Part shown: one piece after another, positions 1 through 64,000 of the stretch | Position numbering within the stretch: the stretch's first letter is position 1 | Layout: the number at the start of each line of letters is the position of its first letter | Origin: Pirellulales bacterium | GTDB lineage: Bacteria; Planctomycetota; Planctomycetia; Pirellulales; Pirellulaceae | Direction of reading: 5' to 3' | DNA length: 64,000 nucleotides | Assembly (NCBI GenBank): GCA_046349935.1 | Contig: JAXMBK010000012.1 | Location: 77,556 to 141,555 of the forward strand | Translations under genes and position numbers: made by a program | Notes under the pieces: model-generated | What the model was told of the DNA's origin: nothing | The model's input: only the letters and a program-made list of their open reading frames with translations | Databases searched by the model: none

Positions 1-92
1 TCTTCAGGGCAATATATTCGGGTTTGATGAGTGCGGACCGCGCAAGGTTGGTCGCGGATTCGAAACGAGGTTAGGAAGGGGCAGCGTTTTCC

Positions 93-572
93 ATGTTCTT
101 TGTCAACGATACGGTCGTCCAGCGTCACAAAAAGATTCAGGCGTTTGTCGCGACGGAGCCGGTGATCGCTGTCTTACTAGGTGCGGCGGATTTTGAGTGG
201 ACCGTGCGACGCGCCATCATTGCCTTGGGCGAAAGTCCCAATATGGACATTCGTGAAAAGACACTGAATGGATGTCACGGACTAGATGCGTACAAGACTG
301 CATGGAAAAAAGAAATACAACCTCGTTACAAAAGCGCCCTGGCAGAAGTCATTCCACAATGGCAGTTTTTCAGAGAGCAGGCGTATCCTCTGCGACACAA
401 GATCATCCATGGAGTCATTGGGACCGTGGGAGCTGATTATGCTGGCGAGCGTATAGCTGCCATGCTCAACGCGAGTCGGGCGCTCTGCGAGTTTGCCGGG
501 CAGCACGACTGCGATCTTTACCAACGATTGAAGGTGAGGCGCCGCAAGGCGACATCGCAAGTCGCAATTTGA
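93..572 (+). CDS. hypothetical protein
   Basis: 159-aa ORF with no recognisable motif. Coding potential only. Confidence 0.35.
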   Translation: MFFVNDTVVQRHKKIQAFVATEPVIAVLLGAADFEWTVRRAIIALGESPNMDIREKTLNGCHGLDAYKTAWKKEIQPRYKSALAEVIPQWQFFREQAYPLRHKIIHGVIGTVGADYAGERIAAMLNASRALCEFAGQHDCDLYQRLKVRRRKATSQVAI

Positions 573-1000
573 CGACTCTTTGCGACCATAACCAAGATCA
601 CTGAGGTACGGAGACTTGTCGAGTCGCTCCGAGCAGCTAGACGTGCTGGATGAATAAGAACGAGAAACTTACCTGTCGGGGAACGCAGTTAGCAATCCAG
701 CCTCGAATCCGTCTGACTCGCTCGTTCGACTAACGCAGCCACCGCTATCTCGGTTGCGCTCTCTAAATCCAGGGAACCATCGGAGACGAGGAGAAGGAGT
801 TTTCAGTTGGCATCGGCCAGGCGGCCCAAGCCAAGCTCAAGTTTCAGACTGGCGACAACCTTTCCGGCTGGGCTGAACAAGTGGCAGATCCGAAGATGGA
901 TCCCGTCGAGTTCTGCAAGGCCCCCGGCTATCATGCCGTCCGACTTTGTGGCAGTCGTCCCACATTCGCTCCTTGGGTTTTCTTACACGAGGTGTCCACC

Positions 1001-2077
1001 ATGCCTTCCACGTTCCGAGTCGCCAGCTTCAATTGCGAGAACCTCTTCAGCCGGGCCAAGGTGCTCAACCTGGCCAATTCGCAGGTCGCCGCCGACGCTC
1101 TCACGAAAATCGACCAACTGAACAAGCTGCTCCACAAAGCGACCTATACCGCGGCCGACAAGCAGAAAATGGTGGCGTTGTACGCGGAAGTCGAGACCTA
1201 CGTCGCCATGCGGGAGAATCGCGGCAAAGTCTTCAACAAGGCCAAGACTCAGGTCGTCGCTCAGGGCGCGAGCGACTGGGACGGCGAATTGGAGTTCAAG
1301 CGGGCGAAATTCTCGGAAGTCACCCGGGAGAATACGGCCAAGGTGATCAAGGCGGTCAAGGCCGACGTCGCCTGTCTAGTCGAAGTCGAGGACCGGCCGG
1401 CGCTCGCGGCCTTCAACAGCGAATTACTCGATTCCCGGAAATTCAAGTTCCCCATGCTCATCGACGGGAACGATCCACGGGGGATCGACGTGGGCGTGCT
1501 CAGCAACTTCCCGATTCTGAGCCTCAAGACGCACATCTTCGATGGCTCGGGCAATTCCCGGACGTTCAGTCGCGACTGTCTTCGCGTGGAGATGGAGCTC
1601 CCCAATCAGAAACGTCTGCACCTGCTCTGCAACCACTTCAAGAGTAAGTCGGGCGGCGATGCGGCGTCCGATCCCCGACGCCGGCGTCAGGCCGAACGAG
1701 TCGCCGAGATTCTCCAAGAGTACGATCTGGATCAGGACTTGGTCATCGTAGCGGGCGACCTGAACGACACGCCGGACGCCACGAGTCCGCTACGCCCGTT
1801 GCTGGATGTGGCCGGGTTGCATGACGTGCTGGAACTCCAGTTCCCCCACGATGCCCCGGCTCGCTGGACGTACCACTTCCAAGGCGTGCAGCAGATCGAC
1901 TACCTGCTGGTTTCCAAGCCGCTCAAATCGGCATTCGTACAGGCCGGCGTCGAACGGCGCGGGATACACCGACTGAACGTCATCACGCAAGGACAGGAAG
2001 CTCAATTCGACACCGTCACCAGCGCCGCCAACGCGGCCTCGGATCACGGGGCGGTGTGGGCGGAGTTCTCGTTGTAA
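1001..2077 (+). CDS. endonuclease/exonuclease/phosphatase (EEP) family protein
   Basis: N-terminal motif VASFNCENLF plus conserved Asp/His-rich blocks (VAGDLNDTPD, SDHGAVWAEF) typical of the EEP fold. Start taken at the internal Met (MPSTFRV); the long ORF begins at 881. Confidence 0.7.
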   Translation: MPSTFRVASFNCENLFSRAKVLNLANSQVAADALTKIDQLNKLLHKATYTAADKQKMVALYAEVETYVAMRENRGKVFNKAKTQVVAQGASDWDGELEFKRAKFSEVTRENTAKVIKAVKADVACLVEVEDRPALAAFNSELLDSRKFKFPMLIDGNDPRGIDVGVLSNFPILSLKTHIFDGSGNSRTFSRDCLRVEMELPNQKRLHLLCNHFKSKSGGDAASDPRRRRQAERVAEILQEYDLDQDLVIVAGDLNDTPDATSPLRPLLDVAGLHDVLELQFPHDAPARWTYHFQGVQQIDYLLVSKPLKSAFVQAGVERRGIHRLNVITQGQEAQFDTVTSAANAASDHGAVWAEFSL

Positions 2078-2428
2078 ACGAAGGCAAGGCCCGTGCGACG
2101 TCTCCGCCGCGTCGCAACTCGCTGACAGGCGACCGTGAACGACCGTCACCGAATCGTCGAACTGGTGCAGCCGGTCGATCTGGTCGTCACGGCTGAAATC
2201 CAGCTGGCCGCTTAGGTCGTGGCCAAGCACGCTCAGGCGCTCGATACCCGCGGATATTTGTATACGGAAACAAATCTCCGCGAGCGGCTCTGCGTGCAAA
2301 ACCCGCTCGACGAATTTGCGCGGCGGCGGACACACGGGTGGCGGACCGGCGAACTTCGCAGCGAAGGACCTCCACGCGTTCGCGAATCAACTTGACCGCT
2401 GGCTCACGGCGACTAAGAAAGTGACTCC

Positions 2429-2908
2429 ATGACTTCGACTACTCGCTGGATCGGTCTCGTGTTCTTCCTCGTCGTCTGTCTCGGCGCCGGCGGTCTCGGG
2501 GCGCTTGCCACCACGCCTGAGATCGAGGGCTGGTACAAGACGCTCGCGAAGCCGTCTTGGAATCCGCCCGACTACGTGTTCGGTCCGGTCTGGACGACGC
2601 TCTACGTGCTGATGGCGGTTGCCGCCTGGCTGGTCTGGAAGCCGGCAGGTTTCAGAGCCGCGGCGATGCCCCTGGCTTTGTTCGGCGGGCAGGTGGTGCT
2701 CAACATCGCCTGGTCATTTATCTTCTTCGGCCTGCACCAGCCCGGCTGGGCATTTGTGGAGATCGTGATCTTGTGGCTGGCAATCGTGGCGACGACGGCG
2801 TCTTTTTTCCGCTGCTCGCAGATCGCCGGATGGCTGCTGGCGCCGTACCTGGCGTGGGTGAGCTTTGCAGCCTTGCTGAACATGGCGATTTGGCGAATAA
2901 ACGGCTGA
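2429..2908 (+). CDS. tspO: TspO/MBR (tryptophan-rich sensory protein) family membrane protein
   Basis: Five predicted TM helices. Trp-rich motifs ([40 protein letters not shown]) match the TspO/MBR family. Confidence 0.85.
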
Positions 2909-2924
2909 GAGAGGGAGTCACAAC

Positions 2925-3881
2925 ATGTTCGACCTGATTGGCGACATCCACGGACACGCGGGCGAACTGACCTCGCTGCTGGAAATGCTCGGCTACGGTG
3001 TCCAACAGGGCATCTACCGACACCCGGAACGTACCGCCGTCTTTGTCGGTGATTTCATCGACCGGGGACCGCAGATTCGCGAGGTGCTCGGCATCGTCCG
3101 CCCCATGTGCGAGGCAGGCAGCGCGCTGGCGGTGATGGGAAATCATGAGCTCAACGCGTTAGCCTTCCACACGCCCGACACGGCGAATCCCGGCCAGTTT
3201 CTGCGCGAACACTCCCCGAAGAACGTCAAGCAGCACGCGGCTACCATGAAACAAGTCCCGGAGTCCGAACTGCGGGACCATCTGGAGTGGTTTTGTAGCC
3301 TCCCACTGTGGCTCGACCTCGGTGGACTTCGAGTTGTCCATGCCTGCTGGGATGAGCGAGCGATGAGCCAGATCGCCGGGGCTCATCAGAACCACGGAGG
3401 AGTCACGACCGAGTTCCTGCACTTGGCATGTCGCAATGGGGAACCGTTGTTCGCGCCCGTGGAGATTGTCCTCAAAGGGAAGGAAGGCCAGTTGCCGGAG
3501 GGAATGTCCTTCCGGGACAAGGACGGCCACGTTCGCACCGAGATACGCACCCGCTGGTACTTGCCCCCGGACGGCCACACGTACCGCACTTATGCCCTGC
3601 AGTCCGACGAGATCGCCTGCGACCTCGAACTCGACCCAACGGTGATCGACGCCGCGGCCCCGTATCCCGTAGCGGCCAAGCCAGTCTTCATCGGCCACTA
3701 TTGGCTGTCGGCCCAACGGCCCACCGTCTTGGCGGACAATGTGGCGTGCCTGGATTTCAGCGTGGCCAAAGGTGGATTCCTCTGCGCCTACCGCTGGAAC
3801 GGCGAGCAGAAGTTGAGCAACGAGAACTTCGTATGGGTGAAGAGACGACACTCAGGGATGGACACGTCGTCGCCCGTCTAA
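2925..3881 (+). CDS. metallophosphoesterase (ApaH/PPP-like phosphatase)
   Basis: Calcineurin-like phosphoesterase motifs DIHGH, GDFIDRGP and GNHE in the expected order. Confidence 0.75.
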   Translation: MFDLIGDIHGHAGELTSLLEMLGYGVQQGIYRHPERTAVFVGDFIDRGPQIREVLGIVRPMCEAGSALAVMGNHELNALAFHTPDTANPGQFLREHSPKNVKQHAATMKQVPESELRDHLEWFCSLPLWLDLGGLRVVHACWDERAMSQIAGAHQNHGGVTTEFLHLACRNGEPLFAPVEIVLKGKEGQLPEGMSFRDKDGHVRTEIRTRWYLPPDGHTYRTYALQSDEIACDLELDPTVIDAAAPYPVAAKPVFIGHYWLSAQRPTVLADNVACLDFSVAKGGFLCAYRWNGEQKLSNENFVWVKRRHSGMDTSSPV

Positions 3882-4360
3882 TCGTGCTCTGCATGGCCGT
3901 TCACGAGATCCGTGCTGGCCCTCACTCGGCGCTAGCCAGAGCGTCATCGGCCGGATTTCTACCAGTCTGATGCGATGATTCTGCACGTCGACAAAGGATG
4001 CCGCAAACCAATGCCCAAGTCCCGTCGCGGTAACGACGGACAAATGTCCCACGAGAGCCCCGTCTGCTAGCCTGCACGACTGAGAAGGAACTTACTCCGA
4101 GCCTTCGCGAATGCCGACAGGGCATATGAAAAGGATGTTTCGCGTGGTCCGCGATCGCGAACACTGATGCCAGATCATCATGGGCCGAACACTCGAACTC
4201 GACGCCGGAACGAGCGAGGAACCGGCCGCTCGCGCCCCGCTGCCGGACGAAATGGCGCGACAACTGAGGTTCGAGCTGTCGCGATAGGTGCAAAAGCGAT
4301 CAATTCGCGTGCGGGACGAAACAAACCAGCCAAACTGCCGCAAATCAACCACGCAGCCGG

Positions 4361-4999
4361 TCAGCGCACAAAGTACGAAGCGAGTGCTTCCGCCGCCGGT
4401 TGCCAGAACGTGGCTCGGGACGGATGAGGAATCGGGATGACGCGTGTCATCGCAGCGCCGCCAGGAAGCTGCATGTCGCGTGGCGTGAGCGACTCGAACC
4501 TAGCGTGCGGTGCGTGGGGATAGCAGAGGCCGGCGGCATACTTGCCGACGAGTACTACGTTGGCGGGAACGACGGCGGCGATCAGTTCGTGCAGAATCTG
4601 ATCCATGCTCGCTTGGCACGCCGCGAATTGCGGGTCGCGAATAATTTCCTGGATACCGGTCGGCCCCGTCTGCACGGCGCAACGGTTCATTCCTATCCAC
4701 GTTTCGTCGATACGGATTCCCGCTCGACGGCATACTTCTAAGAGCCCACGTGCGAACTTGTGATCGTGGAAGAGAAACGTGCTCTGTTTCGGCAATCTCG
4801 CCGCAAGTTCGTCAGCGATCTGGTCAGCCGCGATTCCCCCGCCGTCGACGAAATCGCTGTGGTTCGTCCCAATCACGAGCGCCGTGGGGCGGGCGAACAC
4901 GGGCGTGCAGAACGGAATGATGCGATGGCTCCTGGAGAACGGCTCCCACGCCGCTCGCATGGCGTTGAAGAACGACTGCGGATCAAATTCATCCGACAT
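4361..4999 (-). CDS. hypothetical protein, possible uracil-DNA-glycosylase-superfamily fold
   Basis: 212 aa. VIGTNHSD near the N-terminus and IPHPSRATF near the C-terminus resemble UDG-superfamily motifs A and B. Weak evidence. Confidence 0.35.
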   Translation of the reverse strand: MSDEFDPQSFFNAMRAAWEPFSRSHRIIPFCTPVFARPTALVIGTNHSDFVDGGGIAADQIADELAARLPKQSTFLFHDHKFARGLLEVCRRAGIRIDETWIGMNRCAVQTGPTGIQEIIRDPQFAACQASMDQILHELIAAVVPANVVLVGKYAAGLCYPHAPHARFESLTPRDMQLPGGAAMTRVIPIPHPSRATFWQPAAEALASYFVR

Positions 5000-5019
5000 G
5001 GCTCAGGCTCCAGGCTCCA

Positions 5020-5778
5020 TTACTCGCTCGGCGCGGAATCGTTTGACTCGTGAACTCTCAGTAGAAGATTATCCAGTTGGCGAGGGCTGAGGGCGAGTTG
5101 GAGTTTCGAGTCACAGTGTTTTCGTAGGGCTTCGCAGCGTTCGACAAACCGGCCGTATTCTGGATCGCCATTCGTTTCATGCTTGGGGGAGCGAGGGAGT
5201 TCGTCGTTGAGCTTTCGCAACGCCGCCGTTGCTCGCGCGTCGAAGATACAGAAGAGTCGTGGGACGTGAAAATGCAGGTACTTAGACGCCAGCGAGCGGT
5301 TTTCGAGCCCGGAAATCTGCTGGAACAGTTTCATGGTTCGGTCATGCACTTTCACCAGAGTTTCGATGCCCCGAGGCGTACCCGGTTCCGACGCACGCGC
5401 TTCCGACAGCCATTCGTCGAGGTCGGACGTCAGCACCGTCGGCACCACTCTTTGAAGATAGAACCGATCGCCCTTCAAGTCATCTCCGCCCTTACGCCGC
5501 TCAATCGACGCGGCATAGGTCCGCCCGATGAGCAGGATCTTGGCGATGACGGCTTGCTCTTCCGTATGGCCCGGGTGTTCGCGACACAAGTCGTACAAGA
5601 CCTGATTGCCAAGGTCCCATGGGGTTGGGGCCATCGCTTTGGTGACGAGTGCGGCATCCAACAGGCTATTATTTTTCACGACACTCCTCTCATTTGAATT
5701 TCCGTCCGTTGGGCCTGACCGCCGCGGCCGAGTTCTCTTCGGATCATGACTAGCACAAGTGACGCCAGCTGTCTCCAA
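5020..5778 (-). CDS. hypothetical protein
   Basis: 252-aa ORF on the same strand as 4361..4999, 20 bp upstream of it, so a possible two-gene operon. No recognisable domain. Confidence 0.4.
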   Translation of the reverse strand: METAGVTCASHDPKRTRPRRSGPTDGNSNERSVVKNNSLLDAALVTKAMAPTPWDLGNQVLYDLCREHPGHTEEQAVIAKILLIGRTYAASIERRKGGDDLKGDRFYLQRVVPTVLTSDLDEWLSEARASEPGTPRGIETLVKVHDRTMKLFQQISGLENRSLASKYLHFHVPRLFCIFDARATAALRKLNDELPRSPKHETNGDPEYGRFVERCEALRKHCDSKLQLALSPRQLDNLLLRVHESNDSAPSE

Positions 5779-5801
5779 CGCATGGATCCCGCTTCAGCCT
5801 T

Positions 5802-6677
5802 GTGGCGAGCGGTAGGTTCGACTCGAGTAGAACCTCACGTCGCGACACGATACAACATTGCACGCTGGCGATTCGCCTTTTCGACCCAACGCGTGTTGTG
5901 GCGGCCTGGCTTTCCCGACACCTCAACTTGGAGCACCCCGTGCGCATCGTATCCTGGAACATTCTTCAAGGCGGTGGTTCGCGTTCCCAACAGATCATTG
6001 AGCAGCTCAAAGCCTGGAGTCCAGATATCGTCGGCCTGTGTGAATTCCGCGGCGGCAAGGCCAGCAAGTCGATTGCGGACGCACTTCAGGAAATGGGGTT
6101 GGTGAACCAGCATGCCACCACCAACCCCGATCGCGCTATTGATGACCGTCTGATGATCGCGTCGAGATTTCCGATCCAAGTGCAAAAATCCCCGGGCGTC
6201 TTGGGCTCCACAGGACGCTGGATTCATGCCAAGGTCGACGCTCGCCGCACTTTTGATCTCGTGCTGATGTGGGTTCCCAATCGCAGGGAAGCGTGCACCC
6301 AACCGGTCTTCCATCGGCATGTGTTGGACGCACTGGCCCCGTACAGCGGCAAGCCAGTCTTGGCGATGGGCGACACGAACACAGGCGTTCCTGGCGTCGA
6401 TGAAGACTCCAACTACTTCAAGGAAGCGGAAGGGCAATGACTCCAAGATCTGCAAGCCTCCGGTTGGAGCGACGTCTGGCGGCAGCGGAATCCCAAGCGA
6501 CGCGAATTCACGTGGCGGAATAGCCGTGGGAAAAGTTTCCGAATCGACCAATTGTTTGCGACGCGCAAAATGATCGACCGAGTGGAGAGCGTGAAGTACG
6601 ACTGGGGAAAACCCCCGATGGGAAAACACAAGGGGCCCAGCGACCACGCGGCCATCGTGGCTGATGTAGCCGACTGA
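5802..6677 (+). pseudogene. ExoIII-like EEP family nuclease interrupted by an in-frame TGA at 6438..6440
   Basis: N-terminal part 5802..6440 (VRIVSWNILQGG, GLCEF). The C-terminal part 6441..6677 (GWSDVWRQRNP, REFTWRNSRGKSFRIDQLF, SDHAAIVADV) continues in the same frame after the TGA. The stop aligns with the conserved Trp of the ExoIII EREW block. Confidence 0.55.
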
Positions 6678-8304
6678 GCCAATGATTCTGCGGGAAGCAC
6701 AATAACCCCCGGTTTTCGGACCAGGGGGGAAGGGCAATACAGGTGGATCCGTAGTACCACGACGGACATTTGTCCCACGAGGCAGAACTGCGGCTCGAAA
6801 GGCAGCATTTCCGCGTCGAAAGGAGCCAAGGCGTCGCCATGCTCGCCGTCGCACATGAAAATCACACCCGTCAGCAGGCAACTTGACTCTGCATCGAGAC
6901 CATCGCAGGTGGAATTCTGACGGATGCCGTCGACGCGGGAGGCTTGCGTCATCCCACCGTGTCTTGGCCTGCGAATTCTCGACGAACTCGACGGCGAATT
7001 ACCCAGCGATTGCTCGACGGCCTTTCGGCGGCTGAATCGTTGCCGCGACAGCGACCAAGCGGCGGCTTCCTTGCTATGGGCGATACGCGCGAGGCACGTC
7101 ACGAATTGCCGATTGAGAGCTCACTCCAAGTCGCGGGGGTGCCATCGAGAGCGATGAAGTCATCGGCTAGGTCTGCGGCTCCATCCGCCCTCATCTGGCA
7201 GCGTGAACTCCCGACCAAGCGGCGATAATTCACGCGACTCGTCCACTGGAAGACGTTTTTGCCGGACACGAGCTCCCTGCCTCAAGGCCGAGAGTCGCAA
7301 TTCGGTACGATTATTCGCGATCAGTCGGTTCAGCCACTTTTCCATTGCCACTTCGCAAAGAGACGTTTTCCCATTCCGCAGCGGGCCTCCGTCAATGGAA
7401 AATCGCTCGACGATCAGCTGTCGACGTCCTCAGCCAAAGCTTGCTCGGCACACGGTACACCCGTACCTTGGCGAGCGTCAGTCAACCACAGACCGAGACA
7501 GGCGAGCTCAGAAGAGCACTCCCAACCGTTTCCTTCCTTGCAGCGATTCTCGCATGGGCGACGGTCTCACCCGCCGTCGAAACACTGAGTCAGCAACGCA
7601 CAGGAATCCTCGCCGCTTTGGCTCCGGTACGCTGACGAACCGCTCCGATGGCTCGACCACTCGAAGGCAGAAAGTCGGCAGCGGCTCTCTCACGACCGAG
7701 CGGGATCAAAACGGCAAGATGATCACCGGCACGACTCAACCGCTTGGCAGCGGCACCTTCTCGACCGACAAGCCCGGCGGGAGTTCCTCCCAATCGAGTA
7801 AGGCGGTGACGAGATAATTCGAGCGAACATCCAACAGCCTCCCGCCTGTACCGGCATTTTGAGCCTCCCCTACATCGCCGAGTTTTGCAGCTTGTTTCTC
7901 GTTTCTCAATCATCCGTTGACGAGTGGCGGAGTTTCACCAACGAATTCCGCAAGTCACGTGCTCGCTCTCTCCGACCTGTCAGTTACGCGTATTTCGATG
8001 CCAGGTTGGACAAATGTCCGACATACGAATCTCTTGCCAGCGCCTCTATGTACGAGTGTCGCTATCCAGGCTTCTTTTTCTGGCAAGATCGCGACGAGCT
8101 TCGCCGCAGCGTTTGTTTACGACCGGACTCAACGCTTCCGATCGCTAAGTATTGAAGTGATATGTTCAGATCCCATGCTCGAACATGGGCGCGAGGGTAA
8201 TCACCGAGAATCTGTTGGCTCGCACTTCTATCGGCGGTCGCTCCGCCTTCCGCTACGGCGTATCGGGGCCCGGGCTCCGCCCTCTCCGGCCCCGAACGCC
8301 TCCG

Positions 8305-10356
8305 CTACTCGCTCGACTGAACTGCGGCAACGCGGAAGCCCAGGCCGTAGTTCCGGCTTGACGGGTCGACCCTGTCGCGAAGCGCCGACCGGCAGTAGCT
8401 GGGCCTGCTGCCCCAGCTCCCGCCTCGGAAGACCCGGTGCGAGCCCTCGGACGGGCCGATGGGGTCTGCCTTAAGCGATGACTCGTAACTGTCGTACCAG
8501 TCTGAGCACCATTCGTTGACATTCCCATGCATGTCGTAGAGTCCCCAGGCATTCGGAACGTAACTTCCAACGCGCGTGGTGCGTGCAAGGTATTTACCTT
8601 TGGTGCTCGTGCCGTACGGAGTGTTGCCATCGCAATTCGCTCGATCCCCGTTCAAGACGCTGCCGAAGTGGAAGGGCGTCGTCGTCCCGGCTCGACATGC
8701 ATACTCCCATTCGGCTTCCGTCGGCAGTCGATACCGAAGGCCTTTCGCCCGTTCCGCGGGCAAGGCAGATAAACGGCGACAAAACTCGACAGCCTCTTCC
8801 CAACTCACCGACTCTACCGGAAAGCGACTTGTGTCTAGTCCCGCTACGTCATCCTTTCCCTCACCGTCCGGACTGAAGTCACTCGGGTTCTTCCCCATGA
8901 CGCGCAGGTACTCTTCCTGCGTCACCTCGTACTGGCCCAAATAGTAGCCCTGGGTGATTCGTATTTGATGTCGAGTCTCGTTGTCAAAACGCTCCGCTTC
9001 CTCTTCCGGCGACCCCATCCAGAATTCACCCGCCGGGATGTACGCCAACTTCATACCCACGTTGTTGACGGTGATTGCCCCGGGTTGCGGTCGGCCGTGG
9101 TTCGCCCGCCGATCCAACTCTCCACGCACATACGGCACAAACAACGCTACTCGCGCCTTCCCATTCACAAAGTCGCGAGTCGCCGCCAACAGCTCCTGAT
9201 CGGCGTCCTGACGCGGATCGAGCCGCAATAAGATCTCCGCCAGTTGGGACTGCAGTTCGCTCGTGAAGGCACCCGTCGTCGGTTGGCGACGCACACTTGC
9301 CACCAGCGCCGCTAAGTCACCGGCCTTCTTCGCCAGCGGCAATTCACGAGCCGCTTCCGGTCCTTGGTACGACGGCGACTGTTTCTTCTCCGGGTCGCCC
9401 GGGCGACGACGACGATTCTGATCTTCGGTCCACCTCCGCACCGATCGTTCCACGTACCCGGCCACCGAGCTCAAACGCACCACATTCTGATCGTCCGCCG
9501 ACGCGCCGCCCCGTAGGGCCTCGAGCAGCGCGTACGTAAAAACTCCATGCCCAGAACCGCCTAGTTCCGAATGTTCGTAACTGAATTCTCCCACGTCGCA
9601 CGATACTAACTTCGACTGCCCCGTCGGCTTCTTCAGAAGCTCCAGAAAATCGGCCGTCATCGCCCGTCCGCTCGCAATCCGGCTAGAGCGAGCGCCATCC
9701 GACAACCGTTCCTGGCACGCGTCGACCAGCAGCAGCCGATGGCCGGCCTGCGACGCGTTCATCTGCTCTTCCACCGACGACAAGCGGATGGCCGTATCCT
9801 CCAGGAACGTGCGCAATCCGTCGCTCGGCATCACATATCCCACGCGTTTATCCGTGAAGCCATGGGAACTGAATGACACGACCAGCAGGCCCGACTTGGG
9901 CTGAACACCCTGACGCGTCCGCACGAACGATCGCAGAATTGTGCTCTTCTCCGCCCCAACGACCTGTACGCCGAGTTGCTTCAATTCCGCCAGGTGACGC
10001 GTCACGCGTTCGCCCGACGGTTCGCCCGAAATCGCCAAGTAACACTGACGCGCGGGCAGCAGCTTCAATTCGGCGACGAACAAGTGACACTGTTCGACGG
10101 CGTCATTGACTGCGAACCGCAGCGGTTGCATATCGGGATCGGCCGTGAATTGGTTCACCCCAACGAACAACCCACCGTTCCCTGACGACGCGACATCTGA
10201 CAGCGGCGCAAACAGCGAAGCTCCACCGCTGGCTGCGCCCTCGACGACCAGACTGCGCCCCGCCGCGGCCGTTCCGTTCGATGCGTCTTGCGCCCAGCTC
10301 AGCGAAGCGCCCAGGACTACCAACAAGCACCACGTCGAAGAAATTGACCGTCTCAA
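8305..10356 (-). CDS. secreted caspase-like (peptidase C14) protein with C-terminal FGE-sulfatase/C-type-lectin-fold domain; remote DGR target
   Basis: Signal peptide. Caspase His/Cys dyad context (SFSSHGF, LLLVDACQ). C-terminal FGE-family motifs (GSPEEE, VTQEEY, SWEEAVEFCRRLS, RLPTEAEWEYACRAG, GLYDMHGNVNEWCSDWY, RGGSW). The 3' end carries VR1. Confidence 0.85.
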   Translation of the reverse strand: MRRSISSTWCLLVVLGASLSWAQDASNGTAAAGRSLVVEGAASGGASLFAPLSDVASSGNGGLFVGVNQFTADPDMQPLRFAVNDAVEQCHLFVAELKLLPARQCYLAISGEPSGERVTRHLAELKQLGVQVVGAEKSTILRSFVRTRQGVQPKSGLLVVSFSSHGFTDKRVGYVMPSDGLRTFLEDTAIRLSSVEEQMNASQAGHRLLLVDACQERLSDGARSSRIASGRAMTADFLELLKKPTGQSKLVSCDVGEFSYEHSELGGSGHGVFTYALLEALRGGASADDQNVVRLSSVAGYVERSVRRWTEDQNRRRRPGDPEKKQSPSYQGPEAARELPLAKKAGDLAALVASVRRQPTTGAFTSELQSQLAEILLRLDPRQDADQELLAATRDFVNGKARVALFVPYVRGELDRRANHGRPQPGAITVNNVGMKLAYIPAGEFWMGSPEEEAERFDNETRHQIRITQGYYLGQYEVTQEEYLRVMGKNPSDFSPDGEGKDDVAGLDTSRFPVESVSWEEAVEFCRRLSALPAERAKGLRYRLPTEAEWEYACRAGTTTPFHFGSVLNGDRANCDGNTPYGTSTKGKYLARTTRVGSYVPNAWGLYDMHGNVNEWCSDWYDSYESSLKADPIGPSEGSHRVFRGGSWGSRPSYCRSALRDRVDPSSRNYGLGFRVAAVQSSE
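8314..8451 (-). repeat. DGR variable repeat VR1 (remote)
   Basis: ~138 bp matching TR 23253..23391. About 17 mismatches lie at TR adenines (coding strand) and about 6 elsewhere. Covers the RGGSWGS...LGFRVAAV region. Confidence 0.75.
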
Positions 10357-10559
10357 GGAATAACTCCGAGGGAATCGCCTTCAGCCTGTCTCGCGCCTCT
10401 GTCATATGACGCCCATCATCCGGGAGCGACGGCCGTCGTGCAAATTGCGCCCGTTGATTTTTAGCGCGATACGACAGCCTTGCAACACACCCACTTCGGG
10501 GTATTATCTTACGTCCTCGAAGGGTGCAGTTCCGGGACAACACTTCGTCCAGGTGAATT

Positions 10560-11810
10560 ATGTGTGCAAATGGTCTTGGGACCGCTCCGGCCCGTTTATT
10601 CCTGATGGCGGCGTTCGTTTGGGGCTTGACCGCGTTCGTGCATGACTCGACCATGGCGAACGAGCCGACACTGAGGCCGCCCAAGCTCTACGTCGTGCTG
10701 CTGATTGACACGGACAGCAATTTGGCAGCCGATGTCGCAAAAGACCGCGACAATCTTCAGCGCATCCTCTCCGAGGCCTTTGCAACTCGCCCACACCGTT
10801 TCGAGGTGACCGTCCTGCAGGGCCGCCAAGCGACTCGCGAGCAAGTTCTCGCCACTCTGAACGCACTTCGCGGCAAGGTTCGCGAGAACGATTCCGTCTT
10901 CGTTTACTACTCTGGCCACGGCGCCACGCTCCTCAACGACGGCGGACACGCCCTGACGCTTCACCACGACCAAAGGACCCAGAGTCGTTTCTTGCTGCGA
11001 TCCGAAGTGCTGGAAGCGATGCGTTCGTCGTCGCCTCGACTGAGAGTTTTGCTGACGGACTGTTGCAGCAAAATTCCCGAACAGTTGCGAGGACGCCTAC
11101 TCCCCGCGGCCCCCAAAGCAACTTGGCCTGTCATGGACACGTTGTTCTTTCAACACCAAGGACTCACCGACATCAATGGCTGCCAACCGAACGCCTTTTC
11201 CTGGAGTTATTGGGACGCAGACGGGCCTAAAGGAGGCACTTTCACACTCGCCCTCGTCCCCCTCCTTTGCACGAAGCGAGACGACATCAATCCCGTCTTC
11301 GGCGTCAGCGATGGAATCGTCAACTGGCGTACATTCACGAATCCACTCAAACGCGACACAGATCGACACTATCAGTCACTACGCCAAGCGCTGCTTGCGG
11401 ATCCATTGATCGCCGAGTCCGAAAAGTCGGCAATGCGCGACCAGCTCGAACAAACTCCGGAGGTCTTCTCACTCGCCACGTTGGCCCCGCAACCGATCGT
11501 TGACAATGCGTGGATGCTGGGCATCGAACATACCTCCGCCGTTGAGAACGGCAAACCCGTTGTTTACATCGTTCGAGTTTACCCCAACACGCCGGCGGAG
11601 ACGGCAGGCCTGCGTCAGGGCGACACCGTCGTGTCGATCAACGACATCCGAGTCAACGACCGCGAGCAACTTGCGCGTTTGATCGACTATTCGGACGGTC
11701 GCATTAGGCTGTGCTGCCGTAGAAATGGCGAACAGAAATCGTTCGACATCCCCCTGAAGCCCGTAAAGCCCGCTCCGGTCGCGCCCCCCGCGCCTGCGAT
11801 ATCGCGTTGA
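10560..11810 (+). CDS. caspase-like (C14) domain protein with C-terminal PDZ domain
   Basis: N-terminal hydrophobic segment. YYSGHGA and LLTDCCS dyad contexts. C-terminal PDZ-like block (VYIVRVYPNTPAETAGLRQGDTVVSINDIRV). Confidence 0.75.
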   Translation: MCANGLGTAPARLFLMAAFVWGLTAFVHDSTMANEPTLRPPKLYVVLLIDTDSNLAADVAKDRDNLQRILSEAFATRPHRFEVTVLQGRQATREQVLATLNALRGKVRENDSVFVYYSGHGATLLNDGGHALTLHHDQRTQSRFLLRSEVLEAMRSSSPRLRVLLTDCCSKIPEQLRGRLLPAAPKATWPVMDTLFFQHQGLTDINGCQPNAFSWSYWDADGPKGGTFTLALVPLLCTKRDDINPVFGVSDGIVNWRTFTNPLKRDTDRHYQSLRQALLADPLIAESEKSAMRDQLEQTPEVFSLATLAPQPIVDNAWMLGIEHTSAVENGKPVVYIVRVYPNTPAETAGLRQGDTVVSINDIRVNDREQLARLIDYSDGRIRLCCRRNGEQKSFDIPLKPVKPAPVAPPAPAISR

Positions 11811-11864
11811 GCCACCAAAATCCCTATCGAAGACGTCCCCTTCCTCGTATCGTGGAGCCCATGA

Positions 11865-12464
11865 ATGCGTTCGATCGCTCTCGCCTCTAGCATCGTCTTT
11901 ACGGTCTGTCTCTTAATCACGTCGGAAGCCTCCGCCGTCAATTTTGAGCAAGTTTACTTTCGCGATGACGGCACCGTCCTTCTGCAGATCCATTTCAATG
12001 GCGGCATTACCAAGAGATCCAATGCCTCGTGGGACGCCCGTCGCACCTCGAAAGGTGAACTCTACTACCAGTGTCGATATCGGGCGAAAAATGCTGCGGG
12101 TCAGGTCGTAAATGAGCAAGTCCTGTACTACTTTGTCGATGATCCCGTCGATGGCAACACCGATGCTTCAAACCATTGGGTCTACTGGTACAGCGTAAAG
12201 ACGGAGGTGATTTGGGGGCGATGCCCCACCAAGAATCATCCCAACTATCGTCAATGGCTGGCAGCCAAGGGACCGGACCTGTGGCAGGTAGTTCCCAAAG
12301 CAGCTCGGCCCGCCCTGAAAGGCGAGCTGCGAATCTCCGCTGTCGGGCCGAGATTCGCTCTGGAAGTAATCGGCTTGAATGACGAGACGATGCCGAAGGT
12401 GGAGCCTACGACCGCCAATGATGCGATTTTGTGCATCGACCTTGAGAACGCGATTTTCAGCTGA
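11865..12464 (+). CDS. secreted hypothetical protein
   Basis: Signal peptide MRSIALASSIVFTVCLLITSEASA. No known domain. Confidence 0.45.
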   Translation: MRSIALASSIVFTVCLLITSEASAVNFEQVYFRDDGTVLLQIHFNGGITKRSNASWDARRTSKGELYYQCRYRAKNAAGQVVNEQVLYYFVDDPVDGNTDASNHWVYWYSVKTEVIWGRCPTKNHPNYRQWLAAKGPDLWQVVPKAARPALKGELRISAVGPRFALEVIGLNDETMPKVEPTTANDAILCIDLENAIFS

Positions 12465-12548
12465 GTCTCGCTTCGCGCGCAATTCGACGGCGGACATTTG
12501 TCCGCCGTCGGAGATTGCGTCGCGATTCACCCCTTTGGCCGCCGGTTG

Positions 12549-13508
12549 TTACTCCGCCTTCGTCAGCTCAGCAGTCGGAGTCGGCCCCGACTGCTGCTGC
12601 TGGATGGCCGTCTCAGCAGTCGGCGTCGTTTCAAACTCGATCACCAGCGCCGATTCCTCTTGGGCCGACGTCGTCGTCGGCTCTTTGGATAGGGGCACTT
12701 CTCGCTTCGTCGAAGTCGAAACCGCGTCCACGCCCGTCGGTTGGCCGGCTTGCACCGGGATCTCCTCCAGGAATCGGCGGGCCGCCTCCTGGCTGGCCAG
12801 CGCTGGCGACGTTCCTCGCGATTCATCCGCCATCAGTTCCGCAACGCTGCGAACCGGATTGTCCCGCAACACGCGTTCGTTGACGTTGAACAAGGCGTCG
12901 ACCTGCGCGATGAGTTCCTCCCCGACCGCGGTCAACTCGCGCGACTCGAGCAGCTCACGCTGCGTCCCGATCGCCGCCAGCTGCGTTTCGGTCGCATTGA
13001 GTCGGACCACGATCTCCCGAACGCGCTGGTTCGACTCGTCCTGGATTCGCTGGAGCCGCTGGAGCGACTTCTCGAACCCCTCCGCCTCCGCCAACAACAG
13101 GCTCACTTGCGCCACCGCCTGCTCTTCGGTGTAAGCCGCGTTGCGGACGACGATCGGAAATGCGCTTTGCTGGCGAGCTTCCTGGAACCGCTGGCGAAAC
13201 TCCTCCGTCAGTTTCTGCGCTTGATCCCGCAGCACCAGTTGCTCGCGCACCTTGCCGCTCAGCTGATCGGCGTTTCCCACCAGCTCGAAACGGCACTTTT
13301 TCAGCAGAGCTGCTTCGGCCTTGAGCTTCTGCTCGACGTGCCGCGTGAAGCCCGCTGGATCAGCGCGTCGCGCTTCCTCGGTCCAACCGAACCAATCGCG
13401 GCCTTGCATGGCCACCGTGGTCCGCACAGCCGGCGAAACACGATAGGCGCCCGCAAGCAACGCCATGGCCACCACCGACACTCCCACATGTCCCCAAGAA
13501 ATCTTCAT
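12549..13508 (-). CDS. membrane-anchored coiled-coil hypothetical protein
   Basis: N-terminal TM/signal segment, long heptad-like charged region, Thr/Ser/Pro-rich C-terminus. Confidence 0.45.
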   Translation of the reverse strand: MKISWGHVGVSVVAMALLAGAYRVSPAVRTTVAMQGRDWFGWTEEARRADPAGFTRHVEQKLKAEAALLKKCRFELVGNADQLSGKVREQLVLRDQAQKLTEEFRQRFQEARQQSAFPIVVRNAAYTEEQAVAQVSLLLAEAEGFEKSLQRLQRIQDESNQRVREIVVRLNATETQLAAIGTQRELLESRELTAVGEELIAQVDALFNVNERVLRDNPVRSVAELMADESRGTSPALASQEAARRFLEEIPVQAGQPTGVDAVSTSTKREVPLSKEPTTTSAQEESALVIEFETTPTAETAIQQQQSGPTPTAELTKAE

Positions 13509-13695
13509 CGCCCTGCCCTTTCTAAAACGACGCTTCCCAGAATCAAGACTGGGGCATCGCTCGACGCCCCACTGTCATGGAGAGGCTTTCTCCGCGTCGA
13601 GATTGCGCGCCGCGGAAAGAATCGTCGGATTCGCGGTGGCGGAATGTGACCGTATCGACGGTCAACATGGCTGCGCCGCTTCCAAGAGGAGCAAC

Positions 13696-13728
13696 AAAAA
13701 AAGGCGGACCGACGTTTGTCGGCCCGCC
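13696..13728 (-). terminator. Rho-independent terminator after gene 13750..15138
   Basis: GC-rich hairpin ggcggaccgac/gtcggcccgcc (one mismatch, loop gttt) followed on the minus strand by a 7-T run. Confidence 0.55.
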
Positions 13729-13749
13729 CGCGTGAAGGAAATTCGTTGT

Positions 13750-15138
13750 CTATTTCCGCAGGTACAGCGGCGGACTGGTGTTGTCGATCAGCTCCGGCGT
13801 TTGCGTCGCGCCCGGAAAGCGATCCGCGACGTATTCCGGAACCAGCTTCTTCAGTTGAGCCGCGGCCTCCGTGAGCGAGAGCGGCCCCTGCGATTCGCGA
13901 ATCAGCTGGTCGAGGAACTTGGTCATCACCGAGAGATCGCCTTCCTTGCGGACGAACGAAATCTGGGCGGCGCGCGACGAGACCAAAAGCGCCGTCTCCT
14001 TCTGACCGATGTCCTTGGTGTGCTGCAATTCGCCGTCCAGCATGTCGAGGTCACCCAGCGACTTGACGCCGTCTAGCCCGCGCAGCCCCTTCTCGGCGGT
14101 CGCTTGTCCGCCCGAGTGACACGTGTCGAGCAACAGCACGACTTTCCGTCCATCCAGATGCTGCATCAGCCGGCCAAAGTGATCGTCCAGCAGCACCGAG
14201 TTTCGCAGCGTCTCCGGATTGTTGGTTTGCGCGTCGTAGGTCACCAGGAATTCGTCGAGCCCATCCGTTTCGTCTCCGTTATCATCGGCGCACCGGCCGC
14301 CATGCCCCGACCAATAGATGAAGACCGTGTCGCCCGGACGAGTTCCCTGGGCCAACTTGCCCTGAATGTGTTCGACGATCTTGGCGAGCGTGGCTTGCTC
14401 GTCAAGAAGAAGATGTGCTTCATCCAAGCCGCCGTACATCTTCATCGTCTTGAACATGGTTTCGGCATCGGGGCGGCAGGCGGGAAGCGGCCGAATGGCC
14501 TGGTCTCGGTACTTCGCGAGCCCGATAAACAAGCCCACGCGACGCGGTCCGCGGACGGCAGGAGTGCCGTCTTTTGCAATGGTCGTGAAGTTGACCGAGT
14601 GCTCGGCCCATTTGGCGGGCTTTCGGTCGGCCCCTTCGACAAACGCCGCTTTGATACCCTGGTAATCGACCTCCGTCGCAGCGGCCTTGCGCAACCCCTC
14701 ATTGTCAAACGGCAACCGCTCCTTCGTGACAATCGCCTTAAGTACTTCCTCGCCGAAGGGAGCGCCGATGCGAATCCGAAACGCCGGGGCGTCTGGGGGC
14801 GGAACCAACGTATCTTTGTTGGCCTTAATTTCGTTGTCCGTTTGATACTTGTTCGGAAACAGACACCGCACCGTTCCCTGCGAATCGCGATTGAACAGGT
14901 ACAGGTAGCCATCGGCGCTCGACCGCACCGTCGCCGTCAAGGTTTCGCCCTCTCGATAGATGCGGTTCTCGTGATCGACGCTCACGCGCACCAGAAACGC
15001 CTGATGCGGGTTCTGCACTTCCTCCACGAACAGCCCGCGCGGAACAACTTGCTCTTGGCCGTAGCCCCAGCTGGCGAACGCCAGGATCATCACGCCGGTC
15101 GCCATCTTCCAGGCCCCTTGCTTCCCAACCATTTTCAC
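13750..15138 (-). CDS. caspase family protein with N-terminal DUF4384-like domain
   Basis: Signal peptide. DUF4384-like block (GYLYLFNRDSQGTVRCLFPN). Caspase dyad contexts IYWSGHGG and LLLDTCHSGG. Confidence 0.8.
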   Translation of the reverse strand: MKMVGKQGAWKMATGVMILAFASWGYGQEQVVPRGLFVEEVQNPHQAFLVRVSVDHENRIYREGETLTATVRSSADGYLYLFNRDSQGTVRCLFPNKYQTDNEIKANKDTLVPPPDAPAFRIRIGAPFGEEVLKAIVTKERLPFDNEGLRKAAATEVDYQGIKAAFVEGADRKPAKWAEHSVNFTTIAKDGTPAVRGPRRVGLFIGLAKYRDQAIRPLPACRPDAETMFKTMKMYGGLDEAHLLLDEQATLAKIVEHIQGKLAQGTRPGDTVFIYWSGHGGRCADDNGDETDGLDEFLVTYDAQTNNPETLRNSVLLDDHFGRLMQHLDGRKVVLLLDTCHSGGQATAEKGLRGLDGVKSLGDLDMLDGELQHTKDIGQKETALLVSSRAAQISFVRKEGDLSVMTKFLDQLIRESQGPLSLTEAAAQLKKLVPEYVADRFPGATQTPELIDNTSPPLYLRK

Positions 15139-15195
15139 GCTCCTTTTCCAAACGTTGTTGACTCGTCAGTTTCCAAGTTGTTTTGCTTTACCAAG

Positions 15196-17094
15196 CTAGC
15201 CTGCCGCACCTTCGCGACGCTCGCTCGCCGGTTTCTGTTCCGTTTGCTCCGTTTGCTCGGTTCCCGGCTTGTCGCTGGGTTGCGGCTTCGGAGGTTTCTC
15301 TTTTGTCTGAGACGGCGTCTGCTTGGCGTCGGGCGACTGCTTCGGCTTCGCGGGCGCCGCTGCCCCCACATAGAACGCCACCTCATCCTGAGCGAACTCT
15401 CCCAGGTACGTCTTGGGGTCGAGTCGCCCAAACTCCTCCTGGGAGAGGCGTTCTTCACGCTGGTATTGCGCGACCAGCTGCTGAATTTGTTGAGCTTGCG
15501 ACGGCGGCCAGCGAAACTCTTGTCGTTGAAGCTGCTGTTGCTGCGGTTTCGGCGTCGCTTGCTGCTGCTGCGTCGCGTTCGACGCCAAACCGCTCAAGTG
15601 CAGCGGGCGCGAAGTCACCACCGCCTTGATCCGAGCGACTCCCGCCGGCCCTTCGACGCGAATTGCAAACTCGTCCTTGCCCCCGGGAATCGTGAACTTC
15701 GTCGACGCCTCCACCCGATTGGTCTGCCCCGGCTGCGGATACAGCAGCGCCAACTCGCCTTGTCCATTCAAATACAACAGGTACAGGTAGCCCGCCTTGC
15801 TGCTCGACCCGCGCACCTCCAGCGCCTCGCCGATCTGGTACTCGCCGCCATCGAACCGGTCCACCGTGATGTCCAAGGGGAAGGCGGACGTCTTGTTCGC
15901 CACCAGCCCCAATAGCTCCCAGGCGCTTAGCACCACTGGCTGCTCGGCCGGCGTGGGCGCGGGTCGAGGCGGTGTATTCGGAGTCGACGGGACGGTTCCC
16001 GGAACGGGAGGCGCTGGAGTCGGCGGCGGCGGATTGTCGGGATTGGCCGGCAGCATGGGCGTCGGCGGCATGGGCGTCGGAGGCGTGGGAGTCGGAGGCG
16101 CAGGAGTCGGAGGCGGCGCAGGGGGAGTCGGGGGAGCTGGAGTAGGCGTGGGCGGCGGAGGCGACGTTCCCGCGACCGGGCGACCGACGAACTGACGCAC
16201 CTGCGCATAGTCGATTTCGGGATTCTCCGCCCGTTGTACGGTTGGGAACCACGCAAAGTCGGGATGATCCTTGACGCTCGGCCCATGCCACTTACCCGAT
16301 CCGGCGACGATCTTGTTCCCTCGCAGCTCGAACGTGAACCAGTACGTCTGGCGGCGCACTTTGACCCCGACGTAATCCGGCGTCACGAAGTCGTCGGCGA
16401 ACCAGAGGGTCAATTGGGCCAGTTGCTGGTTGTTTCCTCCATGCGGAGCGTACGTGATCTTGTAAGCGTAAACCGGGAAATTCCAAACTTCCTCTCCCGC
16501 TTCGATATCCAACACCAGCGGCAGACGCTGTTGCTTGATATACAGCTTGAGCAGTTGCCACAGTTGGTCGGGCGCCAGGTCGCCGCGGTCCTCCGATCCG
16601 CGGCCGTCGCCGAAGCGATCGCCGTAGGAGTCGGCTTCATCGTAAGCGTGCGTCAGGGACAGCAACCCCTTCTGATCGCCCACGCCCAGCGGCAGTTGAC
16701 GCCCTCGCCCTTGAGCGACGCGGCTTTGCGCGGGCTCCGGCTCGCGAACCGCCGAGGCGGCCCAAGCATGGCAGTATCCGTGCCAGCGCGGCACCTCCGG
16801 TCCCGGCGGATGTTGCTTTCGTTCCCACGCAGCGGCCGCCTTGCCGGTCAGCTGGTCGTATTTGGCGAGCGGCCCGAGAATCTGGCCTTCGCGGTGCGGC
16901 CACCAATAACCGGACCAGGGCGTCCGATCCACTTGTCCTTGATCTTCGCCGGCGACGAGCGGCGACGCGGCCCCCCATGCGACCAGTCCCACTGCCAACC
17001 CCGCGGCGAGGAGCCGCCAGGTCGGCCGTTTCCCTTGAGTAATGCGTTGGTTCATGATTCTTGCTCTCTCCCTTAGACGGCGGACAGGCCGCAT
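15196..17094 (-). CDS. secreted protein with papain-fold-like Cys motif (GYCHAWA), Pro/Thr-rich linker and DUF4384-like domain
   Basis: Signal/TM segment. WSGYWWP...GYCHAWAASA resembles papain/transglutaminase-like active-site contexts. ~70-aa PT-rich linker. DUF4384-like block (GYLYLLYLNGQGELALLYPQ). Q-rich and K/P-rich tail. Confidence 0.55.
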   Translation of the reverse strand: MRPVRRLRERARIMNQRITQGKRPTWRLLAAGLAVGLVAWGAASPLVAGEDQGQVDRTPWSGYWWPHREGQILGPLAKYDQLTGKAAAAWERKQHPPGPEVPRWHGYCHAWAASAVREPEPAQSRVAQGRGRQLPLGVGDQKGLLSLTHAYDEADSYGDRFGDGRGSEDRGDLAPDQLWQLLKLYIKQQRLPLVLDIEAGEEVWNFPVYAYKITYAPHGGNNQQLAQLTLWFADDFVTPDYVGVKVRRQTYWFTFELRGNKIVAGSGKWHGPSVKDHPDFAWFPTVQRAENPEIDYAQVRQFVGRPVAGTSPPPPTPTPAPPTPPAPPPTPAPPTPTPPTPMPPTPMLPANPDNPPPPTPAPPVPGTVPSTPNTPPRPAPTPAEQPVVLSAWELLGLVANKTSAFPLDITVDRFDGGEYQIGEALEVRGSSSKAGYLYLLYLNGQGELALLYPQPGQTNRVEASTKFTIPGGKDEFAIRVEGPAGVARIKAVVTSRPLHLSGLASNATQQQQATPKPQQQQLQRQEFRWPPSQAQQIQQLVAQYQREERLSQEEFGRLDPKTYLGEFAQDEVAFYVGAAAPAKPKQSPDAKQTPSQTKEKPPKPQPSDKPGTEQTEQTEQKPASERREGAAG

Positions 17095-17098
17095 GAAA

Positions 17099-17932
17099 TT
17101 ACCGGTTCCCCGCAGGTTCGACCTTCACCAAGCGACTCCGCGTCACGCCGTTGTCGGAATAGGCCGGCCACGGCAAGTTGGCTTGCCACAACTGGCGGAC
17201 TTGCCGATTGCGTGTGTTCAACTGCACGTTGGCGATCGGCTCGCGGGTGAGGCTCTTGGAGAACTCTGCATGCAAGAGGCCCTTCACTTGGTCTTCTTGC
17301 GCGCCGCTCACCGATTGTTCAATCGCGTAAGAGAAACTCAGGTCGTCGAACGCCTTCACCCCGGCCGGCCCTGGAATGGCCTCGAACTCGAACGCCTTCG
17401 TCCCCTTGGTGTCGGCCTGCTGAAACACGGGCAGATCCACGGGCAGCAGGACGAGCATCGCCACGACGACGGGGGACGGCTGGCCGGTTGGAAACGCGTA
17501 ACTTTCCGTCATGGTGCGTACTTCGCCTGCAACCGTATGCTGCGTTTGCACCTGCCGTAACGCATAGGAATCGCGGTCGACCCACAGTCGAGTGACCGGC
17601 GCTTGCACCTGGGCGTCCAAGCAGTCGATCTGGACGCGAAAACAGGGCCGCTCCGCCACTTGCTCCTCGCCCTGCACCGTAAAGCGCCACGTGAGCGGCT
17701 TGGCGAGGGGAGCGTCCTTGTCGATCGTTTCCCGACGCTGAACTTGCTGCGTCTGGGTTTCAATCTCCCAGCGGTCGCCCACTTTCCAGCGGGGACGCAG
17801 CTTTTCCACGACCAGTTCCCCGTCACGGGCGGTCGCGGCGTTGGGCTGCTGCGCGAACGACCAGGCCCACCCGCCGGCGACGCTCGCCAGCAGCGTGCCG
17901 CAACACACGAGGTTCACAACGTGTTTTCTCAT
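17099..17932 (-). CDS. secreted hypothetical protein
   Basis: Signal peptide. Same strand as, and contiguous with, 15196..17094 and 13750..15138 (likely operon). Confidence 0.5.
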   Translation of the reverse strand: MRKHVVNLVCCGTLLASVAGGWAWSFAQQPNAATARDGELVVEKLRPRWKVGDRWEIETQTQQVQRRETIDKDAPLAKPLTWRFTVQGEEQVAERPCFRVQIDCLDAQVQAPVTRLWVDRDSYALRQVQTQHTVAGEVRTMTESYAFPTGQPSPVVVAMLVLLPVDLPVFQQADTKGTKAFEFEAIPGPAGVKAFDDLSFSYAIEQSVSGAQEDQVKGLLHAEFSKSLTREPIANVQLNTRNRQVRQLWQANLPWPAYSDNGVTRSRLVKVEPAGNR

Positions 17933-18621
17933 GATGATTTTCCTTCAAGAGATGTCGGTTTCCCGCTGACCAGCCCCACCAGCACGCAAAGCGCACCCCG
18001 CAGAGTGACTGGAATCTTAGGACGGCCCTCCGCAGGCCGCAACGCGGGTCTCACTCGGTGAGAGGGGCGGAGCGAGCCAGGATTGCGCTCGCCGCGCTAG
18101 ACGGTGAACGGGCCCGGCTCGGACTCGAGAATTCTTCGCAACGAGCGCAATTCTCGCCGCGACGTCGCCTCTTACGAGCGATGGCGAGGGAGGGGCCGCG
18201 GTCCTCGTCGTCTGGATAAACCATGCCGCGACCCATGCGCACCCCTTCGACGGAGAATTGAATCATGCAGCGCCGTCTTTTCCACGTCAGTCTCACGACT
18301 CTCGCCCTTGCGAGCGGCAGTCTCACCGCCGCCCTCCTGTTCGCGGGGCCCCGCGAATCTCCGCAGCAACAGCAGGAGTCGGCGGTTCAATTTGAGCAGC
18401 CCAGTTTGCTGCCCAACCAAATGGGCCAACAGCAGCAGCAGCAGCAAGAACATCCGGGCGTCCGGCGGCCGCGACAGCACTCTCAGCAAACGCGGCTTCC
18501 GCAACAACAACTGCCGAAACCCAAACTGCAGCCCCGGCATTTTCAACACCTGCAACATACGCCTATCATGCAAGGCAGTCGTCGCCGGTAACCTTCACCT
18601 CGCCATGGTCGCTGGCTTGCC

Positions 18622-21600
18622 TTGCAACCAGCGACCATGTTCCGACGCGGACCCGTGGTATGTCTGTCGATCGAAAGGAATCTCCCGATGCATCGTGTTG
18701 CCTTTCCAGTTCGCATCATGACCGTCGCCTTGTTGTTGTTGGGCGGCGTCTTGGGATGGAATGGCACCGCCCAGGCGGAAGGGCCGTCGACGCTCGACGT
18801 TCAGCAGGCGATCGGTCGATTCTTGGCCGATAAACGAGACTTTGGCGATAACACGAAGTGGGCCGCATTGCGTCGACGCGTGCGGCTGGAACCGGCGATG
18901 GCTTCGGTGATTGATGGACGAATTCACGTCGCCGCACCGATGCTTTGGAAACTTCCGACCGACGAGTCGTCTCAGGCGGTGCGGGAACTTGAGTTGTTAC
19001 TCGCGGCCGCGCTCGAAAAAGCGGCCGGCTCGGACCGACGATTTCGCGGTCGTCCGGCATTCGATTGGGTTCGAGAAAGTACGATTACGACCGCCCCCCC
19101 GGTGGCCATTCGCCGACTAACTGAGGTCAGCGAAGTCGAGGTAATCAGTGTGATCAACGACTATGTGGAGTCGCTGGACCGCGAGAATCGATGGGAAGCC
19201 GAGGGCCTTGGTCCACTTCAACGCAGCCTGCAGCTGCGCGGGCCAAACCTGGGCGTCAGCGAGGCGCGGTTTTGGGGCGACAAGTTGTCGCTCGGGTGGT
19301 CCGCCCTCGTGCGCGATGAGAGCGTTTGGCCATCCGTCACCCCCGCGGTGCGAGCGGCTGCCGCTCGCGCGGCCAGGGAACGTGCCAACGACCGCGACTG
19401 GGCGACGCTCAACAATTTCAATGATCAAGTTCGAACTACCGCGAACCGCCTCCGCGAACGGTACGCCCCGCTCCTTCAACCACTCGTCATCCGAGCGTTG
19501 ACGACGCACGTTGCCGCTCCAGCCTCCGCCCCGCTCCTCGAAGCGGCATCGCCAGCGAGTCTACAAGTCGACTTGTTTCTCGACATCCCCGCGGAATTGA
19601 GGAGGGTCGAGCGCGCAGGAGCAGTCGCAGCGGCGATGCCCCCTGGCGCCGGCAATCGGCGCATTGTGAACGCGGCCGGCAACGACTCAGCTGGCTACAC
19701 GTTTCGCTTTGTCAAAGCCGAGAAGTTGCGACGACTCTCGGCCGAGCAACAACCTGAGCTGACGCATGTGCGGTTAGAAGAAGCAGCCGACTCGGCATCC
19801 GTGAAGCGAAGAGAGTTTCAGCTCGACCTACAAGGATTCTCCGGCGGTACGCTCTCTGCCCTTGAGTTTTCCCCGGACGGCCGACGTCTCGCTGCCGCCG
19901 GCGACGTGCTCCGTATCTGGGACTTAGAGAAGGGCGTGTTGGAGCGAACGTTGCGAGCCGGCCAGATTACCGAGCGTGCAACGGGTTTTCGCGACATTGC
20001 CTATAGCCCAGATGGAAGACTCTTGTGCGCAGCCATGACCGGGACGAAACACCGGATCTGGGTCTACGAAACAGGCGATCTTTCGCGCGTGAAGTTCGCG
20101 TTGGACGGACATGACGAGGAGGTCGAACACCTGGCGTTCTCCAACGACGGCCGACACTTGGCGACCGCCGATATCCAAGGACGCGTCTTTCTTTGGGATT
20201 GGCCCAAGCGCCGCAAGATTTGGGGCTTCAAGTTCGAACACGCGATCAGCCACCTGAGCGTTTCGGAGTTTGAGGTATTGGCGATTGACAGGACGCTCGA
20301 TTTCTCGCGAATTCCGCTCGATCTGGATGCCCCTGGCGGTTGGTTCGGCGACGAAGACCCGCTCATTACGCTCATCAACAACTCGACTTACCCCGGCGCG
20401 AACGCCAAGCTATTCCCTCGTTCGGTGGCCGTTTCGAAAGACTCGCAGACTTGTTTGATCGGCGGGCGATCGGGCCGCGACGGCCAAAACGACAACTACC
20501 ACTGGTGCGCCGCCTTCACCATGGAACAATCGCGTCGCGGCGAACCGCACTCGTCACAGGCGGCGGTCGACCATCGATACACACTGCTGTGTTGCGCGCT
20601 TTCGACCGACGGACGGCTGTGTGCCAGCGGCGATGCGCTTGGCTTGGTTCAAGTATGGGACCGTAAGTCCAGCTTGATCAAACATCGCTTTGAACCGTTC
20701 GGAAAGGGAAACCTGAGCGTCGACTTCGGCGAGTCGCTTGCGGATTGGCGGCTGGGCCGTGATCGCTACATCGGAGAACAGTGGAAGTACAACCATTGGG
20801 CGCCGTTGCACCTTCAGTTCGACTTTGGCAAGCGTATTCTCTCTTCCGTCTCCGCAACCGAACCGCGCGATGCAAGAATCCGCGATCACCAACGTCTTTC
20901 CTACGACTACGATGCAAACCTCCTGAAAATCTACGAGAACGATCAGCTCCAAACTTCCGTCGACTTCAGCTCGCACGGCGCTAATTGGAAACTGTTCGGC
21001 TACGGGTTTTACCCCGTGCAGGGACTCGAAGCCGGCTATGGCGTCATCGTCTGCTCGGAAGGAGGCGGCGTCTTGTGCCTCGATCCGAAGACGCTCCGCC
21101 CTAAACGCATCTTCATCGGCCACAATAGCCGCGTCTGGAGCGCTGCTGTCTCGCGCGACGCGATGAATGGTAAGCGTCTCATCACTACCGGCTCGGACGG
21201 CGTCATCCATGTCTGGAGCCTCGAGCAGTTTCAGCCGACGTATAATTTGGCCGCGTTGGTCGACGAGGATCGCAAGATCACTTACATCTATCCCGGCACG
21301 TCGACGGCCGAACGGCTGGCGATTGGCGATCGCCTCGTGTCGATCGGCGGTCTGACTCCCATCGAATGGCTGGATAGCGACAAGGCCAAGTTAGCGCCCG
21401 ACGATCCAGTGACCGTGGTCATCGAGCGTAACGAACAAAACTACCGCGTGCCGGTCGTCTTGTCCGAAATGGGCGATCTCACGCGGCCTCTCGTCAGCGC
21501 CGTCCTTTCGGAAGATGGCAGCGAATGGGTGATCTGGACGCGGAGCGGCTACTTCGATTGCTCGCCGCAGGCCGGCCGACTGCTCGGCTGGTTGGAGAGT

Positions 21601-22956
21601 CGCGAGGGGGATCAGTCGGCGCAGTTCATCGACGGCGGCCAACTTCGCAAGCTCATGCACCGGCCCGACGTCGTCAACCTGACGCTCACCCTGGGCGACG
21701 AACAACTCGCGCTAAGGCAGGCCGATGCGCTGCGTAACCCAGACGCTCCGCCTCCACCCACGCCCGCTCCCGGCCACGGTAACGTCCCCGTGCCGCTGGC
21801 CTCTACCATCCCGAGCCCTCCCCGCGTGCGTTTGCTGCAACCGCTGGAAGGGTCGGCGACGGTGACCGCCGAAGAGACGGTGGAGGTGCGAGCGGTCGTG
21901 ACGGCGCCTGCCGGTCGGCGACCGGAGATCGTGTTTCGCGTGAACGAGTCGGTCGCCGCCTCGCGCAGCCTGGTCGTCGAGGGGATCGCCCCAGCGCTGC
22001 CGCCGCCGCCGGCTGGCTTCGAGCACTATTTCGCCGGTCAAACGATTTCGCTGCGCTTGGGCTCCAACGTCATCCAAGTGCTGGCGCGCCTGCCCGAAGT
22101 CCAGACTGCCGAGGGCACAAGTTTCGTCATCGTGGAGCGGCGTCCTACCACGGCAAACGGCACATCGACGAAACCCACGCTCCACTGGTGTTCGATCGGC
22201 GTCAACGATTACCAGGGAACGGGTTTGGCCAGCCTGCGATTCGCGCACAACGACGTCGATAAGGTGGCCGAGGCGCTGCTGAAGCGCAAGCAGAAGCCGC
22301 GTTTCCCCTATCAGGACGTGAAGGTGCATCGGCTGGTGGACCAGCAAGCAAGCAAGACGGGGATCGGCGAACTGTTCGACGCCCTCACGAACCCGAATTC
22401 GCCGGATCGCGTTCGTACGGGTGATACGGTGAGCATTCATATCAGCGCGCACGGCGGTAAAGTGGCGGGCACGGACGGCTACATGCTGGTTCCGCATGGC
22501 GGCGACCCTCGCAAGCCGCGCGCAACCTGCGTCTTGTGGAGCGAGTTTGTGGAGTTGGCTCATGCGTTGGGCCAAAAGAATGTCCGCCTACTGTTGTTCG
22601 TGGATACCTGTCGAGCCGGCGGACTGGGCGACATCGAGAGTGGAGCGGCACGGGTCTTCACGAGCGAATTGAGCGGACTGGTCTTCACGGCCAGCGGGGC
22701 CAAGCAGAATGCGTTGGAATCGCCGACTTGGGAGCATGGTGCATTTTCCTTGGCGTTACGCGAGGCGATTGAAGGGCAGCGGCTGTCCGACGTCGAATGG
22801 GCCAGCGGCTTACAGCCCGACCAGGATCGAAACGGCGTCGTCGAAGTACGCGAGCTCGAAGCGTTCCTCCACCGGCGAGTCAAATCGCTCACCATGGACC
22901 AACAAGCCCCCGATTACGCTTGTCCCCGCATGGGGCTCGATCCGGTGTTGTTCTAG
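18622..22956 (+). CDS. large secreted multidomain protein: WD40 repeats, PDZ-like domain, C-terminal caspase-like (C14) domain
   Basis: Signal peptide at the internal Met (MHRVAFPVRIMTVALLLLGG). WD40-like repeats (VWD, HVWS, LWDW). PDZ-like block (IGDRLVSIGGLTPIEW). C-terminal caspase dyad contexts ISAHGG and LLFVDTCRAGG. Confidence 0.75.
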   Translation: MQPATMFRRGPVVCLSIERNLPMHRVAFPVRIMTVALLLLGGVLGWNGTAQAEGPSTLDVQQAIGRFLADKRDFGDNTKWAALRRRVRLEPAMASVIDGRIHVAAPMLWKLPTDESSQAVRELELLLAAALEKAAGSDRRFRGRPAFDWVRESTITTAPPVAIRRLTEVSEVEVISVINDYVESLDRENRWEAEGLGPLQRSLQLRGPNLGVSEARFWGDKLSLGWSALVRDESVWPSVTPAVRAAAARAARERANDRDWATLNNFNDQVRTTANRLRERYAPLLQPLVIRALTTHVAAPASAPLLEAASPASLQVDLFLDIPAELRRVERAGAVAAAMPPGAGNRRIVNAAGNDSAGYTFRFVKAEKLRRLSAEQQPELTHVRLEEAADSASVKRREFQLDLQGFSGGTLSALEFSPDGRRLAAAGDVLRIWDLEKGVLERTLRAGQITERATGFRDIAYSPDGRLLCAAMTGTKHRIWVYETGDLSRVKFALDGHDEEVEHLAFSNDGRHLATADIQGRVFLWDWPKRRKIWGFKFEHAISHLSVSEFEVLAIDRTLDFSRIPLDLDAPGGWFGDEDPLITLINNSTYPGANAKLFPRSVAVSKDSQTCLIGGRSGRDGQNDNYHWCAAFTMEQSRRGEPHSSQAAVDHRYTLLCCALSTDGRLCASGDALGLVQVWDRKSSLIKHRFEPFGKGNLSVDFGESLADWRLGRDRYIGEQWKYNHWAPLHLQFDFGKRILSSVSATEPRDARIRDHQRLSYDYDANLLKIYENDQLQTSVDFSSHGANWKLFGYGFYPVQGLEAGYGVIVCSEGGGVLCLDPKTLRPKRIFIGHNSRVWSAAVSRDAMNGKRLITTGSDGVIHVWSLEQFQPTYNLAALVDEDRKITYIYPGTSTAERLAIGDRLVSIGGLTPIEWLDSDKAKLAPDDPVTVVIERNEQNYRVPVVLSEMGDLTRPLVSAVLSEDGSEWVIWTRSGYFDCSPQAGRLLGWLESREGDQSAQFIDGGQLRKLMHRPDVVNLTLTLGDEQLALRQADALRNPDAPPPPTPAPGHGNVPVPLASTIPSPPRVRLLQPLEGSATVTAEETVEVRAVVTAPAGRRPEIVFRVNESVAASRSLVVEGIAPALPPPPAGFEHYFAGQTISLRLGSNVIQVLARLPEVQTAEGTSFVIVERRPTTANGTSTKPTLHWCSIGVNDYQGTGLASLRFAHNDVDKVAEALLKRKQKPRFPYQDVKVHRLVDQQASKTGIGELFDALTNPNSPDRVRTGDTVSIHISAHGGKVAGTDGYMLVPHGGDPRKPRATCVLWSEFVELAHALGQKNVRLLLFVDTCRAGGLGDIESGAARVFTSELSGLVFTASGAKQNALESPTWEHGAFSLALREAIEGQRLSDVEWASGLQPDQDRNGVVEVRELEAFLHRRVKSLTMDQQAPDYACPRMGLDPVLF

Positions 22957-23252
22957 GCGTTGAACCGCGGAGCGGTCCACAACGAACCGCAGGACAGGCT
23001 TTCAGCCTGTCTCTGGTCGCCGGAGCGTCGTTCCCTCACGGAATCGTAGATGCCCCAAGCGCCTCGCGGGCGGGCCATCCAAGAACGACCGCATGACGGC
23101 TCTCACAAGAAAAACCGCGTCGAGCGTTCGATCAGGGCATCTCCCCAACCTACCAGCACCACGCGGCTCAACGATCGTTTGCCCGCACGGCCGTTCTCTG
23201 CCGCGAGGGACCGGAAAGCAGTCGGTTCCGTCCTGGGGATTCTCTGCTCCCC

Positions 23253-23391
23253 GGATGGAGCTGCGGCAACACGGAAGCCCAGGTTGTTGTTCCGGTTCGT
23301 CGGGTCGTTCCTGTTGCGGTTCGACGACCGGCAGTTCCTGGGACTGTTGTTCCAGCTCCCGCCCCGGATGACCCGGTTCGAGCCTTGTGAC
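23253..23391 (-). repeat. DGR template repeat (TR)
   Basis: ~139 bp, 16 nt downstream of the RT stop. In the target frame it encodes SQGSNRVIRGGSWNNSPRNCRSSNRNRNDPTNRNNNLGFRVAAAPS with 11 AAC (Asn) codons. The two VRs differ from it almost only at its adenines. Confidence 0.85.
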
Positions 23392-23406
23392 TGCTCACCA
23401 GCCTAT

Positions 23407-24396
23407 CTATAGCGTGCGACGACGAAAGCGCCAACTCGCGACGCCGGCTGCTTGCGTGAATGCGACAAGCGCCGTCGCACGCTGCTGTAGTTCAAGGCCG
23501 CTGATTTCACCGCGTTCGTGCTGCCGTTCGAGGCTGGTAATCTTGCGTTGGTAGCGTACGCGGCTGCGACGATTCAGCGTCGCTCCCCACGCGTACACGC
23601 GGCAACCCAGGAAGTCGACGCCCAGATGGCTTCGATTCACGAATGCGTTCGGCTTAAGTTCCAATCCCAGTTCGCCCAGGAAATCTTCGTGCGCCGACTC
23701 CTTAAGTTCTCGGAGCTGATCGCGCGAATCCGACCATAGCAGCATATCGTCCATGTAGCGCACGTAGCCTGGGACGCGCCAGCGCTCCTTGACCCAGCGA
23801 TCGAACCAGCCAAGGTAGAAGTTCGCAAAGTGCTGCGAGGTCAGGCTGCCAATCGGCAATCCTCGTCCTAACTTCCCGCGAAAGCCGGCAATCACCCTTG
23901 CAAACAGCGACAGAAGACGAGCATCTTTGAACAGTCGCGTTAAGCGTGCGTTCAACGGTTGATGCGGGATGGAGTCGAAATAGCGACGAATATCGAGCTT
24001 CAGATACCAGCCGTAACGACGAGAGAATTGCTGCGCACGCAACACGGCGGCAACCCGACCGCGTTCGCGTCGGCAAGCAAAAGTATCGTCGATCAGCCAA
24101 CGATCGAAATAGGGTTCGCAGACATTCATGATCGCATGATGAAGCACCCGTTCCCGAAAGCAAGGCGCGGTGATGATGCGCTCTTTCGGATCGTGAATCA
24201 CGAACTGGCGAAACTCACCGATCGCCAGCCGATCCGTCAAGAGGTCCGTTTGCAGCGCATCGAGATTCCGCTCCAAACAGGCTTGGAACGCACGCGCCTC
24301 GGCACGGTCGCGTTTTCCCCGTAACGCCCTGGCGACCGCCAGTCGCAGGTTATCGCGGTCGGCGATGCTGTCAAACAGATTCGCCACCCGTTTCAT
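23407..24396 (-). CDS. DGR-type reverse transcriptase
   Basis: RT motifs ITAPCFRERVLHHAI, YLKLDIRRYFDSI, LPIGSLTSQHFANFYL (the [LIV]GxxxSQ hallmark of DGR RTs) and YMDD. Start taken at the internal ATG 24396; the long ORF begins at 24480. Confidence 0.85.
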   Translation of the reverse strand: MKRVANLFDSIADRDNLRLAVARALRGKRDRAEARAFQACLERNLDALQTDLLTDRLAIGEFRQFVIHDPKERIITAPCFRERVLHHAIMNVCEPYFDRWLIDDTFACRRERGRVAAVLRAQQFSRRYGWYLKLDIRRYFDSIPHQPLNARLTRLFKDARLLSLFARVIAGFRGKLGRGLPIGSLTSQHFANFYLGWFDRWVKERWRVPGYVRYMDDMLLWSDSRDQLRELKESAHEDFLGELGLELKPNAFVNRSHLGVDFLGCRVYAWGATLNRRSRVRYQRKITSLERQHERGEISGLELQQRATALVAFTQAAGVASWRFRRRTL

Positions 24397-24922
24397 GCAC
24401 GTTCGCCTCCAGCAACTGATCCAGCAACTCCAGGAAGCGCGGCCCATACTTTTCGCTGCGTGCGTCTCCGACTCCAGCAATCGCTGTGAGGGCGGACTTC
24501 GTTCGCACGCGATTCTGCACCATCTGGGCCAATTGCTCGTTGGTGAAGACCGTGTAGATGGGAACCGCCTCCGCCTGCGAAATCTCGCGGCGTAGATCCC
24601 TTAAGCGAGCGAACACCGCGAAGTCCGCCTCGTTCAGGATCTGTTTGTAGTCCTTGCCCTTGCTCTTCCCACTCGAGACGGCGGAGGAACCGTCTCCTGC
24701 CCGGCTCAGTTCCACGTAATCAATGCAGAACGACCAGAACGAGTCGGAACCTTGCTCCACAAAGCGCCGATAAACCGCCAACACGCGATGGCTGCGCAGA
24801 AACCCATTGAGCGCGACTTCGGCCGCCTCCAAATCGCGCACCGGCACCACGAAGAACTTAAACGGCATCCGAACTCCTCGATGATGGGCCGCTCCGCCTT
24901 CCACTGCGGCGTGCCGAGGCAC
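24371..24922 (-). CDS. DGR accessory protein with HRDC-like domain
   Basis: C-terminal block VFTNEQLAQMVQNRVRTKSALTAIAGVGDARSEKYGPRFLELL resembles an HRDC domain. Lies between the target gene and the RT and overlaps the RT start. Confidence 0.6.
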   Translation of the reverse strand: MPRHAAVEGGAAHHRGVRMPFKFFVVPVRDLEAAEVALNGFLRSHRVLAVYRRFVEQGSDSFWSFCIDYVELSRAGDGSSAVSSGKSKGKDYKQILNEADFAVFARLRDLRREISQAEAVPIYTVFTNEQLAQMVQNRVRTKSALTAIAGVGDARSEKYGPRFLELLDQLLEANVHETGGESV

Positions 24923-24991
24923 GGGCTCCGCCCTCTCCGGCCCCGAACGCCTCCGCTCCAGGCTCCGCTCACTCTCTGACCGGCTCCGCCG

Positions 24992-27529
24992 TTACTCACT
25001 GGACGGAACTGCGGCAACACGGAAGCCCAGGCTGCTGCTCCGGCCCGCCGGGTCGACCCCGCTGCGGCTCGACGACCGGCAGCTCCCGGGACTGCTGCCC
25101 CAGCTCCCGCCCCGGAGGACCCGGCCCGAGCCTCGAGAAGGACCGGTCGGGTCCGCCGCTGGCGACTTGCGATAATAGTCACTGTCGTACCAATCACTGC
25201 ACCACTCTAACACGTTCCCTTGCATATCGTACAAACCCCAACCGCTCGGTTTAAACTCGCCCACGGGACTCGTGAACGACCACCGATCATCAAACGAAAA
25301 GCTGGGATATTTGTTGTAATCGAGGCTCGGGTACTTTCGCTCGAAAGAGGCATCTTGAAAGTTGCCGAAACCTTCCAGGCTACGCGGGCGATCGCCGGTG
25401 GGAAAACGCGTCGTGATTCCCGCACGGCAAGCGTATTCCCATTCGGCTTCTCGGGGCAGACGATAGCCGATTCCCGAGACTTCCGAGACCGTGTCGCCGT
25501 CAATCCGGTAACACTCGGTTTTCCCTTCTTGCCGACTCAGCCAATTGCAGTAGCGCACCGCGTCGTTCCAACTCACGTTGACCACCGGATGATCCTCCGA
25601 CTGCGGCCAACCCGTGTTCCGCCAATTGAATTTCCGATCTTGCTTCGAGAATTTTGTCTCTGTGTCGTAACCCCACCCACCCTGCTGGTCCCGTTCGGCA
25701 TCTGTTTCGTACCCAGTCCCCTCCACGAACGACGCGAACTGCCCCTTCGTCACCTCGTAAACGCCCAGCCACAACGGACGCGAGATCTGCACCCGGTGCG
25801 CCGGCGATTCATCCGAGATATCAATTCCAGCCAGCGCGATCCCAGCAGCTTCCAGGTTTGCCGCCGTCTCGTCGCTCCCCATGACAAATTCCCCTGCCGG
25901 AATGTACGCCAACTTCATCCCCTTGGGACTTGTCACGACGTCGCCCGCTTTCGGTTTTGGACGAGGCAGGTGTAGCTGCCACGACGACGAGGTCGGAAAA
26001 CCATCCAGCGACCAGATCTTCTCGCGTGATCCTTGCGAGACGCGTGCGTAGTACCGTCCCGACGACGTCGGCAGCACCGCGCTCGCGAGCTCCAGGCTCG
26101 CTTGCCCACCGGCGCTCGTCGTGGTCCCCCCCAGCGTCTTCCACTCCGTGCTTCCCGTTTCCTGCCACTGCAGCTCCACTCGTACTCCCGACGCCAACGG
26201 CGAGTCCTCCGCGGAACCGTCGCGAACGAGGAACGTCGCCCGAACCATTCGCGGTGGGAGCCGGCCGCGGCGGTCGAGTTCACCGCGCAAGTAGGGCACA
26301 AACACATCGCCGGGGACCTTGCCGCTCACGAAACCTTGCGTCGCGGTCAACAGCACGCGATCGGGTTCCTGCCGCAAGTCGAGCTTGGCCAGCGTTTCCG
26401 CCAACTGCGACCGCAGTTCTCCGCTAAAGGCGGTCGTGGTGGGATGTTTGCGTACGGTGGCGGCCAGCGTCGCTAGGTCCCCCGCCTTCCTCGCCAGCGG
26501 CAGTTCGCGAGAACTCATGGCGCCCGCCGAAAACGGCGTCTGAGCCGGCAGTTTTGCTTCCGCCGACCAGCTTGCGAGATACTTCGAGACAAAGTCTTCG
26601 ACGGCCCTCAACCGCACGAAGTTCTGCCCATCCGCCTCGGCCCCGCCCCGCAGCGCTTCCAGCAGCGCGTAGGTGAACACCCCGTGCCCTACGTTGCCCA
26701 GAGCCGGGTTTTCGTAGCTCAACTGCTTCGGACTGCAGGACGCCAGCTTGTACTGACCGGTTGCCGATACAAATGCCTGCTTGAACGCCGCGTCCATCCC
26801 CTGCTCCGCGGTCGGCGGCCCGACCGACTTCGCGGCGATTCGCTCTTGGCAAGCGTCCACGAACAGCAAGCGATGTCCCGCCTGTGACTGTTCCATGTCC
26901 TCTTCGACCGTATCCAGCGCCACCGCCGTCAGCTTCAAGCGGGTTTTCAATCCGTCGCTCGGCATCACGTACGGTCGGCCCTCGGCCATGAACCCGTGTG
27001 AACTCACCGAACAAACCAACAAATCCGCAGCCTTCGTACCGATGCCGCGCACGGTTTCCAATTGCGAGAGGATCTCGTTGCGATCCGCCGTGCTGACGAC
27101 GGCCTTGGCCGCCTTCAGTTGTTCCAAGTGTCGCTGGACCGATGGCGCCGTCGGCTCGCCCGACAGCAACAAGATGCAGTTCTCGGCCGGAATGAGCTTG
27201 AGTTCGAACACGAAGAGATACGCTTGCTCGACCGCGTCGTGAACGGCGAACTGCAGCCGGTTCAGTTTCTTGTCCTTCGTGAATTCGTTGACGCCGATAA
27301 ACAGCCCCGCGTTGCCCGACGGCGCGGCCCCTGCGACAGGCTCAAATACGGTCCCTTCGACCACCAGACTGCGGCTTGGCCTCGCCGACGGGCCCTCTTG
27401 CCCGCTGGAGAGCGCGATGCACGTGAAGACCAACGCTGCCGTAGCCAAGACGCGATGGGAAGCACGCAGGACATCAGTGGTGGCGCCGATCATGATCGAT
27501 CTGTTCCCTGGAGCAGTGCGGGTTGCCAA
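24992..27529 (-). CDS. secreted caspase-like (C14) protein with C-terminal FGE-sulfatase/C-type-lectin-fold domain; adjacent DGR target
   Basis: Signal peptide. Paralog of 8305..10356 (VSSHGF and LLFVDACQ dyad contexts). Extra central Ig/beta-rich region. C-terminal FGE motifs (HRVQISRP, WGLYDMQGNVLEWCSDWY, RGGSWGS). The 3' end carries VR2. Confidence 0.85.
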   Translation of the reverse strand: MATRTAPGNRSIMIGATTDVLRASHRVLATAALVFTCIALSSGQEGPSARPSRSLVVEGTVFEPVAGAAPSGNAGLFIGVNEFTKDKKLNRLQFAVHDAVEQAYLFVFELKLIPAENCILLLSGEPTAPSVQRHLEQLKAAKAVVSTADRNEILSQLETVRGIGTKAADLLVCSVSSHGFMAEGRPYVMPSDGLKTRLKLTAVALDTVEEDMEQSQAGHRLLFVDACQERIAAKSVGPPTAEQGMDAAFKQAFVSATGQYKLASCSPKQLSYENPALGNVGHGVFTYALLEALRGGAEADGQNFVRLRAVEDFVSKYLASWSAEAKLPAQTPFSAGAMSSRELPLARKAGDLATLAATVRKHPTTTAFSGELRSQLAETLAKLDLRQEPDRVLLTATQGFVSGKVPGDVFVPYLRGELDRRGRLPPRMVRATFLVRDGSAEDSPLASGVRVELQWQETGSTEWKTLGGTTTSAGGQASLELASAVLPTSSGRYYARVSQGSREKIWSLDGFPTSSSWQLHLPRPKPKAGDVVTSPKGMKLAYIPAGEFVMGSDETAANLEAAGIALAGIDISDESPAHRVQISRPLWLGVYEVTKGQFASFVEGTGYETDAERDQQGGWGYDTETKFSKQDRKFNWRNTGWPQSEDHPVVNVSWNDAVRYCNWLSRQEGKTECYRIDGDTVSEVSGIGYRLPREAEWEYACRAGITTRFPTGDRPRSLEGFGNFQDASFERKYPSLDYNKYPSFSFDDRWSFTSPVGEFKPSGWGLYDMQGNVLEWCSDWYDSDYYRKSPAADPTGPSRGSGRVLRGGSWGSSPGSCRSSSRSGVDPAGRSSSLGFRVAAVPSSE
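25001..25138 (-). repeat. DGR variable repeat VR2
   Basis: ~19 of ~104 aligned core positions differ from TR. Every one of them is a TR adenine on the coding strand. Confidence 0.85.
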
Positions 27530-27557
27530 TGGATCGCCGCGTTTACGCGTTAACGCG

Positions 27558-28766
27558 TCAGTTTTTCGGCGATTCCTGGATGTGACGTTCGATTTGATCG
27601 CGGAGCGTGGGATCGTCGACCAGCGGCAAGGCCTGCCGCCAGTAGCGACGCGCGTCGTCCGGTCGTTGCAACGCTTCGCTGGCGAGCGCCGCGTTGATCG
27701 CCGCCGTTGCGGATTGCGGACGTTCCCGCATGACGGCCTGAAAGGCGTCGAGGGCCGCCGTGTAGTCCTGCCGTTCGTAGCGTGCCAACCCTAAGCCCAA
27801 CTGAGCGTCGACGCTGTCCGGCTGACGGTCGAGCGCCTCGCTGAACTGGGATTCGGCCGCCGCGATCGCGCCTGCCTTCAACAGGAACTGTCCGAAATTC
27901 ACCCTTAACAAGAGACTATCGGGATACTTCTGCAGCGCCTGCTCCCATTGCTTCTGTTGTTGCTCAAAGGCCGCGTCGAACGTCGGAAAACCCTTTTGGA
28001 AAGCTTGGCCGTTCAGGTCGTAGCCATAGTCGAGCAAGCCGCCTGATCGAGCCAGCGAAACGATGGCCGGATCGGCGCGCCGCGCTTGCAGGTCTGCGTT
28101 GACTACTTGGTCGGTCGCGACGCCGAGCCGGTCGACGCGTGCTGCGATCTGGCTCACTTGCGTGAAATCGCCTTTCTCCAACCGCTCCACCGCCGCCTTC
28201 TCAGCCGCCTCTCGGGCGACTGAAAGGGCATCGGTACGCAGTGGCTCCGCGACATCGCGACTTATCAGTCCCTCGACGCGCTCCAGCGCCGCCAAGTGGT
28301 CGCCACGTGCGAATTCGCCCTTGGCTAGCGCCAACTGCCCCTCGGCCGAATTGGAACGACCTCCGAAGTAGAGCACCGCCGCCACGAGAGTGGCCGCGAC
28401 CGCCAGCGACGCGATCGCCAGGAATGGTCGTCGCGATCCTCCGAGCGGGCCTTCGAACGCACCGCCACCCGCGCCGGGAGGCGAGCTTGATTGTGCCGAT
28501 GCCGCCATGGAGTCGGCAGTGGATTCCTCAATCAAAGGGAGAACGAGCGTGCCACTCTTCACCATTTGGGCGACGAGCGTCGCACAGCGAGTGCACGCGG
28601 CCAAATGGTCGGTGATCTGGCGGGTTTCGGCCGAATCGAGATAGCCTGCCGACCAACGTTCCAACAACGCATCGTCGTCCGCGACATGCGGTCCCGGCGC
28701 AATGCGGTCGGCCGCTGCAGCACCCAGAAATTGGCGAAAGGCTTCGTGCGAATGCGAAGAGGTCAT
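27558..28766 (-). CDS. anti-sigma factor (zinc-finger HxxxCxxC, single TM, periplasmic TPR repeats)
   Basis: DHLAACTRC zinc-binding motif. TM segment FLAIASLAVAATLVAAVLYF. C-terminal TPR-like repeats. ATGA overlap with the upstream sigma gene. Confidence 0.7.
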   Translation of the reverse strand: MTSSHSHEAFRQFLGAAAADRIAPGPHVADDDALLERWSAGYLDSAETRQITDHLAACTRCATLVAQMVKSGTLVLPLIEESTADSMAASAQSSSPPGAGGGAFEGPLGGSRRPFLAIASLAVAATLVAAVLYFGGRSNSAEGQLALAKGEFARGDHLAALERVEGLISRDVAEPLRTDALSVAREAAEKAAVERLEKGDFTQVSQIAARVDRLGVATDQVVNADLQARRADPAIVSLARSGGLLDYGYDLNGQAFQKGFPTFDAAFEQQQKQWEQALQKYPDSLLLRVNFGQFLLKAGAIAAAESQFSEALDRQPDSVDAQLGLGLARYERQDYTAALDAFQAVMRERPQSATAAINAALASEALQRPDDARRYWRQALPLVDDPTLRDQIERHIQESPKN

Positions 28767-29983
28767 GGTCGTCCTCCTGGCGAACGCTTGCCGGCCGACC
28801 GCGCCCCTCGCTCCTCCCCGGCACCGGCGGCATGCCGCGGTGCATGCTCCTTGGCCAGCAAGAGCGTCGTGAGGTCCAGGTCGTCGCCCAACCGCAGTAA
28901 GTGCTTCAGACAGCCGCTCAGCGAGTTGCCTTCGTGCTTGATGCGCGCGAGTAAGAGGTCGCGCAGCTCCGACAGCCCCCGATCGCGTCGTCGCGTGGCC
29001 GTGCCGGGGGCTACCCCCATAATCCTGGCTGCCTCTTGGTTCTCCAAATCGTCGACGAAGTGATGGAGCAGGGCCTGACGCGGCTCGGGCTCCAACAAAT
29101 CGAGCGAATCGCGCAAGGCGAGACGCACTTTGTCGCGACAGTCTCGCTCTGTCGCGGAAAGGTCGGCGGCGACTGCTTTGGCATCCGCAACGCCCGGAAA
29201 TCCCTCAACGGCCGTCGCCTCGCGGCGCTCGCGTTCGGCGTAATGCATGATTTCGCGAACGAACATCCGACCCAACCACGATTTAAGGCCTGAATGCCCT
29301 TGGTAGTTCGCCAGCTTGCCCCCATGCTTTTCGCGCACCACCAGGGTTGCCTTGAGGTCGTCCCACCAATCCAGTTTCTGGGCGTAGCGAGGCGACGTCC
29401 TGCGGGCGACCGCGACGGCAAAGTCTTCAAAGCACTCCAAGAAGATCCGAGTGGCCCGAGGGTCGCCGCGGAGGACGCCGTCTGCCCAGACCAGATCGTG
29501 GATGACATCGCCGCCCAACGTGCCGCTGCCGAGCCCCCTTCCGTTTCGTATTCGCTGCGCCACCCACATGCCGTCGACCTTTCCGCCATCCGTGACCTTG
29601 CATTCCGCCATCCAATGGTACTTCCAACACTCCCAGAGCTTGCGAGCCAGTTCGTAGTAAGCCTCGCCCATCTCGGCGATAACCGGCTGGTTGAGCAGTT
29701 CCTCACCGCGTTCGGCGATCCACTGTTCTAACCGTTTTGCCAGAACGCCCTTAGCCGATTTCCAAAGGGAGGCGGGCGACGTTGTTTTCGCCTGTGAATC
29801 CGAGAAAGGCTGAGTCAGCAGCCATTCGCGGTCCGGTTCAAACAACGTTTCCCAACCGCTCTGAAGCGGCCGATCGTTATTGGAGAGAGGCATGTCGGGC
29901 ATCGGAATTGCGCGAGGAAACGATCCGAGCGTCCAGATCCAGCCCGCCATTGTAGGGTGGACTCTCAGGGGTACAAGAGACAC
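28763..29983 (-). CDS. sigma-70 family (ECF-like, N- and C-terminally extended) RNA polymerase sigma factor
   Basis: Region-4 HTH (ENQEAARIMGVAPGTATRRRDRGLSELR) and a region-2-like segment. Translationally coupled to the anti-sigma gene. Confidence 0.6.
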   Translation of the reverse strand: MSLVPLRVHPTMAGWIWTLGSFPRAIPMPDMPLSNNDRPLQSGWETLFEPDREWLLTQPFSDSQAKTTSPASLWKSAKGVLAKRLEQWIAERGEELLNQPVIAEMGEAYYELARKLWECWKYHWMAECKVTDGGKVDGMWVAQRIRNGRGLGSGTLGGDVIHDLVWADGVLRGDPRATRIFLECFEDFAVAVARRTSPRYAQKLDWWDDLKATLVVREKHGGKLANYQGHSGLKSWLGRMFVREIMHYAERERREATAVEGFPGVADAKAVAADLSATERDCRDKVRLALRDSLDLLEPEPRQALLHHFVDDLENQEAARIMGVAPGTATRRRDRGLSELRDLLLARIKHEGNSLSGCLKHLLRLGDDLDLTTLLLAKEHAPRHAAGAGEERGARSAGKRSPGGRP

Positions 29984-30943
29984 GAAGCATCAAGCGAGGC
30001 CGGGTCACCTGGTGCAACTTGGCTATGCTTGAGCGATGCCGCCTTGGGCACCGTACTCACTTTTCATCCAGTCTTTGAATCCTGCCCGGGTGGATGCTCC
30101 ACAGGTGTACGTCGGACATTTGTCCCACGAACCGTTTGCGACCGACGTGACGACGCGAACGCGGTCTGAAATGCGGCACGTCGCCGATTGGGGTGCGCGA
30201 GCGCAGCTTCGCAAAGCTCCGGCCGCAACTCGCCCGCCATCGCCACCAAGGCGTTGCTCCGCAGACGTCGCCCTGAGAAAGTTCGTTACGGGGAGAGCGA
30301 ACCAACGGCGTCCCGCAGGACTTTCTTTGCGCCCTGTCAGTCGCCCACATCATCGTCGAGGCTGGTAGGTCGCGGCTGGCTCTGAAGCAGACGCAACAGT
30401 CAGTACCGTCCGGCGCGAGAAGGATCGCTCGGCACACGACGCCGACTAATAACCATGTCCATCGTTGCGTTTTTGGCTGCGGTTTCGCGTCGCGCGTACC
30501 GCTTGTCCTCTTCCTGTCCCTAGCTCCTCTGGCCGACGGGCCCGAAGTCCGTAACATTCCCCCTGGCCGCCCTGACCGTGCGCTGGCAAGACGCCTCCAT
30601 GCATTCCCCCCATGTGGAATCTCGCTCGAATCGTTGACGCACCCCGCTGAATCAGGGTACTTTTGTACCGCCATGCTTCGGCTGCACGTTGATTGCGAGA
30701 CGCGTTACATGACCTGCGGCCGCGAGCGTTGCCCCACCCCCTGGATCCCTCCGCCCTCCGCGAATCAACGACACGTCCCGACCTGTGACACAGGGAAGGT
30801 CCCAAGCCTTTCCTGGTGTTCATGGTGTGGGAGCGACGCTTCACGCACAAATGGCAGCGAAGCGACGCAGGTCCGCCATGGGCGAGTCCGAGATCCACGG
30901 TCGGTCCCAATTTGCAACGGCTCTCACCAACAGGAACTAGCTG

Positions 30944-33058
30944 ATGGCCAATGTTCACGTCCAAAACGAGCGATGGGTGGTGACGAGCACAGACTTCGCG
31001 ACCCGCATCACGATTCCGGATCTCGACGGCTACTTTCGCAACTTGCCCTTAATCAGCAGTTTTCCTAAGGCGAAGACGCTGGTGATCGAACCGGGAACCC
31101 GGGCGTTCGTCATCGAGGACGATCTTTTGGCAGGGGAATTGCCGCCCGGCGCTTACACCTTGGAGTCGTTCGTGGAGCGGCTGCAGTTCTGGCGGTCGAA
31201 ACAATCGACGGTCGTGCTGGCCCGCCAGGAAGACGTCCCGCTGGAGGACGCCGTCGCTGGAATTCTCAGCCTCGAAGGCGTAGGCGTCGATCTCCGCTAC
31301 CGCTGGACCGTCCAGATCTCCGATATCTTGCTGTTCCTGACCAATCTTTTCGGGGCCCGCACCGCCCTCTCGATTCCGGAACTGGACGGCCTACTCCAGC
31401 CTCTTGTGCGTCAAGCGGTCTACGGGATCGTCGGGGCGACCGGCTACGACCAGATCCGCGACTCGCAGTTTGCGGCGCAGCTTGCGGATGCCCTTCGCTC
31501 GCAGCTCGACGTTCGTCTGCAGCGATACGGTCTGCGATTCGTGGACCTGCAGTCAGTTGCGGTCACGTGCGACGATGCCGGACTCCGCGAGCGACACGGG
31601 GAAGCTTGGCTCGGCTGGCGCGAAAACCAGTTGCAGCGAGCCTTGCATCACGTTGAGAACGATCAGCTCGCCGCCCGACTGGAAGACTATCAGCAAAAGG
31701 TGGCGGTCCGGAAACAGCTGCGCGACGTCGTCGCTTCCGATCGGCTGAATCAGGCCCAATCCAAGGAGGACTTTGCGGCCGCGATCTTCGCGCTCGATAA
31801 GCAGCAGTTGCTCCGCCAAGAAGAGCGGGACTCGCTGACCCAAGCCTACGAGGAGCGCAAGGAAGACCAAGCGCAGCAGCGGGCGCACCTGCTGGCCACG
31901 ATCGACCTGCAACGCGAGCGGGAACTGGAGGAGCTGCGCATCGAATTGGACCATGCGCTCCGTCAGAAATCGCTCCTGCAAGAACTCGAGCTCACGCGTT
32001 TGACGCAGACGCGAGAAGCCGAACAGTGGCGGCATGAGCTGAATCGCGAGCGCGAAGCCGCCACGCATCGACGGGATGAAAAACGGGTGGCGCTGCAGGC
32101 CCGCTGGGAGCGTCTGCGCGACGCTCGCCAGCAGCAGCGCAGCGACCAGTGGGAAGCCGTCCTGCATGAACAGAAGCTGGAGGAAGTGCGTCTCGATCTT
32201 GAGCTCAAGAAGGCGGAACGAGCTCGCCAAGTCGCCCTTATCCAAGCCGAATTGGAGAGCCGGCTCGCAGCCGAGAAATACGAACTCCACCAGCGTCAGC
32301 AGGAATGGGAAGCCGCGCAGCGCGAGAAGCAGAGCCACAATCAACTCGAGCGACTGCAGCAAGTCCAGAACATGAATCTGCAGTTCGCCGAACGACAACA
32401 GCGGATGCAGGCTGAATTGGAGAAGCTGAAAGCGGACGGCGAACATCAACGAGAGATCGAGCGACTGCAGGCGATGAGCACGCTGAGTTCTGACGCGTTG
32501 ATCGCCACCGCCGCGATGGGGAACGCGTCTCTGCTCGCCGACCTCAAGAAGACGGAGTTGGTGAAAGACGGCAATGACGGCGGTGCAGCCCAACAAGCCG
32601 AAAAACTAAACGAAGAACGGCAACGCCTCTACGAACGTCTGAACGAGACGGAACGGGCCAAGGCCGACGCCATCGCCGAAGCATACAAGCTGGCCATGCA
32701 GGCTCAGCACGCCAGCGTGAGTCAGATGATTGGCGGGCTCGCACAAGCGGTAGCGCCGCCGGCGGGAGGCCTGTCGCCCTTTACACCTGCTGGGATGGCC
32801 CCGCCCGGCCCGCCCCCGCTCACGCCCGCGGCCGCGACGTGGTATGTGTCGCTGAACGGGCAACAGTCGCCGCCGCTGCCCCTCGCCCAGTTGCATCAGT
32901 ACATCCAGAGCGGCCAAGTGCAGGCCGCGACCCTGGTTTGGCGAGCCGGGTTGCCAGCGTGGTTGCCAGCCGGCCAAGTGGCGGAGCTCGTGCCCTATTT
33001 TGGGTCGTCCGGGGGGCCGCCGCCGCTGCCGGCCGGAGCGGACGCGAAGCCCAGTTGA
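30944..33058 (+). CDS. SPFH/flotillin-like protein with long coiled coil and C-terminal DUF4339 (GYF-like) domain
   Basis: N-terminal band-7-like segment, ~350 aa of E/R/Q-rich heptads, and a C-terminal block (WYVSLNGQQSPPLPLAQLHQYIQSGQVQAATLVWRAGLPAW) matching DUF4339. Confidence 0.55.
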   Translation: MANVHVQNERWVVTSTDFATRITIPDLDGYFRNLPLISSFPKAKTLVIEPGTRAFVIEDDLLAGELPPGAYTLESFVERLQFWRSKQSTVVLARQEDVPLEDAVAGILSLEGVGVDLRYRWTVQISDILLFLTNLFGARTALSIPELDGLLQPLVRQAVYGIVGATGYDQIRDSQFAAQLADALRSQLDVRLQRYGLRFVDLQSVAVTCDDAGLRERHGEAWLGWRENQLQRALHHVENDQLAARLEDYQQKVAVRKQLRDVVASDRLNQAQSKEDFAAAIFALDKQQLLRQEERDSLTQAYEERKEDQAQQRAHLLATIDLQRERELEELRIELDHALRQKSLLQELELTRLTQTREAEQWRHELNREREAATHRRDEKRVALQARWERLRDARQQQRSDQWEAVLHEQKLEEVRLDLELKKAERARQVALIQAELESRLAAEKYELHQRQQEWEAAQREKQSHNQLERLQQVQNMNLQFAERQQRMQAELEKLKADGEHQREIERLQAMSTLSSDALIATAAMGNASLLADLKKTELVKDGNDGGAAQQAEKLNEERQRLYERLNETERAKADAIAEAYKLAMQAQHASVSQMIGGLAQAVAPPAGGLSPFTPAGMAPPGPPPLTPAAATWYVSLNGQQSPPLPLAQLHQYIQSGQVQAATLVWRAGLPAWLPAGQVAELVPYFGSSGGPPPLPAGADAKPS

Positions 33059-33150
33059 TGCATTCTCGGCGTCGTCAATCGACGCTCGTCGTCAGCCCCA
33101 CTCCTCGGAGGCCGGGCCCCCGGACCTCCTCGCCGTCGTGAGAGATAACC

Positions 33151-34737
33151 GTGGAACAGGGACAAGCCGCTTCGATACTCTACAGCCAGGTGAAGAGTCA
33201 GTTGCGACCCGAGGCAACGCTGGCGGAAATCGAAGCGCAACTGCAGGCCGTGGCCGTCAGCGCAAACCTTGCTGCTGGGGTAATCATCGAAGTCATGGCC
33301 CGGTTCCAACAGGATCATCAGGCGATTTCAGAGGGGGCCACGCCTCGTCTACTCGTGAATTGGGGTGAGCCCCCCCGCATGGGACATCAGGTGCGTCCCG
33401 AGTTCAGCCTGATTTGCCCAGGGTACAACGCGCGTCCCGAAGTCGTCGTCGCCGTCGACCGCCAGCTCGATCACGAAGCTCTTGATCTCCGACCGCGAGT
33501 GCAGGAAGACGCGCCCGGGCTCTGGACGTTCAGCGTTCCCTTTCAGATGACATCGCAGGGCCTCGATTGTTGCCCCGGTCAGTATTTGATCGACGTCGCA
33601 GTCTCATTCCGCGACGGCCCCGCGTCTCGCCCGCGCTTTTATCGGTGTCGGATTCGCCTCCATGTCACCGGCGGCGGCGCTGGCAGCGAGGGCGGCGTCC
33701 TGGAGATCGATAGCGACGGTCAGTCGGTCGTCAATCTGCAGGGGTACAACCTGAAGCAGTTCTCGCGCGTCATCCTCAAGGGCGGTCAAGCCGGCATCAT
33801 CAACGTCGCGCAGCCGCTGGGAGAGAGTGCGACCGCGGCCCCCGCCCTGCCGCACCAGCCGGCGACCGCCTTTGCGTATCAGCTACGGGTAGATGCAGAA
33901 AAGGAGGCCCGCCTGCCGCGGCTCGCGCCCCGTTCGCGGCCCCGCAGTAAACTGGAGAAAGCCGGGCTGTTCTTTGCGGACGGGCGGCGAACGATCGTCC
34001 TGGCGAAACGAAAAATCACCTTTGGGCGCAGTCGCGGTAACGACGTCGTGCTCCGCTTCTTGCCATCAGACAAGGCGAACGACGATTATTCGCGAAACAT
34101 CTCGCGCACGCATTTCACGGCCGAATTGACGGCGGAGGGCATCGAACTGCGGGACGAGTCGCGCAGCGGTCTGGAGTTCAACTATGCGGTGGTGCGCGAG
34201 CGACAGGTCATACCCGCGACGTATGCCGGGGATGTACTGCCCGTGGAACTAGGCGTCACGGGAACCGTCCCGAAGAAGTTCGCGCTCGAGATGACGTTGT
34301 TCGCGCCCGATCATCGGTTCGAACAACCGCACGAGCTCGAGTATTGGGATGAACTCTACTGCGAGATCGTGGGCGGCCGCCGTTCGCGGCTAGCGCGGGA
34401 GGCCGTCGAGGTCATGCTGAATGCGGTGCGCTATGACCGGGCCGAAAATCTCGCGGGCGAGGAGTCGTACGTCCATCTCGTGCGGGAAGCCCTCATCGGC
34501 GGTTCCCGCAGCCAAGCGGCGATCGTCCTCCACGATGGCGTCCCCCAACCGCAAGCTCGTTTACTGCACATGGATGAATCTTTCTGGCTGGAACCCCTTC
34601 CTGGCTCTCAGCCGATCAGCATTGACGGGGTCCCGGCGGACCCCCGTTCCCTGCACCCTTTGTCGCCGGGAATGCAGCTGGTGTTTGACACCGAAAGCCT
34701 ACGCTTCGACCTTCCAGCTCAGCGGTACTTGGACTAA
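33151..34737 (+). CDS. FHA domain-containing protein
   Basis: FHA signature ITFGRSRGNDVVL...ISRTHFTAE...GIELRDESRSGLEFN in the central region. Confidence 0.7.
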   Translation: MEQGQAASILYSQVKSQLRPEATLAEIEAQLQAVAVSANLAAGVIIEVMARFQQDHQAISEGATPRLLVNWGEPPRMGHQVRPEFSLICPGYNARPEVVVAVDRQLDHEALDLRPRVQEDAPGLWTFSVPFQMTSQGLDCCPGQYLIDVAVSFRDGPASRPRFYRCRIRLHVTGGGAGSEGGVLEIDSDGQSVVNLQGYNLKQFSRVILKGGQAGIINVAQPLGESATAAPALPHQPATAFAYQLRVDAEKEARLPRLAPRSRPRSKLEKAGLFFADGRRTIVLAKRKITFGRSRGNDVVLRFLPSDKANDDYSRNISRTHFTAELTAEGIELRDESRSGLEFNYAVVRERQVIPATYAGDVLPVELGVTGTVPKKFALEMTLFAPDHRFEQPHELEYWDELYCEIVGGRRSRLAREAVEVMLNAVRYDRAENLAGEESYVHLVREALIGGSRSQAAIVLHDGVPQPQARLLHMDESFWLEPLPGSQPISIDGVPADPRSLHPLSPGMQLVFDTESLRFDLPAQRYLD

Positions 34738-34779
34738 CCCACCAGCGGACCGATGGCTGGCTGATGGCGGCCGGTTGCG

Positions 34780-37623
34780 ATGCGGAGACAGGCGATGCGC
34801 GGCGACACGGAAGGCAGTTTGGGCGACGACAAAACGTCTGCGGGCATGGCACGTTCGGCGCACCACGCGAACAGCCTTGGCTCGGATCCGACGCACACCG
34901 GCGGCACGGCAGACTCGACACCCAGTCTGGGCGACCAGACGACGCTCGGCGGTGAATTGCTCGACGACAAGGACGACGACAAGGACCTGGCCCACGAGGA
35001 GTTCGAGGTCGTTGACCTGGGAGCACGCTACCGAGTCGAGAAATCGCTCGGCCAAGGCGGCATGGGCGCGGTCGTGCTAGCGACCGATACACGGCTCGCT
35101 CGCCGGGTCGCGATCAAACGCATCCTTGGAACGGCCGCCGGCCGCAGAGCTGCGGTCTCGCGGTTCTTGGCGGAGGCCAAGGCGGTTGCCGCCTTAAATC
35201 ATCCCAACATCGTCCAGATTTACGACTATGGTCGCGCCCCGGACGGCCCGTTCTTGATCATGGAGTACGTCGACGGCGATACCTTATTGGCTCGCTGTCA
35301 GACCGGCCCTATTCCCGTGGAGCAAGCGATCGAGCTGACTTGTCAGCTTTGTGACGGACTCGCGAAGGCGCATGCGGCCGGCATCGTCCACCGCGATATC
35401 AAGCCCGCCAACGTTCTCCTCACCGAAGACGGCCTCGCCAAACTCACCGACTTCGGTTTAGCCAAGGCCGAAGCCGCTGACCAGGGCATGACCATGACCG
35501 GTGCCGTGCTCGGCACGCTGGACTACATGGCCCCCGAGCAACGTCGTGATGCGTCACTCGTTGATGCGCGGAGCGATTTGTGGAGTCTCGCGGCGACGCT
35601 GTACCAGATGCTGACTGGCAAAAGCCCAAAGGTGATTCGCCTCCATGATCTGCCGACGTCCCTGCAGTCAGTCCTGAGCAAAGCGTTGGAGGATCAGCCA
35701 AAAGATCGCTACCAGACCGTACGCGAGTTCAAGGAAGCGTTGCGTGGAAAAACAAAAGGCTCTAGCAACCAGGCGTTGGTTGAAGACGCCGAGGACCTCG
35801 GCGAGGGCGTTTGCCCCTCCTGCCGCACCCAGAATGATCTGCAGCGGAAGTACTGTAAGAAGTGTGCCGGCTCGCTGCGAGTTGCGTGTTTGAAGTGCAA
35901 ACAGGAAATTCCGATCTGGGACCAAGTCTGCGGCCACTGCGGCGGGAAGCAACCGGAACTCGTCGCGGCAGAACGAGCCAGAATCGATGCCATGCGAAGC
36001 GAAGCGGAGACGCTCGCGGGCCAGTTGTCGTTCAGCCGTTCTCTGGCCTTGGCGCAGGAAATTGCGGCCATCACCGACCCTCGTCTGCTGCACCAAAAAA
36101 GCTGGGCGGAGACGTTCGTTCCAGAGACCGAGGCGGAGCATCATCGGCAAGTCGAGAACGCTGCTAAGCACTTGTCCGAAGCCCGCAAACACCGCGATGC
36201 CTTCGACTATTCGGCCGCGCTCCACGCAATCGAGTCGATTCCTGCGCCGCTGCGCACGAAGGAAATGCAAGAGCTTCTTGTTACGCTCAATAGCAACCTC
36301 GACGAATTGCGGAACCTGCTGAAGCTCATCAAGAATCGAATCGATGATCGAACGCTGGATGGATTGCTCCAGCCGGTTGAGCGGGCCCTTGAGCTCGATG
36401 GCAGCCGCAAGGATTTGCAGAAACTGCGTCAGCAACTGTTAGATCGAGAGGCGAAGATTACCGCGCAGTGCGACGCGGCGTTTTCCAACGCCGAAAGGCT
36501 GCTGGAACAGGGTAACGCGAAGGCCGCGTTTGCTGCGGTCGAAAACGTGCCGCCCAGTCGCATGACCGCCTCCCGTTCTCAATTACGCAGTCGCTTGCAA
36601 GCGATGTCGACCGCGGAAACAGAGCTTTCGCGACAACTGGCCGCGGCAAAATCAGACGGCGTTGTCGATGCTCAAGAGGCGCTCGACTTGTTGTGTTCGA
36701 CGATCCGCTGCCTGAGGTTGAATCCGCGGCACTCAACGGTGCAGCAGTTGCAGGCGGATCTCTTCAAACGATTGCAAGCCCTGGCGGAACGCCCCTTGGA
36801 TATTCACTTGAGCCAGACAGATGCCCAGGTGCTGGCGCAGCTACCCGTCGACGTGCTGGCGACACTACCGCTCGAATTGCTTCGTCAGTTGCCGGTTTCC
36901 AAGTTCATCTCGATTCCCGGGGTCGACTTACTTCGGCTTACCCCAATCCAGAACAGTATCGGCATGCAATTGAAGCTGTTGCCCGCAGGTATGTTCACCA
37001 TGGGAGAGGGCGCCCAGGCTGATCGAGTCACGCTCACGTGGCCGTTTTTCCTTGGTGTGTATGAAGTGACGCAGGAGCAGTACCAGCGGGTGATGGGGCA
37101 TAACCCTGCAAACTTCAAAGGACCGGACCATCCCGTCGAGAACGTACCGTGGGATGACGCGGTGAAGTTTTGCCGCAAGCTGTCGGCGTTACCGGCCGAG
37201 AAGGCTGCGGAGCGGGTTTATCGATTGCCGACGGAAATGGAGTGGGAGTACGCCTGCCGGGCCGGGACGACGACGAAGTTTAGCTTCGGGGATAACGATG
37301 AGCAGCTGGGCGAGTACGGGTGGTTTAACGACAACTCTCGCGGAACAACACACCCTGTCGGTCAAAAGCAACCGAATCCCTGGGGCTTTTATGACATGCA
37401 CGGCAATGTGTATGAGTGGTGCCAAGATTGGTACGGCGAATTCCCCAAGGGCAATGCGACCAATTCAACTAACGAACTACGGGCCTCGAGTTGCGGCAGA
37501 TACCGGGGCGGCGGTTGGAACAGCAGCTCCACGAATTGCAGGGCGGCGAGCCGCAACGCGCTCCCCCCGACGTTCTGCGAGAACTTCAATGGCTTTCGTG
37601 TGGCGCTGAACTGCACTGGATAG
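34780..37623 (+). CDS. Ser/Thr protein kinase with zinc ribbons, helical repeats and C-terminal FGE-sulfatase domain
   Basis: Hanks kinase motifs GQGGMGAV, AIKR, HRDIKPANVLL, DFGLA, APE. CxxC...CxxC zinc ribbons. C-terminal FGE motifs (RLPTEMEWEYACRAG, GFYDMHGNVYEWCQDWY, RGGGW). Confidence 0.85.
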   Translation: MRRQAMRGDTEGSLGDDKTSAGMARSAHHANSLGSDPTHTGGTADSTPSLGDQTTLGGELLDDKDDDKDLAHEEFEVVDLGARYRVEKSLGQGGMGAVVLATDTRLARRVAIKRILGTAAGRRAAVSRFLAEAKAVAALNHPNIVQIYDYGRAPDGPFLIMEYVDGDTLLARCQTGPIPVEQAIELTCQLCDGLAKAHAAGIVHRDIKPANVLLTEDGLAKLTDFGLAKAEAADQGMTMTGAVLGTLDYMAPEQRRDASLVDARSDLWSLAATLYQMLTGKSPKVIRLHDLPTSLQSVLSKALEDQPKDRYQTVREFKEALRGKTKGSSNQALVEDAEDLGEGVCPSCRTQNDLQRKYCKKCAGSLRVACLKCKQEIPIWDQVCGHCGGKQPELVAAERARIDAMRSEAETLAGQLSFSRSLALAQEIAAITDPRLLHQKSWAETFVPETEAEHHRQVENAAKHLSEARKHRDAFDYSAALHAIESIPAPLRTKEMQELLVTLNSNLDELRNLLKLIKNRIDDRTLDGLLQPVERALELDGSRKDLQKLRQQLLDREAKITAQCDAAFSNAERLLEQGNAKAAFAAVENVPPSRMTASRSQLRSRLQAMSTAETELSRQLAAAKSDGVVDAQEALDLLCSTIRCLRLNPRHSTVQQLQADLFKRLQALAERPLDIHLSQTDAQVLAQLPVDVLATLPLELLRQLPVSKFISIPGVDLLRLTPIQNSIGMQLKLLPAGMFTMGEGAQADRVTLTWPFFLGVYEVTQEQYQRVMGHNPANFKGPDHPVENVPWDDAVKFCRKLSALPAEKAAERVYRLPTEMEWEYACRAGTTTKFSFGDNDEQLGEYGWFNDNSRGTTHPVGQKQPNPWGFYDMHGNVYEWCQDWYGEFPKGNATNSTNELRASSCGRYRGGGWNSSSTNCRAASRNALPPTFCENFNGFRVALNCTG

Positions 37624-37973
37624 ATTGGCGAGTCTTGGGAATGCAGTCGTAACAGACCGTGCTCCTGCCTGATTAGCGAAACCTTATCCCGCAACCGCGA
37701 AATACTCAACTACCGCCTTAAGATTTACCGGCTCCAGGAACCCGAAAAACTAAACAAGTAACCTCAGCGAAAGAAGTCAGGTCGACTCTCCAGCGAAGCT
37801 AGCCAGTCTGGACAAAACTTCATTAAACTCTCGGTCCCCTGAGGACATTGAATCGCGCTGCGGGATCTCTGGAGTACCTCCCACCCGTACCCTGTACTGC
37901 CACTATTCCAGCCAGAAATCCCCGTCACGGTTCCTGTCCACGGACAACAACCTTAGGCCGAGACCACTGATCC

Positions 37974-40900
37974 ATGACGCAGAATCACGACCCGAGCCTG
38001 GGCGACCAAGAGACGCGCGAGCGCGTCGGTCAGCCCGTCGAGCCCGTCGATCGCAGCCTCGGCGATCAGTCGACTCACGGCGACCGCGAAGCGTCGTCGC
38101 TTGGCGGTTTATCGGGAATAATCGTGGCACACGACGGCCCCATCGACGTCGTCGATCTGGCGGCTCGGTATGTAATCGAAGGGCCTGTCGGCCAGGGCGG
38201 CATGGGCGAAGTGCTGCTGGCGACCGATACGCGGCTCAAACGCAAAGTCGCCATCAAACGCGTCCGCGGAGCGATGGCGACGAACCAAGCTGCTCTTGCC
38301 CGTTTTGCCACCGAAGCACAGGCGATCGCCGCCCTGAGCCATCCGCACATCGTGCAGATCTACGACTACGGGCGCGACCAGGACGGCCCCTTCTTGATCA
38401 TGGAGTACGTCGACGGCGGGAGCCTACTCGATCGCTGCCAGACCGGTCCAATTCCCCTTGAGCAAGCGATCGACCTGACCTGCCAGCTCTGCGACGGACT
38501 CGCCAAGGCTCACGACGCGGGCATCATCCACCGCGACATCAAGCCCGCGAACATTCTGCTCACGCAGGATGGTACGGCGAAGCTGACGGACTTTGGGCTC
38601 GCGAAAGCCGAATCGACCGACACCAGCATGACAATGGCAGGGGCCCTACTGGGTACGTTGGACTTCATGCCGCCGGAACAACGCCGCGACGCGTCGCTCG
38701 TCGACGCTCGTAGCGACCTGTGGAGCCTCGGAGCGACGCTCTATCAGATGCTCACCGGCAAGAGCCCGAAGGTGATTCGCCTCCATGAGCTGCCGAAGTC
38801 GCTGCAATCAGTCCTAAGCAAAGCGTTGGAGGATCGACAGGAAGCTCGCTACCAAAGCGCACAGGAGTTCCGGGAAGCACTGCGAAACTCGCACATGACG
38901 GCGTACGACTTTTCTGGAGCGATGATTCCCCCCGCCGGAGAATGCCCGAAGTGCCGCACAAGAAATGAAGCGTCGCGCAAGTTCTGTCGGGAGTGTGCGG
39001 CCTCCTTACGCGTCAACTGCCTGCAATGCGGTGAGGGAATTCTCGCCTGGGAAAAAATCTGCGGTGAATGCGGCGGCAACCAAGCAGATCTCGTCTCAAG
39101 TCGAATTGGGGAGCTTCTTACCGAGTGCAGACGAGCGGAAGCGCTTCGAAGTGAACATGCGTACGATGATGCGATAAGCATCGTAGAGCCGATCGAGTCA
39201 CTGGCGGACGAACGTTTTGCACAAATCAGGACATGGGCAACAGACTTCCTTTCGTCGACTAACGCAGAGCGGGACCGGCAACTTCAACTCGCTCAGCAGC
39301 ATTATTCAGACGCTCAAAGGCATCGAGATGCCGTCGACTATCTCGCTGCGATCTATGAGATGCAGAAGATTCCCGTTCCGTTGCGATCCACCGAGATGGT
39401 CGCATATCTTCAGCAGCTTGAATCCGAGCGAGTGGCTGAATCGGACCGGCAGCTGTTTGCGGAAGCGAAACGGCACAGGAAGAGATTCGACTACCAGTCT
39501 GCCATTCAAGCCATAAAGCAGATTCCTCCTTCTCGACGATCTCGAACCGTGGCTGCCTATCTCATCCGGCTACAGTTCGATCAAGCGGAAGCTCAGCAGA
39601 CGCTCAAGAAGATTGAGGAAAAGATCTCGCAGCGTGACCAAGTCGGTCTTCGAAAACTCGTCGCCCGGGCACTGACGTTATGCGGCGACGACGACGGCCT
39701 ACGCGACCTGTTAACACAACTTGACGATGAAGCGTTTCAAAAGGCTCGAACGAGGGCGGAGTCATTTCGTGCAAAGTACGAATACGAGGACGCGTTGATC
39801 GTCGCTCGTAAGGTAGCAACCAAGGCCGGCGGGTCTATTAGCCATCATCGAGAGTGGGCTGAGGAATTCCTGACGTCAACGAAGCTAGAGTGGGAACAGC
39901 AGAGAAAGTCAGCATCGCAGCGGTTCGAGTTGGCTCGAAGGTATCGGGAGGAGTGCGATCTACAGGCTGCTGTTCAAGAGTTGGAGCGGATTTCTCCTGC
40001 GCTGCGTACGAAAGACATGCTCGCCTTCCTCGATCAGCTTCAGCTAGACTGTAAGAACAACAACAAACTCCATGACGCCCGTACATTAGCGGAGTCCCAT
40101 CGCACGCAGCACGCGTATGAGGCGGCAATGAATGTCGCCCAAAGTGTCGTGACTGCGGCAGGCGACCTCTTCCGCCATCATCGCGAGTGGGCCGAAGAAT
40201 TCCTGTCGTCAACAAAGGCAGAGTGGGAGCAGCAAAGAGAGTCGGCATCGCAACGGTTCGAGTTGGCTCGAAAGTATCGGGAGGAGTGTGACCTACAGGC
40301 TGCCGTTCAGGAATTGGAGCGGATTCCTCCGCCACTACGTACAAAAGACATGGCCGCCTGTCTCGACCAGTTGCAAACTGAGCAAGCCGAAGCCGAGCAA
40401 CTAGTCAGGATCATCGGAGAACAAGTCTCACAGGGCAAGCAACATGGGCTACGGCAACTTGTCGTACGGGCCTTGCAACTGCTGGGCAACAAAAGTGATC
40501 TATGCGAGTTGCTGACCAGGTTAGACCACGAGGAGTTACATCAGGCCCGAACGCGGGCCGAGTCTCTTCGTGCAAAGCACGCCTTCAAGGCGGCGCTGTC
40601 CATTGCGAGAAAGGTCGCGAACAAGGCTGGAGATCAGTTCCGGTGGCATCGCGAGTGGGCCGAGGCGTTTCTGTCGTCAACAACGGCAGAGTGGGAGCAG
40701 CAGAAAGAGTCCGCATTGCAGCGGTTCGAATTGGCTCGAAAGTATCGGGAGGAGTGTGACCTTCAGGCTGCCGTTCAGGAATTGGAGCAGATTCCTGCTG
40801 GGTTGCGTACGAAAGACATGGTCGCCTGTCTCAATCAGCTGCAAACTGATCAGGCCGAAGCGGAGCGACTGCTCAGAGAGATCCGGGCACAAGTCGCAGA

Positions 40901-42611
40901 GGGCCGACAGGTCGGCCTGCGAAGCCTCGTTGTACGAGCCTTGAAACTAGTGGGTGACAGAAGTGATCTACTTGAGTTGCTGACCAAGTTAGACGCCGAA
41001 GAGATCCAAAGAGATCGAACCCAGGCAGAGTCTCTTCGTGCACAACACGCGTATGACGCCGCGATTTATGTCGCTCTCAGGATCGCGAGCACGGCTGGTG
41101 ATCAATTCAGAGAGCATCGAGAATGGGCCGAGGCGTTCCTGTCGTCAAAAGCGGCAGAGTGGGAGCAGCAGAGAGAGTCGGCATTGCAGCGGTTCGAATT
41201 GGCTCCAAAGTTTCGGGAGGTGTGTGACCTTCAGGCTGCCGTTCAGGAGTTGGAGCGGATTCCCGTTGAAATGCGATCCGAACCAATCGACGCTAACCTC
41301 GCACAACTTCGAATTGAGCACGCTGACGCAACTAATCTGAGCCGCGCAATCGAGCAGCAGTTTTCACAAGCAAACCGAGTGGGCCAACTCGAACTTGAGA
41401 CGGTGAATGTAAAGGATCGAACCTCCCTGCGGGCCGCGAACTTTCGGCGAGCCTTACTTGTCGGTTCAACGATCGCGGCGATCACATTTACTGCAGTAAC
41501 GAGCGTTTTCTTGATTCGCTCGACGCAACGAGCATCGGCAGTTTCTCGTGCAATTCGGCAGGGACGATGGGACGATGCGTTGGCAATCGATCCGAGTAGT
41601 ACTCAAGCACTTCTTGGGCGAGCAAAACAACGACTGGATGGATCTGCGTCCGACTTGCACGAGGCAATCGCCGACTTGAATCGAGTCGCGGAGCTCGACC
41701 CGAACAACCGTCAGTTAGCGGATTTACGGGCCTTGGTGGTCGCGTGGGAGTCTCGTTTGGACGGTTCTAAAGCCTCGCAACAGTCGAACGGGCAACAACT
41801 GCCGACGCAAGAGAAGCAAGAAATCAAGACGCACTCAGAAAGCACCCCCCCGGCACAAATGTCCCCGCAGCAACTGCTCCAGCAACGGCCGCTGGTAAAC
41901 AGTATCGGCATGCAGCTGAAACTTCTTCCGGCGGGCACATTCATGATGGGCTCAGCAAGACCTGGCTCACGAGACACGCCTCGACATGTGACACTGACGC
42001 AACCTTTTTACCTGGGCGTCACGGAGGTTACTCAAGAACAGTTTAAGCGAGTGATGGGCAGCAATCCGTCCATCTCTGTTCGCGCACAGAATCCGGTTGA
42101 GAATGTGACTTGGGAAGATGCCGTCGAATTCTGTCGGCGACTATCGGAACTGCCCGAGGAGAGCAAAGCGCGTCGCATGTATCGACTCCCAACTGAAGCC
42201 GAGTGGGAGTACGCTTGTCGGGCGGGGACGACAACGGAGTACTTCTTTGGCGATAGCGGTGCGGACCTGGATCTTTACGCTTGGTACGAAGGTAATTCGG
42301 GCAAGATGGCACATCCGGTATGTCAGAAACAGCCCAACCCTTGGGGTCTGTACGACATGCACGGGAACGTGTGGGAGTGGTGTCACGACTGGCACGGCTA
42401 CCTATCGAGCAGCGAGACAGATCCTACGGGTCCGCCCAGCGGCATGGAGCGTGTCCTCCGAGGCGGCAGTTGGATCAACCCCGCGGCAAGTTGTCGGTCT
42501 ACGCTTCGATACTCGCGTGCTCCGATTCGCCGCGGCCCTCTCGATGGCTTCCGCATCGCTCTGACGCCGTCAAGTGACTCGGCTTACTTGATGCAGGAGC
42601 AACCCAAGTGA
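37974..42611 (+). CDS. Ser/Thr protein kinase with zinc ribbons, tandem helical repeats, TM segment and C-terminal FGE-sulfatase domain
   Basis: Kinase motifs as for 34780..37623. TM segment LLVGSTIAAITFTAVTSVFLI. C-terminal FGE motifs (RLPTEAEWEYACRAG, GLYDMHGNVWEWCHDWH, RGGSW). Confidence 0.85.
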   Translation: MTQNHDPSLGDQETRERVGQPVEPVDRSLGDQSTHGDREASSLGGLSGIIVAHDGPIDVVDLAARYVIEGPVGQGGMGEVLLATDTRLKRKVAIKRVRGAMATNQAALARFATEAQAIAALSHPHIVQIYDYGRDQDGPFLIMEYVDGGSLLDRCQTGPIPLEQAIDLTCQLCDGLAKAHDAGIIHRDIKPANILLTQDGTAKLTDFGLAKAESTDTSMTMAGALLGTLDFMPPEQRRDASLVDARSDLWSLGATLYQMLTGKSPKVIRLHELPKSLQSVLSKALEDRQEARYQSAQEFREALRNSHMTAYDFSGAMIPPAGECPKCRTRNEASRKFCRECAASLRVNCLQCGEGILAWEKICGECGGNQADLVSSRIGELLTECRRAEALRSEHAYDDAISIVEPIESLADERFAQIRTWATDFLSSTNAERDRQLQLAQQHYSDAQRHRDAVDYLAAIYEMQKIPVPLRSTEMVAYLQQLESERVAESDRQLFAEAKRHRKRFDYQSAIQAIKQIPPSRRSRTVAAYLIRLQFDQAEAQQTLKKIEEKISQRDQVGLRKLVARALTLCGDDDGLRDLLTQLDDEAFQKARTRAESFRAKYEYEDALIVARKVATKAGGSISHHREWAEEFLTSTKLEWEQQRKSASQRFELARRYREECDLQAAVQELERISPALRTKDMLAFLDQLQLDCKNNNKLHDARTLAESHRTQHAYEAAMNVAQSVVTAAGDLFRHHREWAEEFLSSTKAEWEQQRESASQRFELARKYREECDLQAAVQELERIPPPLRTKDMAACLDQLQTEQAEAEQLVRIIGEQVSQGKQHGLRQLVVRALQLLGNKSDLCELLTRLDHEELHQARTRAESLRAKHAFKAALSIARKVANKAGDQFRWHREWAEAFLSSTTAEWEQQKESALQRFELARKYREECDLQAAVQELEQIPAGLRTKDMVACLNQLQTDQAEAERLLREIRAQVAEGRQVGLRSLVVRALKLVGDRSDLLELLTKLDAEEIQRDRTQAESLRAQHAYDAAIYVALRIASTAGDQFREHREWAEAFLSSKAAEWEQQRESALQRFELAPKFREVCDLQAAVQELERIPVEMRSEPIDANLAQLRIEHADATNLSRAIEQQFSQANRVGQLELETVNVKDRTSLRAANFRRALLVGSTIAAITFTAVTSVFLIRSTQRASAVSRAIRQGRWDDALAIDPSSTQALLGRAKQRLDGSASDLHEAIADLNRVAELDPNNRQLADLRALVVAWESRLDGSKASQQSNGQQLPTQEKQEIKTHSESTPPAQMSPQQLLQQRPLVNSIGMQLKLLPAGTFMMGSARPGSRDTPRHVTLTQPFYLGVTEVTQEQFKRVMGSNPSISVRAQNPVENVTWEDAVEFCRRLSELPEESKARRMYRLPTEAEWEYACRAGTTTEYFFGDSGADLDLYAWYEGNSGKMAHPVCQKQPNPWGLYDMHGNVWEWCHDWHGYLSSSETDPTGPPSGMERVLRGGSWINPAASCRSTLRYSRAPIRRGPLDGFRIALTPSSDSAYLMQEQPK
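39590..41340 (+). repeat. intragenic tandem repeats (~470 bp / ~157 aa unit, 4-5 copies) within kinase gene 37974..42611
   Basis: Recurring units HREWAE(E/A)FLSST.AEWEQQ.ESA.QRFELARKYREECDLQAAVQELE.IP..LRTKDM seen at the nucleotide level near 39843, 40171, 40647 and 41116. Confidence 0.7.
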
Positions 42612-42734
42612 AGGGACGCTGTAGCGGACCTTTCGAAGTAGAATACGCAGAACATAGGTCTCACGTGCAGAGGAACAGGGCGAAGTGATTTAACCTCCGC
42701 AGTCAGCCCTCACGTTCCGCAAGCGAACAAGCCG

Positions 42735-45700
42735 ATGACTCAGCGAAGAAACCAAAGCCTGGGCGACCAAAAGACACACGAGCGTGTCGGTCAGCCCGTC
42801 GAGCCCGCTGATGGCAGCTTGGGCGAGCAGTCGACGTACGGCGACCGGGAAGCGTCGTCACTCGGCGAACTGTCGGGCAGGATCGTGGCACACGACAGCC
42901 CCATCGACGTCGTCGATCTGGCGGCTCGCTATGTGATCGAAGGGCATGTCGGCCAGGGCGGCATGGGTGAAGTGCTGCTGGCGACCGATACGCGGCTCAA
43001 ACGCAAAGTCGCCATCAAACGCGTCCACGGAGCGATGGCGACAAACTCCTCTGCCCTCGCCCGTTTTGCCACCGAAGCACAGGCCATCGCCGCCCTGAGC
43101 CATCCGCACATCGTCCAGATCTACGACTACGGGCGCGACCAGGACGGCCCCTTCTTGATCATGGAGTACGTCGACGGCGGGAGCCTCCTCGAGCGGTGCC
43201 GCGACGGTGCGTTGCCGGTGGAGCAAGTGATCACCCTCGCCTGCCAGCTCTGCGATGGACTCGCCAAGGCTCACGACGCGGGCATCATCCACCGCGATAT
43301 CAAGCCCGCGAACATTCTCCTCACCAAGGACGGCCACGCCAAACTCACCGACTTCGGCTTAGCCAAAGCCGAAGCCGCCGACCACGGCATGACCATGACC
43401 GGTGCGGTGCTCGGCACGCTCGACTACATGGCCCCCGAACAGCGTCGCGACGCGTCGCTCGTTGATGCACGGAGCGATCTGTGGAGTCTCGCGGCGACGT
43501 TGTACCAGATGGCGACCGGCAAGAGCCCAAAGGTGATTCGCCTCCATGACCTGCCGAAGTCGCTGCAGACGGTCCTCGGCAAGGCCTTGGAGGACGAAAA
43601 GGAAGACCGTTATCAGACCGCACGCGAGTTCAAAGAGGCGTTGCAAACCAGCCAGTCGCATAAGGCAACCGGCGTTGACTTGGCGGAAGGCGACTGCCCC
43701 CACTGCGGCGCGACGAATCCCACAAACCGTAAATTCTGCCGCGAATGTGCGAACTCGTTGGAGGTGCCGTGTCTTTCGTGTGCGCAAAAAATCCCCATGT
43801 GGGAGACTGTCTGCGATCATTGCGGGACGAAGCAGCGCCCGTTGCTTGAGCAACGTCGCCAGCAGATGGCCGCGCAGCAGTCGGAGGCGGAGACGCGAAT
43901 CAAGAATCACGACTTCGACGGCTCCGCGAAGCTGGCTATCGAATTGCGCGACGAATCGGACCTCCGTCTGCGACATCTGAGTGCTTGGGCAGAACGTTTT
44001 CTGACAGAACTCGACGAGACGCGGACTCAGGAGCTCGCGCGTATCGGCCAACTCGTGCGGGAAGCCAAGGCGCATCAGGCGGCATACGACTATGCCGCGG
44101 GTCTGCGCGCCCTCGAGACGGTGCCCGAGATTCTTGCAACCGCCAAACTTCGCGGACATCGGATGACCGTCAACGTCCTGCGAACGTCACTCCAACGTCA
44201 ATTGGACGAAGTCACGCGTCTTGAACGATTGATTCGCGACCGTATCGCCGCTCGCGAGCTCAACGACCTGCTGCCGGAAGTGAACCGACTGCTCGGCCTG
44301 CAACCCAGTCGTACGGATCTGCAACAACTGCGAGATCAGCTGACGCAGCGCGAGGCCAAGTTACGTGCGACTCGTGACGAAGCGTACGCTGCCGCGCTGA
44401 AGCTGTTCGCCGCGCACGACTACGAGAATTGCCTGAAGCAGCTTGCCAGGATCGACACCTCATTGGTCGATGAGGCTATCCGTAATCTGCAAGAGCGTGC
44501 AGGTGCTAGCCTTGAGCGCATCCGGAGCCTACGAAAGACGATCGCCGCTCGCGTAAGCGCAAAGCAGCTTGCGGGCCTGCTAGACGAGGTCGAAGAGTGC
44601 CTGAATCTGCAGCCTAACGCAACCGACTTGAAGAAGTTGCACGTCCAATTGAGAGCTCAATTTCGTCAGATCCAGCAGCGTGACAATGCCTTCAATGAGG
44701 CTCGGAAGCTTCTTTCCGCGGGAAACGCTATTGAAGCCATGAACCTGCTTTGCAATGTGCAATCGTTCGAGCTCACGGCCGAGCAGGTGCAGTTTAAGGC
44801 ACGGATTGAGGCAATAGTGGCAGCGGAACTAGAGTTGGCTGCGTTTTTGAAGGTGGCGGAGGCTGATGGCGTAATTGAACTGCAGGAAGCCATCGTGTTG
44901 CTGGACAAGGCCTGCGATTACCTGAAGCTGAATCCCCATCATGCGAAGATCACAAAGCTCCAGGAGGATGTTCTGAGGCGTTTACGGCAGTCCGCGGTGG
45001 CCGACCTGAACTCGCTTCCCATGAACGTCTTCCAGGTACTTGTTCGCGACATGTTAACGCGGGCCAAGGAAGTCGACAGACCGACGCTCTGGACATATTT
45101 GATTGAGGCCGTTGCCGGTCATGAGGAAAAGCTAGTCATCGTGATGCATTTGTCGCACGACATGTCTGACGAATCGCTCTCATTAGCCATCGAGCGTCTT
45201 GGGGCGAGCATAGCCAAGGTACCGCCGGAAAATCGTCGCGAGATTGGCTTAAGGTTTGTAGAGACGCTGAACTCGCTGCATCGTTCGCCAGCCGAGTTCA
45301 GTCTGCGTCTGGATCGTTTACGACGTGTACAACGATTGATCGGTGATTTGCAGGAGTCGCAGGCCGCGTCGGGCAATGTGGAGCCGTTTTGGTCGCCGAT
45401 TGAGCGTCTGAATGCTTGGTTGCGAGTCCCTGAGATCATCAAGCAAGCGGAGTGGGACGCCAGCCGCAACTCGATTAGGCGTGGCGAGACGCAGGGCGAC
45501 TTGCAGTATCGAGTGGGGAAGCAATTGGCGGAGACCCTGTCTCGCGCCTTACCTCATGGCACTCAAGGCGAGACGATGAGTACCCATGAGAAGGCGATGG
45601 CCATGTATCAGGTGCTGCAATACCTCCATGCCACGGAACTGGTGTCGATCGACTGGCGTAATCGCGCTGCTTACTATCTGGAGTATCATCATTGGCATGA

Positions 45701-47417
45701 TGCGGCCGGATCGCAGTCGGCCGGTAGTTACCGCAAGAATCTGTTGATGATTGCGGGCGGTTTCGGGGGATTGGTCGCCGTGTTGGTGCTCGGACTGTTG
45801 TTCTCGATGTCGAGCGACACAGAAGTCGCGAAAGGGAAGACGAAAGCTGCCGGCTCGAATCCACCTGCGACCAGCAATTCGACGACGAAGCCCGCAAGGG
45901 CGAATCTGCGAACTTCCGTCGTTCCGCCGCCTGTAAAGCCGCTGGTCGTTGCGCCGCCGACGGCGCCCCCGCCGCCGCCCGCGGGCGAGGCGGCGAAAGC
46001 GGAGCAGGATTTGAATAGTCTGCCAGATGAGCAGAAGGACAAAGGCGCCGCGTCGCAAGCGGCGAATGTCGAGGACTCAGCGCAACCCAAGCCGATGGGG
46101 CCGCAGATGCCGCCGCCGCTCGAGCGCGACTGGGAGATCGCCGAGGCACCGCTGAAGCCGGAAGCCAAACTGCCGATTTACATGCCGCTGCCGCCAGTGG
46201 GTGCGTCAGTCCAAGGATTCTCGCCAGAAACGCTGTTTCGATGGGTGATCTGGAGCCAAGAGAATGTGCGATTGGATGCGACGCCGTTAGTCGTGCATGG
46301 GCTCAAAGAAGCAACGGCGACGTGGCGTGCGACGAAGCCAGGTAAAACAACGGTGAGCGTCGAGGAAGTGCAAAAAATCCTAGACGGGACGCCCATTCGC
46401 GCGACGGATAGCGACGGCACCCAATACGAGATCGCCAAGTTCTTCGTCCATCGGGCTCCGGGGAAAGTGACTTTGGAGATGAAGCTGCTGAATGGCATCT
46501 CGCGCAATTTGTTTGAGATTCAGCGTCAGCTGTTCTTCTGCATCGTTGAATTCAGCGACACAACGGGAAGAAAACACTTCGTATCGCTAATGCCCCCCGC
46601 GGAAAGCGCCGCCGTTCCCGTGGATTGGGAGAGCATCAAGAATGGAAACTTGACAAGTTCGACGGGACTCGATGATCGCATCCTTCGCCCCGAAGCGGGA
46701 GGAGATTTGCAGCGGCTCTTTGTAGCTCGAGCCACGCTGAAATGGATTGATGACTCGACCGTAAGTGTGGGCGGACGATCGTGGCGCGAGGCGCCGGAAC
46801 ATGAAGAGTGGCCGTTGAAGTATGACGGAATTGACGGATTGGCCGAGGGGACCAAGCTGGGAGTTCGTTGGGCGGTGGATGCCAAACGAAGTTCGCTGTG
46901 TGTATACACGCCTAAATACAGTTCGCCAATGCTCGATCAAGAAATCAGTGATCTCAAGGCGCGCTCGCAGACGATCTGGGACGCTCGCCGCCAGTTGCGG
47001 AATGCCAAGATAGAAGAGAATGAAGCGAAGCGTATGAAGCAACTTCTGACGAGCATTGAGCGTCTTGCGAAAGTTTTGGATCTCCCTGTCAAGAAGTTTC
47101 CCGATCGGCCAAATCCAGCGGGGGCGGCTGACAAGCGGCGAGAAGTCGAAGCTGCTTTTTCCAAAGAAGTCGCTGAGTTTGACAAGTGGGTGGAATTCCT
47201 GGGAGGCAAGGCTGATGATTTGAAAGCGGAGATCGACGCGAAGATCGCCGATGCCATTCGCCGCAAGGCGGACGCCATGCAACGTCACGCCAACGCTGAA
47301 AAGACGCTCAAAGAACGAGCCAAAAGCATCGAAGCCGAACTGTTTCGCGTGGTGACGACGAAGGACGGACGACGGATTCGAGTGCCGGTAATGGTGTATC
47401 CCTCGAAGGACCTCTAA
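42735..47417 (+). CDS. Ser/Thr protein kinase with zinc ribbons, long coiled-coil region, TM segment and large C-terminal extracytoplasmic region
   Basis: Kinase motifs as for 34780..37623. TM segment LLMIAGGFGGLVAVLVLGLLFSM. First ~100 codons ~90% identical to 37974..42611 (tandem paralog). Confidence 0.85.
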   Translation: MTQRRNQSLGDQKTHERVGQPVEPADGSLGEQSTYGDREASSLGELSGRIVAHDSPIDVVDLAARYVIEGHVGQGGMGEVLLATDTRLKRKVAIKRVHGAMATNSSALARFATEAQAIAALSHPHIVQIYDYGRDQDGPFLIMEYVDGGSLLERCRDGALPVEQVITLACQLCDGLAKAHDAGIIHRDIKPANILLTKDGHAKLTDFGLAKAEAADHGMTMTGAVLGTLDYMAPEQRRDASLVDARSDLWSLAATLYQMATGKSPKVIRLHDLPKSLQTVLGKALEDEKEDRYQTAREFKEALQTSQSHKATGVDLAEGDCPHCGATNPTNRKFCRECANSLEVPCLSCAQKIPMWETVCDHCGTKQRPLLEQRRQQMAAQQSEAETRIKNHDFDGSAKLAIELRDESDLRLRHLSAWAERFLTELDETRTQELARIGQLVREAKAHQAAYDYAAGLRALETVPEILATAKLRGHRMTVNVLRTSLQRQLDEVTRLERLIRDRIAARELNDLLPEVNRLLGLQPSRTDLQQLRDQLTQREAKLRATRDEAYAAALKLFAAHDYENCLKQLARIDTSLVDEAIRNLQERAGASLERIRSLRKTIAARVSAKQLAGLLDEVEECLNLQPNATDLKKLHVQLRAQFRQIQQRDNAFNEARKLLSAGNAIEAMNLLCNVQSFELTAEQVQFKARIEAIVAAELELAAFLKVAEADGVIELQEAIVLLDKACDYLKLNPHHAKITKLQEDVLRRLRQSAVADLNSLPMNVFQVLVRDMLTRAKEVDRPTLWTYLIEAVAGHEEKLVIVMHLSHDMSDESLSLAIERLGASIAKVPPENRREIGLRFVETLNSLHRSPAEFSLRLDRLRRVQRLIGDLQESQAASGNVEPFWSPIERLNAWLRVPEIIKQAEWDASRNSIRRGETQGDLQYRVGKQLAETLSRALPHGTQGETMSTHEKAMAMYQVLQYLHATELVSIDWRNRAAYYLEYHHWHDAAGSQSAGSYRKNLLMIAGGFGGLVAVLVLGLLFSMSSDTEVAKGKTKAAGSNPPATSNSTTKPARANLRTSVVPPPVKPLVVAPPTAPPPPPAGEAAKAEQDLNSLPDEQKDKGAASQAANVEDSAQPKPMGPQMPPPLERDWEIAEAPLKPEAKLPIYMPLPPVGASVQGFSPETLFRWVIWSQENVRLDATPLVVHGLKEATATWRATKPGKTTVSVEEVQKILDGTPIRATDSDGTQYEIAKFFVHRAPGKVTLEMKLLNGISRNLFEIQRQLFFCIVEFSDTTGRKHFVSLMPPAESAAVPVDWESIKNGNLTSSTGLDDRILRPEAGGDLQRLFVARATLKWIDDSTVSVGGRSWREAPEHEEWPLKYDGIDGLAEGTKLGVRWAVDAKRSSLCVYTPKYSSPMLDQEISDLKARSQTIWDARRQLRNAKIEENEAKRMKQLLTSIERLAKVLDLPVKKFPDRPNPAGAADKRREVEAAFSKEVAEFDKWVEFLGGKADDLKAEIDAKIADAIRRKADAMQRHANAEKTLKERAKSIEAELFRVVTTKDGRRIRVPVMVYPSKDL

Positions 47418-47655
47418 CTGGGTGATTGACAGTCTTGGATTCGCAAGCGATTGCCATTCGGTCCAACCCGCCAAGCCTTCGACCAGACGCTCGTTGGACA
47501 AATGTCCCACTTGCCATAACGGGCCAGTGTGTGCGGCGAGCATCCAAGCGACCGGTGGGGACGCGAATCGCACGCCAGCTTGCTGCATTCCGCTGGATAT
47601 CGACAGCCCAGTTTCTCGGTAACGGTCGTCGAGCAGCGACACTTGGTTCGACACG

Positions 47656-48579
47656 TTACGGAGCGAGCCTGGCAGTCCGTTCCTCCAGCAGCTCTCGATA
47701 CTCGGCCTTTTGTTCGGCCGGCAGAAAGCAGCGTTCGAGCAGACCACTCGCCTCGGGCAAGGCCGCAGTCTGGGCATCCAGCACGCGGGCGGCCGCTTTC
47801 GCGGGAAGCTGGCAATACTCGGCAAACGCGAGCCAGTGCTTGCGGTCGAGGTTGTCCTTCTTGCCCAAGATCGAAAGCGCCAGAGGATCGTTGGGAATCA
47901 CCAGCCGCGTACAGACCAGGTCATACGCAGGCGTCAGCCGAATGACGCCTTGTTCATCTACGAGCAACGAGAAATTCTTGAGGTGCATGTCGCCGTTGCC
48001 GCTCCACCACACAAACACCAACAACCGATAGAACTTCTGGATTTCGATCAGCGGTTCCGAAGCGAATCGACGTACCAATTTCACGCTGCGTTCGGCCGAA
48101 GACTCGTACTTCTCCTTCGGCGACAGCTCGGCCAGTTGACAGAAATCCTCTTGCCGGAGTTTCTTACCGTTCTCCAGCCGGTCGAACCGGCGCACGATGA
48201 ACGCGAGCGAACCATCCTTGAGCGACACCAGACCGAACCGCCCCACGTCGATGCCGACAAGCTGCGCGAGTCGCGTCGTCACATGCTCGTTCTCCGGCAG
48301 CGACGGGTAAGCCTCCGTTTGCGGCTTGAGTATGAACCGCCCTGCCCCGGCGGCGACCTGGAGCGTTTCGCGGTCCGCGGAGAGATTCACCGAGATCTTC
48401 TTCTGAGCCCCTGATAACGAGGTGTGACCGACCATGGCAAGCGCTGCCGTATGTAGTCGGCCAATTTCGATCTCCAGCTTGGGCGGTCGGGCGGAGCCGA
48501 ACAAGTTGCGGACGCAGCGGGCATGATACGCTTCCCCGTCGTCAACCCATTCCAAGCAGATACGACAGGCTTCACTCAT
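47656..48579 (-). CDS. hipT: HipA C-terminal kinase-domain toxin (HipT-like)
   Basis: HipA-family catalytic motif VWWSGNGDMHLKNFSLL. Start taken at the ATG in an ATGA overlap with the upstream gene's stop. Confidence 0.7.
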   Translation of the reverse strand: MSEACRICLEWVDDGEAYHARCVRNLFGSARPPKLEIEIGRLHTAALAMVGHTSLSGAQKKISVNLSADRETLQVAAGAGRFILKPQTEAYPSLPENEHVTTRLAQLVGIDVGRFGLVSLKDGSLAFIVRRFDRLENGKKLRQEDFCQLAELSPKEKYESSAERSVKLVRRFASEPLIEIQKFYRLLVFVWWSGNGDMHLKNFSLLVDEQGVIRLTPAYDLVCTRLVIPNDPLALSILGKKDNLDRKHWLAFAEYCQLPAKAAARVLDAQTAALPEASGLLERCFLPAEQKAEYRELLEERTARLAP

Positions 48580-48914
48580 ACTCCCTCCTCCTCCGGCAAG
48601 GGAATGATCTCCACGGCGCCGACGCAATCGGCGCAGGTCGCCAGCAGCAGACCAAAGGCGTCGTCCTTGCTGATCTTCAGCTTCTTGGTTGCCAGCTCGA
48701 GCAGCCAACCCTCCGGCAGCAGGTTTTCAAAGAACGGATGGAGCCCGTCCGAAATATACGGCTCGCCACGCACTGGCAAGGTCAGCGAAACGGGGACCGC
48801 CGCCGGATTGGAGATCCACTCGGCCGTATAGCGGAACTCAACTTGCCGGCCCGTCTCGCGGAGTACACCGACGCATTGTCCGTCGAGACGAACTTCAGCG
48901 CTGCGTTTCTTCAT
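48576..48914 (-). CDS. hipS: HipA N-terminal-domain-like small protein (HipS-like)
   Basis: ~112 aa resembling the HipA N-terminal subdomain (VGVLRE...FRY...LPVRGEPY...FENLLPEGW). Start taken at the internal ATG 48914. Confidence 0.6.
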   Translation of the reverse strand: MKKRSAEVRLDGQCVGVLRETGRQVEFRYTAEWISNPAAVPVSLTLPVRGEPYISDGLHPFFENLLPEGWLLELATKKLKISKDDAFGLLLATCADCVGAVEIIPLPEEEGV

Positions 48915-49158
48915 CAGGCGTCTCCTTCGGCGCGTCGACGATCCCCAGCTGTTTGCCGAACACGGCCAAGACCTTATTGACTTCGTGAAGCCGTACCGTG
49001 CTCTTGGCCCGCTCGAGCTCCGAGATGAAACGCGTGCCGACACCCGCTAACTCGGCCAATTCTCGTTGCGATAACCGGCTCGCCTTGCGGCGGGTCCGAA
49101 CAAAGACGCTCAGCGTCTGGTGGCCGTTGCTTATCATGCTCCATTCCCGAAAGGGCAT
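48895..49158 (-). CDS. hipB: XRE-family HTH transcriptional regulator (HipB-like antitoxin)
   Basis: Cro/C1-type HTH (LSQRELAELAGVGTRFISELERAK). First gene of a three-gene overlapping operon. Confidence 0.7.
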   Translation of the reverse strand: MPFREWSMISNGHQTLSVFVRTRRKASRLSQRELAELAGVGTRFISELERAKSTVRLHEVNKVLAVFGKQLGIVDAPKETPDEETQR

Positions 49159-49498
49159 ATGCGTTGGATGCCGAGGGAATTCTACCGCGAAAAACGGGCA
49201 TATTCAAGAGAATGATCCCGAACGGGAACAGAAGACCATTCCGATGCCGAGGTTGACCAAGGCGGGGGACCGATCTTTCGATATGTTCCCGATCGGGCAT
49301 GACATTCGCGGTAACACGACGATTCGGGCGACAGCCCGCAATCGAGGAATCAGGTCATGGGTTTAAGTACTATCGGGTACGAATTGAGGGCTCAGGTACT
49401 ACCGTTTTTGGCCCCTTTTTGTATCGTTTCGCTACATCTTGCACGAGTCGCATTTTTGCTGTAACTTCCGCCCCCATCGACGGTTCTCGTTGTAACGT

Positions 49499-49562
49499 CT
49501 AGTCGGCTAGTGCAATTTGGGGTGCAAGAGGTCGTGGGTTCAAATCCCGCCACCCCGACTAG
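49499..49562 (+). other. tRNA-like remnant (D-like hairpin, T-arm GTGGGTTCAAATCCCGC, 8-bp closing stem), putative integration att site
   Basis: Canonical T-loop TTCAAAT with a 5-bp stem. An acceptor-like strand CACCCCG is closed by ctagtcgg/ccgactag. There is no anticodon arm, so this is not a complete tRNA. Lies 130 bp upstream of the integrase. Confidence 0.3.
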
Positions 49563-49692
49563 ACTTACGACGATTCCTTTTCGCAGTTGCATCAGCAAAT
49601 TGCATCACGAACCGCCCGCGAACGGCAATTCGCAGGCGGTTTGGCGAGCCTTCCGACTCGACTGTTGTTTCACACAGTGGGAGGGCTCGACG

Positions 49693-50706
49693 ATGCTTTC
49701 GGAACCATGGTTTCGTGAATTTGACGGCTGGTGGTACTGCTACGATCGCTCCAGCGGGCGACGTCGGCAGGTAAAACTCGCCAAGGGACGGGAAAACCGT
49801 GCTGAGGCCTACGATCGCTGGAGCGACCTGAGACGCGGCCGACGTGCCGTCGCCTCGCTCCACACCGAGTCGGTCGCTGCCTTGCTGGATCTCTATCTCG
49901 ACTGGTGCTGCTCGAATCGGTCGGACGCCACCTACAAGCTCTACGTCCGGCTGCTTCAGTCGTTCTGCTCCCACGTCGGCGGAAAATTCGTCGCGTCGGA
50001 TCTACGCCCCAAGGACGTCACCGCCTGGATCGGTTCCCACGACTGGTCGAATTCCACGAAGGCGACCGCCGTGCAGACGCTCAAAGCCGCCTTTCGCTGG
50101 CTGGTACGTGAGGGGCATCTCGAAAAATCGCCCGTGGCCGACGCTCGCGGCCCGGCTCGGGAGAGCCGCGAGGTGATTCTCACGGCCGACGAGTTTGCGG
50201 GAATTCTGAAAAAAGTGAAACGCGACTTCGCCAACTTGCTCGAATTCATCTGGCACACAGGCTGCCGCCCACAGGAGGCCGTGAACCTCACCGTGGCCCA
50301 CTGCGAACTTGAGCTGCGTCGCGTGGTCTTTCCCGCCTCCGAAGCCAAGGGAAAACGCCATCCCCGCGTGATCTATCTTGATGATCGAGCCTTGGAGATC
50401 CTGCGGAACGAACTCAGAAGACGACGTTCCGGAATCGTCTTCCGAACGAGGCAGGACAAGCCCTGGTCGCGAAACACGATTCGCTGCCGGTTCCGCTCGC
50501 TAAAGAAGCAATTCGGCGGGCCGCAGTACTGTGCGTATAATCTTCGCCACTCCTTCGCGACGAACGCTCTCCAGCGACTCGACCCCATCTCGGTTGCGAC
50601 ATTGATGGGGCATACCGACGCTACCACGCTGGCCCGGAACTACCAACACCTGGCGAAACTGCCCGCCGTCATGATCGAAGCGGCGAAGAAGGCGACGAGC
50701 GGTTAG
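49693..50706 (+). CDS. int: tyrosine-type site-specific integrase
   Basis: Phage-integrase catalytic region (CRPQEA, RHSFATNALQRL, LMGHTD, TLARNYQHL). Start taken at the internal Met (MLSEPWF). Confidence 0.85.
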   Translation: MLSEPWFREFDGWWYCYDRSSGRRRQVKLAKGRENRAEAYDRWSDLRRGRRAVASLHTESVAALLDLYLDWCCSNRSDATYKLYVRLLQSFCSHVGGKFVASDLRPKDVTAWIGSHDWSNSTKATAVQTLKAAFRWLVREGHLEKSPVADARGPARESREVILTADEFAGILKKVKRDFANLLEFIWHTGCRPQEAVNLTVAHCELELRRVVFPASEAKGKRHPRVIYLDDRALEILRNELRRRRSGIVFRTRQDKPWSRNTIRCRFRSLKKQFGGPQYCAYNLRHSFATNALQRLDPISVATLMGHTDATTLARNYQHLAKLPAVMIEAAKKATSG

Positions 50707-51034
50707 GGATAAGCGAGACTAGGAGAGTCTGAATTGTCTAGCTGTCAGCGGAGCCCGACTACCATCCGGCCGCGCGCCCCCCGGCGACAAGCCTCCCTTC
50801 GAATTCGGGCACTTGAAGTCAGCGTTTACTGACGAAGAGCGGCGTCTGCCACGGTCGGTTCTACGCCTGTCGGAGCGGGTGTCGAGCCGCTTCGACGTGC
50901 CGACTGCCGGACGACGCAGAGCGACGTAAAGCCCACTGGTGTTGGCATTTGAAGATCTTTCCGCACGCAAGCAGTGGGCGAGCATATATCATTAGTGGGC
51001 AGAGAGACGCCGCCAAAAATGGAGGACTCAGGAA

Positions 51035-51736
51035 ATGCTCGACGCGGATCTGACTCGCATTATCAATCGTCCGCAGAACCCGGAAGAAGTGGCCGCTGGG
51101 ATCAAATACCGTTACAACCACGCGAAACGAGGTGCGGGATCGATTCTTCCGGATTGTGAATCCGAATGCGCCCAGGAAGTGGCGATCAAGCAATTTACCA
51201 ATCCCAAGGAATACGCCAATCGACGTCACGCGGCGGCGATTGCCTTTCTCGAAGGCAAGCAAGGCGCCCTGCGGATTGCTAAGGAACGTCGGCGGTTCCT
51301 GAATGTGTCGGCACTGGCGGACGACTCCAAAGTAGCAGAGAGGATCTTCGCGGACCGGATGCCGGTCGAGTCGCCCGACGAAGAGGCGGAAGCTCGCTTG
51401 GAATGGGCCCGAGCTTATCTGAAAGAGGCACAAAGTCTCGTCAACGAGGCGCAGGAAGTCCTCGCGACTTACCTGAGCCAGATGGAGGAACATCCTCGGG
51501 CCTGGGTCACCGACTGGCTCAACGGTCAATCGGTGCCGGAAATTCGCAAATCGTCCGGGATCCCCACGACGAAGTATCGCATCGGTCAGGAAGTGTTTGC
51601 GCTCTCCCAGGTCCCGGCCATGCGGGGTCTGATCAAAGAAGTGCCGATCTTCTCGGCCGATATCTGGGAACTCTGCAACTATGGAGTTCCGCCCGTCAAA
51701 CGAATTCTCCTCACCCCTCCTTCCGACCGCGGATAG
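51035..51736 (+). CDS. ECF-type sigma factor-like protein
   Basis: Region-2-like CESECAQEVAIKQF and region-4-like WVTDWLNGQSVPEIRKSSGIPTTKYRIGQEVFAL. Immediately upstream of a kinase. Confidence 0.5.
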   Translation: MLDADLTRIINRPQNPEEVAAGIKYRYNHAKRGAGSILPDCESECAQEVAIKQFTNPKEYANRRHAAAIAFLEGKQGALRIAKERRRFLNVSALADDSKVAERIFADRMPVESPDEEAEARLEWARAYLKEAQSLVNEAQEVLATYLSQMEEHPRAWVTDWLNGQSVPEIRKSSGIPTTKYRIGQEVFALSQVPAMRGLIKEVPIFSADIWELCNYGVPPVKRILLTPPSDRG

Positions 51737-51747
51737 GTAATTCTGCC

Positions 51748-53838
51748 ATGTGCACCAACGATGCTGACCTGTTGATTAGCGATTGGTCGCAACAGCCGCC
51801 GGAAGACCTGCATGTCGATTTGGTCGTACGGCTGCAGTCGGCGGCTAATGCTTATGAGATGGCGCGAAACGCGCTCGAGCTGGCGCGTGAGATCGAACGG
51901 CCGCTCGATCTGGCGGTGCTGCTCGAACAATCGCCGCCACACTGCCAGGACGCTGTGCGGAACGCGTTTTTTGACGACCTTTTAGACTTAGAGAGCATCG
52001 AGCAGCTGCTGGTTACTGAAGCTGGCGTCAACGAGTTGTTCGGGGCGATTCCCGCTGGCGAATGGAGTTGCTTCCTCGTGCGCTATCTCGAACGGTCTGA
52101 GGGGACGATCCGGCGGGCAGCGGAACCGCGCGGCATATCGCAATTCTTCCGCCTGCTGCAACCGTACCTACGAAAGAACCTCGCTTGCGAAGCGGCGTTT
52201 TGCCAACATTTTGGACTGCTTGAGCGCGGAACCAAGCTAAAGGTTGATGAGTACGAAATTAAGGGCATCGTTGGTGTCGGCGGGATGGGAGTCGTCTATG
52301 AGGCGCGGCAGAAAGGCGGCAAATCGGTCGCGGTCAAGACGCCGCGTCCAGATTTGCTGCAATGTTTCGAGCACACACGCGAAGCATTTCTTAAGGAAGC
52401 TCATGTCTCCAATCATCTCGAAGGGGAGGGGTTAGTGCCGGTGCATTATGTCGATCGCGAGTTTCCCTTCTATGTGATGCGTCTCGTGCCCGGCGCTACA
52501 ACGTTGCAGCACCGCATGGAAGCCGGTACGTTGGACGTGCGCACTATCGGTGAGATCCTGCAATCGACTGCCCGAGGGCTGCGGAAGCTGCATCACTTTC
52601 GACATCTTCACCTCGATCTGAAGCCGTCGAACATACTTATCACCGACGCCAGCCACGCCTTTCTGACCGACTTCGGCCTCATTTGTCGTCTGTCCAACAA
52701 AGGGACAGCCAAGCTATCCCGTTTTCAGGGCACATCCCAATATGCGGCGCCCGAACAAATACGTGGTGAAACGCTGAATTTCGCGACGGATATCTACTCT
52801 CTGGGCGAAGTCGGGTTGCAAGCGATTAAGGGGATGAAGCCTGGAAAGGATCGCGAGCTTCGACACCATCTCACCGCGATTTGTAACCGCGCTCATAGTT
52901 CTGACCCGACGCGCCGCTACCAAACGGCGACCGAGTTTGAAGCGGACTTAGTGCGCTGCCTCAGCGGCGGTGTACCGTGTGTTTCTGTGAAACATGTCGC
53001 GCTGAGTTGGGCTCGTCGCTGGCGCTGGGGTATCGCAGCGGCCATGATGCTGGTCGTGATCGCGTTCGCATGGGCGCCCGCGGCCCGCGCCTGGCGGGTG
53101 CACCGGTTCTTCAGTGACTATTCTGAGATCACGGCGCTCCAGCACCATTCCCAAAAAATTGTCGGGCGCGGCGAACGCACGGAGCCGATTCCGACGGACC
53201 CTAAGGATCCGACGAAGCTCGCAGTATTGCCGGTCGATCAAGGATTTAGGATTCACGAGGACTCGCGCTTCTTTGACTTAACCGCCTGGAGACCGTTGCA
53301 AGCAGATGAACTTAAGCGCGATACGATCAATCCCTGCTATCACACACGAGCAATTACGGTCTCGAAAACCGACAAGCAGGCGCGCTGGTTACGAGTGCGA
53401 TTTTGGACTAGCGGCTATGCGGTCCATGCGTACTGTGCCAGTCACCCTTATCGAATCGCCGTCGGCTACGACGCCCACCTAGTCGGCCAGCAAATGACCG
53501 AGGTGGAAGAACTGCAGATTGATACCGAGGGCCACGAAGGAGAATTCCAGATCATCGTTCATGCGACGTTTTGGAACGCCTTTCACACCCAAGATCAGTA
53601 TTGGGCTGGCATGAACGTGCTGCACGGTACCAAGAAAGCGCAGCTGGCGGTGCTGATCGGCTATCCGTATCTGCTTGAGAATGTGTCCGAAGTGACCGGC
53701 AACGAACAGGATCCGCACGCTGGAGAACCGCGCGGTCGCGAAAACACGTCTGGACCGCTGCTGGATGTCACGGGGCCACAGTCGATGGTCCACAAACTTC
53801 AATGGAAATCTGTTAAACAGAGCTGGATCGGCTTTTAA
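51748..53838 (+). CDS. Ser/Thr protein kinase with single TM and extracytoplasmic C-terminal domain
   Basis: Kinase motifs GVGGMGVVYEA, AVKTPRP, HLDLKPSNILI, DFGL, APEQ. TM segment WGIAAAMMLVVIAFAW. Start taken at the ATG at 51748. Confidence 0.8.
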   Translation: MCTNDADLLISDWSQQPPEDLHVDLVVRLQSAANAYEMARNALELAREIERPLDLAVLLEQSPPHCQDAVRNAFFDDLLDLESIEQLLVTEAGVNELFGAIPAGEWSCFLVRYLERSEGTIRRAAEPRGISQFFRLLQPYLRKNLACEAAFCQHFGLLERGTKLKVDEYEIKGIVGVGGMGVVYEARQKGGKSVAVKTPRPDLLQCFEHTREAFLKEAHVSNHLEGEGLVPVHYVDREFPFYVMRLVPGATTLQHRMEAGTLDVRTIGEILQSTARGLRKLHHFRHLHLDLKPSNILITDASHAFLTDFGLICRLSNKGTAKLSRFQGTSQYAAPEQIRGETLNFATDIYSLGEVGLQAIKGMKPGKDRELRHHLTAICNRAHSSDPTRRYQTATEFEADLVRCLSGGVPCVSVKHVALSWARRWRWGIAAAMMLVVIAFAWAPAARAWRVHRFFSDYSEITALQHHSQKIVGRGERTEPIPTDPKDPTKLAVLPVDQGFRIHEDSRFFDLTAWRPLQADELKRDTINPCYHTRAITVSKTDKQARWLRVRFWTSGYAVHAYCASHPYRIAVGYDAHLVGQQMTEVEELQIDTEGHEGEFQIIVHATFWNAFHTQDQYWAGMNVLHGTKKAQLAVLIGYPYLLENVSEVTGNEQDPHAGEPRGRENTSGPLLDVTGPQSMVHKLQWKSVKQSWIGF

Positions 53839-53855
53839 AGCAAAGGAGCTTGTAG

Positions 53856-54617
53856 ATGATACGTACTTCGATCGTCATAGTGTTTTCGGTCACTTTCCTG
53901 GGTGCTAGTGCCTGGGCCGGTGAGATCGGACGTTTGCCGTTGCCTGGATCACTCGTGGAGTGGAATTCGTCGGAGGGTCGCAGATTGTTTCGGGAAAGCG
54001 CGTCGTGCCAAGAAGCATTTTGGTCGGTCGCTGAGCATCTGCGGCCCCAGTCGAACCTAGCGACCTGCGCTCCGACGACCGCGCTCATTGTGCTAAACGC
54101 GATGCAGCGGGACTTGCCTCAGGCCAGGGAATACGGACCGTATCCTTATTTCACAGAGGACAATTTTTTCACGGCGGAAGTCGAAGCGATCAAAAAGCGG
54201 ACCGCCGTCAACGGCAGCGGTGTGACGCTCGATCAATTGACGAAAATGCTGAGGACTCACGGTGTCGAGGCCGATGCGATCCATGCGCGCAATACCACCG
54301 TCGACAAGTTCGAGGAAGATTTGCAGAAGACGCTTTCCGGACCAAAGCAGTACGTAATTTCCAACTACTTTCGTCCCGCACTGGGTCAAAAAAGTGCCGG
54401 ACACGTCAGTGTGGTCGTGGCCTATCATGCAACCGAGCATCGGTGCTTGGTGCTCGATTGTGCGTCGTTCAAATATCCGTTCGTGTGGGTCAAAACTGCG
54501 GACCTGTTTAAGGCGATGGGGGAACAGGACGACGAGTCGAAGACCAGCCGTGGGTACATCATTGTCAAAGAGAGAGCTTCCAGCGATACCCGCTCAAGTG
54601 GCCAAGTTGAGCGCTAG
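53856..54617 (+). CDS. secreted phytochelatin-synthase-like (papain-fold, peptidase C83-like) protein
   Basis: Signal peptide. Catalytic-Cys context CAPTTALIVLNAM and a His context GHVSVVVAY, as in phytochelatin synthases. Confidence 0.6.
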   Translation: MIRTSIVIVFSVTFLGASAWAGEIGRLPLPGSLVEWNSSEGRRLFRESASCQEAFWSVAEHLRPQSNLATCAPTTALIVLNAMQRDLPQAREYGPYPYFTEDNFFTAEVEAIKKRTAVNGSGVTLDQLTKMLRTHGVEADAIHARNTTVDKFEEDLQKTLSGPKQYVISNYFRPALGQKSAGHVSVVVAYHATEHRCLVLDCASFKYPFVWVKTADLFKAMGEQDDESKTSRGYIIVKERASSDTRSSGQVER

Positions 54618-54641
54618 CTGCCCGTTGAACTACTCGTGTTT

Positions 54642-56014
54642 TCAGACGCGAGCGAGCATCGTCGCCGTGACGTCTTCCGGGAATCGGTCGTTGCGTACTA
54701 GGCCGGCGAATCGCGCGAAGATCGATCCTAAATTTCCCCAGAGCCATAGATAGGCGAGCTGGAGAAGGCTCAGAGCGTCCGCAGCTGCTCCCCGGCCCGG
54801 TTGGCATCCCTTCGGAGTGCCGATGCCGAAAAGGGCGTGCATGAGAATACCCAGGTTGTGCGCGCCAGCCGCGATCGAGTAGTGCTTCCGGACCTTGCCG
54901 ATTCCGCGATGCCACGTCCGCCTGCCGCCGCCCGTCTCCAGCAAATGCGCGAAGGTACGTTCGACCGGTTCGCTGCGTCGGCGCTGCAGTCTTCGACCGC
55001 GGTCGGTGTTCATCTGCTGACGATTCGCGCGCTCCGCTTCGTCCTTCGCCGACGAGGCGTGCCTGCCGGAGCCGGTACGCGAACCGCGCGGCGGGTTCTT
55101 CGTCTGGTGCCGCAGCTCGGGGATGAACGTTTCATACGGCGTCTCGGTCGCCATCGTTTCCAGGGTCGCGGCGGAGTGATATTCCTTGTCCGCGACAACG
55201 TCCTCAATGACGACTGCGCTGCCAGTGGAGGCCTGATGAGTCTGGGCCGCGTGGACGCTGTCTTCCAGCGTCGCGACATCCGCTTGGTTCGCCGGATAGA
55301 TCTCGGCCGCCCTGATCAGATTCGAGTCCAGATCGACAATGTGTTCCGCCTTGTACGCCAGATGCGTCGTGCCGTCCTTCATCCGTGCGATGCGGGCGGC
55401 GTCATCGATCGGACTCACCCACTCGTCGTTCGCAACTCGCTTATCCGCTCGCTGCCGATCGAAGTTGCGAATCTCGTCCGCCGTGGGCTGGCCGTCCGGC
55501 GCAACGACGCCGTTGGCCTTCATCTGTTGCGTCACGTACGCTTCCCAATCTTCGCCGGTGTCTCGTCGCACGATGCTCTTCATCGCCACGTTCGCTTCTA
55601 GCGTGCTGGAGTCCACGCCGACGGTCTTGCCATTCAGCAACTGATTCTCGCGCGCCAGCTTCAACACCCACGCGAAGACCGCATCGTGCACCTCGTGCGA
55701 AAGCCGATCAAGCAAGTGACTCAGCGACGAATGATCGGGCGTGTTCTCGCTGCGCGGGAGGCCGAGAGACGACTGGATGCCTTCGAAGTAGCCGACGATC
55801 AGTATCCGGAAATAGACGCCGGGCGGAATGCCGGCACGTCCCTTGCCTTGGACAACGGCTCGCAAAGCGTCTTGACACATCGATCGAACCCCGCTTCGGC
55901 CAGCAGTTCGTTCAGCTTCTGGCAGAACACGTGCCCGATCGACTTCGGCAGGTGATCCGCGCGCACGAACAGATCCTGCTGAATGTCGACCTTCCGTCGC
56001 CCTAACCCCATCAT
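54642..56014 (-). mobile_element. IS5/IS1182-family DDE transposase gene, frameshifted (N-terminal ORF 55799..56014, main ORF 54642..55880)
   Basis: N-terminal segment LFVRADHLPK...FDRCVKTLCEP and, in another frame, GIPPGVYFRILIVGYFEGI. DDE region with VVADKEYHS (DKGY-like). Confidence 0.7.
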
Positions 56015-56753
56015 CGCGTCTCCCTACGATCTCTGTTCTTCGAGTCGCGACAAGGATAGCGCCCGGCTCGACATTTTCAACGGGCAGCTAGGCTTATGCA
56101 GTGGTAATCCCGAGAGGCATCGACGGTGAGGTTATGCAACTTCGATCATCGCGCAACGGAGTGACTCGCCGGTTGTCACAGCGATCCCTAGAATTGGCTA
56201 ACGCAGATGTTTCGCGGGGCCTTGGGATGGTGCGATGGCAAGTTTAGATTCTTGGAAGTTCACGATCGACATTTCTGATCGAGCGGATCGCGCACGCTTC
56301 GAGCAGTTTCCCGGCCATCCTTTCGCCACGCTCTCCTACGTTCATGAGTAAGTTTGTCATCTTCGGAGCATCAGCGGATTTCTCTGCTTTGATGTGCTCG
56401 AGCAGTTGCTCACCCTCGGCGTCGCGCCCGCCTGCAAGCTACATGGACTATCTGGGAGCCAATCCGGTATCCGCCTGGTCGACTTTCTGAGGGAGCTACT
56501 GAATCATGCCGGGCGGGTTGGGCCTTGGGAGTTGGATGAATGCACGGTGAAGCACGGAACGTCCTCACACACGTTCCAGGGCTTTGTGACGGAGCGAAAC
56601 ACATTCCAGCCTTTGACTCCGCTGGCGACAATTGAAGGCGTGGCGCGAGGCTTGGACCGGTTCCTCCTCCTCGTCAATCAACATGCTGGGCCCACAGAAG
56701 CGAACTCGCCCGGCCGGAGTGCCGGGCGAGCTGGTTTGTCCGGAATCCCGCGT

Positions 56754-57050
56754 TTAGAGTTCCTTGGTGATGGAGAAGCTGGCTTCTCCCACGATGCGGC
56801 CGTTTTCGGTGCGGGCCTTGGCTTCCAGCTCCGCCTTCAGGCGCCGCTTGGCGTCTTCGTACGAGGCAGCGCCTTTCACCTCGCAGGTGATGACCTTGCA
56901 CTTGTTATCGGCGCACTTGCAGGTGGCAGTGGCCGTGCCGCGCCACTTTTCGCTTTTGGCAATCGAGCCCAGCGAGGCGCTCTGAGCCAACCCGAACCCA
57001 CCCATCACCGCCGGCAGCAGCGCGGCCGCCAAGAAACAGTTTTTCAACAT
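56754..57050 (-). CDS. small secreted Cys-containing hypothetical protein
   Basis: ATG preceded by GAAGGAG at -7. Signal peptide MLKNCFLAAALLPAVMGGFGLA. Confidence 0.55.
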   Translation of the reverse strand: MLKNCFLAAALLPAVMGGFGLAQSASLGSIAKSEKWRGTATATCKCADNKCKVITCEVKGAASYEDAKRRLKAELEAKARTENGRIVGEASFSITKEL

Positions 57051-58699
57051 TACCGGACTCCTTCAGTTCTCGGGACTTGTTCCGGGCCACGCGGCCCTCT
57101 GAGAAGTAAAGGAGGAGGGAGTAGTTGAATGCGGACAAGCGACTTGGTCCACGACTCGGCTCAATCGCGTCCAAGTAAACCCCAGCATTCCGCTGGCAAG
57201 CAGGCAGCAGCACAGAGGCAGGCTCCGCGATCGGCTGGGGCTGGGATGGAACAGGATCACGCAAACACGCCTTGAAGTCCGAGTTGTAGCGACCTCACCT
57301 GGAAGCGTCTCGATATGGAAGGGAAGCAGCGTCGTGGACATGAGCCAAGTAGCGATTCGATAACCGTTATCACCCAGCACCGGATCGCGTTACAGTTTGA
57401 AGGCATAACCCTCGGCCGGAATGTTCTTGTCTACCAACCCGTTTGACGGATCTTGCAGCTCCGGCTTGGCGCGGATAGCAAGAGTGTCGGCGTCTTGAAT
57501 GGCAAAGGTTAGGCCATCGAAGCGGTCATTCGGGTTATGACCGCACTTGGCTGTTTGGGTCAATGTTCCAGTCGAATCCTCTGGGACCGACCAAGAAGCC
57601 GACTTTTCAGCCCTTGAAGGCGATGGAGTTCGCAAAGGTTGTCGGACAGTCGCCCCAGGTGCTTACATGGCAGCCGCTGATCTGCCGTTGATGGCGAGAG
57701 CATCGTCGGCTACGCCTGCGGTGCCACGTCCGTCGTAGGTCATGACGAGTTGCCCGCAGGCGAACAAAGTTGAGACGACTGAGATGTCATGTTCGAAATC
57801 GCTGTTCTTTTGGAAGCCTTTTTCGATAATAGGTGAATGGAAAGTACCTTCCAAATCGAACATGTGGAGCGTCGCTCGGACCTGTGGAACACCGCCCCCA
57901 TCATTATGCCCATAGCCACTGTGCAAAAAAGTGTTCTTTTCATCCCGTCTCATCGCGATCAATTCGTGACGCAGGCGAATACCGACATGAGTTCATCCAG
58001 CTGCTGGTAGGCGCCACCCTCGCAGCGTGCGTCCCCCGCCAGCCTAAGAATCCGTGGCGCAACCATGCTAATTTGGTCCGTGGGTGTAGCTGAGACCGTG
58101 CCCGCTGCCGCTGCTGTTGGCCTAGTTGTGATTCCTGCAGTGGGCCGGCTCGAACCTATAAAGCACTTGGAGTGTGCTGGCAATGGCATCCGACTCCGCG
58201 AAGGCGGACTAGGTTTGATGTCTAGCGCGGACAGTTTGCTACGTGGTTCGGGAGCGACGCTGCCTTGAGCCTCGACTTTTATAAATCAGCTTCTGCGGTT
58301 CCGGATATTCCGAAAAAAAAAACGGATCACCTGCCGGCTATCCTCGCGACAACCGCTCGCCTCGTTGCGACAACTTACCAGGAGTTCATGGCACATCCGC
58401 GTGTATTGGTTCAGCGTGAACTGGAAGAACGTCTCGCCCGAGTCAGTGGGTGGTGGATGACGAGTAGTTTGCCGTGGCCGACGGATTGTAATCGGGCTTC
58501 GGAGCAGCGGCCCACAGATCGAGACCGTTTCCGGATCGTCCGCACTTGAAGCAGTGGAAGATGTGTCCGTCGAGTTGCACGGAGAAGCAGCTGCTGGTGG
58601 GCGACTTCGAGCCGTGCACCGGACAGGGACCGCGTTGCTGCGCGTCGCGCACCGACCGCGGCTGAAACTGCAGAAGTTGCAGCACGGTGCTCATCAAGA

Positions 58700-59755
58700 T
58701 CAAGCGTCGGACGGCGGCGAATTCGATCGGTCGGCGCGCTGCGGCCGCCGGCGCGGCCGGGGCGGCAGGAGCGCCGCGCTTGGTTCGCTGGGCGGCTGCT
58801 CGGCGCTTTGCCGTCGGCAACGACTTCGCTGGCGGGCCTCGGCCAACTTGCGATCGCGCGCGTCATGAATGGCCTGGTCCTGTCCAAATTGTTTGCCGTA
58901 GGGCGTGATGTAGCCGAGCGCGCTTTGGAGTCGGACCGGATTGTAGTGCTGCGCGAAATTCGCGACGAGTCGTCGCGCGTCGTCCAGCGACAGCGGCACG
59001 AAGGGGCGAATGCAATCCTGCTTGGGCGTCTTGTGCCAGCGTTCGATCCTGCCGTTGCTCTGCGGGTAGTGCGGCGACGTTCGGACGTGCGTCATGCCGG
59101 CTAGGCGCATGAACTCCTTGAATTCCTCGGCCAGGAACTGCGGTCCGTTGTCGGAAATGAAACGCGGTCGCGCGTCGGGGTACGCTTCGCGCGCCCGCTT
59201 CGGCCGGATGAACCAGTAAAACGTGCCGGCGAGGTTGAGGTAGCTGACGTCGACGTTCCAGTGTACGTGGGGCGCCAGCGGCTGCACGAACCCGGTTCCC
59301 TTCTTGGTCGGAACGGGAGTGCAGCCGGCCAGCAGACCGGCGTTTTTCAAGAAGCGGTAGACGCTGGCGGGACTACAGGCGACGACGTCGGCGTCGAGCA
59401 TCATGTAAGTCAGTCGGCGGTATTCCTCCAGCGGATTCTGTCGGGCGAACTCGACGATCCGCTCCCATTCGTCGGCGGACAGCCAATGGTCGCGCGGGCC
59501 CCAGGCGTTGTGCTCGTTGACCCGACCGAACCGCAGCTTCCAGTCGTGGAACTTGCTGGCTCCGACGCCAATCCAACCGACCAAGCGACTTTGCGGTAAT
59601 TCGGTCTTGTCGGACCAGCGGCGGACGAAGTCGACGACTTCGTCGCGAGTTTCGTGGGAAGCCCCGCGTCCCTTCAAGGTTCCCCAAGTTTTTTTCGCTG
59701 CACGTGCTCCTCCATGAGTTCGGACAGCACCTCGTTTTTCTTCAGCAGCTTGCAT
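58700..59755 (-). CDS. IS3 transposase OrfB (rve integrase core)
   Basis: DDE integrase motifs. Overlaps orfA in the -1 frame. Confidence 0.75.
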   Translation of the reverse strand: MQAAEEKRGAVRTHGGARAAKKTWGTLKGRGASHETRDEVVDFVRRWSDKTELPQSRLVGWIGVGASKFHDWKLRFGRVNEHNAWGPRDHWLSADEWERIVEFARQNPLEEYRRLTYMMLDADVVACSPASVYRFLKNAGLLAGCTPVPTKKGTGFVQPLAPHVHWNVDVSYLNLAGTFYWFIRPKRAREAYPDARPRFISDNGPQFLAEEFKEFMRLAGMTHVRTSPHYPQSNGRIERWHKTPKQDCIRPFVPLSLDDARRLVANFAQHYNPVRLQSALGYITPYGKQFGQDQAIHDARDRKLAEARQRSRCRRQSAEQPPSEPSAALLPPRPRRRPQRADRSNSPPSDA

Positions 59756-59997
59756 TCCAGGAACGGGATGCGTCGCTGCGCGGCGTCTTCGACGGCTCGC
59801 GACTTGCGATCGCTTTCGAAGGTGGCGTGGCCGTTCTCGAACAGCTCTCGCTGCCAGCGGTAGAACAGGTTGGGCGCGATGCCCAGTTCATCGCATAGGT
59901 CCGAGACGAGTACCTGCTCCAATAAATGCCGTTTCAGCACGGCCATCTTGTCCGATGGCGAGAAAAATCGCCGTTTCGAATCACGCGACTTGCTCAT
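59674..59997 (-). CDS. IS3 transposase OrfA (HTH)
   Basis: 107 aa. The LFYRWQREL motif is typical of IS3 OrfA. Confidence 0.75.
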   Translation of the reverse strand: MSKSRDSKRRFFSPSDKMAVLKRHLLEQVLVSDLCDELGIAPNLFYRWQRELFENGHATFESDRKSRAVEDAAQRRIPFLECKLLKKNEVLSELMEEHVQRKKLGEP

Positions 59998-60618
59998 GGA
60001 AGAGCTCCTTCAGGTTGTTCTAACCCAAAGCGAGAGTTATTCCAGATTCAGCTGAGGCAAAACACGCAGACTTCCGGTGAGTTCATGATGCTTCGACTGA
60101 GCAACTTAGAAGAAAGCTCAAACGGCTCAGCGGCTTGGAAACGCGATTAATGAAGCTGCGCAATTTTGTGCACGAGTGATAGAGCTCTAAGGCGATGCAC
60201 GTTACAGCGACGTTCTCTGCGCTGCAATTCGCAGACGCTGCACACTCTCCCGCTCGTTGGCACGGCGTTCCCCTTAATTACAGGGAAACTTGATCTCGGA
60301 AACTGGGCATCAGCCCGAATGACTGACAGCTCGGCTAAGAGAACGAGACAGGCAGGACGCCGATTTGGGAAAACTCGGTAAGCACGTCAACACGATTCGC
60401 GTGCGCTTAGGGACTGGAGACGGGCGGAGGCGGCACTTGCGATGCCGCCTCCAAGTCTCCGATGGTCCAAGACCGCCCGGGACACCCCATAGCGCCTCCA
60501 GTCTACCAGCCGCGCAGATCGTGAAAACCCAGACGCGTTTTTCGTGGCCCAGACCGCCCGGGACACCCCGTAGCAAGATGTCCTCGGTTGGTTTGGCCAC
60601 TTTCAAGGCCGAACCGCG

Positions 60619-61662
60619 GTGCAGCAGCGGTTCCAACTAGGAGGACGGACCATGTACGACCTGATCAATGGCCGTGCGCAACGGCCGGGACGACGGCGCC
60701 ACCGCTTCGCGCCAGACATTCTGAAGCGGGTGAAGGATAAGTGCGTGCTCGACAACTGGCACGCGATTGTCGCCCTGATCTATATCTGGGCGTTCATCGG
60801 CACGACGGTGTCGGCACCCTACCTGTTGGAGCCCTGGCTGAACTGGTGGGTAGTCTACTCAGTGTGCGTCGTGTTGATGGGGTTCTGGATGCGGGGCCTA
60901 GCCACCCTGCTGCATGAAGGTGCCCATTTCGTTCTCGCGAAGAACGCCGTGGTTAACTTCCTGGCGGCGACCGTCGGGTCGGGCTATCTCATCTTTCACG
61001 CGTTCTTTCCGTACCGCATCAGCCATCTCAATCACCACATCTACCTGGGGAACGAAGGCAAGGACCCCGACCTGATGTTCCTGATCGCGCAGGGAGTCAA
61101 CTCTGCGAAATCACGCGCCGATTTCATTTGGAAGTTCCTCATCTCGCCACTGCTGATGTTCCGCACGCCGGCGAAGATCGTGGACTTGCTGCGCTATCGT
61201 TTCTTCGCGAAGGAAGAACCTTTGGCGGAAAAGCTCGGCAAGGGGATCTTCCTGGCGTTCATCATCGGCCTGCTCATCTATCTGGGACTGGGCCGCATGT
61301 TCTTCTGGATGTGGCTCGTGCCGCTGATCACGACGTTTCCGCTCGTGGCCTGGTACGTGGAACTGATGGAGCACTTTCCGCTCGTATGGGAGAGCGACAT
61401 CGATCTCTACATGACGCGCAATCGTTGGACGGATCCGGCGACCCGCTTCTTCCTCGGAATGTTCAACGAAAACTACCATCAGACGCACCATCTGTTTCCG
61501 CAGTGCCCGTTCTGGCGTTTGCCCGAAGTCCACAAGATTCTGATGGAAGACGAGGAATACCGGAACACTCAGTTCCGGGAGGTCGGCCTGGTGGGTTCGA
61601 TCATCGAAGGCACGCCGAGCATCCTCACGAGCATCGTCGAGCGCCGGCACCGGACGGCGTAG
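60619..61662 (+). CDS. membrane fatty-acid desaturase family protein
   Basis: Three His boxes (HEGAHF, HNHHIYLGNEGKDPD, HQTHHLFPQ) and multiple TM segments. Confidence 0.8.
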   Translation: MQQRFQLGGRTMYDLINGRAQRPGRRRHRFAPDILKRVKDKCVLDNWHAIVALIYIWAFIGTTVSAPYLLEPWLNWWVVYSVCVVLMGFWMRGLATLLHEGAHFVLAKNAVVNFLAATVGSGYLIFHAFFPYRISHLNHHIYLGNEGKDPDLMFLIAQGVNSAKSRADFIWKFLISPLLMFRTPAKIVDLLRYRFFAKEEPLAEKLGKGIFLAFIIGLLIYLGLGRMFFWMWLVPLITTFPLVAWYVELMEHFPLVWESDIDLYMTRNRWTDPATRFFLGMFNENYHQTHHLFPQCPFWRLPEVHKILMEDEEYRNTQFREVGLVGSIIEGTPSILTSIVERRHRTA

Positions 61663-61777
61663 GGGCTCTATGTGCCAACTCTTGTGCCGGCAGATCACCA
61701 CAGATCTGCCGGCCGTCTTGCGTCAATCGCAATTCAATTAGAGAACAACTACTAGTCATCTACTTGGGATAGCGACA

Positions 61778-62203
61778 ATGGATAAGCCTGCAAAAAAGTT
61801 CGCGATCGTGATCAAAGCCGGCGTTCAAGCTGGCAAAGCAATCAATATGGCCTCTCACTTGAGCGCCGAACTCGGCTCGCTGGCTCCGGAACTCGGCGGC
61901 AAGGAAGTGCTCGACGCCTCGGGGGTGAAGCACGCGGGACTTCCGATTTACCCCAATGTGATTTTGGCGGCGTCGGCCGAGGAGTTTCCGCAGGCGGTCG
62001 CCAAGGCCCGGCAGATGGCTGACACCGCTGAGGTCGTCTTCCTGGATTACCCAGAGGAAGGTTTCACGACGAGCACCGACGAAGCCTATCGCTCCGCCAT
62101 CGCGCTGCTCTCGACGGAGGCGATCGTCGTTCAAAGCTTTCTGGTCTATGGACCGCGTTCGCTGGTGAACGCCGTGACGAAAGGACTCATGCTCTGGAAG
62201 TAG
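61778..62203 (+). CDS. hypothetical protein (DUF2000-like)
   Basis: 141-aa ORF followed by a clear terminator. Weak resemblance to DUF2000-type proteins. Confidence 0.4.
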   Translation: MDKPAKKFAIVIKAGVQAGKAINMASHLSAELGSLAPELGGKEVLDASGVKHAGLPIYPNVILAASAEEFPQAVAKARQMADTAEVVFLDYPEEGFTTSTDEAYRSAIALLSTEAIVVQSFLVYGPRSLVNAVTKGLMLWK

Positions 62204-62232
62204 GCACGATGCTGATGGTGGAATGCACTGCG

Positions 62233-62261
62233 GGCCGGTTTTTGTCGAACCGGCCTTTTTT
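62233..62261 (+). terminator. Rho-independent terminator
   Basis: Perfect 8-bp stem ggccggtt/aaccggcc with a 7-nt loop, followed by TTTTTT. Confidence 0.65.
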
Positions 62262-62389
62262 GCGCCAAGGCGGCGACGGCCCCTTTCCATCCGCGGAACC
62301 CTTCGGCTCAATCCCGCAAGCTTTTCGAATGTTACCGGCGCGTGCCGGTCCGCGTGGAAGCGATGCATGCTTGTCGGCATGCACTGCCA

Positions 62390-62745
62390 AGGGGAAACCG
62401 CATCCCCGCATGGTCTACCTTGATGATCGAGCCTTGGAGATCGTGCAAACCGAACTCAAGAGGCGACGTCCCGGGATAGACTTTCGGACGAGGCAGGACA
62501 AGCCCTGGTCGCGAAACACGATTCGCTGCCGGTTCCGCTCGCTGAAGAAGCAATTCGGCGGGCCGCAGTACTGTGCGTACAATCTTCGCCACTCCTTCGC
62601 GACGAACGCCCTCCAGCGACTCGATCCCATTTCGGTCGCGACATTGATGGGGCATACCGACGCTACCACGCTGGCCCGTAACTACCAGCACCTGGCAAAA
62701 CTGCCCGCCGTCATGATCGAGGCGGCAAAGAAGGCGACTTCGTGA
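62390..62745 (+). pseudogene. duplicated 3' fragment of the tyrosine integrase gene (C-terminal ~117 codons only)
   Basis: ~90% nucleotide identity to 50350..50706, including the RHSFATNALQRL and LMGHTDATTLARNYQHL codons. No integrase N-terminal region upstream. Confidence 0.75.
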
Positions 62746-62825
62746 TCGATTGGATGCGCCAGCGTTCCAGCAAGTGATGGGCTGGGATGCCGAGACGCTG
62801 GCGCGGGATGGGTGGCGTATTCCTC

Positions 62826-63620
62826 TCACATGAAGGTTGCCAGCTTGACCACAATTAGCGCTATGGTCGAGGCCATACTCGCTACCGTTAGGAATGTCTT
62901 GACAATTCTAACGCCCCTATCAGTCCCAAAATTTGTGGTGTTGGTCACTAGAATCGAAACAAAAAGAAGAACAAAAAGTAGTTTTCCAAGTGCAAGAAGT
63001 GCAGAAATAACGCCCTTCGCAACGAGATTGCCGCTAGGGTCGATTAAGTGGCAGTAATAGGCGGGAGGCTGGCAGAGACCGTAAGCGAGGCATAGTGCCC
63101 AAATGTAAGTCGCAAAGGGTGGAAATTGTTTCGAAGCCGAATAGGCAAGAAAAAGAAAGCCGCATGTCGCTAGGATCATTCCCGGTGCAGCGACGAACAT
63201 TCGCCAAGCTGGACTGTCGAATGGAAGGTGTTTTCCAAAAATGAGATTCCACGACACCAGCGTCAGGGTTCCAGCCGCCAGATACGCAGAGAAATGCCAT
63301 AGAGTTGGCACCTTGTCTTTGGGCATTAGGGACCACGCCGTCGCAATCAATGCGACATTCGCAAATCCGTCAAACAGCAGAAGTAACCAGTAATTCGCAA
63401 CTGGGTCAGTGATGAGGGAGTACACCACAAGAAGCTCTAACCACCAGCCCATCCAGAAGACGACGCCGGCTGGCACGCCCGGAAATACATCGCTCAGTTC
63501 AATGGTCTTTGATTTGATGGCAAAGGCGAGTGTTCCCCAGGCAATGGCTACTACCATTATTGCCGCGATGTAAATATTTGCATCTGCAATTTTTTCGTCG
63601 ATAAATCGAATGGCGTTCAT
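62826..63620 (-). CDS. polytopic membrane protein, hypothetical
   Basis: About 8 hydrophobic helices. Lower-GC segment than its surroundings. Confidence 0.5.
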   Translation of the reverse strand: MNAIRFIDEKIADANIYIAAIMVVAIAWGTLAFAIKSKTIELSDVFPGVPAGVVFWMGWWLELLVVYSLITDPVANYWLLLLFDGFANVALIATAWSLMPKDKVPTLWHFSAYLAAGTLTLVSWNLIFGKHLPFDSPAWRMFVAAPGMILATCGFLFLAYSASKQFPPFATYIWALCLAYGLCQPPAYYCHLIDPSGNLVAKGVISALLALGKLLFVLLFVSILVTNTTNFGTDRGVRIVKTFLTVASMASTIALIVVKLATFM

Positions 63621-64000
63621 GTTGAATGATCGATTTTAGAAGGGTTTGGTGACGGGGGCGTTCGCGAGAATGCACAAGCGATTTAGTCGAGCATGTATTT
63701 CCAATGCCAAGCCTTTCGCCTGCGATTAGAAGTGCGAGCTGGCGATATCGTCGCGTGACTTTCGGTAGTTCGTGCGAGGTGTCCTTGGATGTTGGCGTTG
63801 TAGTAGGGGGGCCTTCGATAAAGAACTGACCGTGAGTGCCATTCTGAAGGGGCTGTGAAACGCAAGCTTTAGTTCTTGTAGTGGAAATGCCACGACCCCA
63901 CACGTGGTGGTGTGGTACCCTTAAATTCGCGGGGATCGCTTGGATTCTGATTTTTGTCATGTCGAGCTAGGAAATTCAACTACCCTCGAACGGCGGATTC

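Follow-up and report, generated by a model that had tools for sequence, protein, structure and literature searches.

A conserved planctomycete gene block encoding an SPFH-GYF protein, an FHA adaptor and Ser/Thr kinases with variable C-terminal ends, a candidate signalling module

In the window, meaning the whole 64-kb stretch of Pirellulales MAG DNA analysed here, five large ORFs were found on the plus strand at exactly the positions reported for them in the sequence-only reading, which had described the genes as a co-oriented block:

30944-33058, plus strand: SPFH/GYF_2 gene, ORF of 704 aa; SPFH domain, helical coiled coil of ~390 aa, proline-rich linker and GYF_2 (Pfam, AF2, Foldseek)
33151-34737, plus strand: FHA adaptor gene, ORF of 528 aa; 3-helix bundle, beta-sandwich, linker and two FHA-type domains
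34780-37623, plus strand: kinase 1 (K1) gene, ORF of 947 aa; tail with 3 SLGxxxT motifs, Pkinase 84-283, DZR 345-388, helical repeats and FGE-sulfatase 733-942 (Pfam)
37974-42611, plus strand: kinase 2 (K2) gene, ORF of 1545 aa; tail motifs, kinase 66-266, DZR 324-367, TM helix 1160-1181 and FGE 1317-1529 (Pfam, TM scan)
42735-47417, plus strand: kinase 3 (K3) gene, ORF of 1560 aa; tail motifs, kinase 66-267, DZR 321-364, helical region, TM helix ~1003-1025 and Pro-rich linker (Pfam, TM scan)

The intergenic gaps are 92, 42, 350 and 123 nt in order, and no remarkable feature was seen on reading the 350-nt and 123-nt gaps by eye. The window gave no Rfam or tRNA matches; a promoter and terminator scan of 30000-48200, not adjusted for planctomycetes, gave counts no higher than the shuffle expectation. 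Pfam matches to FHA, Pkinase and DZR within the block bore out the claim that an FHA gene lies beside three zinc-ribbon kinases of the Hanks type. MoxR, STAND, DO-GTPase, vWA, VMAP and GAP1 domains were absent from the five proteins and from the other scanned ORFs of the window.

Pfam placed GYF_2 (PF14237) at residues 633-682 of the first protein (E 1.5e-16; 60.3 bits, gathering score 25.8), and Band_7_1 (PF13421) scored 17.5 bits, short of its cut-off of 24. GYF_2 was formerly named DUF4339, and Band_7_1 is the family that takes in YdjI. The AF2 model displayed an SPFH-type alpha/beta domain (~17-210), helices (214-602) and the GYF domain (633-686). With this model, Foldseek returned stomatin, prohibitin (PHB), HflK/C and flotillin (E 3e-08 to 1e-04), and isolated SPFH domains compared with it at TM 0.7-0.79. 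The SPFH assignment, weak from sequence, was confirmed by the predicted structure, and together with the GYF_2 match this agrees with the SPFH/flotillin-DUF4339 identity originally given to the protein. The GYF domain resembles that of GltJ (structure 7z3c; profile match 2.5e-08) and is bordered by PPG-type proline-rich segments. Homologues formed 88 clusters, many carrying PF01145 or PF13421, and none was found in the phage collection. A Kyte-Doolittle scan revealed no hydrophobic segment that could form a TM helix; formation of a membrane cage is therefore considered by analogy only. Searches of the SPFH and FHA proteins against PADLOC and NCBIfam gave no family, save for a partial match to the GltJ GYF domain.

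The FHA adaptor consists of an N-terminal 3-helix bundle, a beta-sandwich (66-188), a disordered linker (190-235), a canonical FHA domain (~270-385) and a degenerate FHA-like domain (~425-520); Pfam detected FHA at 7e-06 and a second, YscD-type FHA-like stretch. FHA domains are pThr-specific. The adaptor has the beta-sandwich fold with the Gly-Arg and Ser-x-x-His pThr loops by which such domains are recognised, and its pThr-pocket residues G292, R293, S318 and R319 are invariant. The nearest structural match to its FHA domain was that of DgcB, which has been solved with a tail peptide, and the FHA domains of FhaA and GarA were among the top matches. No homologue of the adaptor was found in the plasmid collection.

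All three kinases matched Pkinase (PF00069) strongly (E 6.5e-45, 4.9e-47 and 8.4e-47 for K1, K2 and K3) and retain intact catalytic motifs, namely GQGGMG (GxGxxG), VAIK, HRDIKPAN, DFG and APE/PPE. FGE-sulfatase was matched in K1 (E 4.7e-41) and K2 (E 3.7e-46), so that the block does contain three large Ser/Thr kinases, two of them with FGE domains, as first described. PADLOC matches of the kinases to PD-T4-6, at up to 266 bits, covered the generic kinase domain alone, and NCBIfam MAD6 scored 148-162 bits, with a cut-off of 460. A further, fourth DZR kinase (P0298) is encoded on the window's own 244-kb contig. The features outside the kinase heads were as follows:

36976-37605, plus strand: K1 FGE-sulfatase-type domain (Pfam)
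39738-41306: K2 helical repeats, four of ~156 aa each (repeat family D1)
41451-41516, plus strand: K2 TM helix, ALLVGSTIAAITFTAVTSVFLI (Kyte-Doolittle scan, mean 1.9)
41922-42560, plus strand: K2 FGE-sulfatase-type domain (Pfam)
46122-47414, plus strand: K3 orphan C-terminal ectodomain, residues 1130-1560 (homologue search)

No TM helix was found in K1 in the Kyte-Doolittle scan, and its FGE domain is thus predicted to be cytoplasmic. K2 and K3 each have a single TM helix, which places the FGE domain of K2 and the orphan domain of K3 on the predicted extracytoplasmic side; the two FGE domains accordingly differ in predicted location, which bears out the topology about which the sequence-only reading had asked. 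The K3 C-terminal domain had no Pfam family, and a search with its 431 aa through 1.84 billion proteins recovered just 8 further cluster representatives at E<=1e-10. The relatives that were scanned also lacked a Pfam family, except for one with GAP1-N2. A ternary conflict system of the vWA-MoxR/STAND/DO-GTPase kind (Kaur et al. 2020) was considered for the block and rejected, the core NTPase and its partner being absent; the lone trace is the GAP1-N2 on that one distant relative.

The near-identity of the starts of K2 and K3 was verified, with 88% nucleotide identity between 37990-38289 and 42751-43050 (repeat family D5) and amino acid identities of 85, 87 and 57% over the first 100, 200 and 475 residues, respectively. 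Similarity of the DNA falls to background just past the kinase and zinc-ribbon region, the upstream intergenic DNA of the two genes is unrelated, and the C-termini are, as noted earlier, wholly different, with FGE in K2 and the orphan domain in K3. Of the recent tandem duplication originally proposed, the shared heads stood; in the refined proposal the kinase head was duplicated or gene-converted and joined to differing sensor tails. Near-identical kinase heads were also seen between module kinases of another genome (L003).

The N-terminal tails of the three kinases carry a repeated motif at the following positions:

34816-34944, plus strand: K1 motifs SLGDDKT (34816), SLGSDPT (34873) and SLGDQTT (34924)
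37995-38114, plus strand: K2 motifs SLGDQET (37995), SLGDQST (38055) and degenerate SLGGLS (38097)
42756-42875, plus strand: K3 motifs SLGDQKT (42756), SLGEQST (42816) and degenerate SLGELS (42858)

Six-frame translation of the window gave 7 occurrences of strict SLG[DE]xxT, 6 of which fall in the first 60 residues of K1-K3. Among the 120 nearest kinase homologues the motif was present in 106, and it was found in each clade checked; the family consensus is SLGD[QE]xT[FYL]xG, with 1-3 copies 17-21 residues apart in each acidic N-terminal tail. The acceptor position was Thr in 167 of 172 motif copies (97%), despite Ser being commoner in the tails. The motif was absent from unrelated kinases of the same loci and from K4 of the window. 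Judged from these sequences, SLGD[QE]xT[FYL]xG is a hallmark of this kinase family. The suggestion that the motifs serve as phospho-acceptor or FHA-docking sites was strengthened, short of proof, by their family-wide occurrence, the retained Thr, the fixed spacing and the invariant FHA pocket. The residue at +3 from the motif Thr is Gly or Asp, which is not the classic preference of bacterial FHA domains, so the binding partner of the tail could be the kinase, zinc ribbon or beta-sandwich instead of FHA.

Synteny was compared with 45 other planctomycete loci, one of them in the cultured Neorhodopirellula lusitana (CAWLDM010000001.1, about 242-264 kb), and was found to be conserved; the lack of conserved FHA-kinase synteny, named in the sequence-only reading as a refuting outcome, was thus not what the loci show. 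Of the 39 loci with enough upstream sequence, 38 have SPFH as the gene immediately upstream of FHA, both on one strand; a kinase of the same family occurs in 26-27 of 38 loci and stands directly downstream in 17 of 35, and it was not seen in ~30% of the loci with flanking sequence. In two loci (L008 and L009) the arrangement is kept at 31-35% SPFH identity, with a zinc ribbon in place of GYF. In another (L010) a family kinase is present, the SPFH-FHA pair was not seen in the 10 kb upstream, and the contig ends just downstream; P0298 is another family kinase away from a visible pair. The C-terminal ends of module kinases vary among FGE/C-type-lectin-like, WD40, Sel1, GYF and orphan ectodomain; an FGE domain occurs in 14 of 38 loci. 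One protein (P0300) is a fusion of kinase, DZR and GYF_2, and a module kinase of L006 has a GYF-like N-terminus. The tightest-linked partner of the FHA gene is the SPFH-GYF gene, a point absent from the sequence-only reading. These comparisons confirmed that the five genes are a single instance of a module conserved in Planctomycetia and composed of a predicted SPFH scaffold, an FHA adaptor and variable kinases.

Other genes at these loci were of several kinds. In a sister clade, a gene for a trypsin-DUF2779 protein, the latter a predicted nuclease, directly follows FHA in L039, L041 and L043-L048, and in L047 FHA, Trypsin_2 and DUF2779 are fused in a single protein. In L048 a DGR adjoins the module, with TR and VR present and an RT 52% identical to that of the window. 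Conflict-type neighbours included Peptidase_C14 (L006), AbiGi and integrase (L007) and SAD_SRA-HNH (L002). Several loci lie among housekeeping genes, such as those for IF3, NIF3 and valyl-tRNA synthetase, which fits a cellular role over a defence role. The gene lists of loci L001-L010 contained no phosphatase partner, and neither the block nor its annotated relatives had PASTA, PP2C, cell-wall synthesis or T6SS structural genes.

The conserved module and the shared Thr motif point most likely to an undescribed signalling hub, possibly one for threat sensing. Its parts would be paralogous Hanks kinases with a common head, a dedicated two-FHA adaptor and an SPFH/coiled-coil/GYF scaffold. The C-terminal ends of the kinases may be interchangeable ligand-binding ends, cytoplasmic or periplasmic according to the TM helix. 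Ligand binding at a sensor end would activate the kinase, which would phosphorylate the conserved Thr in the tail motifs of its own chain or of a neighbour; the phosphorylated tail would be docked by the FHA adaptor, whose FHA domain has its closest structural match in that of DgcB, and the adaptor would relay the signal to SPFH-GYF. If it behaves like stomatin, HflK/C and flotillin, the latter may form an oligomeric assembly, in which the GYF domain would be able to bind Pro-rich segments. Several differently tuned sensors, acting through kinase tails on one adaptor, would thus converge on one hub. That sensor kinases phosphorylate tails, the FHA adaptor docks them and SPFH-GYF assembles the complex is, taken whole, the explanation that we favour, at somewhat better than even chances; the kinase-substrate pairing, the FHA-tail docking, the SPFH oligomerisation and the biological role in it are what we infer.

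As to that role, the output in the sister clade is probably a trypsin-like protease together with a predicted DUF2779 exonuclease, fused to FHA or encoded directly after it, and for this reason we lean towards threat sensing or a conflict system over housekeeping. A more far-reaching and tentative version, which we regard as rather doubtful, would make the module a Planctomycetia-wide immune-like hub, in which swappable sensor kinases, some possibly DGR-diversifiable, gate a destructive effector via multi-pThr tails, the two-FHA adaptor and SPFH-GYF; for the sister clade the effector would be trypsin-DUF2779, and here the adjacent caspases might play that part.

Alternatively, the module may serve housekeeping envelope or cell-cycle signalling as the planctomycete counterpart of PknB/FhaA-type systems, with no conflict role; the kinases would report envelope or nutrient state to the FHA adaptor, and SPFH would organise membrane proteins. 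Approximately one copy per genome, identities of 33-62% across genera that are compatible with vertical descent, the housekeeping neighbours named above and the structural matches to FhaA and GarA all suit such a role, as do the lack of PADLOC matches for SPFH and FHA and of phage (SPFH) or plasmid (FHA) copies. However, no PASTA, cell-wall synthesis or PP2C gene accompanies the module, the sensor ends (FGE, WD40, Sel1, orphan) turn over fast between and within genomes, and FGE domains of the DGR-target type recur across the loci. The sister clade also has FHA fused to a protease and a predicted nuclease, and the neighbourhoods include DGR, caspase and AbiGi genes. We therefore consider a purely housekeeping role somewhat unlikely.

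The FGE domains raise a further question, since the window itself contains a DGR:

8299-8470: DGR VR
about 23238-23409: DGR TR
23407-24480, minus strand: DGR RT
24986-25157: DGR VR

This DGR diversifies two caspase-FGE proteins, and four caspase genes are present in the window. In their FGE domains, K1 and K2 share 43-49% identity with the VR-bearing caspase proteins, K2 reaching 49% with the DGR-targeted caspase protein at 8305-10356. Catalytic FGE has paired active-site cysteines, Cys-x4-Cys after an RGGS motif. A single Cys was found in K1 (RGGGWNSSSTNCRAASR, within its RGGGW...C segment) and in K2 (RGGSWINPAASCRSTLR), as in the DGR VRs; despite the strong match to the fold family, a catalytic formylglycine-generating enzyme was thus rejected for both, and the domains are predicted to be FGE-fold binding domains, not enzymes.

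Their family membership leaves room for the idea that the kinase FGE domains are present or recent DGR targets, the kinases then serving as diversified receptors whose TR lies at some other place in the genome. The VR-equivalent segment of K1 retains the RGGxW...C...GFRV frame, several AAC codons of the TR correspond by eye to NNC codons in K1, a related DGR lies beside the module in L048, and DGR-targeted kinase-CLec proteins are already known (PMC10907252). Against this, comparison in codon register gave 27/83 (K1) and 33/83 (K2) mismatches to the TR at non-adenine positions, vs 1/83 and 9/83 in the true VRs, so that neither domain is itself a VR of this TR. An adenine-tolerant scan of both strands of the window recovered the TR and the two caspase VRs and nothing else, and together with a repeat search it gave no other TR-like partner within the 64 kb. 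No RT was found in the available sequence of most module loci, and many loci have the SPFH-FHA-kinase linkage without FGE. The window's DGR is thus ruled out as the diversifier of K1 and K2, in line with the earlier statement that they are not its targets, and a TR acting from elsewhere is improbable.

That the five genes are fortuitous neighbours without shared function, in bacteria rich in kinases and FHA proteins, for which one may cite the about 20-60 STKs of Pirellula-group genomes (PMC11032199), is highly improbable in view of the synteny data, because SPFH-FHA adjacency and the same kinase family persist in most loci across 31-62% sequence divergence, the tail motif is specific to this family, fusions join GYF to kinase and FHA to effector, and the loci, at 33-62% identity, are not near-identical copies of one mobile element.

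Returning to the phospho-tail model, its parts resemble several known systems. The T6SS PpkA-Fha1-PppA system is a threonine phosphorylation pathway comprising a kinase and an FHA protein. Like it, and like the mycobacterial and actinobacterial STPK-FHA pairs PknB/FhaA and PknG/GarA, the module would combine a Hanks receptor kinase bearing an extracytoplasmic sensor with an FHA adaptor as the nucleus of a membrane-associated assembly. It differs from these systems in lacking a PASTA or vWA sensor, PP2C, and cell-wall or T6SS genes, and in having paralogous sensor-swapped kinases, the SLGDxxT tail and the SPFH-GYF partner. In Bdellovibrio DgcB (PDB 6hbz/6hc0) the FHA domain binds the phosphorylated N-terminal tail, both being in one diguanylate cyclase, whereas here the tails are on the kinases and FHA is in a separate two-FHA adaptor linked to the SPFH protein.

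With the cage-forming SPFH proteins (stomatin, prohibitin, HflK/C-FtsH, flotillin, QmcA and YdjI-PspA of B. subtilis) the module protein shares the succession of SPFH domain and long helix; it differs in having no predicted TM helix, a much longer helical region (~390 aa), a C-terminal GYF_2 and, in this clade, no protease or NfeD partner. Domain order and partners differ from those of Myxococcus GltJ (zinc ribbon and GYF) and of Sulfolobus ArnA/ArnB with the ArnC/D kinases, and gliding and archaellum genes, respectively, are absent.

The Esr pathway of Actinomycetales (preprint PMC13622651) leads from a variable sensor through a Ser/Thr kinase and pThr to an FHA output protein that has variable domains fused to it, and has been interpreted as defence; it includes MoxR/vWA, a phosphatase and surface beta-propeller sensors that are separate from the kinase. 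These components are absent from the block, in which sensor and kinase form one protein and SPFH is the invariant partner. Passages on DGR-linked conflict systems describe FGS/FGE sensors of the C-type-lectin fold at the C-terminus, with an effector or signalling domain at the N-terminus, including kinase-CLec and caspase-CLec architectures beside a DGR (Kaur et al. 2020, PMC7159879; Doré et al. 2024, PMC10907252). K1 and K2 agree with these passages in having a C-terminal FGE, an N-terminal signalling domain and a DGR nearby, and differ in that neither FGE domain is a VR of the window's TR and that vWA-MoxR, STAND and EAD are lacking in the five genes. The SPFH-FHA pair is not mentioned in the matching passages of PMC7159879 and PMC10907252, and no description of a kinase-FHA-SPFH triad was found in the literature searched on GYF/FHA/SPFH/kinase, Planctomycetes STKs and conflict systems.

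Bacterial kinase-FHA signalling is already well known. What appears undescribed is the conserved kinase-FHA-SPFH linkage with its evenly spaced, family-specific putative phospho-acceptor motif and its swappable sensor ends. DGR-type lectin domains appear to have been put to new use as kinase sensors, fixed and not diversified, on both predicted sides of the membrane. The motif and the FHA domain provide a simple biochemical handle, for which a single peptide, a single domain and two point mutants suffice. A possible new phosphorylation-gated defence or cell-death system is suggested by the fusions of FHA to protease and nuclease and by the neighbouring DGR and caspase genes, and the module offers a testable model of how STK-rich planctomycetes may funnel many inputs into one output.

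The five co-oriented ORFs described by the sequence-only reading at 30944-47417 were found at exactly these coordinates, separated by gaps of 92, 42, 350, and 123 nt:

30944-33058, plus strand, SPFH-GYF protein (protein 1)
33151-34737, plus strand, FHA adaptor (protein 2)
34780-37623, plus strand, kinase K1 (947 aa)
37974-42611, plus strand, kinase K2 (1545 aa)
42735-47417, plus strand, kinase K3 (1560 aa)

Pfam search of protein 1 (704 aa) revealed a GYF_2 domain (E 1.5e-16) and a sub-threshold match to Band_7_1. Its AlphaFold2 model, based on an alignment of 29 homologues, displayed an alpha/beta domain (approximately residues 17-210) and then approximately 390 helical residues, with a disordered Pro-rich linker leading to the GYF domain. 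The label SPFH is correct, since Foldseek matched the model to stomatin, prohibitin, HflK/C, and flotillin (E 3e-08 to 1e-04); the C-terminal GYF domain matched that of GltJ. A hydropathy scan of the full protein detected no hydrophobic segment. Protein 2 (528 aa), identical to NCBI U0939_22330, was modeled by AlphaFold2 (pLDDT 82.9). In the model, a bundle of three helices precedes a beta-sandwich (66-188), which a disordered stretch (190-235) links to a canonical FHA domain; another FHA-like domain follows. Across 36 homologues, G292, R293, S318, and R319 in the pThr pocket of the canonical domain were invariant, and the nearest structural match to this domain was the FHA domain of DgcB, solved with a bound tail peptide.

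K1, K2, and K3 had intact Hanks catalytic motifs and a double zinc ribbon (Pfam) in common and differed in their sensor ends. TM prediction agreed with the earlier guess on topology: K1 has no TM helix and its FGE domain is therefore cytoplasmic, and K2, with four helical repeats of approximately 156 aa and one TM helix (1160-1181), has an extracytoplasmic FGE domain. Both FGE domains had one Cys at the site where catalytic FGEs have two, so they are probably binding domains rather than enzymes. K3 had a single TM helix (approximately 1003-1025) followed by a C-terminal domain of approximately 430 aa:

46122-47414, plus strand, orphan extracytoplasmic domain of K3 (residues 1130-1560)

A search of 1.84 billion cluster representatives found only 8 other relatives (E<=1e-10), and one of them, P0322, contains GAP1-N2, a domain also known in DO-GTPase conflict systems.

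Six-frame translation of the 64-kb window gave 7 occurrences of SLG[DE]xxT, 6 of them within the first 60 residues of K1-K3. Under a loose motif definition, the tail motif preceded the Gly-rich loop in 106 of the 120 closest kinase homologues, with the consensus [DE][DE]x-S-L-G-D-[QE]-x-T-[FLY]-x-G. It was seen in all module clades, including the most distant, and was absent from unrelated kinases of the same loci. The putative acceptor position was Thr in 167/172 copies, though Ser outnumbers Thr in these tails. FHA domains are pThr-specific, and such strict conservation is what a ligand of theirs would require; the even spacing of neighbouring copies (17-21 residues) suggests bivalent reading.

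A recent tandem duplication had been proposed for K2 and K3. The near-identical 5′ ends and unlike 3′ ends were borne out: DNA identity was 88% over the first 300 nt, amino-acid identity was 85% (first 100 residues), 87% (first 200), and 57% (first 475), DNA similarity fell to background past the zinc ribbon, and the sequences upstream of the two genes were unrelated. Since two module kinases in the genome of L003 (L numbers denote related loci in other genomes) also have almost identical heads and different C-termini, the proposal is refined to duplication or gene conversion of a shared head that is attached to differing sensor ends. The near-identical heads lie at 2981-4201 and 11602-12117 in L003, and at 37974-38400 and 42735-43160 in the window.

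Clustering at 90% identity gave 106 clusters of the FHA protein and 88 of the SPFH-GYF protein, and all source names giving an organism were planctomycete; binning errors seem to lie behind some of the MAG names ('Candidatus Kuenenia', 'Cyanobium'). Synteny was sampled at 45 independent loci, many on short MAG contigs, which came from look-ups and from scanning species-representative genomes. Of the 39 loci whose upstream sequence was long enough, 38 had SPFH immediately before FHA on the same strand. The sole exception was L037 (327-7968), which has instead four tandem genes that combine kinases of another family (30-35% identity) with FGE domains. The FHA-kinase synteny was conserved in related genomes, a same-family kinase being present in 26-27 of the 38 loci where the sequence extended 1.5 kb or more past the pair; 14 of the 38 had an FGE domain. 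The family kinase was directly downstream of the pair in 17/35 loci. Module kinases per locus ranged from none visible to three, in varying orientation, with FGE, WD40, Sel1, GYF_2, DUF805, or no recognised C-terminal domain. The triad was kept down to 31-35% SPFH identity; in its most distant versions a zinc ribbon replaces the C-terminal GYF domain of the SPFH protein. In these versions a small HTH_17 (excisionase-type helix-turn-helix) gene lies between SPFH and FHA (L008, 10160-10429; L009, 7297-7539). The five-gene block very probably holds a functional triad.

The window contains a complete DGR:

8299-8470, 23238-24922, and 24986-27529, minus strand, complete DGR
23407-24480, minus strand, RT
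24371-24922, minus strand, accessory gene with HRDC domain
approximately 23238-23409, minus strand, TR
8305-10356 and 24992-27529, minus strand, caspase (Peptidase_C14)-FGE target genes, each with a VR at the 3′ end

Many DGRs have an Avd gene at the position of the accessory gene. Non-adenine mismatches to the TR numbered 1/83 in the near VR and 9/83 in the remote one, 15 kb off, which may be in decay or may depend on a different TR. With 27/83 (K1) and 33/83 (K2), the kinase FGE domains are ruled out as targets of this DGR, as had been stated earlier. Three ORFs (27558-30674) lie co-oriented upstream of the caspase-FGE target and divergent from the SPFH gene:

27558-28766, minus strand, TPR protein
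28763-29983, minus strand, 406-aa protein, sole match sigma-70 region-4
30057-30674, minus strand, 205-aa ORF, no family match

Clues to output came from neighbours and fusions. In a sister clade (L039, L041, L043-L048), a Trypsin_2 + DUF2779 protein of 1100-1600 aa is fused to the FHA protein or encoded directly after it; in L047 (2064-6950) the fusion runs via a long Pro-rich linker, which could be a GYF ligand. DUF2779 has been grouped with 3′-5′ exonucleases of the RNase H-like superfamily (PMC3985635). L048 has a DGR a few kb from the module (9376-11328; TR 9376-9499; VR 11205-11328 at the contig end), with an HRDC accessory gene and an RT 52% identical to that of the window; its module kinase-FGE gene, at the opposite contig end, is cut before the VR-equivalent region. 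Among the other loci, L006 has a caspase gene, L007 has AbiGi and an integrase, L002 has SAD_SRA-HNH, and L003 has transposases. Neighbours in the window included four genes for caspases, HipA in split form, and an integrase:

8305-17094, caspase cluster: C14+FGE (8305-10356, minus), C14+PDZ (10560-11810, plus), DUF4384+C14 (13750-15138, minus), TGase_elicitor+DUF4384 (15196-17094, minus)
48576-49043 (Couple_hipA N-domain) and 47656-48708 (HipA_C), minus strand, overlapping ORFs of a HipA-like toxin kinase, converging on K3
49510-50706, tyrosine recombinase, last 300 nt repeated at 62386-62685 (91% identical)
54642-55880, DDE transposase

The caspase cluster beside the DGR resembles an apoptosis-like or conflict island, HipA is either frameshifted or split, and the recombinase gene, its partial copy, and the transposase point to mobile-element activity immediately downstream of the block. 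The region 51403-54617 (plus strand) contains an unrelated fourth Hanks kinase of 811 aa, which has one TM helix but neither a zinc ribbon nor an SLGD motif, and, after it, a phytochelatin-synthase-like (PF05023) gene.

The module would operate along the lines of the kinase-FHA pathways PknB/FhaA, PpkA/Fha1, and ArnA/ArnC-D and the recently described Esr threat-sensing pathway (PMC13622651), and resembles the DgcB tail switch, in which an FHA domain reads the tail. It also shares the FGE/C-lectin type of sensor domain that characterises DGR-linked conflict systems (PMC7159879, PMC10907252). The module belongs to none of these systems: PP2C, PASTA, vWA, MoxR, STAND, and T6SS components are absent, and its FGE domains are not VRs of the local TR. 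No description of an SPFH-GYF, FHA, and SLGD-tail kinase module was found in the literature searched. A planctomycete kinase survey (PMC11032199) reports WD40 and TPR fusions; neither zinc ribbons nor FGE domains came up when it was searched by term.

The direct evidence comprises gene content, folds, catalytic and pThr-pocket residues, motif conservation, linkage, and fusions, from which we infer all functions of the module. A ligand at the variable sensor end would switch the kinase on, Thr residues of the tail would be phosphorylated, and the FHA adaptor would bind the phosphorylated tails. The adaptor would connect to the SPFH-GYF protein, which may oligomerise like other SPFH proteins and whose GYF domain could bind Pro-rich segments; in the sister clade a protease-nuclease effector, its nuclease predicted, would act downstream. 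The main rival is a housekeeping role. PADLOC models gave no match for the SPFH or FHA protein, no FHA homologues were found in a plasmid collection or SPFH homologues in a phage collection, and the pair sits amid housekeeping genes in some genomes, all of which count against defence. With the conflict-type neighbours on the other side, we consider a housekeeping role rather unlikely, and we give the complete mechanism, combined with a leaning to threat sensing, somewhat better than an even chance.

The interpretation of the sequence-only reading is thus supported and extended to a kinase-FHA-SPFH module. L010 has a family kinase without a visible pair, its contig stopping just downstream, and P0298 is a further family kinase elsewhere on the window's own contig; such kinases apart from the pair fit one hub with several spokes. 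The near-identical heads suggest concerted evolution or gene conversion of tail and kinase head within one genome, the heads perhaps being kept alike to stay matched to a single FHA adaptor.

Follow-up and report, generated by a model that had tools for sequence, protein, structure and literature searches.

A probable tripartite HipBST toxin-antitoxin module in a Pirellulales (Planctomycetota) genome

To our knowledge, every Hip kinase with a known target hits an aminoacyl-tRNA synthetase. In the bipartite HipBA system of Escherichia coli K-12 (3DNT, 2WIU, 4YG7), growth arrest follows phosphorylation of such a synthetase, N-subdomain 1 of HipA is fused to the kinase, and the HTH protein HipB is the antitoxin and binds multiple palindromic operators. 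Tripartite HipBST systems have been described in enteropathogenic E. coli O127:H6 (7AB3-7AB5) and in Legionella pneumophila (Lpg2368-2370; 7VKB, 7VKC, 7WCF, 8EZR-8EZT). In the O127 system, the toxicity of HipT needs K64, K86, H212, N215 and D233 (PMC9325769), and Trp65 of HipS, which plugs the kinase, is needed for HipS function (PMC10627512). The target of the O127 kinase, HipT(O127), is TrpS, and neither TrpS nor GltX rescues the Legionella kinase, HipT(Lp) (PMC10653801). EMSA demonstrated three 18-nt HipB operators in Legionella, with gaps of 53 bp between them (71-bp period), and the O127 promoter is without operators of this type (PMC10653801).

A 64,000-nucleotide stretch of a Pirellulales genome, referred to here as the window, was found to contain three co-directional minus-strand genes, hipB, hipS and hipT, occupying positions 47656-49158 according to the open reading frames and their translations. 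The locus is very probably a functional tripartite type II HipBST toxin-antitoxin module, as judged from its sequence, a predicted structure and analogy with the characterized systems. Gene order and coupling, family membership, the catalytic motifs, and the conservation of the operon and of its operator triplet were seen at the level of sequence and structure prediction. The first gene, hipB (48895-49158, minus strand), encodes a Cro/C1-type HTH regulator of 87 aa when read from ATG 49158 (HTH_3, 6.1e-9). It is followed by hipS (48576-48914, minus strand), encoding a 112-aa homologue of HipA N-subdomain 1 and predicted antitoxin (Couple_hipA, 7.2e-30), and by hipT (47656-48579, minus strand), encoding a 307-aa HipA-core Ser/Thr kinase and predicted toxin (HipA_C, 8.4e-51). 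The genes are tightly coupled: the overlap between hipB and hipS spans 20 nt (48895-48914) and that between hipS and hipT 4 nt, the plus strand reading TCAT at 48576-48579, so that the TGA of hipS and the ATG of hipT share ATGA. The hipS ATG is preceded by AAGGAG at a distance of 7-8 nt, and a strong ribosome-binding site, GGAGGAGGAGGGAG, precedes hipT. A terminator scan found none after hipT and two matches inside coding sequence, fewer than in shuffled sequences. Two plus-strand ORFs over hipT (47426-48031 and 47710-48414) were treated as spurious antisense frames of the kind usual in high-GC DNA.

The first-pass annotation had proposed a HipBST-like tripartite locus at these coordinates, with genes overlapping head to tail, an ATGA shared by hipS and hipT, and the N-domain-like and kinase-like proteins together amounting to a split HipA. 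These proposals were borne out by the ORFs, by the domains and by the closest solved relatives, which are HipBST proteins. The profile matches place the domain assignments far beyond chance, and the features whose lack would have told against the proposal, the catalytic Asp and Gly-rich loop of the kinase and the N-domain kinship of the small protein, are all present. The names hipB, hipS and hipT could replace 'HipA domain-containing protein' in annotation.

The same arrangement was found in relatives. In related genome loci, hipS lies directly upstream of hipT in 77 of 80 and hipB upstream of hipS in 67 of 80, and the 4-nt ATGA overlap recurs in 55 of 70 relatives from several phyla, so that the split between N-domain and kinase is kept along with it. 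Searching with HipT gave 3010 proteins at E<=1e-10, numerous homologues having 63-90% identity; the closest relatives are mostly from Planctomycetota, Myxococcota and Acidobacteriota, and plasmid-borne relatives are frequent (2136 records, of which 1218 are conjugative). HipBST systems of the Legionella-type branch abound beyond the taxa studied so far.

HipT matched HipA_C with 173 bits against a cutoff of 30.5. Its best solved relative is HipT(Lp) (7vkb/8ezr; E 3e-53 over residues 4-305, 36-39% identity). HipT(O127) aligned only across residues 12-224 (E 2e-20, 23% identity), and with this partial coverage and a match weaker than that to Lp it is not the closest relative overall. The AF2 model of HipT had a pLDDT of 85.3 and a pTM of 0.87, one of five models being confident and the other four having pLDDT 50-62. 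Searched with Foldseek, it gave TM scores of 0.90-0.91 against HipT(Lp) (7vkc/7wcf) and 0.82-0.84 against HipT(O127), the fold being that of the HipA core kinase without N-subdomain 1, which is encoded by the separate ORF. The Gly-rich loop (G51-HTSLSGAQKK-61) carries S54-L-S56, an RxDR motif lies at 131-134, and the catalytic and ATP-binding set is complete: K61, K85, D197 (in GNGDMHLKN), H199, N202 and the Mg-binding D220 (in PAYD). Across 71 HipT homologues, K61, K85, R131/D133/R134, D197, H199, N202 and D220 show little or no variation, and S54 and S56 occur in 60 and 65 of them, respectively. The conserved residues map onto the O127 positions proven necessary for toxicity (PMC9325769). 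By analogy with these homologues, HipT would be toxic through its kinase activity and would autophosphorylate on the loop serines.

The small protein HipS is clearly a HipA N-subdomain-1 homologue. Beyond Couple_hipA it matched TIGR03071 (8e-32), HipA residues 9-108 and, among solved proteins, HipS(Lp) (8.5e-16), H. influenzae HI_0666 (1.2e-14) and HipS(O127) (3e-12). Its E68-G-W70 is equivalent to Glu63/Trp65 of O127 HipS in the PEGW motif, and W70 is kept in 70 of 78 HipS homologues. HipS would be expected to neutralize HipT as its counterparts do. HipS(Lp), which has Ile65/Met66 at the Trp position, neutralizes without a Trp, so that a Trp plug in the present system is extrapolated from O127, the more distant of the two systems.

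[quoted passage not shown] The ligands are CCHC in 63 of 71 homologues and CCCC in 2; in the remaining 6 the first Cys stands alone, the other three having been lost together, and apart from this retained Cys the four ligands are kept or lost jointly. In the AF2 model (pLDDT 84-88 in this part), two short strands enclose the CxxC and a helix opens with the HxxC. Crystallized HipT(Lp) and HipT(O127) both lack the CCHC pattern and keep the first Cys only, so that their structures could not have revealed a metal site. The HipBST literature searched makes no mention of a zinc site in either HipA or HipT. On the basis of the ligand pattern and the model, the mini-domain is predicted to form a CCHC zinc knuckle here and in most of the relatives scanned. 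Should the site be real, and should its filling with metal influence toxin stability or the binding of HipS or HipB, HipBST would gain a metal- or redox-sensitive trigger, a reading that as a whole is unlikely. Zinc- and oxidation-dependent control is known for the degradation of the MqsA antitoxin.

HipB matched TIGR03070 (couple_hipB) at 2e-19 with 69.2 bits, just below the 71.65 cutoff, and among the solved HipB proteins compared it matched only that of Legionella (HipB(Lp), 8ezt, 2e-8). Three palindromic 18-bp sites with the consensus TGTTCCCGATCGGGAACA and a period of exactly 71 bp lie upstream of hipB. The predicted operator O1 (49142-49159) is an imperfect palindrome with the gene-strand core CCCTTTCGGG; O2 (49213-49230; gene-strand core CCCGTTCGGG) lies 71 bp from O1, and O3 (49284-49301; core CCCGATCGGG), a perfect palindrome, lies 71 bp from O2. 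O2 and O3 are the only two exact matches to CCCGWWCGGG in the 64-kb window. O1 runs across the first ATG of the longer hipB reading frame, and ATG 49137 lies 4 nt downstream of the whole site, or 8 nt downstream of its 10-nt core. The equivalent of Met8 is the sole possible hipB start in close relatives. On these sequence grounds, ATG 49137 (80 aa) is the more likely start of hipB over ATG 49158 (87 aa).

The operator triplet is conserved across phyla. The density of CCCGnnCGGG in 67 related loci was 5.56/kb upstream of hipB compared to 0.048/kb elsewhere, the operator spacing was 70-72 bp in 38 of 69 intervals, and the O1-type core recurs at an equal relative position upstream of hipB. Legionella-type operators were also found again in a plasmid copy from L. 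adelaidensis, where they are spaced by 72 and 71 bp and the end of O1 lies 24 nt upstream of the hipB ATG. Between O2 and O1 of the present locus lies a candidate sigma-70-like promoter (TTGAAT-17-TAGAAT, 49179-49207, minus strand), the only promoter-like match in 47300-49800; it is not significant alone (mean of 0.6 in shuffled sequences), and its position fits. By analogy with Legionella, HipB would bind O1-O3. The operator consensus and the CCHC motif are both directly testable predictions.

The surroundings of the operon bear on its role. Close by, about 370 bp from hipB, are a 34-nt piece from the 3' side of a tRNA-Pro gene (49528-49561) and, after it, a tyrosine integrase (49693-50706); transposases and a truncated second integrase copy lie beyond. 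ARAGORN reported no tRNA in the window. A tmRNA reading of the tRNA-like remnant was rejected: the Rfam match, which joined a 5' GGGGUG to a T-arm and acceptor, was sub-threshold (21.9 bits compared to a gathering score of 47). The fold of the remnant was no better than that of shuffled sequences (z -0.82). Since a 29-mer from it was recognized, by a metagenome scan and ARAGORN, as the 3' end of tRNA-Pro genes, the ideas of a tmRNA and of a minihelix were dropped. The earlier proposal that the operon sits at or near an island boundary was only partly supported. The tRNA-Pro fragment and the integrase do adjoin the operon, but signs that would place it within a mobile element were not found: the tRNA fragment separates hipBST from the integrase, a search of the window with up to three mismatches gave no second att direct repeat bounding hipBST, and the GC and skew profile showed no compositional step at the locus.

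It is possible, though doubtful, that the same module serves another role, acting mainly for a mobile element inserted at tRNA-Pro as its addiction (stabilization) or abortive-infection cassette, as opposed to a chromosomal stress or persistence switch. The tRNA-Pro fragment with its nearby integrase, the transposases and truncated integrase copy that follow, the frequency of plasmid HipT relatives, and the recent validation of a HipA-family kinase system in phage defence (PMC13092281) speak for such a role, as do PADLOC matches to the candidate system PDC-M03A/B (E 2e-5 and 1.5e-3). These matches were weak and partial, and no others were found among the PADLOC defence models, so that the locus was not assigned to a known defence system; defence genes were absent among the neighbours scanned, and the side on which hipBST lies, the lack of a second bounding repeat and the uniform GC content likewise argue against it. 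Decay or domestication of the locus, leaving intact ORFs and a kinase that is no longer a toxin, is very unlikely. Chromosomal toxin-antitoxin loci often decay and the region holds truncated mobile-element genes, but the catalytic, ATP-binding and HipS-contact positions are all intact, both translational couplings and all three operator sites are kept (O1 as an imperfect palindrome), and the homologues at 63-90% identity are numerous. [quoted passage not shown]

Taken as a functional HipBST module, the locus would work as follows. Free HipT would phosphorylate an essential translation-related protein, perhaps of the kind hit by characterized homologues, leading to growth arrest. HipS, as a detached HipA N-subdomain 1, would bind HipT beside the Gly-rich (P-) loop and keep this loop ejected and the kinase ATP-incompetent, with Trp70 probably wedged into the loop pocket as is Trp65 of E. 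coli O127 HipS. Ser54 and Ser56 are the likely autophosphorylation sites and may tune both activity and HipS binding. HipB dimers on the three evenly spaced palindromes flanking the promoter would act as repressors of the operon and form bridges between HipS-HipT heterodimers.

The operon is an ordinary member of the known HipBST family, to which the predicted operators and the predicted zinc-binding motif add modest extras. Compared with known systems, it most resembles L. pneumophila HipBST, which has an identical gene order, outranks the other solved systems in sequence for all three proteins and in structure (TM 0.90), and shares a short HipB (about 76-80 aa) and three 18-bp operators upstream of hipB with a period of about 71 bp. 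By E-values, both HipT (3e-53 compared to 2e-20) and HipS (8.5e-16 compared to 3e-12) are closer to Lp than to O127. In contrast, the operator sequence, TGTTCCCGATCGGGAACA, is unrelated to that of L. pneumophila, TTACTGCTATAACAGTAA, the Gly-rich loop is S-L-S where HipT(Lp) has S-V-Q, HipS has Trp70 in place of Ile65/Met66, and the HipT mini-domain is CCHC where Lp keeps the first Cys only. The single-serine S-psi-Q loop and the Trp-less HipS of Legionella are thus absent here, and since most of the 71 relatives are S-psi-S with Trp, these two traits appear from the sequences to mark the Legionella lineage and not to define the Lp-type subclade.

With E. coli O127:H6 HipBST the locus shares the tripartite architecture, the dual-serine S-psi-S loop (S57-I-S59 aligning with S54-L-S56), the PEGW plug motif, and equivalents of the catalytic D210 and Mg-binding D233, whereas HipT(O127) is much more distant, longer and different in its target-binding loops. 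H. influenzae HI_0665/HI_0666 (HipS structure 7CZO), which also shares PEGW with the present HipS, is a member of the O127-type subclade of gammaproteobacteria. With K-12 HipBA the locus has in common the kinase fold, the kinase motifs and an HTH regulator, and HipT may arrest growth in a similar way. Unlike in K-12, there is no single fused HipA but two ORFs, each with its own ribosome-binding site; N-subdomain 1 is a separate protein and the predicted antitoxin, and HipB is predicted to act mainly as regulator and bridge. On sequence comparison, the kinase has its nearest counterpart in Legionella, and the Trp plug and the pair of loop serines resemble those of E. coli. One system thus combines traits that the literature uses to set E. 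coli and Legionella HipBST apart, and the occurrence of the plug and the two serines together with an Lp-type kinase and 71-bp operators helps to tell ancestral HipBST traits from peculiarities of Legionella.

Three co-directional genes were found on the minus strand at 47656-49158, and their ORFs and translations agreed in position and description with the first-pass annotation, which had called the locus HipBST-like. They are a hipB-like gene (49158..48895; 87 aa from the first ATG), a hipS-like gene (48914..48576; 112 aa) and a hipT-like gene (48579..47656; 307 aa). The hipB and hipS genes overlap by 20 nt, and the plus-strand TCAT at 48576-48579 gives exactly the ATGA overlap of the hipS stop (TGA) and hipT start (ATG) that had been noted. 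Both hipS and hipT have a good ribosome-binding site upstream (AAGGAG and GGAGGAGGAGGGAG, respectively).

Profile searches and a comparison with Escherichia coli O127 HipBST had been proposed as checks, and both supported the assignment of an HTH regulator, a HipA N-domain protein and a kinase-core protein. HipT matched Pfam HipA_C (8.4e-51), HipS matched Pfam Couple_hipA, the HipA N-terminal domain (7.2e-30), and NCBIfam TIGR03071 couple_hipA (8e-32), and HipB matched Pfam HTH_3 (6e-9) and, at 69.2 bits, slightly below the cutoff of 71.65, NCBIfam TIGR03070 couple_hipB. In PDB searches the top matches of all three proteins were the Legionella pneumophila HipBST components (HipT, 3e-53 across residues 4-305; HipS, 8.5e-16; HipB, 2e-8). 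The O127 components ranked second, with weaker matches (HipT, 2e-20; HipS, 3e-12), followed by HipA, the kinase of the bipartite HipBA system, from E. coli K-12 and Shewanella. The AlphaFold2 model of HipT (mean pLDDT 85.3, pTM 0.87; one of five models confident) was superposed on L. pneumophila HipT, O127 HipT and HipA with TM scores of 0.90-0.91, 0.82-0.84 and approximately 0.7, respectively. The module is thus a well-preserved HipBST of a known family. A generic GenBank automatic annotation already exists; a Pirellulales MAG protein annotated "HipA domain-containing protein" has exactly the sequence of HipT.

A search with the HipT sequence found 3010 proteins at E<=1e-10. Relatives were scanned in one genome per species, giving 80 loci. 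Planctomycetota, Myxococcota and Acidobacteriota account for most of them, and the more distant loci come from Spirochaetota, Bacteroidota and Verrucomicrobiota; Bacteroidota and Legionella plasmids also carry relatives, with the three genes annotated alike. By tblastn, 77 of the 80 loci had a hipS homologue immediately upstream of hipT and 67 had a hipB homologue upstream of hipS; the 4-nt hipS/hipT overlap was found in 55 of 70 loci. Because gene order and overlap recur across related loci, the reading of the locus as a frameshifted hipA is ruled out, and the hipS/hipT split is an old, conserved arrangement.

The tRNA-like remnant that had been placed beside the locus is real. No tRNA was found in the window by ARAGORN, and a tmRNA identity for the remnant was rejected, the Rfam match being sub-threshold only. 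The 29-mer GGTCGTGGGTTCAAATCCCGCCACCCCGA had exact matches in at least 120 metagenome contigs; of 43 loci scanned, 36 carried it as the 3' end of a gene for tRNA-Pro with anticodon CGG, GGG or TGG, and seven (including L103, L116 and L157) as a fragment only. Since the 29-mer is the 3' end of tRNA-Pro genes elsewhere, positions 49528-49561 (plus strand) are the last approximately 34 nt of tRNA-Pro, an att-like fragment. A tyrosine integrase gene (49693-50706, plus strand; Phage_integrase 1e-18) lies 131 nt downstream, and a 5'-truncated copy of its 3' end (62386-62738, plus strand; 353 nt, 91.5% identical) was found 12 kb further right. Between the two are genes for a DDE transposase (54642-55880, minus strand) and an rve-type integrase (58700-59755, minus strand). 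This mobile-element-rich stretch also holds a phytochelatin synthase-like gene (53856-54617, plus strand; PF05023 3.4e-56), and Ser/Thr kinase and desaturase genes likewise lie right of the tyrosine integrase. The integrase/transposase stretch resembles a region of integrative elements in decay or in tandem. The first-pass annotation had put hipBST at or near an island boundary, which is fair insofar as the tRNA-Pro fragment and integrase adjoin it; however, hipBST lies on the opposite side of the fragment from the integrase, no second direct repeat of the fragment was found within the window, and GC content is flat across it. On its other side, hipBST faces a convergently oriented gene for a 1560-aa Ser/Thr kinase, paralogues of which lie further to the left.

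Sets of paralogous genes were also observed. Three large eukaryotic-type Ser/Thr kinase genes (947, 1545 and 1560 aa) occupy 34780-47417 on the plus strand and have N-terminal kinase regions in common (repeat families D2 and D5-D7); that for the 1545-aa protein contains internal 300-nt units repeated at 333/468/468-bp spacing (39738-41306), and a fourth kinase gene lies at 51403-53838. On the minus strand, 8236-10356 and 23238-27529 contain 70-90% identical segments (families D4, D8, D9, D12, D13, D18 and D19), which link a 683-aa ORF (8305-10356) and an 845-aa ORF (24992-27529) as paralogous genes approximately 16.7 kb apart.

Upstream of hipB, a palindromic motif occurs in three copies spaced exactly 71 and 71 bp apart, giving the predicted operators O3 (core 49288-49297, CCCGATCGGG on the gene strand), O2 (49217-49226, CCCGTTCGGG) and O1 (49146-49155, CCCTTTCGGG). 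Exact CCCGWWCGGG had two matches in the whole 64-kb window, O2 and O3. The same core was present upstream of hipB in most of 67 related loci, at 5.56 sites/kb compared to 0.048/kb in the remainder of the same loci. Among 69 inter-site intervals, 38 were 70-72 bp and 15 were 141-144 bp, the latter reflecting a degenerated middle site. The position-frequency consensus is a perfect 18-nt palindrome, TGTTCCCGATCGGGAACA. A sigma-70-like promoter candidate (TTGAAT-17-TAGAAT, 49207..49179) lies between O2 and O1 and is not significant alone. The second ATG (49137) is probably the hipB start: the first one (49158), which opens the long ORF, is overlapped by O1, and in several close relatives only the Met8 equivalent can serve as a start, any earlier start codon being missing or cut off by an in-frame stop. 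The resulting 80-aa protein is consistent with the 76-aa L. pneumophila HipB.

L. pneumophila HipB binds three evenly spaced 18-nt operators with 53-bp gaps in EMSA, as shown by Lin et al., with O1 24 nt upstream of hipB (PMC10653801); the period is therefore 71 bp. In the Legionella adelaidensis plasmid copy (L081, 778-938), the sites TTACCGCGATAACAGTAA, CTACCGCCATAACAGTAA and TTACTGCTATAACAGTAA are spaced 72 and 71 bp apart, with 24 nt from the end of O1 to the ATG. The 71-bp triplet is thus an operator architecture common to the window and Legionella, although the recognition sequences are unrelated. In a Runella (Bacteroidota) plasmid homologue (L082, 871-975), CCCGAACAGG-type sites (also written GTACCCGAACAGGTA-type) are spaced 40-41 bp apart. 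The predicted operator sequence varies by clade while the layout persists, being of the TTACTGCTATAACAGTAA type at 71-72 bp in Legionella and TGTTCCCGATCGGGAACA at 70-72 bp in Planctomycetota, Myxococcota and Acidobacteriota loci.

[quoted passage not shown] Among 71 homologues, 63 have CCHC, two have CCCC, and six keep the first Cys alone, the other three ligands being lost together; such an all-or-none pattern is typical of a metal site. In the AlphaFold2 model, CxxC lies between two short strands and HxxC starts a helix (residues 20-27; pLDDT 84-88), and C5, C8, H19 and C22 are predicted to form a zinc knuckle in a knuckle-plus-helix arrangement. The Runella plasmid HipT also has the CCHC motif; the two crystallised proteins, those of Legionella and O127, lack it. 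No mention of zinc in this mini-domain was found in the HipBST literature searched.

Residue conservation was assessed from pairwise alignments and a 71-sequence HipT alignment taken from related genome loci. The Gly-rich loop (G51-H-T-S54-L-S56-G-A-Q-K-K61), K85, the RxDR motif (R131-F-D133-R134), the catalytic motif (G-N-G-D197-M-H199-L-K-N202) and the Mg-binding motif (P-A-Y-D220) were all invariant or nearly so. The catalytic Asp and Gly-rich loop, whose loss had been named as evidence against a HipBST locus, are therefore retained, and the small protein is related to the HipA N-domain. In alignment these motifs correspond to O127 K64, K86, H212, N215 and D233, mutation of any of which abolishes toxicity (L. 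pneumophila equivalents K61, K85, H199, N202 and D219; PMC9325769), and to the O127 catalytic residue D210 (PMC10627512). S54 and S56 were aligned with S57 and S59, the autophosphorylated serines of O127 HipT; L. pneumophila HipT has S-V-Q where the window protein has S54-L-S56 (PMC10627512, PMC10653801). [quoted passage not shown] L. pneumophila HipS has Ile and Met at this position and neutralises without Trp (PMC10653801); W70 is kept in 70 of 78 HipS homologues.

By homology with the two characterised systems, we infer toxicity, neutralisation, autophosphorylation and DNA binding for the window proteins. Free HipT would phosphorylate an essential target and stop growth, HipS would bind beside the P-loop and keep it ejected, blocking ATP binding, and HipB dimers, bound at the predicted O1-O3, would both repress transcription and form a bridge between HipS-HipT heterodimers. 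The target of O127 HipT is TrpS (PMC6581861); toxicity of L. pneumophila HipT was rescued by neither TrpS nor GltX, and phosphoproteomics yielded no validated substrate (PMC10653801). Judged from the alignments of the kinase, loop serines and W70, the window kinase is closest to the Legionella type, with an antitoxin plug and dual-serine loop of the E. coli type. The comparative value of the locus lies chiefly in the predicted zinc knuckle, the conserved operator triplet and this combination of "E. coli" and "Legionella" traits.

Follow-up and report, generated by a model that had tools for sequence, protein, structure and literature searches.

The 64,000-nucleotide stretch of DNA analysed here (the window) probably carries a composite integrative element, in which two related elements were joined at the same tRNA site and the array was then shortened by an internal deletion. 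Two integrases of the same specificity, one intact (int_B) and one truncated (int_C'), are present in the same orientation at one site, as in a tandem array. Moreover, the modules of the locus differ in their nearest relatives, int_B being closest to locus L023 and the downstream HTH_17 gene to locus L001.

The intact integrase int_B (49693-50706, plus strand, 337 aa, MFO0905769.1) matches the Pfam family Phage_integrase (PF00589; E=1e-18, 68.1 bits, cutoff 27.1) and includes the catalytic residues R192, K219/K221, R285, H307 and Y317, bearing out its description as an intact tyrosine integrase in the initial annotation. The first His of H-x-x-R, present in most relatives, is replaced by N283. 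The nearest solved structures are of the XerC/XerD type. Identity to the L023 integrase was 99% at the amino-acid and 96.4% at the nucleotide level, and to the L001 integrase 92% at the amino-acid level.

Upstream of int_B, an att core (49517..49558, plus strand) reproduces tRNA-Pro(GGG) from the anticodon loop TTGGGGT to the discriminator; this is the 3' half of the tRNA, and the 5' half is absent. Over 42-45 nt the core agrees without mismatch with the intact tRNA-Pro(GGG) gene of L001 and with those of eight other Planctomycetota MAGs (L012-L019). The intact tRNA-Pro(GGG) of the latter has the identical 3' half with no P' arm or integrase downstream and represents an unoccupied target site, the eight MAGs being of different species and not a same-locus synteny comparison. 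For the tRNA-Ala loci L006/L007 similarity to the window starts at 49523, and for every other relative at 49517. The DNA upstream is unrelated and meets the core precisely where the anticodon loop begins.

This stretch had earlier been taken for a T-arm/acceptor-like minihelix and a tRNA-like remnant. It is real, but proved to be an exact tRNA-Pro(GGG) 3' half, a clean att core beginning at the anticodon loop. ARAGORN found no tRNA gene in the whole 64-kb window, positions 49400..49600, which the initial annotation had proposed for such a scan, included, and Rfam at gathering thresholds gave no match. An Rfam tmRNA match at the core required the deletion of 324 model positions and scored 21.9 bits, where the gathering score is 47. 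Alignment with intact tRNA-Pro(GGG) led to the rejection of a tmRNA or functional minihelix at 49518-49561: what looks like a 5' strand, GGGGTG, consists of the anticodon GGG and positions 37-39 of tRNA-Pro. The tmRNA match is thus spurious, its "5' acceptor strand" being the GGG anticodon. A decayed 5' half of the tRNA ahead of 49517 was rejected as well, since the 40 nt upstream of the core resembled a tRNA no better than did random segments of the window or shuffles (alignment score, p~0.4).

Between the att core and int_B lies an element-borne P' arm with the integrase leader (49559..49692, plus strand), which is conserved in the relatives. It consists of CTAGACTTACGACGA (49559-49573), tandem TTGCATCA motifs (49586-49607), a conserved hairpin (49610-49641) and the invariant motif GCGAGCCTTCCGACTCGACTGT (49644-49665), and includes a ribosome-binding site. 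The arm is kept in relatives with integrases only 56-73% identical, at tRNA-Pro(GGG), tRNA-Pro(CGG) or tRNA-Ala(GGC), and compensatory changes were found in eight of the ten pairs of its hairpin. The hairpin and GCGAGCCTTCCGACTCGACTGT together form a unit of ~60 nt, which brackets the integrase and a variable slot as a direct repeat.

An intact tRNA directly upstream of the integrase, combined with the same P' arm, was present in L001 (Pro-GGG), in L002, L010 and L022 (Pro-CGG) and in L006/L007 (Ala-GGC). In L001, L002, L006/L007, L010/L011 and L022 the integrase stands beside its target tRNA, whose 3' portion comes from the element; of this layout the window has the element-borne tRNA 3' half alone, the 5' half and any tRNA gene being absent from its 64 kb. 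The canonical layout in the relatives starts with the host tRNA 5' half and element tRNA 3' half, the P' arm with the hairpin and motif unit, and the integrase, and continues with a variable cargo slot, a second hairpin and motif unit, an HTH_17 gene (Xis/AlpA-like, opposite strand) and small backbone ORFs, with or without a Prim-Pol. The slot, measured from the integrase stop to the second unit, is 0 kb in L023, 2.1 kb in L006 and 5.3 kb in L001, and the genes directly behind the integrase in relatives include the defence genes LmuB_C (Lamassu), Peptidase_U49, DUF4365 and GmrSD. A TraG-like gene was seen in L010 only. From these comparisons the integrase of the family is predicted to carry out its crossover in tRNA-Pro or tRNA-Ala genes, at the anticodon loop. 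The initial view of an integrated mobile element targeting a tRNA gene is supported. Among the loci sampled, the integrase family is so far confined to Planctomycetota. Curated phage and plasmid collections gave no family match at E<=1e-10, a metagenome scan with the integrase yielded three short loci only, and viral scans with the integrase and with the 19-nt motif gave no match.

No second copy of the att core was detected in the window and a 1.8-kb extension (<=3 mismatches over 30 nt; exact 11-mers). The pair of flanking repeats that the initial annotation had led one to look for is accordingly missing, the core being absent near 62200-62400 and 62750-62850 and everywhere else in the window and extension. 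An attR was not found within the 10-kb flanks of the relatives either, and that of the present locus may sit further right on the 244.8-kb source contig. Since neither an attR nor a tRNA 5' half is in view, the left junction has the form of an attP or internal att site ("attI"). The viral contigs L026/L027 show the same attP-form junction, with non-tRNA DNA followed by the stretch from anticodon loop to 3' end, CTAGACTTACGACGA and the integrase.

A three-gene hipBST-like toxin-antitoxin module (47656..49300, minus strand) abuts the att core on the left. In this module HipA_C (47656-48708) and Couple_hipA (48576-49043) are encoded by two distinct ORFs, with a 108-aa ORF next to them, and the 307-aa kinase-only protein has many close relatives of similar length. 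The module is outside the element proper, yet it marks the attP-like left junction. No intact tRNA or second family element was found in the 49.5 kb left of the core, so a tandem partner on the left would have to exceed 49.5 kb or belong to another family. On a very doubtful reading, the attP-form junction would mean that these 49.5 kb, with caspase-FGE, kinase-FGE, WD40, reverse-transcriptase and hipBST genes, form a large mobile island of their own that is stacked on the same tRNA-Pro.

The 3' end of int_B (50344-50696) is repeated 12 kb away on the same plus strand at 62386-62738, over 353 bp with 91.5% identity (blastn E=4e-144). The initial annotation had noticed this recurrence (~357 bp, ~90%, 62390..62745), and correctly so. 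The 5'-truncated integrase at this position, int_C' (62386..62745, plus strand), is annotated as the 124-aa MFO0905781.1 and includes residues 218-336 only, without R192 and the entire N-terminal half; it would be inactive alone because it starts at residue 218 and has no R192. Its ORF scores 38 bits against PF00589. Integrase homology begins at AKGKPHPR, and the in-frame part upstream is not integrase-like; a gapped tblastn hint of homology reaching 62215-62305 was ruled out by multiple alignment. Besides int_C', no integrase pieces were present anywhere in the 64-kb window.

The two integrase copies differ at 30 of the 353 positions. The differences are distributed 4/5/22 among codon positions 1/2/3, with 19 synonymous and nine non-synonymous codons, and int_C' is closer to the L023 integrase (93.2%) than to int_B. 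The third-position bias indicates that int_C' is not a recent copy of int_B, and divergence under purifying selection implies that the fragment was once part of a separate functional gene. Because the fragment is a piece of a second, related element instead of a recent copy, serial integration at the same site, one of the possibilities raised in the initial annotation, is the best reading. Judged from its sequence, int_C' is a putative pseudogene, the scar of this second element internal to the cargo slot. A comparable integrase scar was found in none of the ~10 other loci of the family. Neither an IS end nor an explanatory repeat occurs at the left breakpoint of int_C' (62386), and neither the core nor a P' arm was found upstream of it. 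IS-mediated breakpoints were rejected: neither IS of the locus adjoins 50706 or 62386, and the one at 54614-56091 is complete.

On the contig, MFO0905781.1 (int_C') is followed by MFO0905782.1 (264-aa ORF) and MFO0905783.1 (HTH_17). The continuation is covered by Logan contigs from two sequencing runs, identical to the right end of the window: L025 matches 62649-64000 at 100% and extends 523 nt beyond, and L024 overlaps L025 by 528 nt at 100% and adds the unit, the HTH_17 gene and backbone ORFs, the latter 85.7% identical to L001 16364-17958. The second hairpin and motif unit lies ~250-300 nt past position 64000 and is followed by MFO0905783.1 (P0249), the unit, HTH_17 and backbone genes all being within 1.8 kb of the window end. 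The HTH_17 protein is 88% identical in amino acids to that of L001 and only 76% to that of L023. Its L001 homologue is named "excisionase family DNA binding protein" by JGI, and MFO0905783.1 is a likely excisionase-like partner on the same contig. With the second unit, HTH_17 and backbone past the window, the ~13.5 kb from the integrase stop to the second unit therefore constitute the cargo slot of the family, with int_C' as a scar inside it. The right island boundary proposed at the integrase fragment consequently does not stand, as the unit, HTH_17 and backbone continue rightward.

Sequence similarity to the relatives, L023 and L001 among them, runs out at the stop codon of the integrase, where the cargo starts also in L001 and L006. 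The first part of the slot (50707..62385, 11.7 kb) includes a 233-aa ORF (51035-51736), a Ser/Thr kinase (51748-53838), a phytochelatin-synthase-family protein (53856-54617, E=3e-56), a complete IS with a DDE_Tnp_1 transposase and perfect 16-bp inverted repeats (54614-56091), an IS3-like orfAB with no clear inverted repeats (58700-59997, minus strand), a GntB-like FA_desaturase (60619-61662) and a DUF2000 gene (61778-62203) with a terminator hairpin after it (62233-62262). ORFs with no family assignment occur in this part as well. HTH_17, Prim-Pol, small backbone ORFs or a second motif were not detectable in 50707-62385. The second part (62746..64000, minus strand) is low in GC and encodes the 264-aa hypothetical protein MFO0905782.1 (62826-63620). 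Profile matches confirmed the kinase, phytochelatin-synthase-like protein, two IS elements and desaturase that had been named between the integrase copies, but the supposed ECF sigma factor, ORF 51035-51736, matched no family in Pfam, NCBIfam, PADLOC or PHROGs. The mixed GC reported for the region is a weak signal in 50707-62385 (0.587, against 0.604 in the left 49.5 kb); GC is clearly lower only in 62746-64244 of the window and extension (0.511).

In the accretion scenario, a related element C, its backbone L001-like, would already have been resident when an element B with an L023-like integrase inserted by site-specific recombination at the tRNA end of C, B and C thereby forming a tandem array. 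An internal deletion would then have removed the xis and backbone of B, the internal att core, the P' arm of C and the first two-thirds of int_C, fusing the cargo of B to the remainder of C, and the IS elements would have inserted after the deletion. The internal att site between B and C, whose deletion the scenario requires, is absent; no internal att core, remnant of the B backbone or attR was found in the window or extension, and the tandem stage is reconstructed, not observed. The weakest part is the left junction, for which we infer that most likely another element, now to the left, integrated into the rebuilt tRNA. As one complete integrase, one att core and one xis and backbone set are kept, the composite could still move as a single unit.

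Replacement of a module with no tandem stage would lead to an identical end product, and is unlikely. An incoming segment of core, P' arm, int_B and cargo would in this case have recombined with a resident C by one crossover at or left of the att core and one illegitimate join inside int_C, swapping the 5' part of int_C in a single step. Around the variable slot, the best-conserved anchors are indeed the 3' end of the integrase and the second unit, and neither the B backbone nor an internal att site leaves a trace. The breakpoint at 62386, however, shows no homology to drive recombination, and the documented route to such arrays is site-specific integration into an occupied tRNA site.

It is rather unlikely that the arrangement was produced by assembly, the contig being chimeric at the 44-nt att core and/or the 353-bp integrase repeat, or threaded through reads of an excised circle, so that the attP-like left junction or the order of integrase, slot and fragment would be absent from any single chromosome. 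The source is a metagenome-assembled genome, excised circular copies would supply exactly an attP-type junction, and the independent Logan contigs cover only 62649-64000 and beyond, and neither junction. Against this, the integrase copies differ at enough positions that assemblers would not collapse them, the continuity on the right (fragment, 264-aa ORF, unit and HTH_17) is reproduced at 100% in two other assemblies, and a path through a circular form cannot account for 49.5 kb of unique unrelated DNA on the left.

The repetition of the hairpin and GCGAGCCTTCCGACTCGACTGT unit around the integrase and slot raises a very doubtful idea, namely that the unit may be a dedicated recombination or regulatory site for capturing and swapping cargo, loosely integron-like, which would make int_C' a by-product of exchange and not of random deletion. 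A discrete island of ~13 kb (49499-62745), ending in the integrase with its tRNA remnant and in the integrase fragment, is highly improbable: the integrase-derived direct repeats 12 kb apart and the IS elements and accessory genes between them would suit it, but the fragment is followed by the cargo of the family, the second unit, HTH_17 and backbone, the coding sequence of the integrase does not serve this family as an att site, and the region is not flanked by a repeat of the att core. That the 3' end of the integrase was copied locally inside a single element, for instance by an IS or through a replication error, and then drifted is scarcely credible in spite of the shared contig and orientation and the nearby IS elements, since the 8.5% divergence falls mainly on third codon positions, unlike in a dead copy, and the fragment is nearer to the L023 integrase than to int_B.

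The preferred reading, accretion followed by deletion, leaves current understanding unchanged and offers a clear example of this kind of island growth in an under-sampled phylum. Mobile elements of Planctomycetota are poorly described, and together with its relatives the locus delimits a coherent integrase family, characterized by tRNA-Pro(GGG), tRNA-Pro(CGG) and tRNA-Ala(GGC) as targets, a strongly conserved P' arm and a cargo slot behind the integrase. For annotation, the 124-aa "tyrosine-type recombinase" MFO0905781.1 is best regarded as a probable pseudogene scar at which the island does not end, and the tRNA-like stretch as an att core and not an RNA gene.

The locus resembles tRNA-targeting elements with crossover in the anticodon loop, a class reportedly distinguished in the "sublocation" scheme for tRNA/tmRNA integration sites that is attributed to Williams (2002, in Nucleic Acids Res). 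As in these, a tyrosine integrase is encoded beside the target tRNA, the element carries the tRNA from anticodon loop to 3' end, restoring the gene on integration, and an excisionase-like HTH_17 partner is present, whereas the tRNA 5' half is missing at the window locus. Similarities to satellite- or P4-like defence islands include the small backbone of integrase, Xis/AlpA-type HTH and Prim-Pol, and the defence genes of the relatives sit in a hotspot behind the integrase; the cargo of the window, in contrast, is not a recognised defence system, being made up of a generic Ser/Thr kinase, a phytochelatin-synthase-like protein, a desaturase-like hydroxylase and DUF2000. We know of no capsid piracy or helper relationship for this integrase family.

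Site-specific accretion is already a known process, and the locus is real but ordinary in this respect. Tandem accretion and deletion in ICE/IME/CIME arrays have been described for ICESt1/ICESt3 of Streptococcus thermophilus and for IME_Sag2603_tRNAlys with its chimeric internal "attI" (PMC5704250). The present locus differs from these arrays in that no relaxase, coupling protein or other conjugation gene was seen in it, the internal att site between B and C is deleted, and the outer att sites are outside the window. It resembles them in the stacking of related elements in the same orientation at one tRNA site and in the internal decay leading to a composite with one integration module, and the junction at 49517 takes the form known from such arrays, the far end of one element joined to the int-proximal arm of the next.

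The tyrosine recombinase gene int_B (49693–50706, forward strand; 337 aa, MFO0905769.1) matched the Pfam model Phage_integrase (E = 1e-18), and the residues R192, R285, H307 and Y317 were all present. Its last 353 bp (50344–50696) were repeated at 62386–62738 with 91.5% identity (blastn E = 4e-144), confirming the intact integrase with a duplicated 3' end described in the initial annotation, and no further copy of the rest of the gene was found elsewhere in the 64 kb window. The fragment, annotated as a 124-aa protein (MFO0905781.1) on the source contig of 244,761 nt, includes only residues 218–336 of int_B, thus lacking the first catalytic arginine and the entire N-terminal half, and upstream of 62383 its ORF continues in frame without integrase likeness. 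The two copies differ at 30 of 353 positions, 22 of these being third codon positions, and the differing codons comprise 19 synonymous and nine non-synonymous ones. This third-position bias indicates that both genes diverged under selection in separate elements, and the pattern excludes a recent local duplication of the int_B 3' end.

int_B belongs to a Planctomycetota integrase family, the layout of which was drawn from the context of about ten independent relatives: an intact tRNA, a P' arm, the integrase, a variable slot, a Xis/AlpA-like HTH_17 gene on the opposite strand and small ORFs, often with Prim-Pol and once with a TraG-like gene. The target tRNA was Pro-GGG in relative locus L001, Pro-CGG in L002, L010 and L022, and Ala-GGC in L006/L007. 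Within the conserved P' arm of about 130 bp are CTAGACTTACGACGA, TTGCATCA motifs in tandem, a hairpin and the GCGAGCCTTCCGACTCGACTGT motif, which is invariant. Loci L001, L023 and L006, the sub-lineage nearest to the window, have a second hairpin+motif unit that separates the slot from the HTH_17 gene at its 3' end, with slot sizes of 5.3 kb (Peptidase_U49, LmuB_C and others), 0 kb and 2.1 kb (DUF4365), respectively. The integrase of L001 (10001–11013), the closest relative with full context, is divided into two gene calls of 269 and 85 aa by an apparent frameshift near residue 245, reflecting either a pseudogene or a sequencing error. Two other loci, L008 (9751–11005) and L009 (5705–6959), include a 56%-identical integrase with a conserved P' arm, preceded only by the CCGACT of the tRNA end with no tRNA detected; genes for a serine recombinase, ParB/RepB and defence-like proteins lie upstream, and these loci may use another target site or belong to a further stacked array.

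The window and L023 were 96.4% identical in nucleotides from the P' arm through the integrase and diverged exactly at the integrase stop codon. Neither family backbone genes nor a second motif were detectable in 50707–64000. A search with the L023 HTH_17 protein found an 81-aa HTH_17 protein (MFO0905783.1) on the source contig, where the order according to the accessions is the fragment, one cargo gene (264-aa ORF, 62826–63620, MFO0905782.1) and the excisionase-like HTH_17 gene. Two Logan contigs from other runs confirmed this order in the DNA: L025 is identical to window 62649–64000 (100%) and continues for 523 nt, and L024 shares 528 nt with L025 at 100% identity and contributes another 1309 nt. 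This combined extension includes the second unit (approximately 64245–64300 in extended coordinates), the HTH_17 gene (minus strand) and backbone ORFs with 85.7% nucleotide identity to L001 16364–17958. Since the unit, HTH_17 and the backbone all lie to its right, the fragment is not the boundary of anything. It is located instead inside a 13.5-kb cargo slot reaching from the int_B stop codon to the second unit, and the element extends rightward past the window, so that the right boundary of the island formerly placed at the fragment was abandoned.

Between the integrase copies, the slot contains genes for a Ser/Thr kinase and a phytochelatin-synthase-family protein, an IS, IS3-like orfAB, an FA_desaturase/GntB-like gene and DUF2000 (MFO0905780.1). 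Most of the genes listed earlier were thus recovered, the exception being the ORF at 51035–51736, called an ECF sigma factor, which had no family match in four libraries; the mixed GC content reported for the region proved to be a slight contrast (0.587 vs 0.604). The IS (54614–56091) encodes a DDE transposase and has perfect 16-bp inverted repeats, CTAGCTGCCCGTTGAA. Its insertion point (54610–54620; other end 56076–56091) is the precise end of the phytochelatin-synthase-family gene, the TAG stop of which is inside the terminal CTAG of the IS. In the stretch from the desaturase to DUF2000 (60619–62262), the DUF2000 gene is followed by a clear terminator hairpin. The best-scoring NCBIfam model of the desaturase was GntB, the guanitoxin-pathway L-arginine gamma-hydroxylase, with 274 bits (below the cutoff of 380). 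A 27-nt direct repeat (60467–60493 and 60548–60574, 93% identical) lies upstream of the desaturase.

No tRNA or tmRNA was detected in the window by ARAGORN, including the stretch upstream of the integrase, or by Rfam at gathering thresholds. With relaxed thresholds, Rfam yielded a tmRNA match below the cutoff at 49518–49561, with 324 model positions deleted. L001, with a 92% identical integrase, has an intact tRNA-Pro(GGG) at exactly the corresponding position, and the match of the window to this tRNA starts only at the anticodon loop (TTGGGGT). The supposed 5' acceptor strand is therefore the anticodon region, that is, the GGG anticodon with neighbouring bases, and a tmRNA-type minihelix with both acceptor strands was rejected; the acceptor-like remnant of the initial annotation is the tRNA-Pro(GGG) from the anticodon loop to the 3' end. 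When this 42-nt core (49517–49558) was searched across 185,579 species genomes, all eight matches were intact tRNA-Pro(GGG) genes of other Planctomycetota MAGs, in each of which the similarity to the window ended at the tRNA 3' end. These eight genes are target sites without an inserted element.

The 40 nt upstream of 49517 resembled the tRNA 5' half no better than random window segments did (p~0.4), and every relative starts to resemble the window at 49517 (49523 in the tRNA-Ala loci). Both results rule out a decayed tRNA: the junction is a clean one, produced by site-specific recombination within the anticodon loop. Because the break coincides exactly with the crossover region, random deletion at this junction is unlikely. 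Its form is that of attP or of an array's internal att site. The same arrangement, the attP form, was present in two IMG/VR UViGs of 25 and 37 kb (L026 480–500, minus strand; L027 2856–2876, plus strand), in which non-tRNA DNA is followed by the tRNA-Pro(GGG) 3' half from the anticodon loop, CTAGACTTACGACGA, a 397-aa integrase and, downstream, a Prim-Pol/AAA_25 primase-helicase. Phage-like relatives thus appear to use the same tRNA-Pro(GGG) target with the same CTAGACTTACGACGA junction sequence.

Left of the core, the 49.5 kb had neither a tRNA 5' half nor a further tRNA scar or integrase of the family; its genes encode a WD40 giant, fusions of FGE with caspase and with kinase domains, proteins of the FHA and GYF types, and a reverse transcriptase. 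Most likely another element, large or unrelated, subsequently inserted into the rebuilt tRNA and occupies the left side. Alternatively, the junction could result from a chimeric MAG assembly, or from an assembly path threaded through reads of excised circles. The core is directly adjoined by a hipBST-like three-gene toxin-antitoxin module (47656–49300, minus strand), consisting of a kinase-only HipA_C protein (annotated length 307 aa), a Couple_hipA/HipS-like protein encoded in its own ORF and, upstream, an ORF of 108 aa. The kinase has many relatives of about 306 aa with 65–90% identity, mostly metagenome sequences, with a few from Pirellulales MAGs. Further left, 8305–47417 is densely packed with genes of the signalling or conflict type: Peptidase_C14 (caspase)-FGE-sulfatase fusions (8305–10356 and 24992–27529), DUF4384-caspase (13750–15138), TGase_elicitor-DUF4384 (15196–17094), the WD40 protein (1444 aa), the FHA and GYF proteins, and, at 34780–47417, three large Ser/Thr kinases that carry double zinc ribbons, two of them fused to FGE-sulfatase domains. 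The stand-alone reverse transcriptase (23407–24480, minus strand; RVT_1 E = 3e-17) is flanked by the WD40 giant and a caspase-FGE gene.

The nearest relative differs by module: int_B is closest to L023, and HTH_17 and the backbone are closest to L001, HTH_17 having 88% amino-acid identity to that of L001 and only 76% to that of L023. The simplest and most likely history is a three-step accretion and deletion. An L023-like element B would have entered at the tRNA end of element C, an L001-like resident; a deletion would then have removed the xis and backbone of B, the internal att site, and the P' arm of C with the first 650 bp of its integrase, int_C, leaving the fragment; the IS elements would have arrived later. 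What survived is a composite with a single intact integrase, a single att core and a single set of xis and backbone genes. A one-step illegitimate replacement with no tandem stage is less likely but would give an identical end product. The earlier interpretation was partly right, in proposing serial integration, and wrong about the boundaries and the role given to the fragment.

The hairpin+motif unit, about 60 nt of a GC-rich hairpin followed by GCGAGCCTTCCGACTCGACTGT, forms a direct repeat flanking the integrase and slot in the window locus (49610–49665, and about 250–300 nt past the window end; L025 215–292, minus strand) and in L001, L023 and L006 (second copies 16353–16427, 1152–1226 and 4785–4859, respectively). 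Among 12 copies compared, compensatory changes were present at eight of the ten hairpin pairs. In L002, L003 and similar loci the unit occurs upstream of the integrase only. Possible roles are as a terminator, as an operator or in cargo exchange.

The curated phage and plasmid collections contained no relative of the integrase family at E ≤ 1e-10, and a search of the literature on Planctomycetes islands found no description of it; the family is therefore a new member among known kinds of element. Only two features are mildly unusual: the unit that brackets the integrase with its slot, and the occurrence of an attP-form junction in a chromosome-like contig. Every component has known counterparts, namely tyrosine integrases acting at the anticodon loop of a tRNA, excisionase partners of the HTH_17 type, hotspots for cargo behind an integrase, and islands growing through accretion and deletion.
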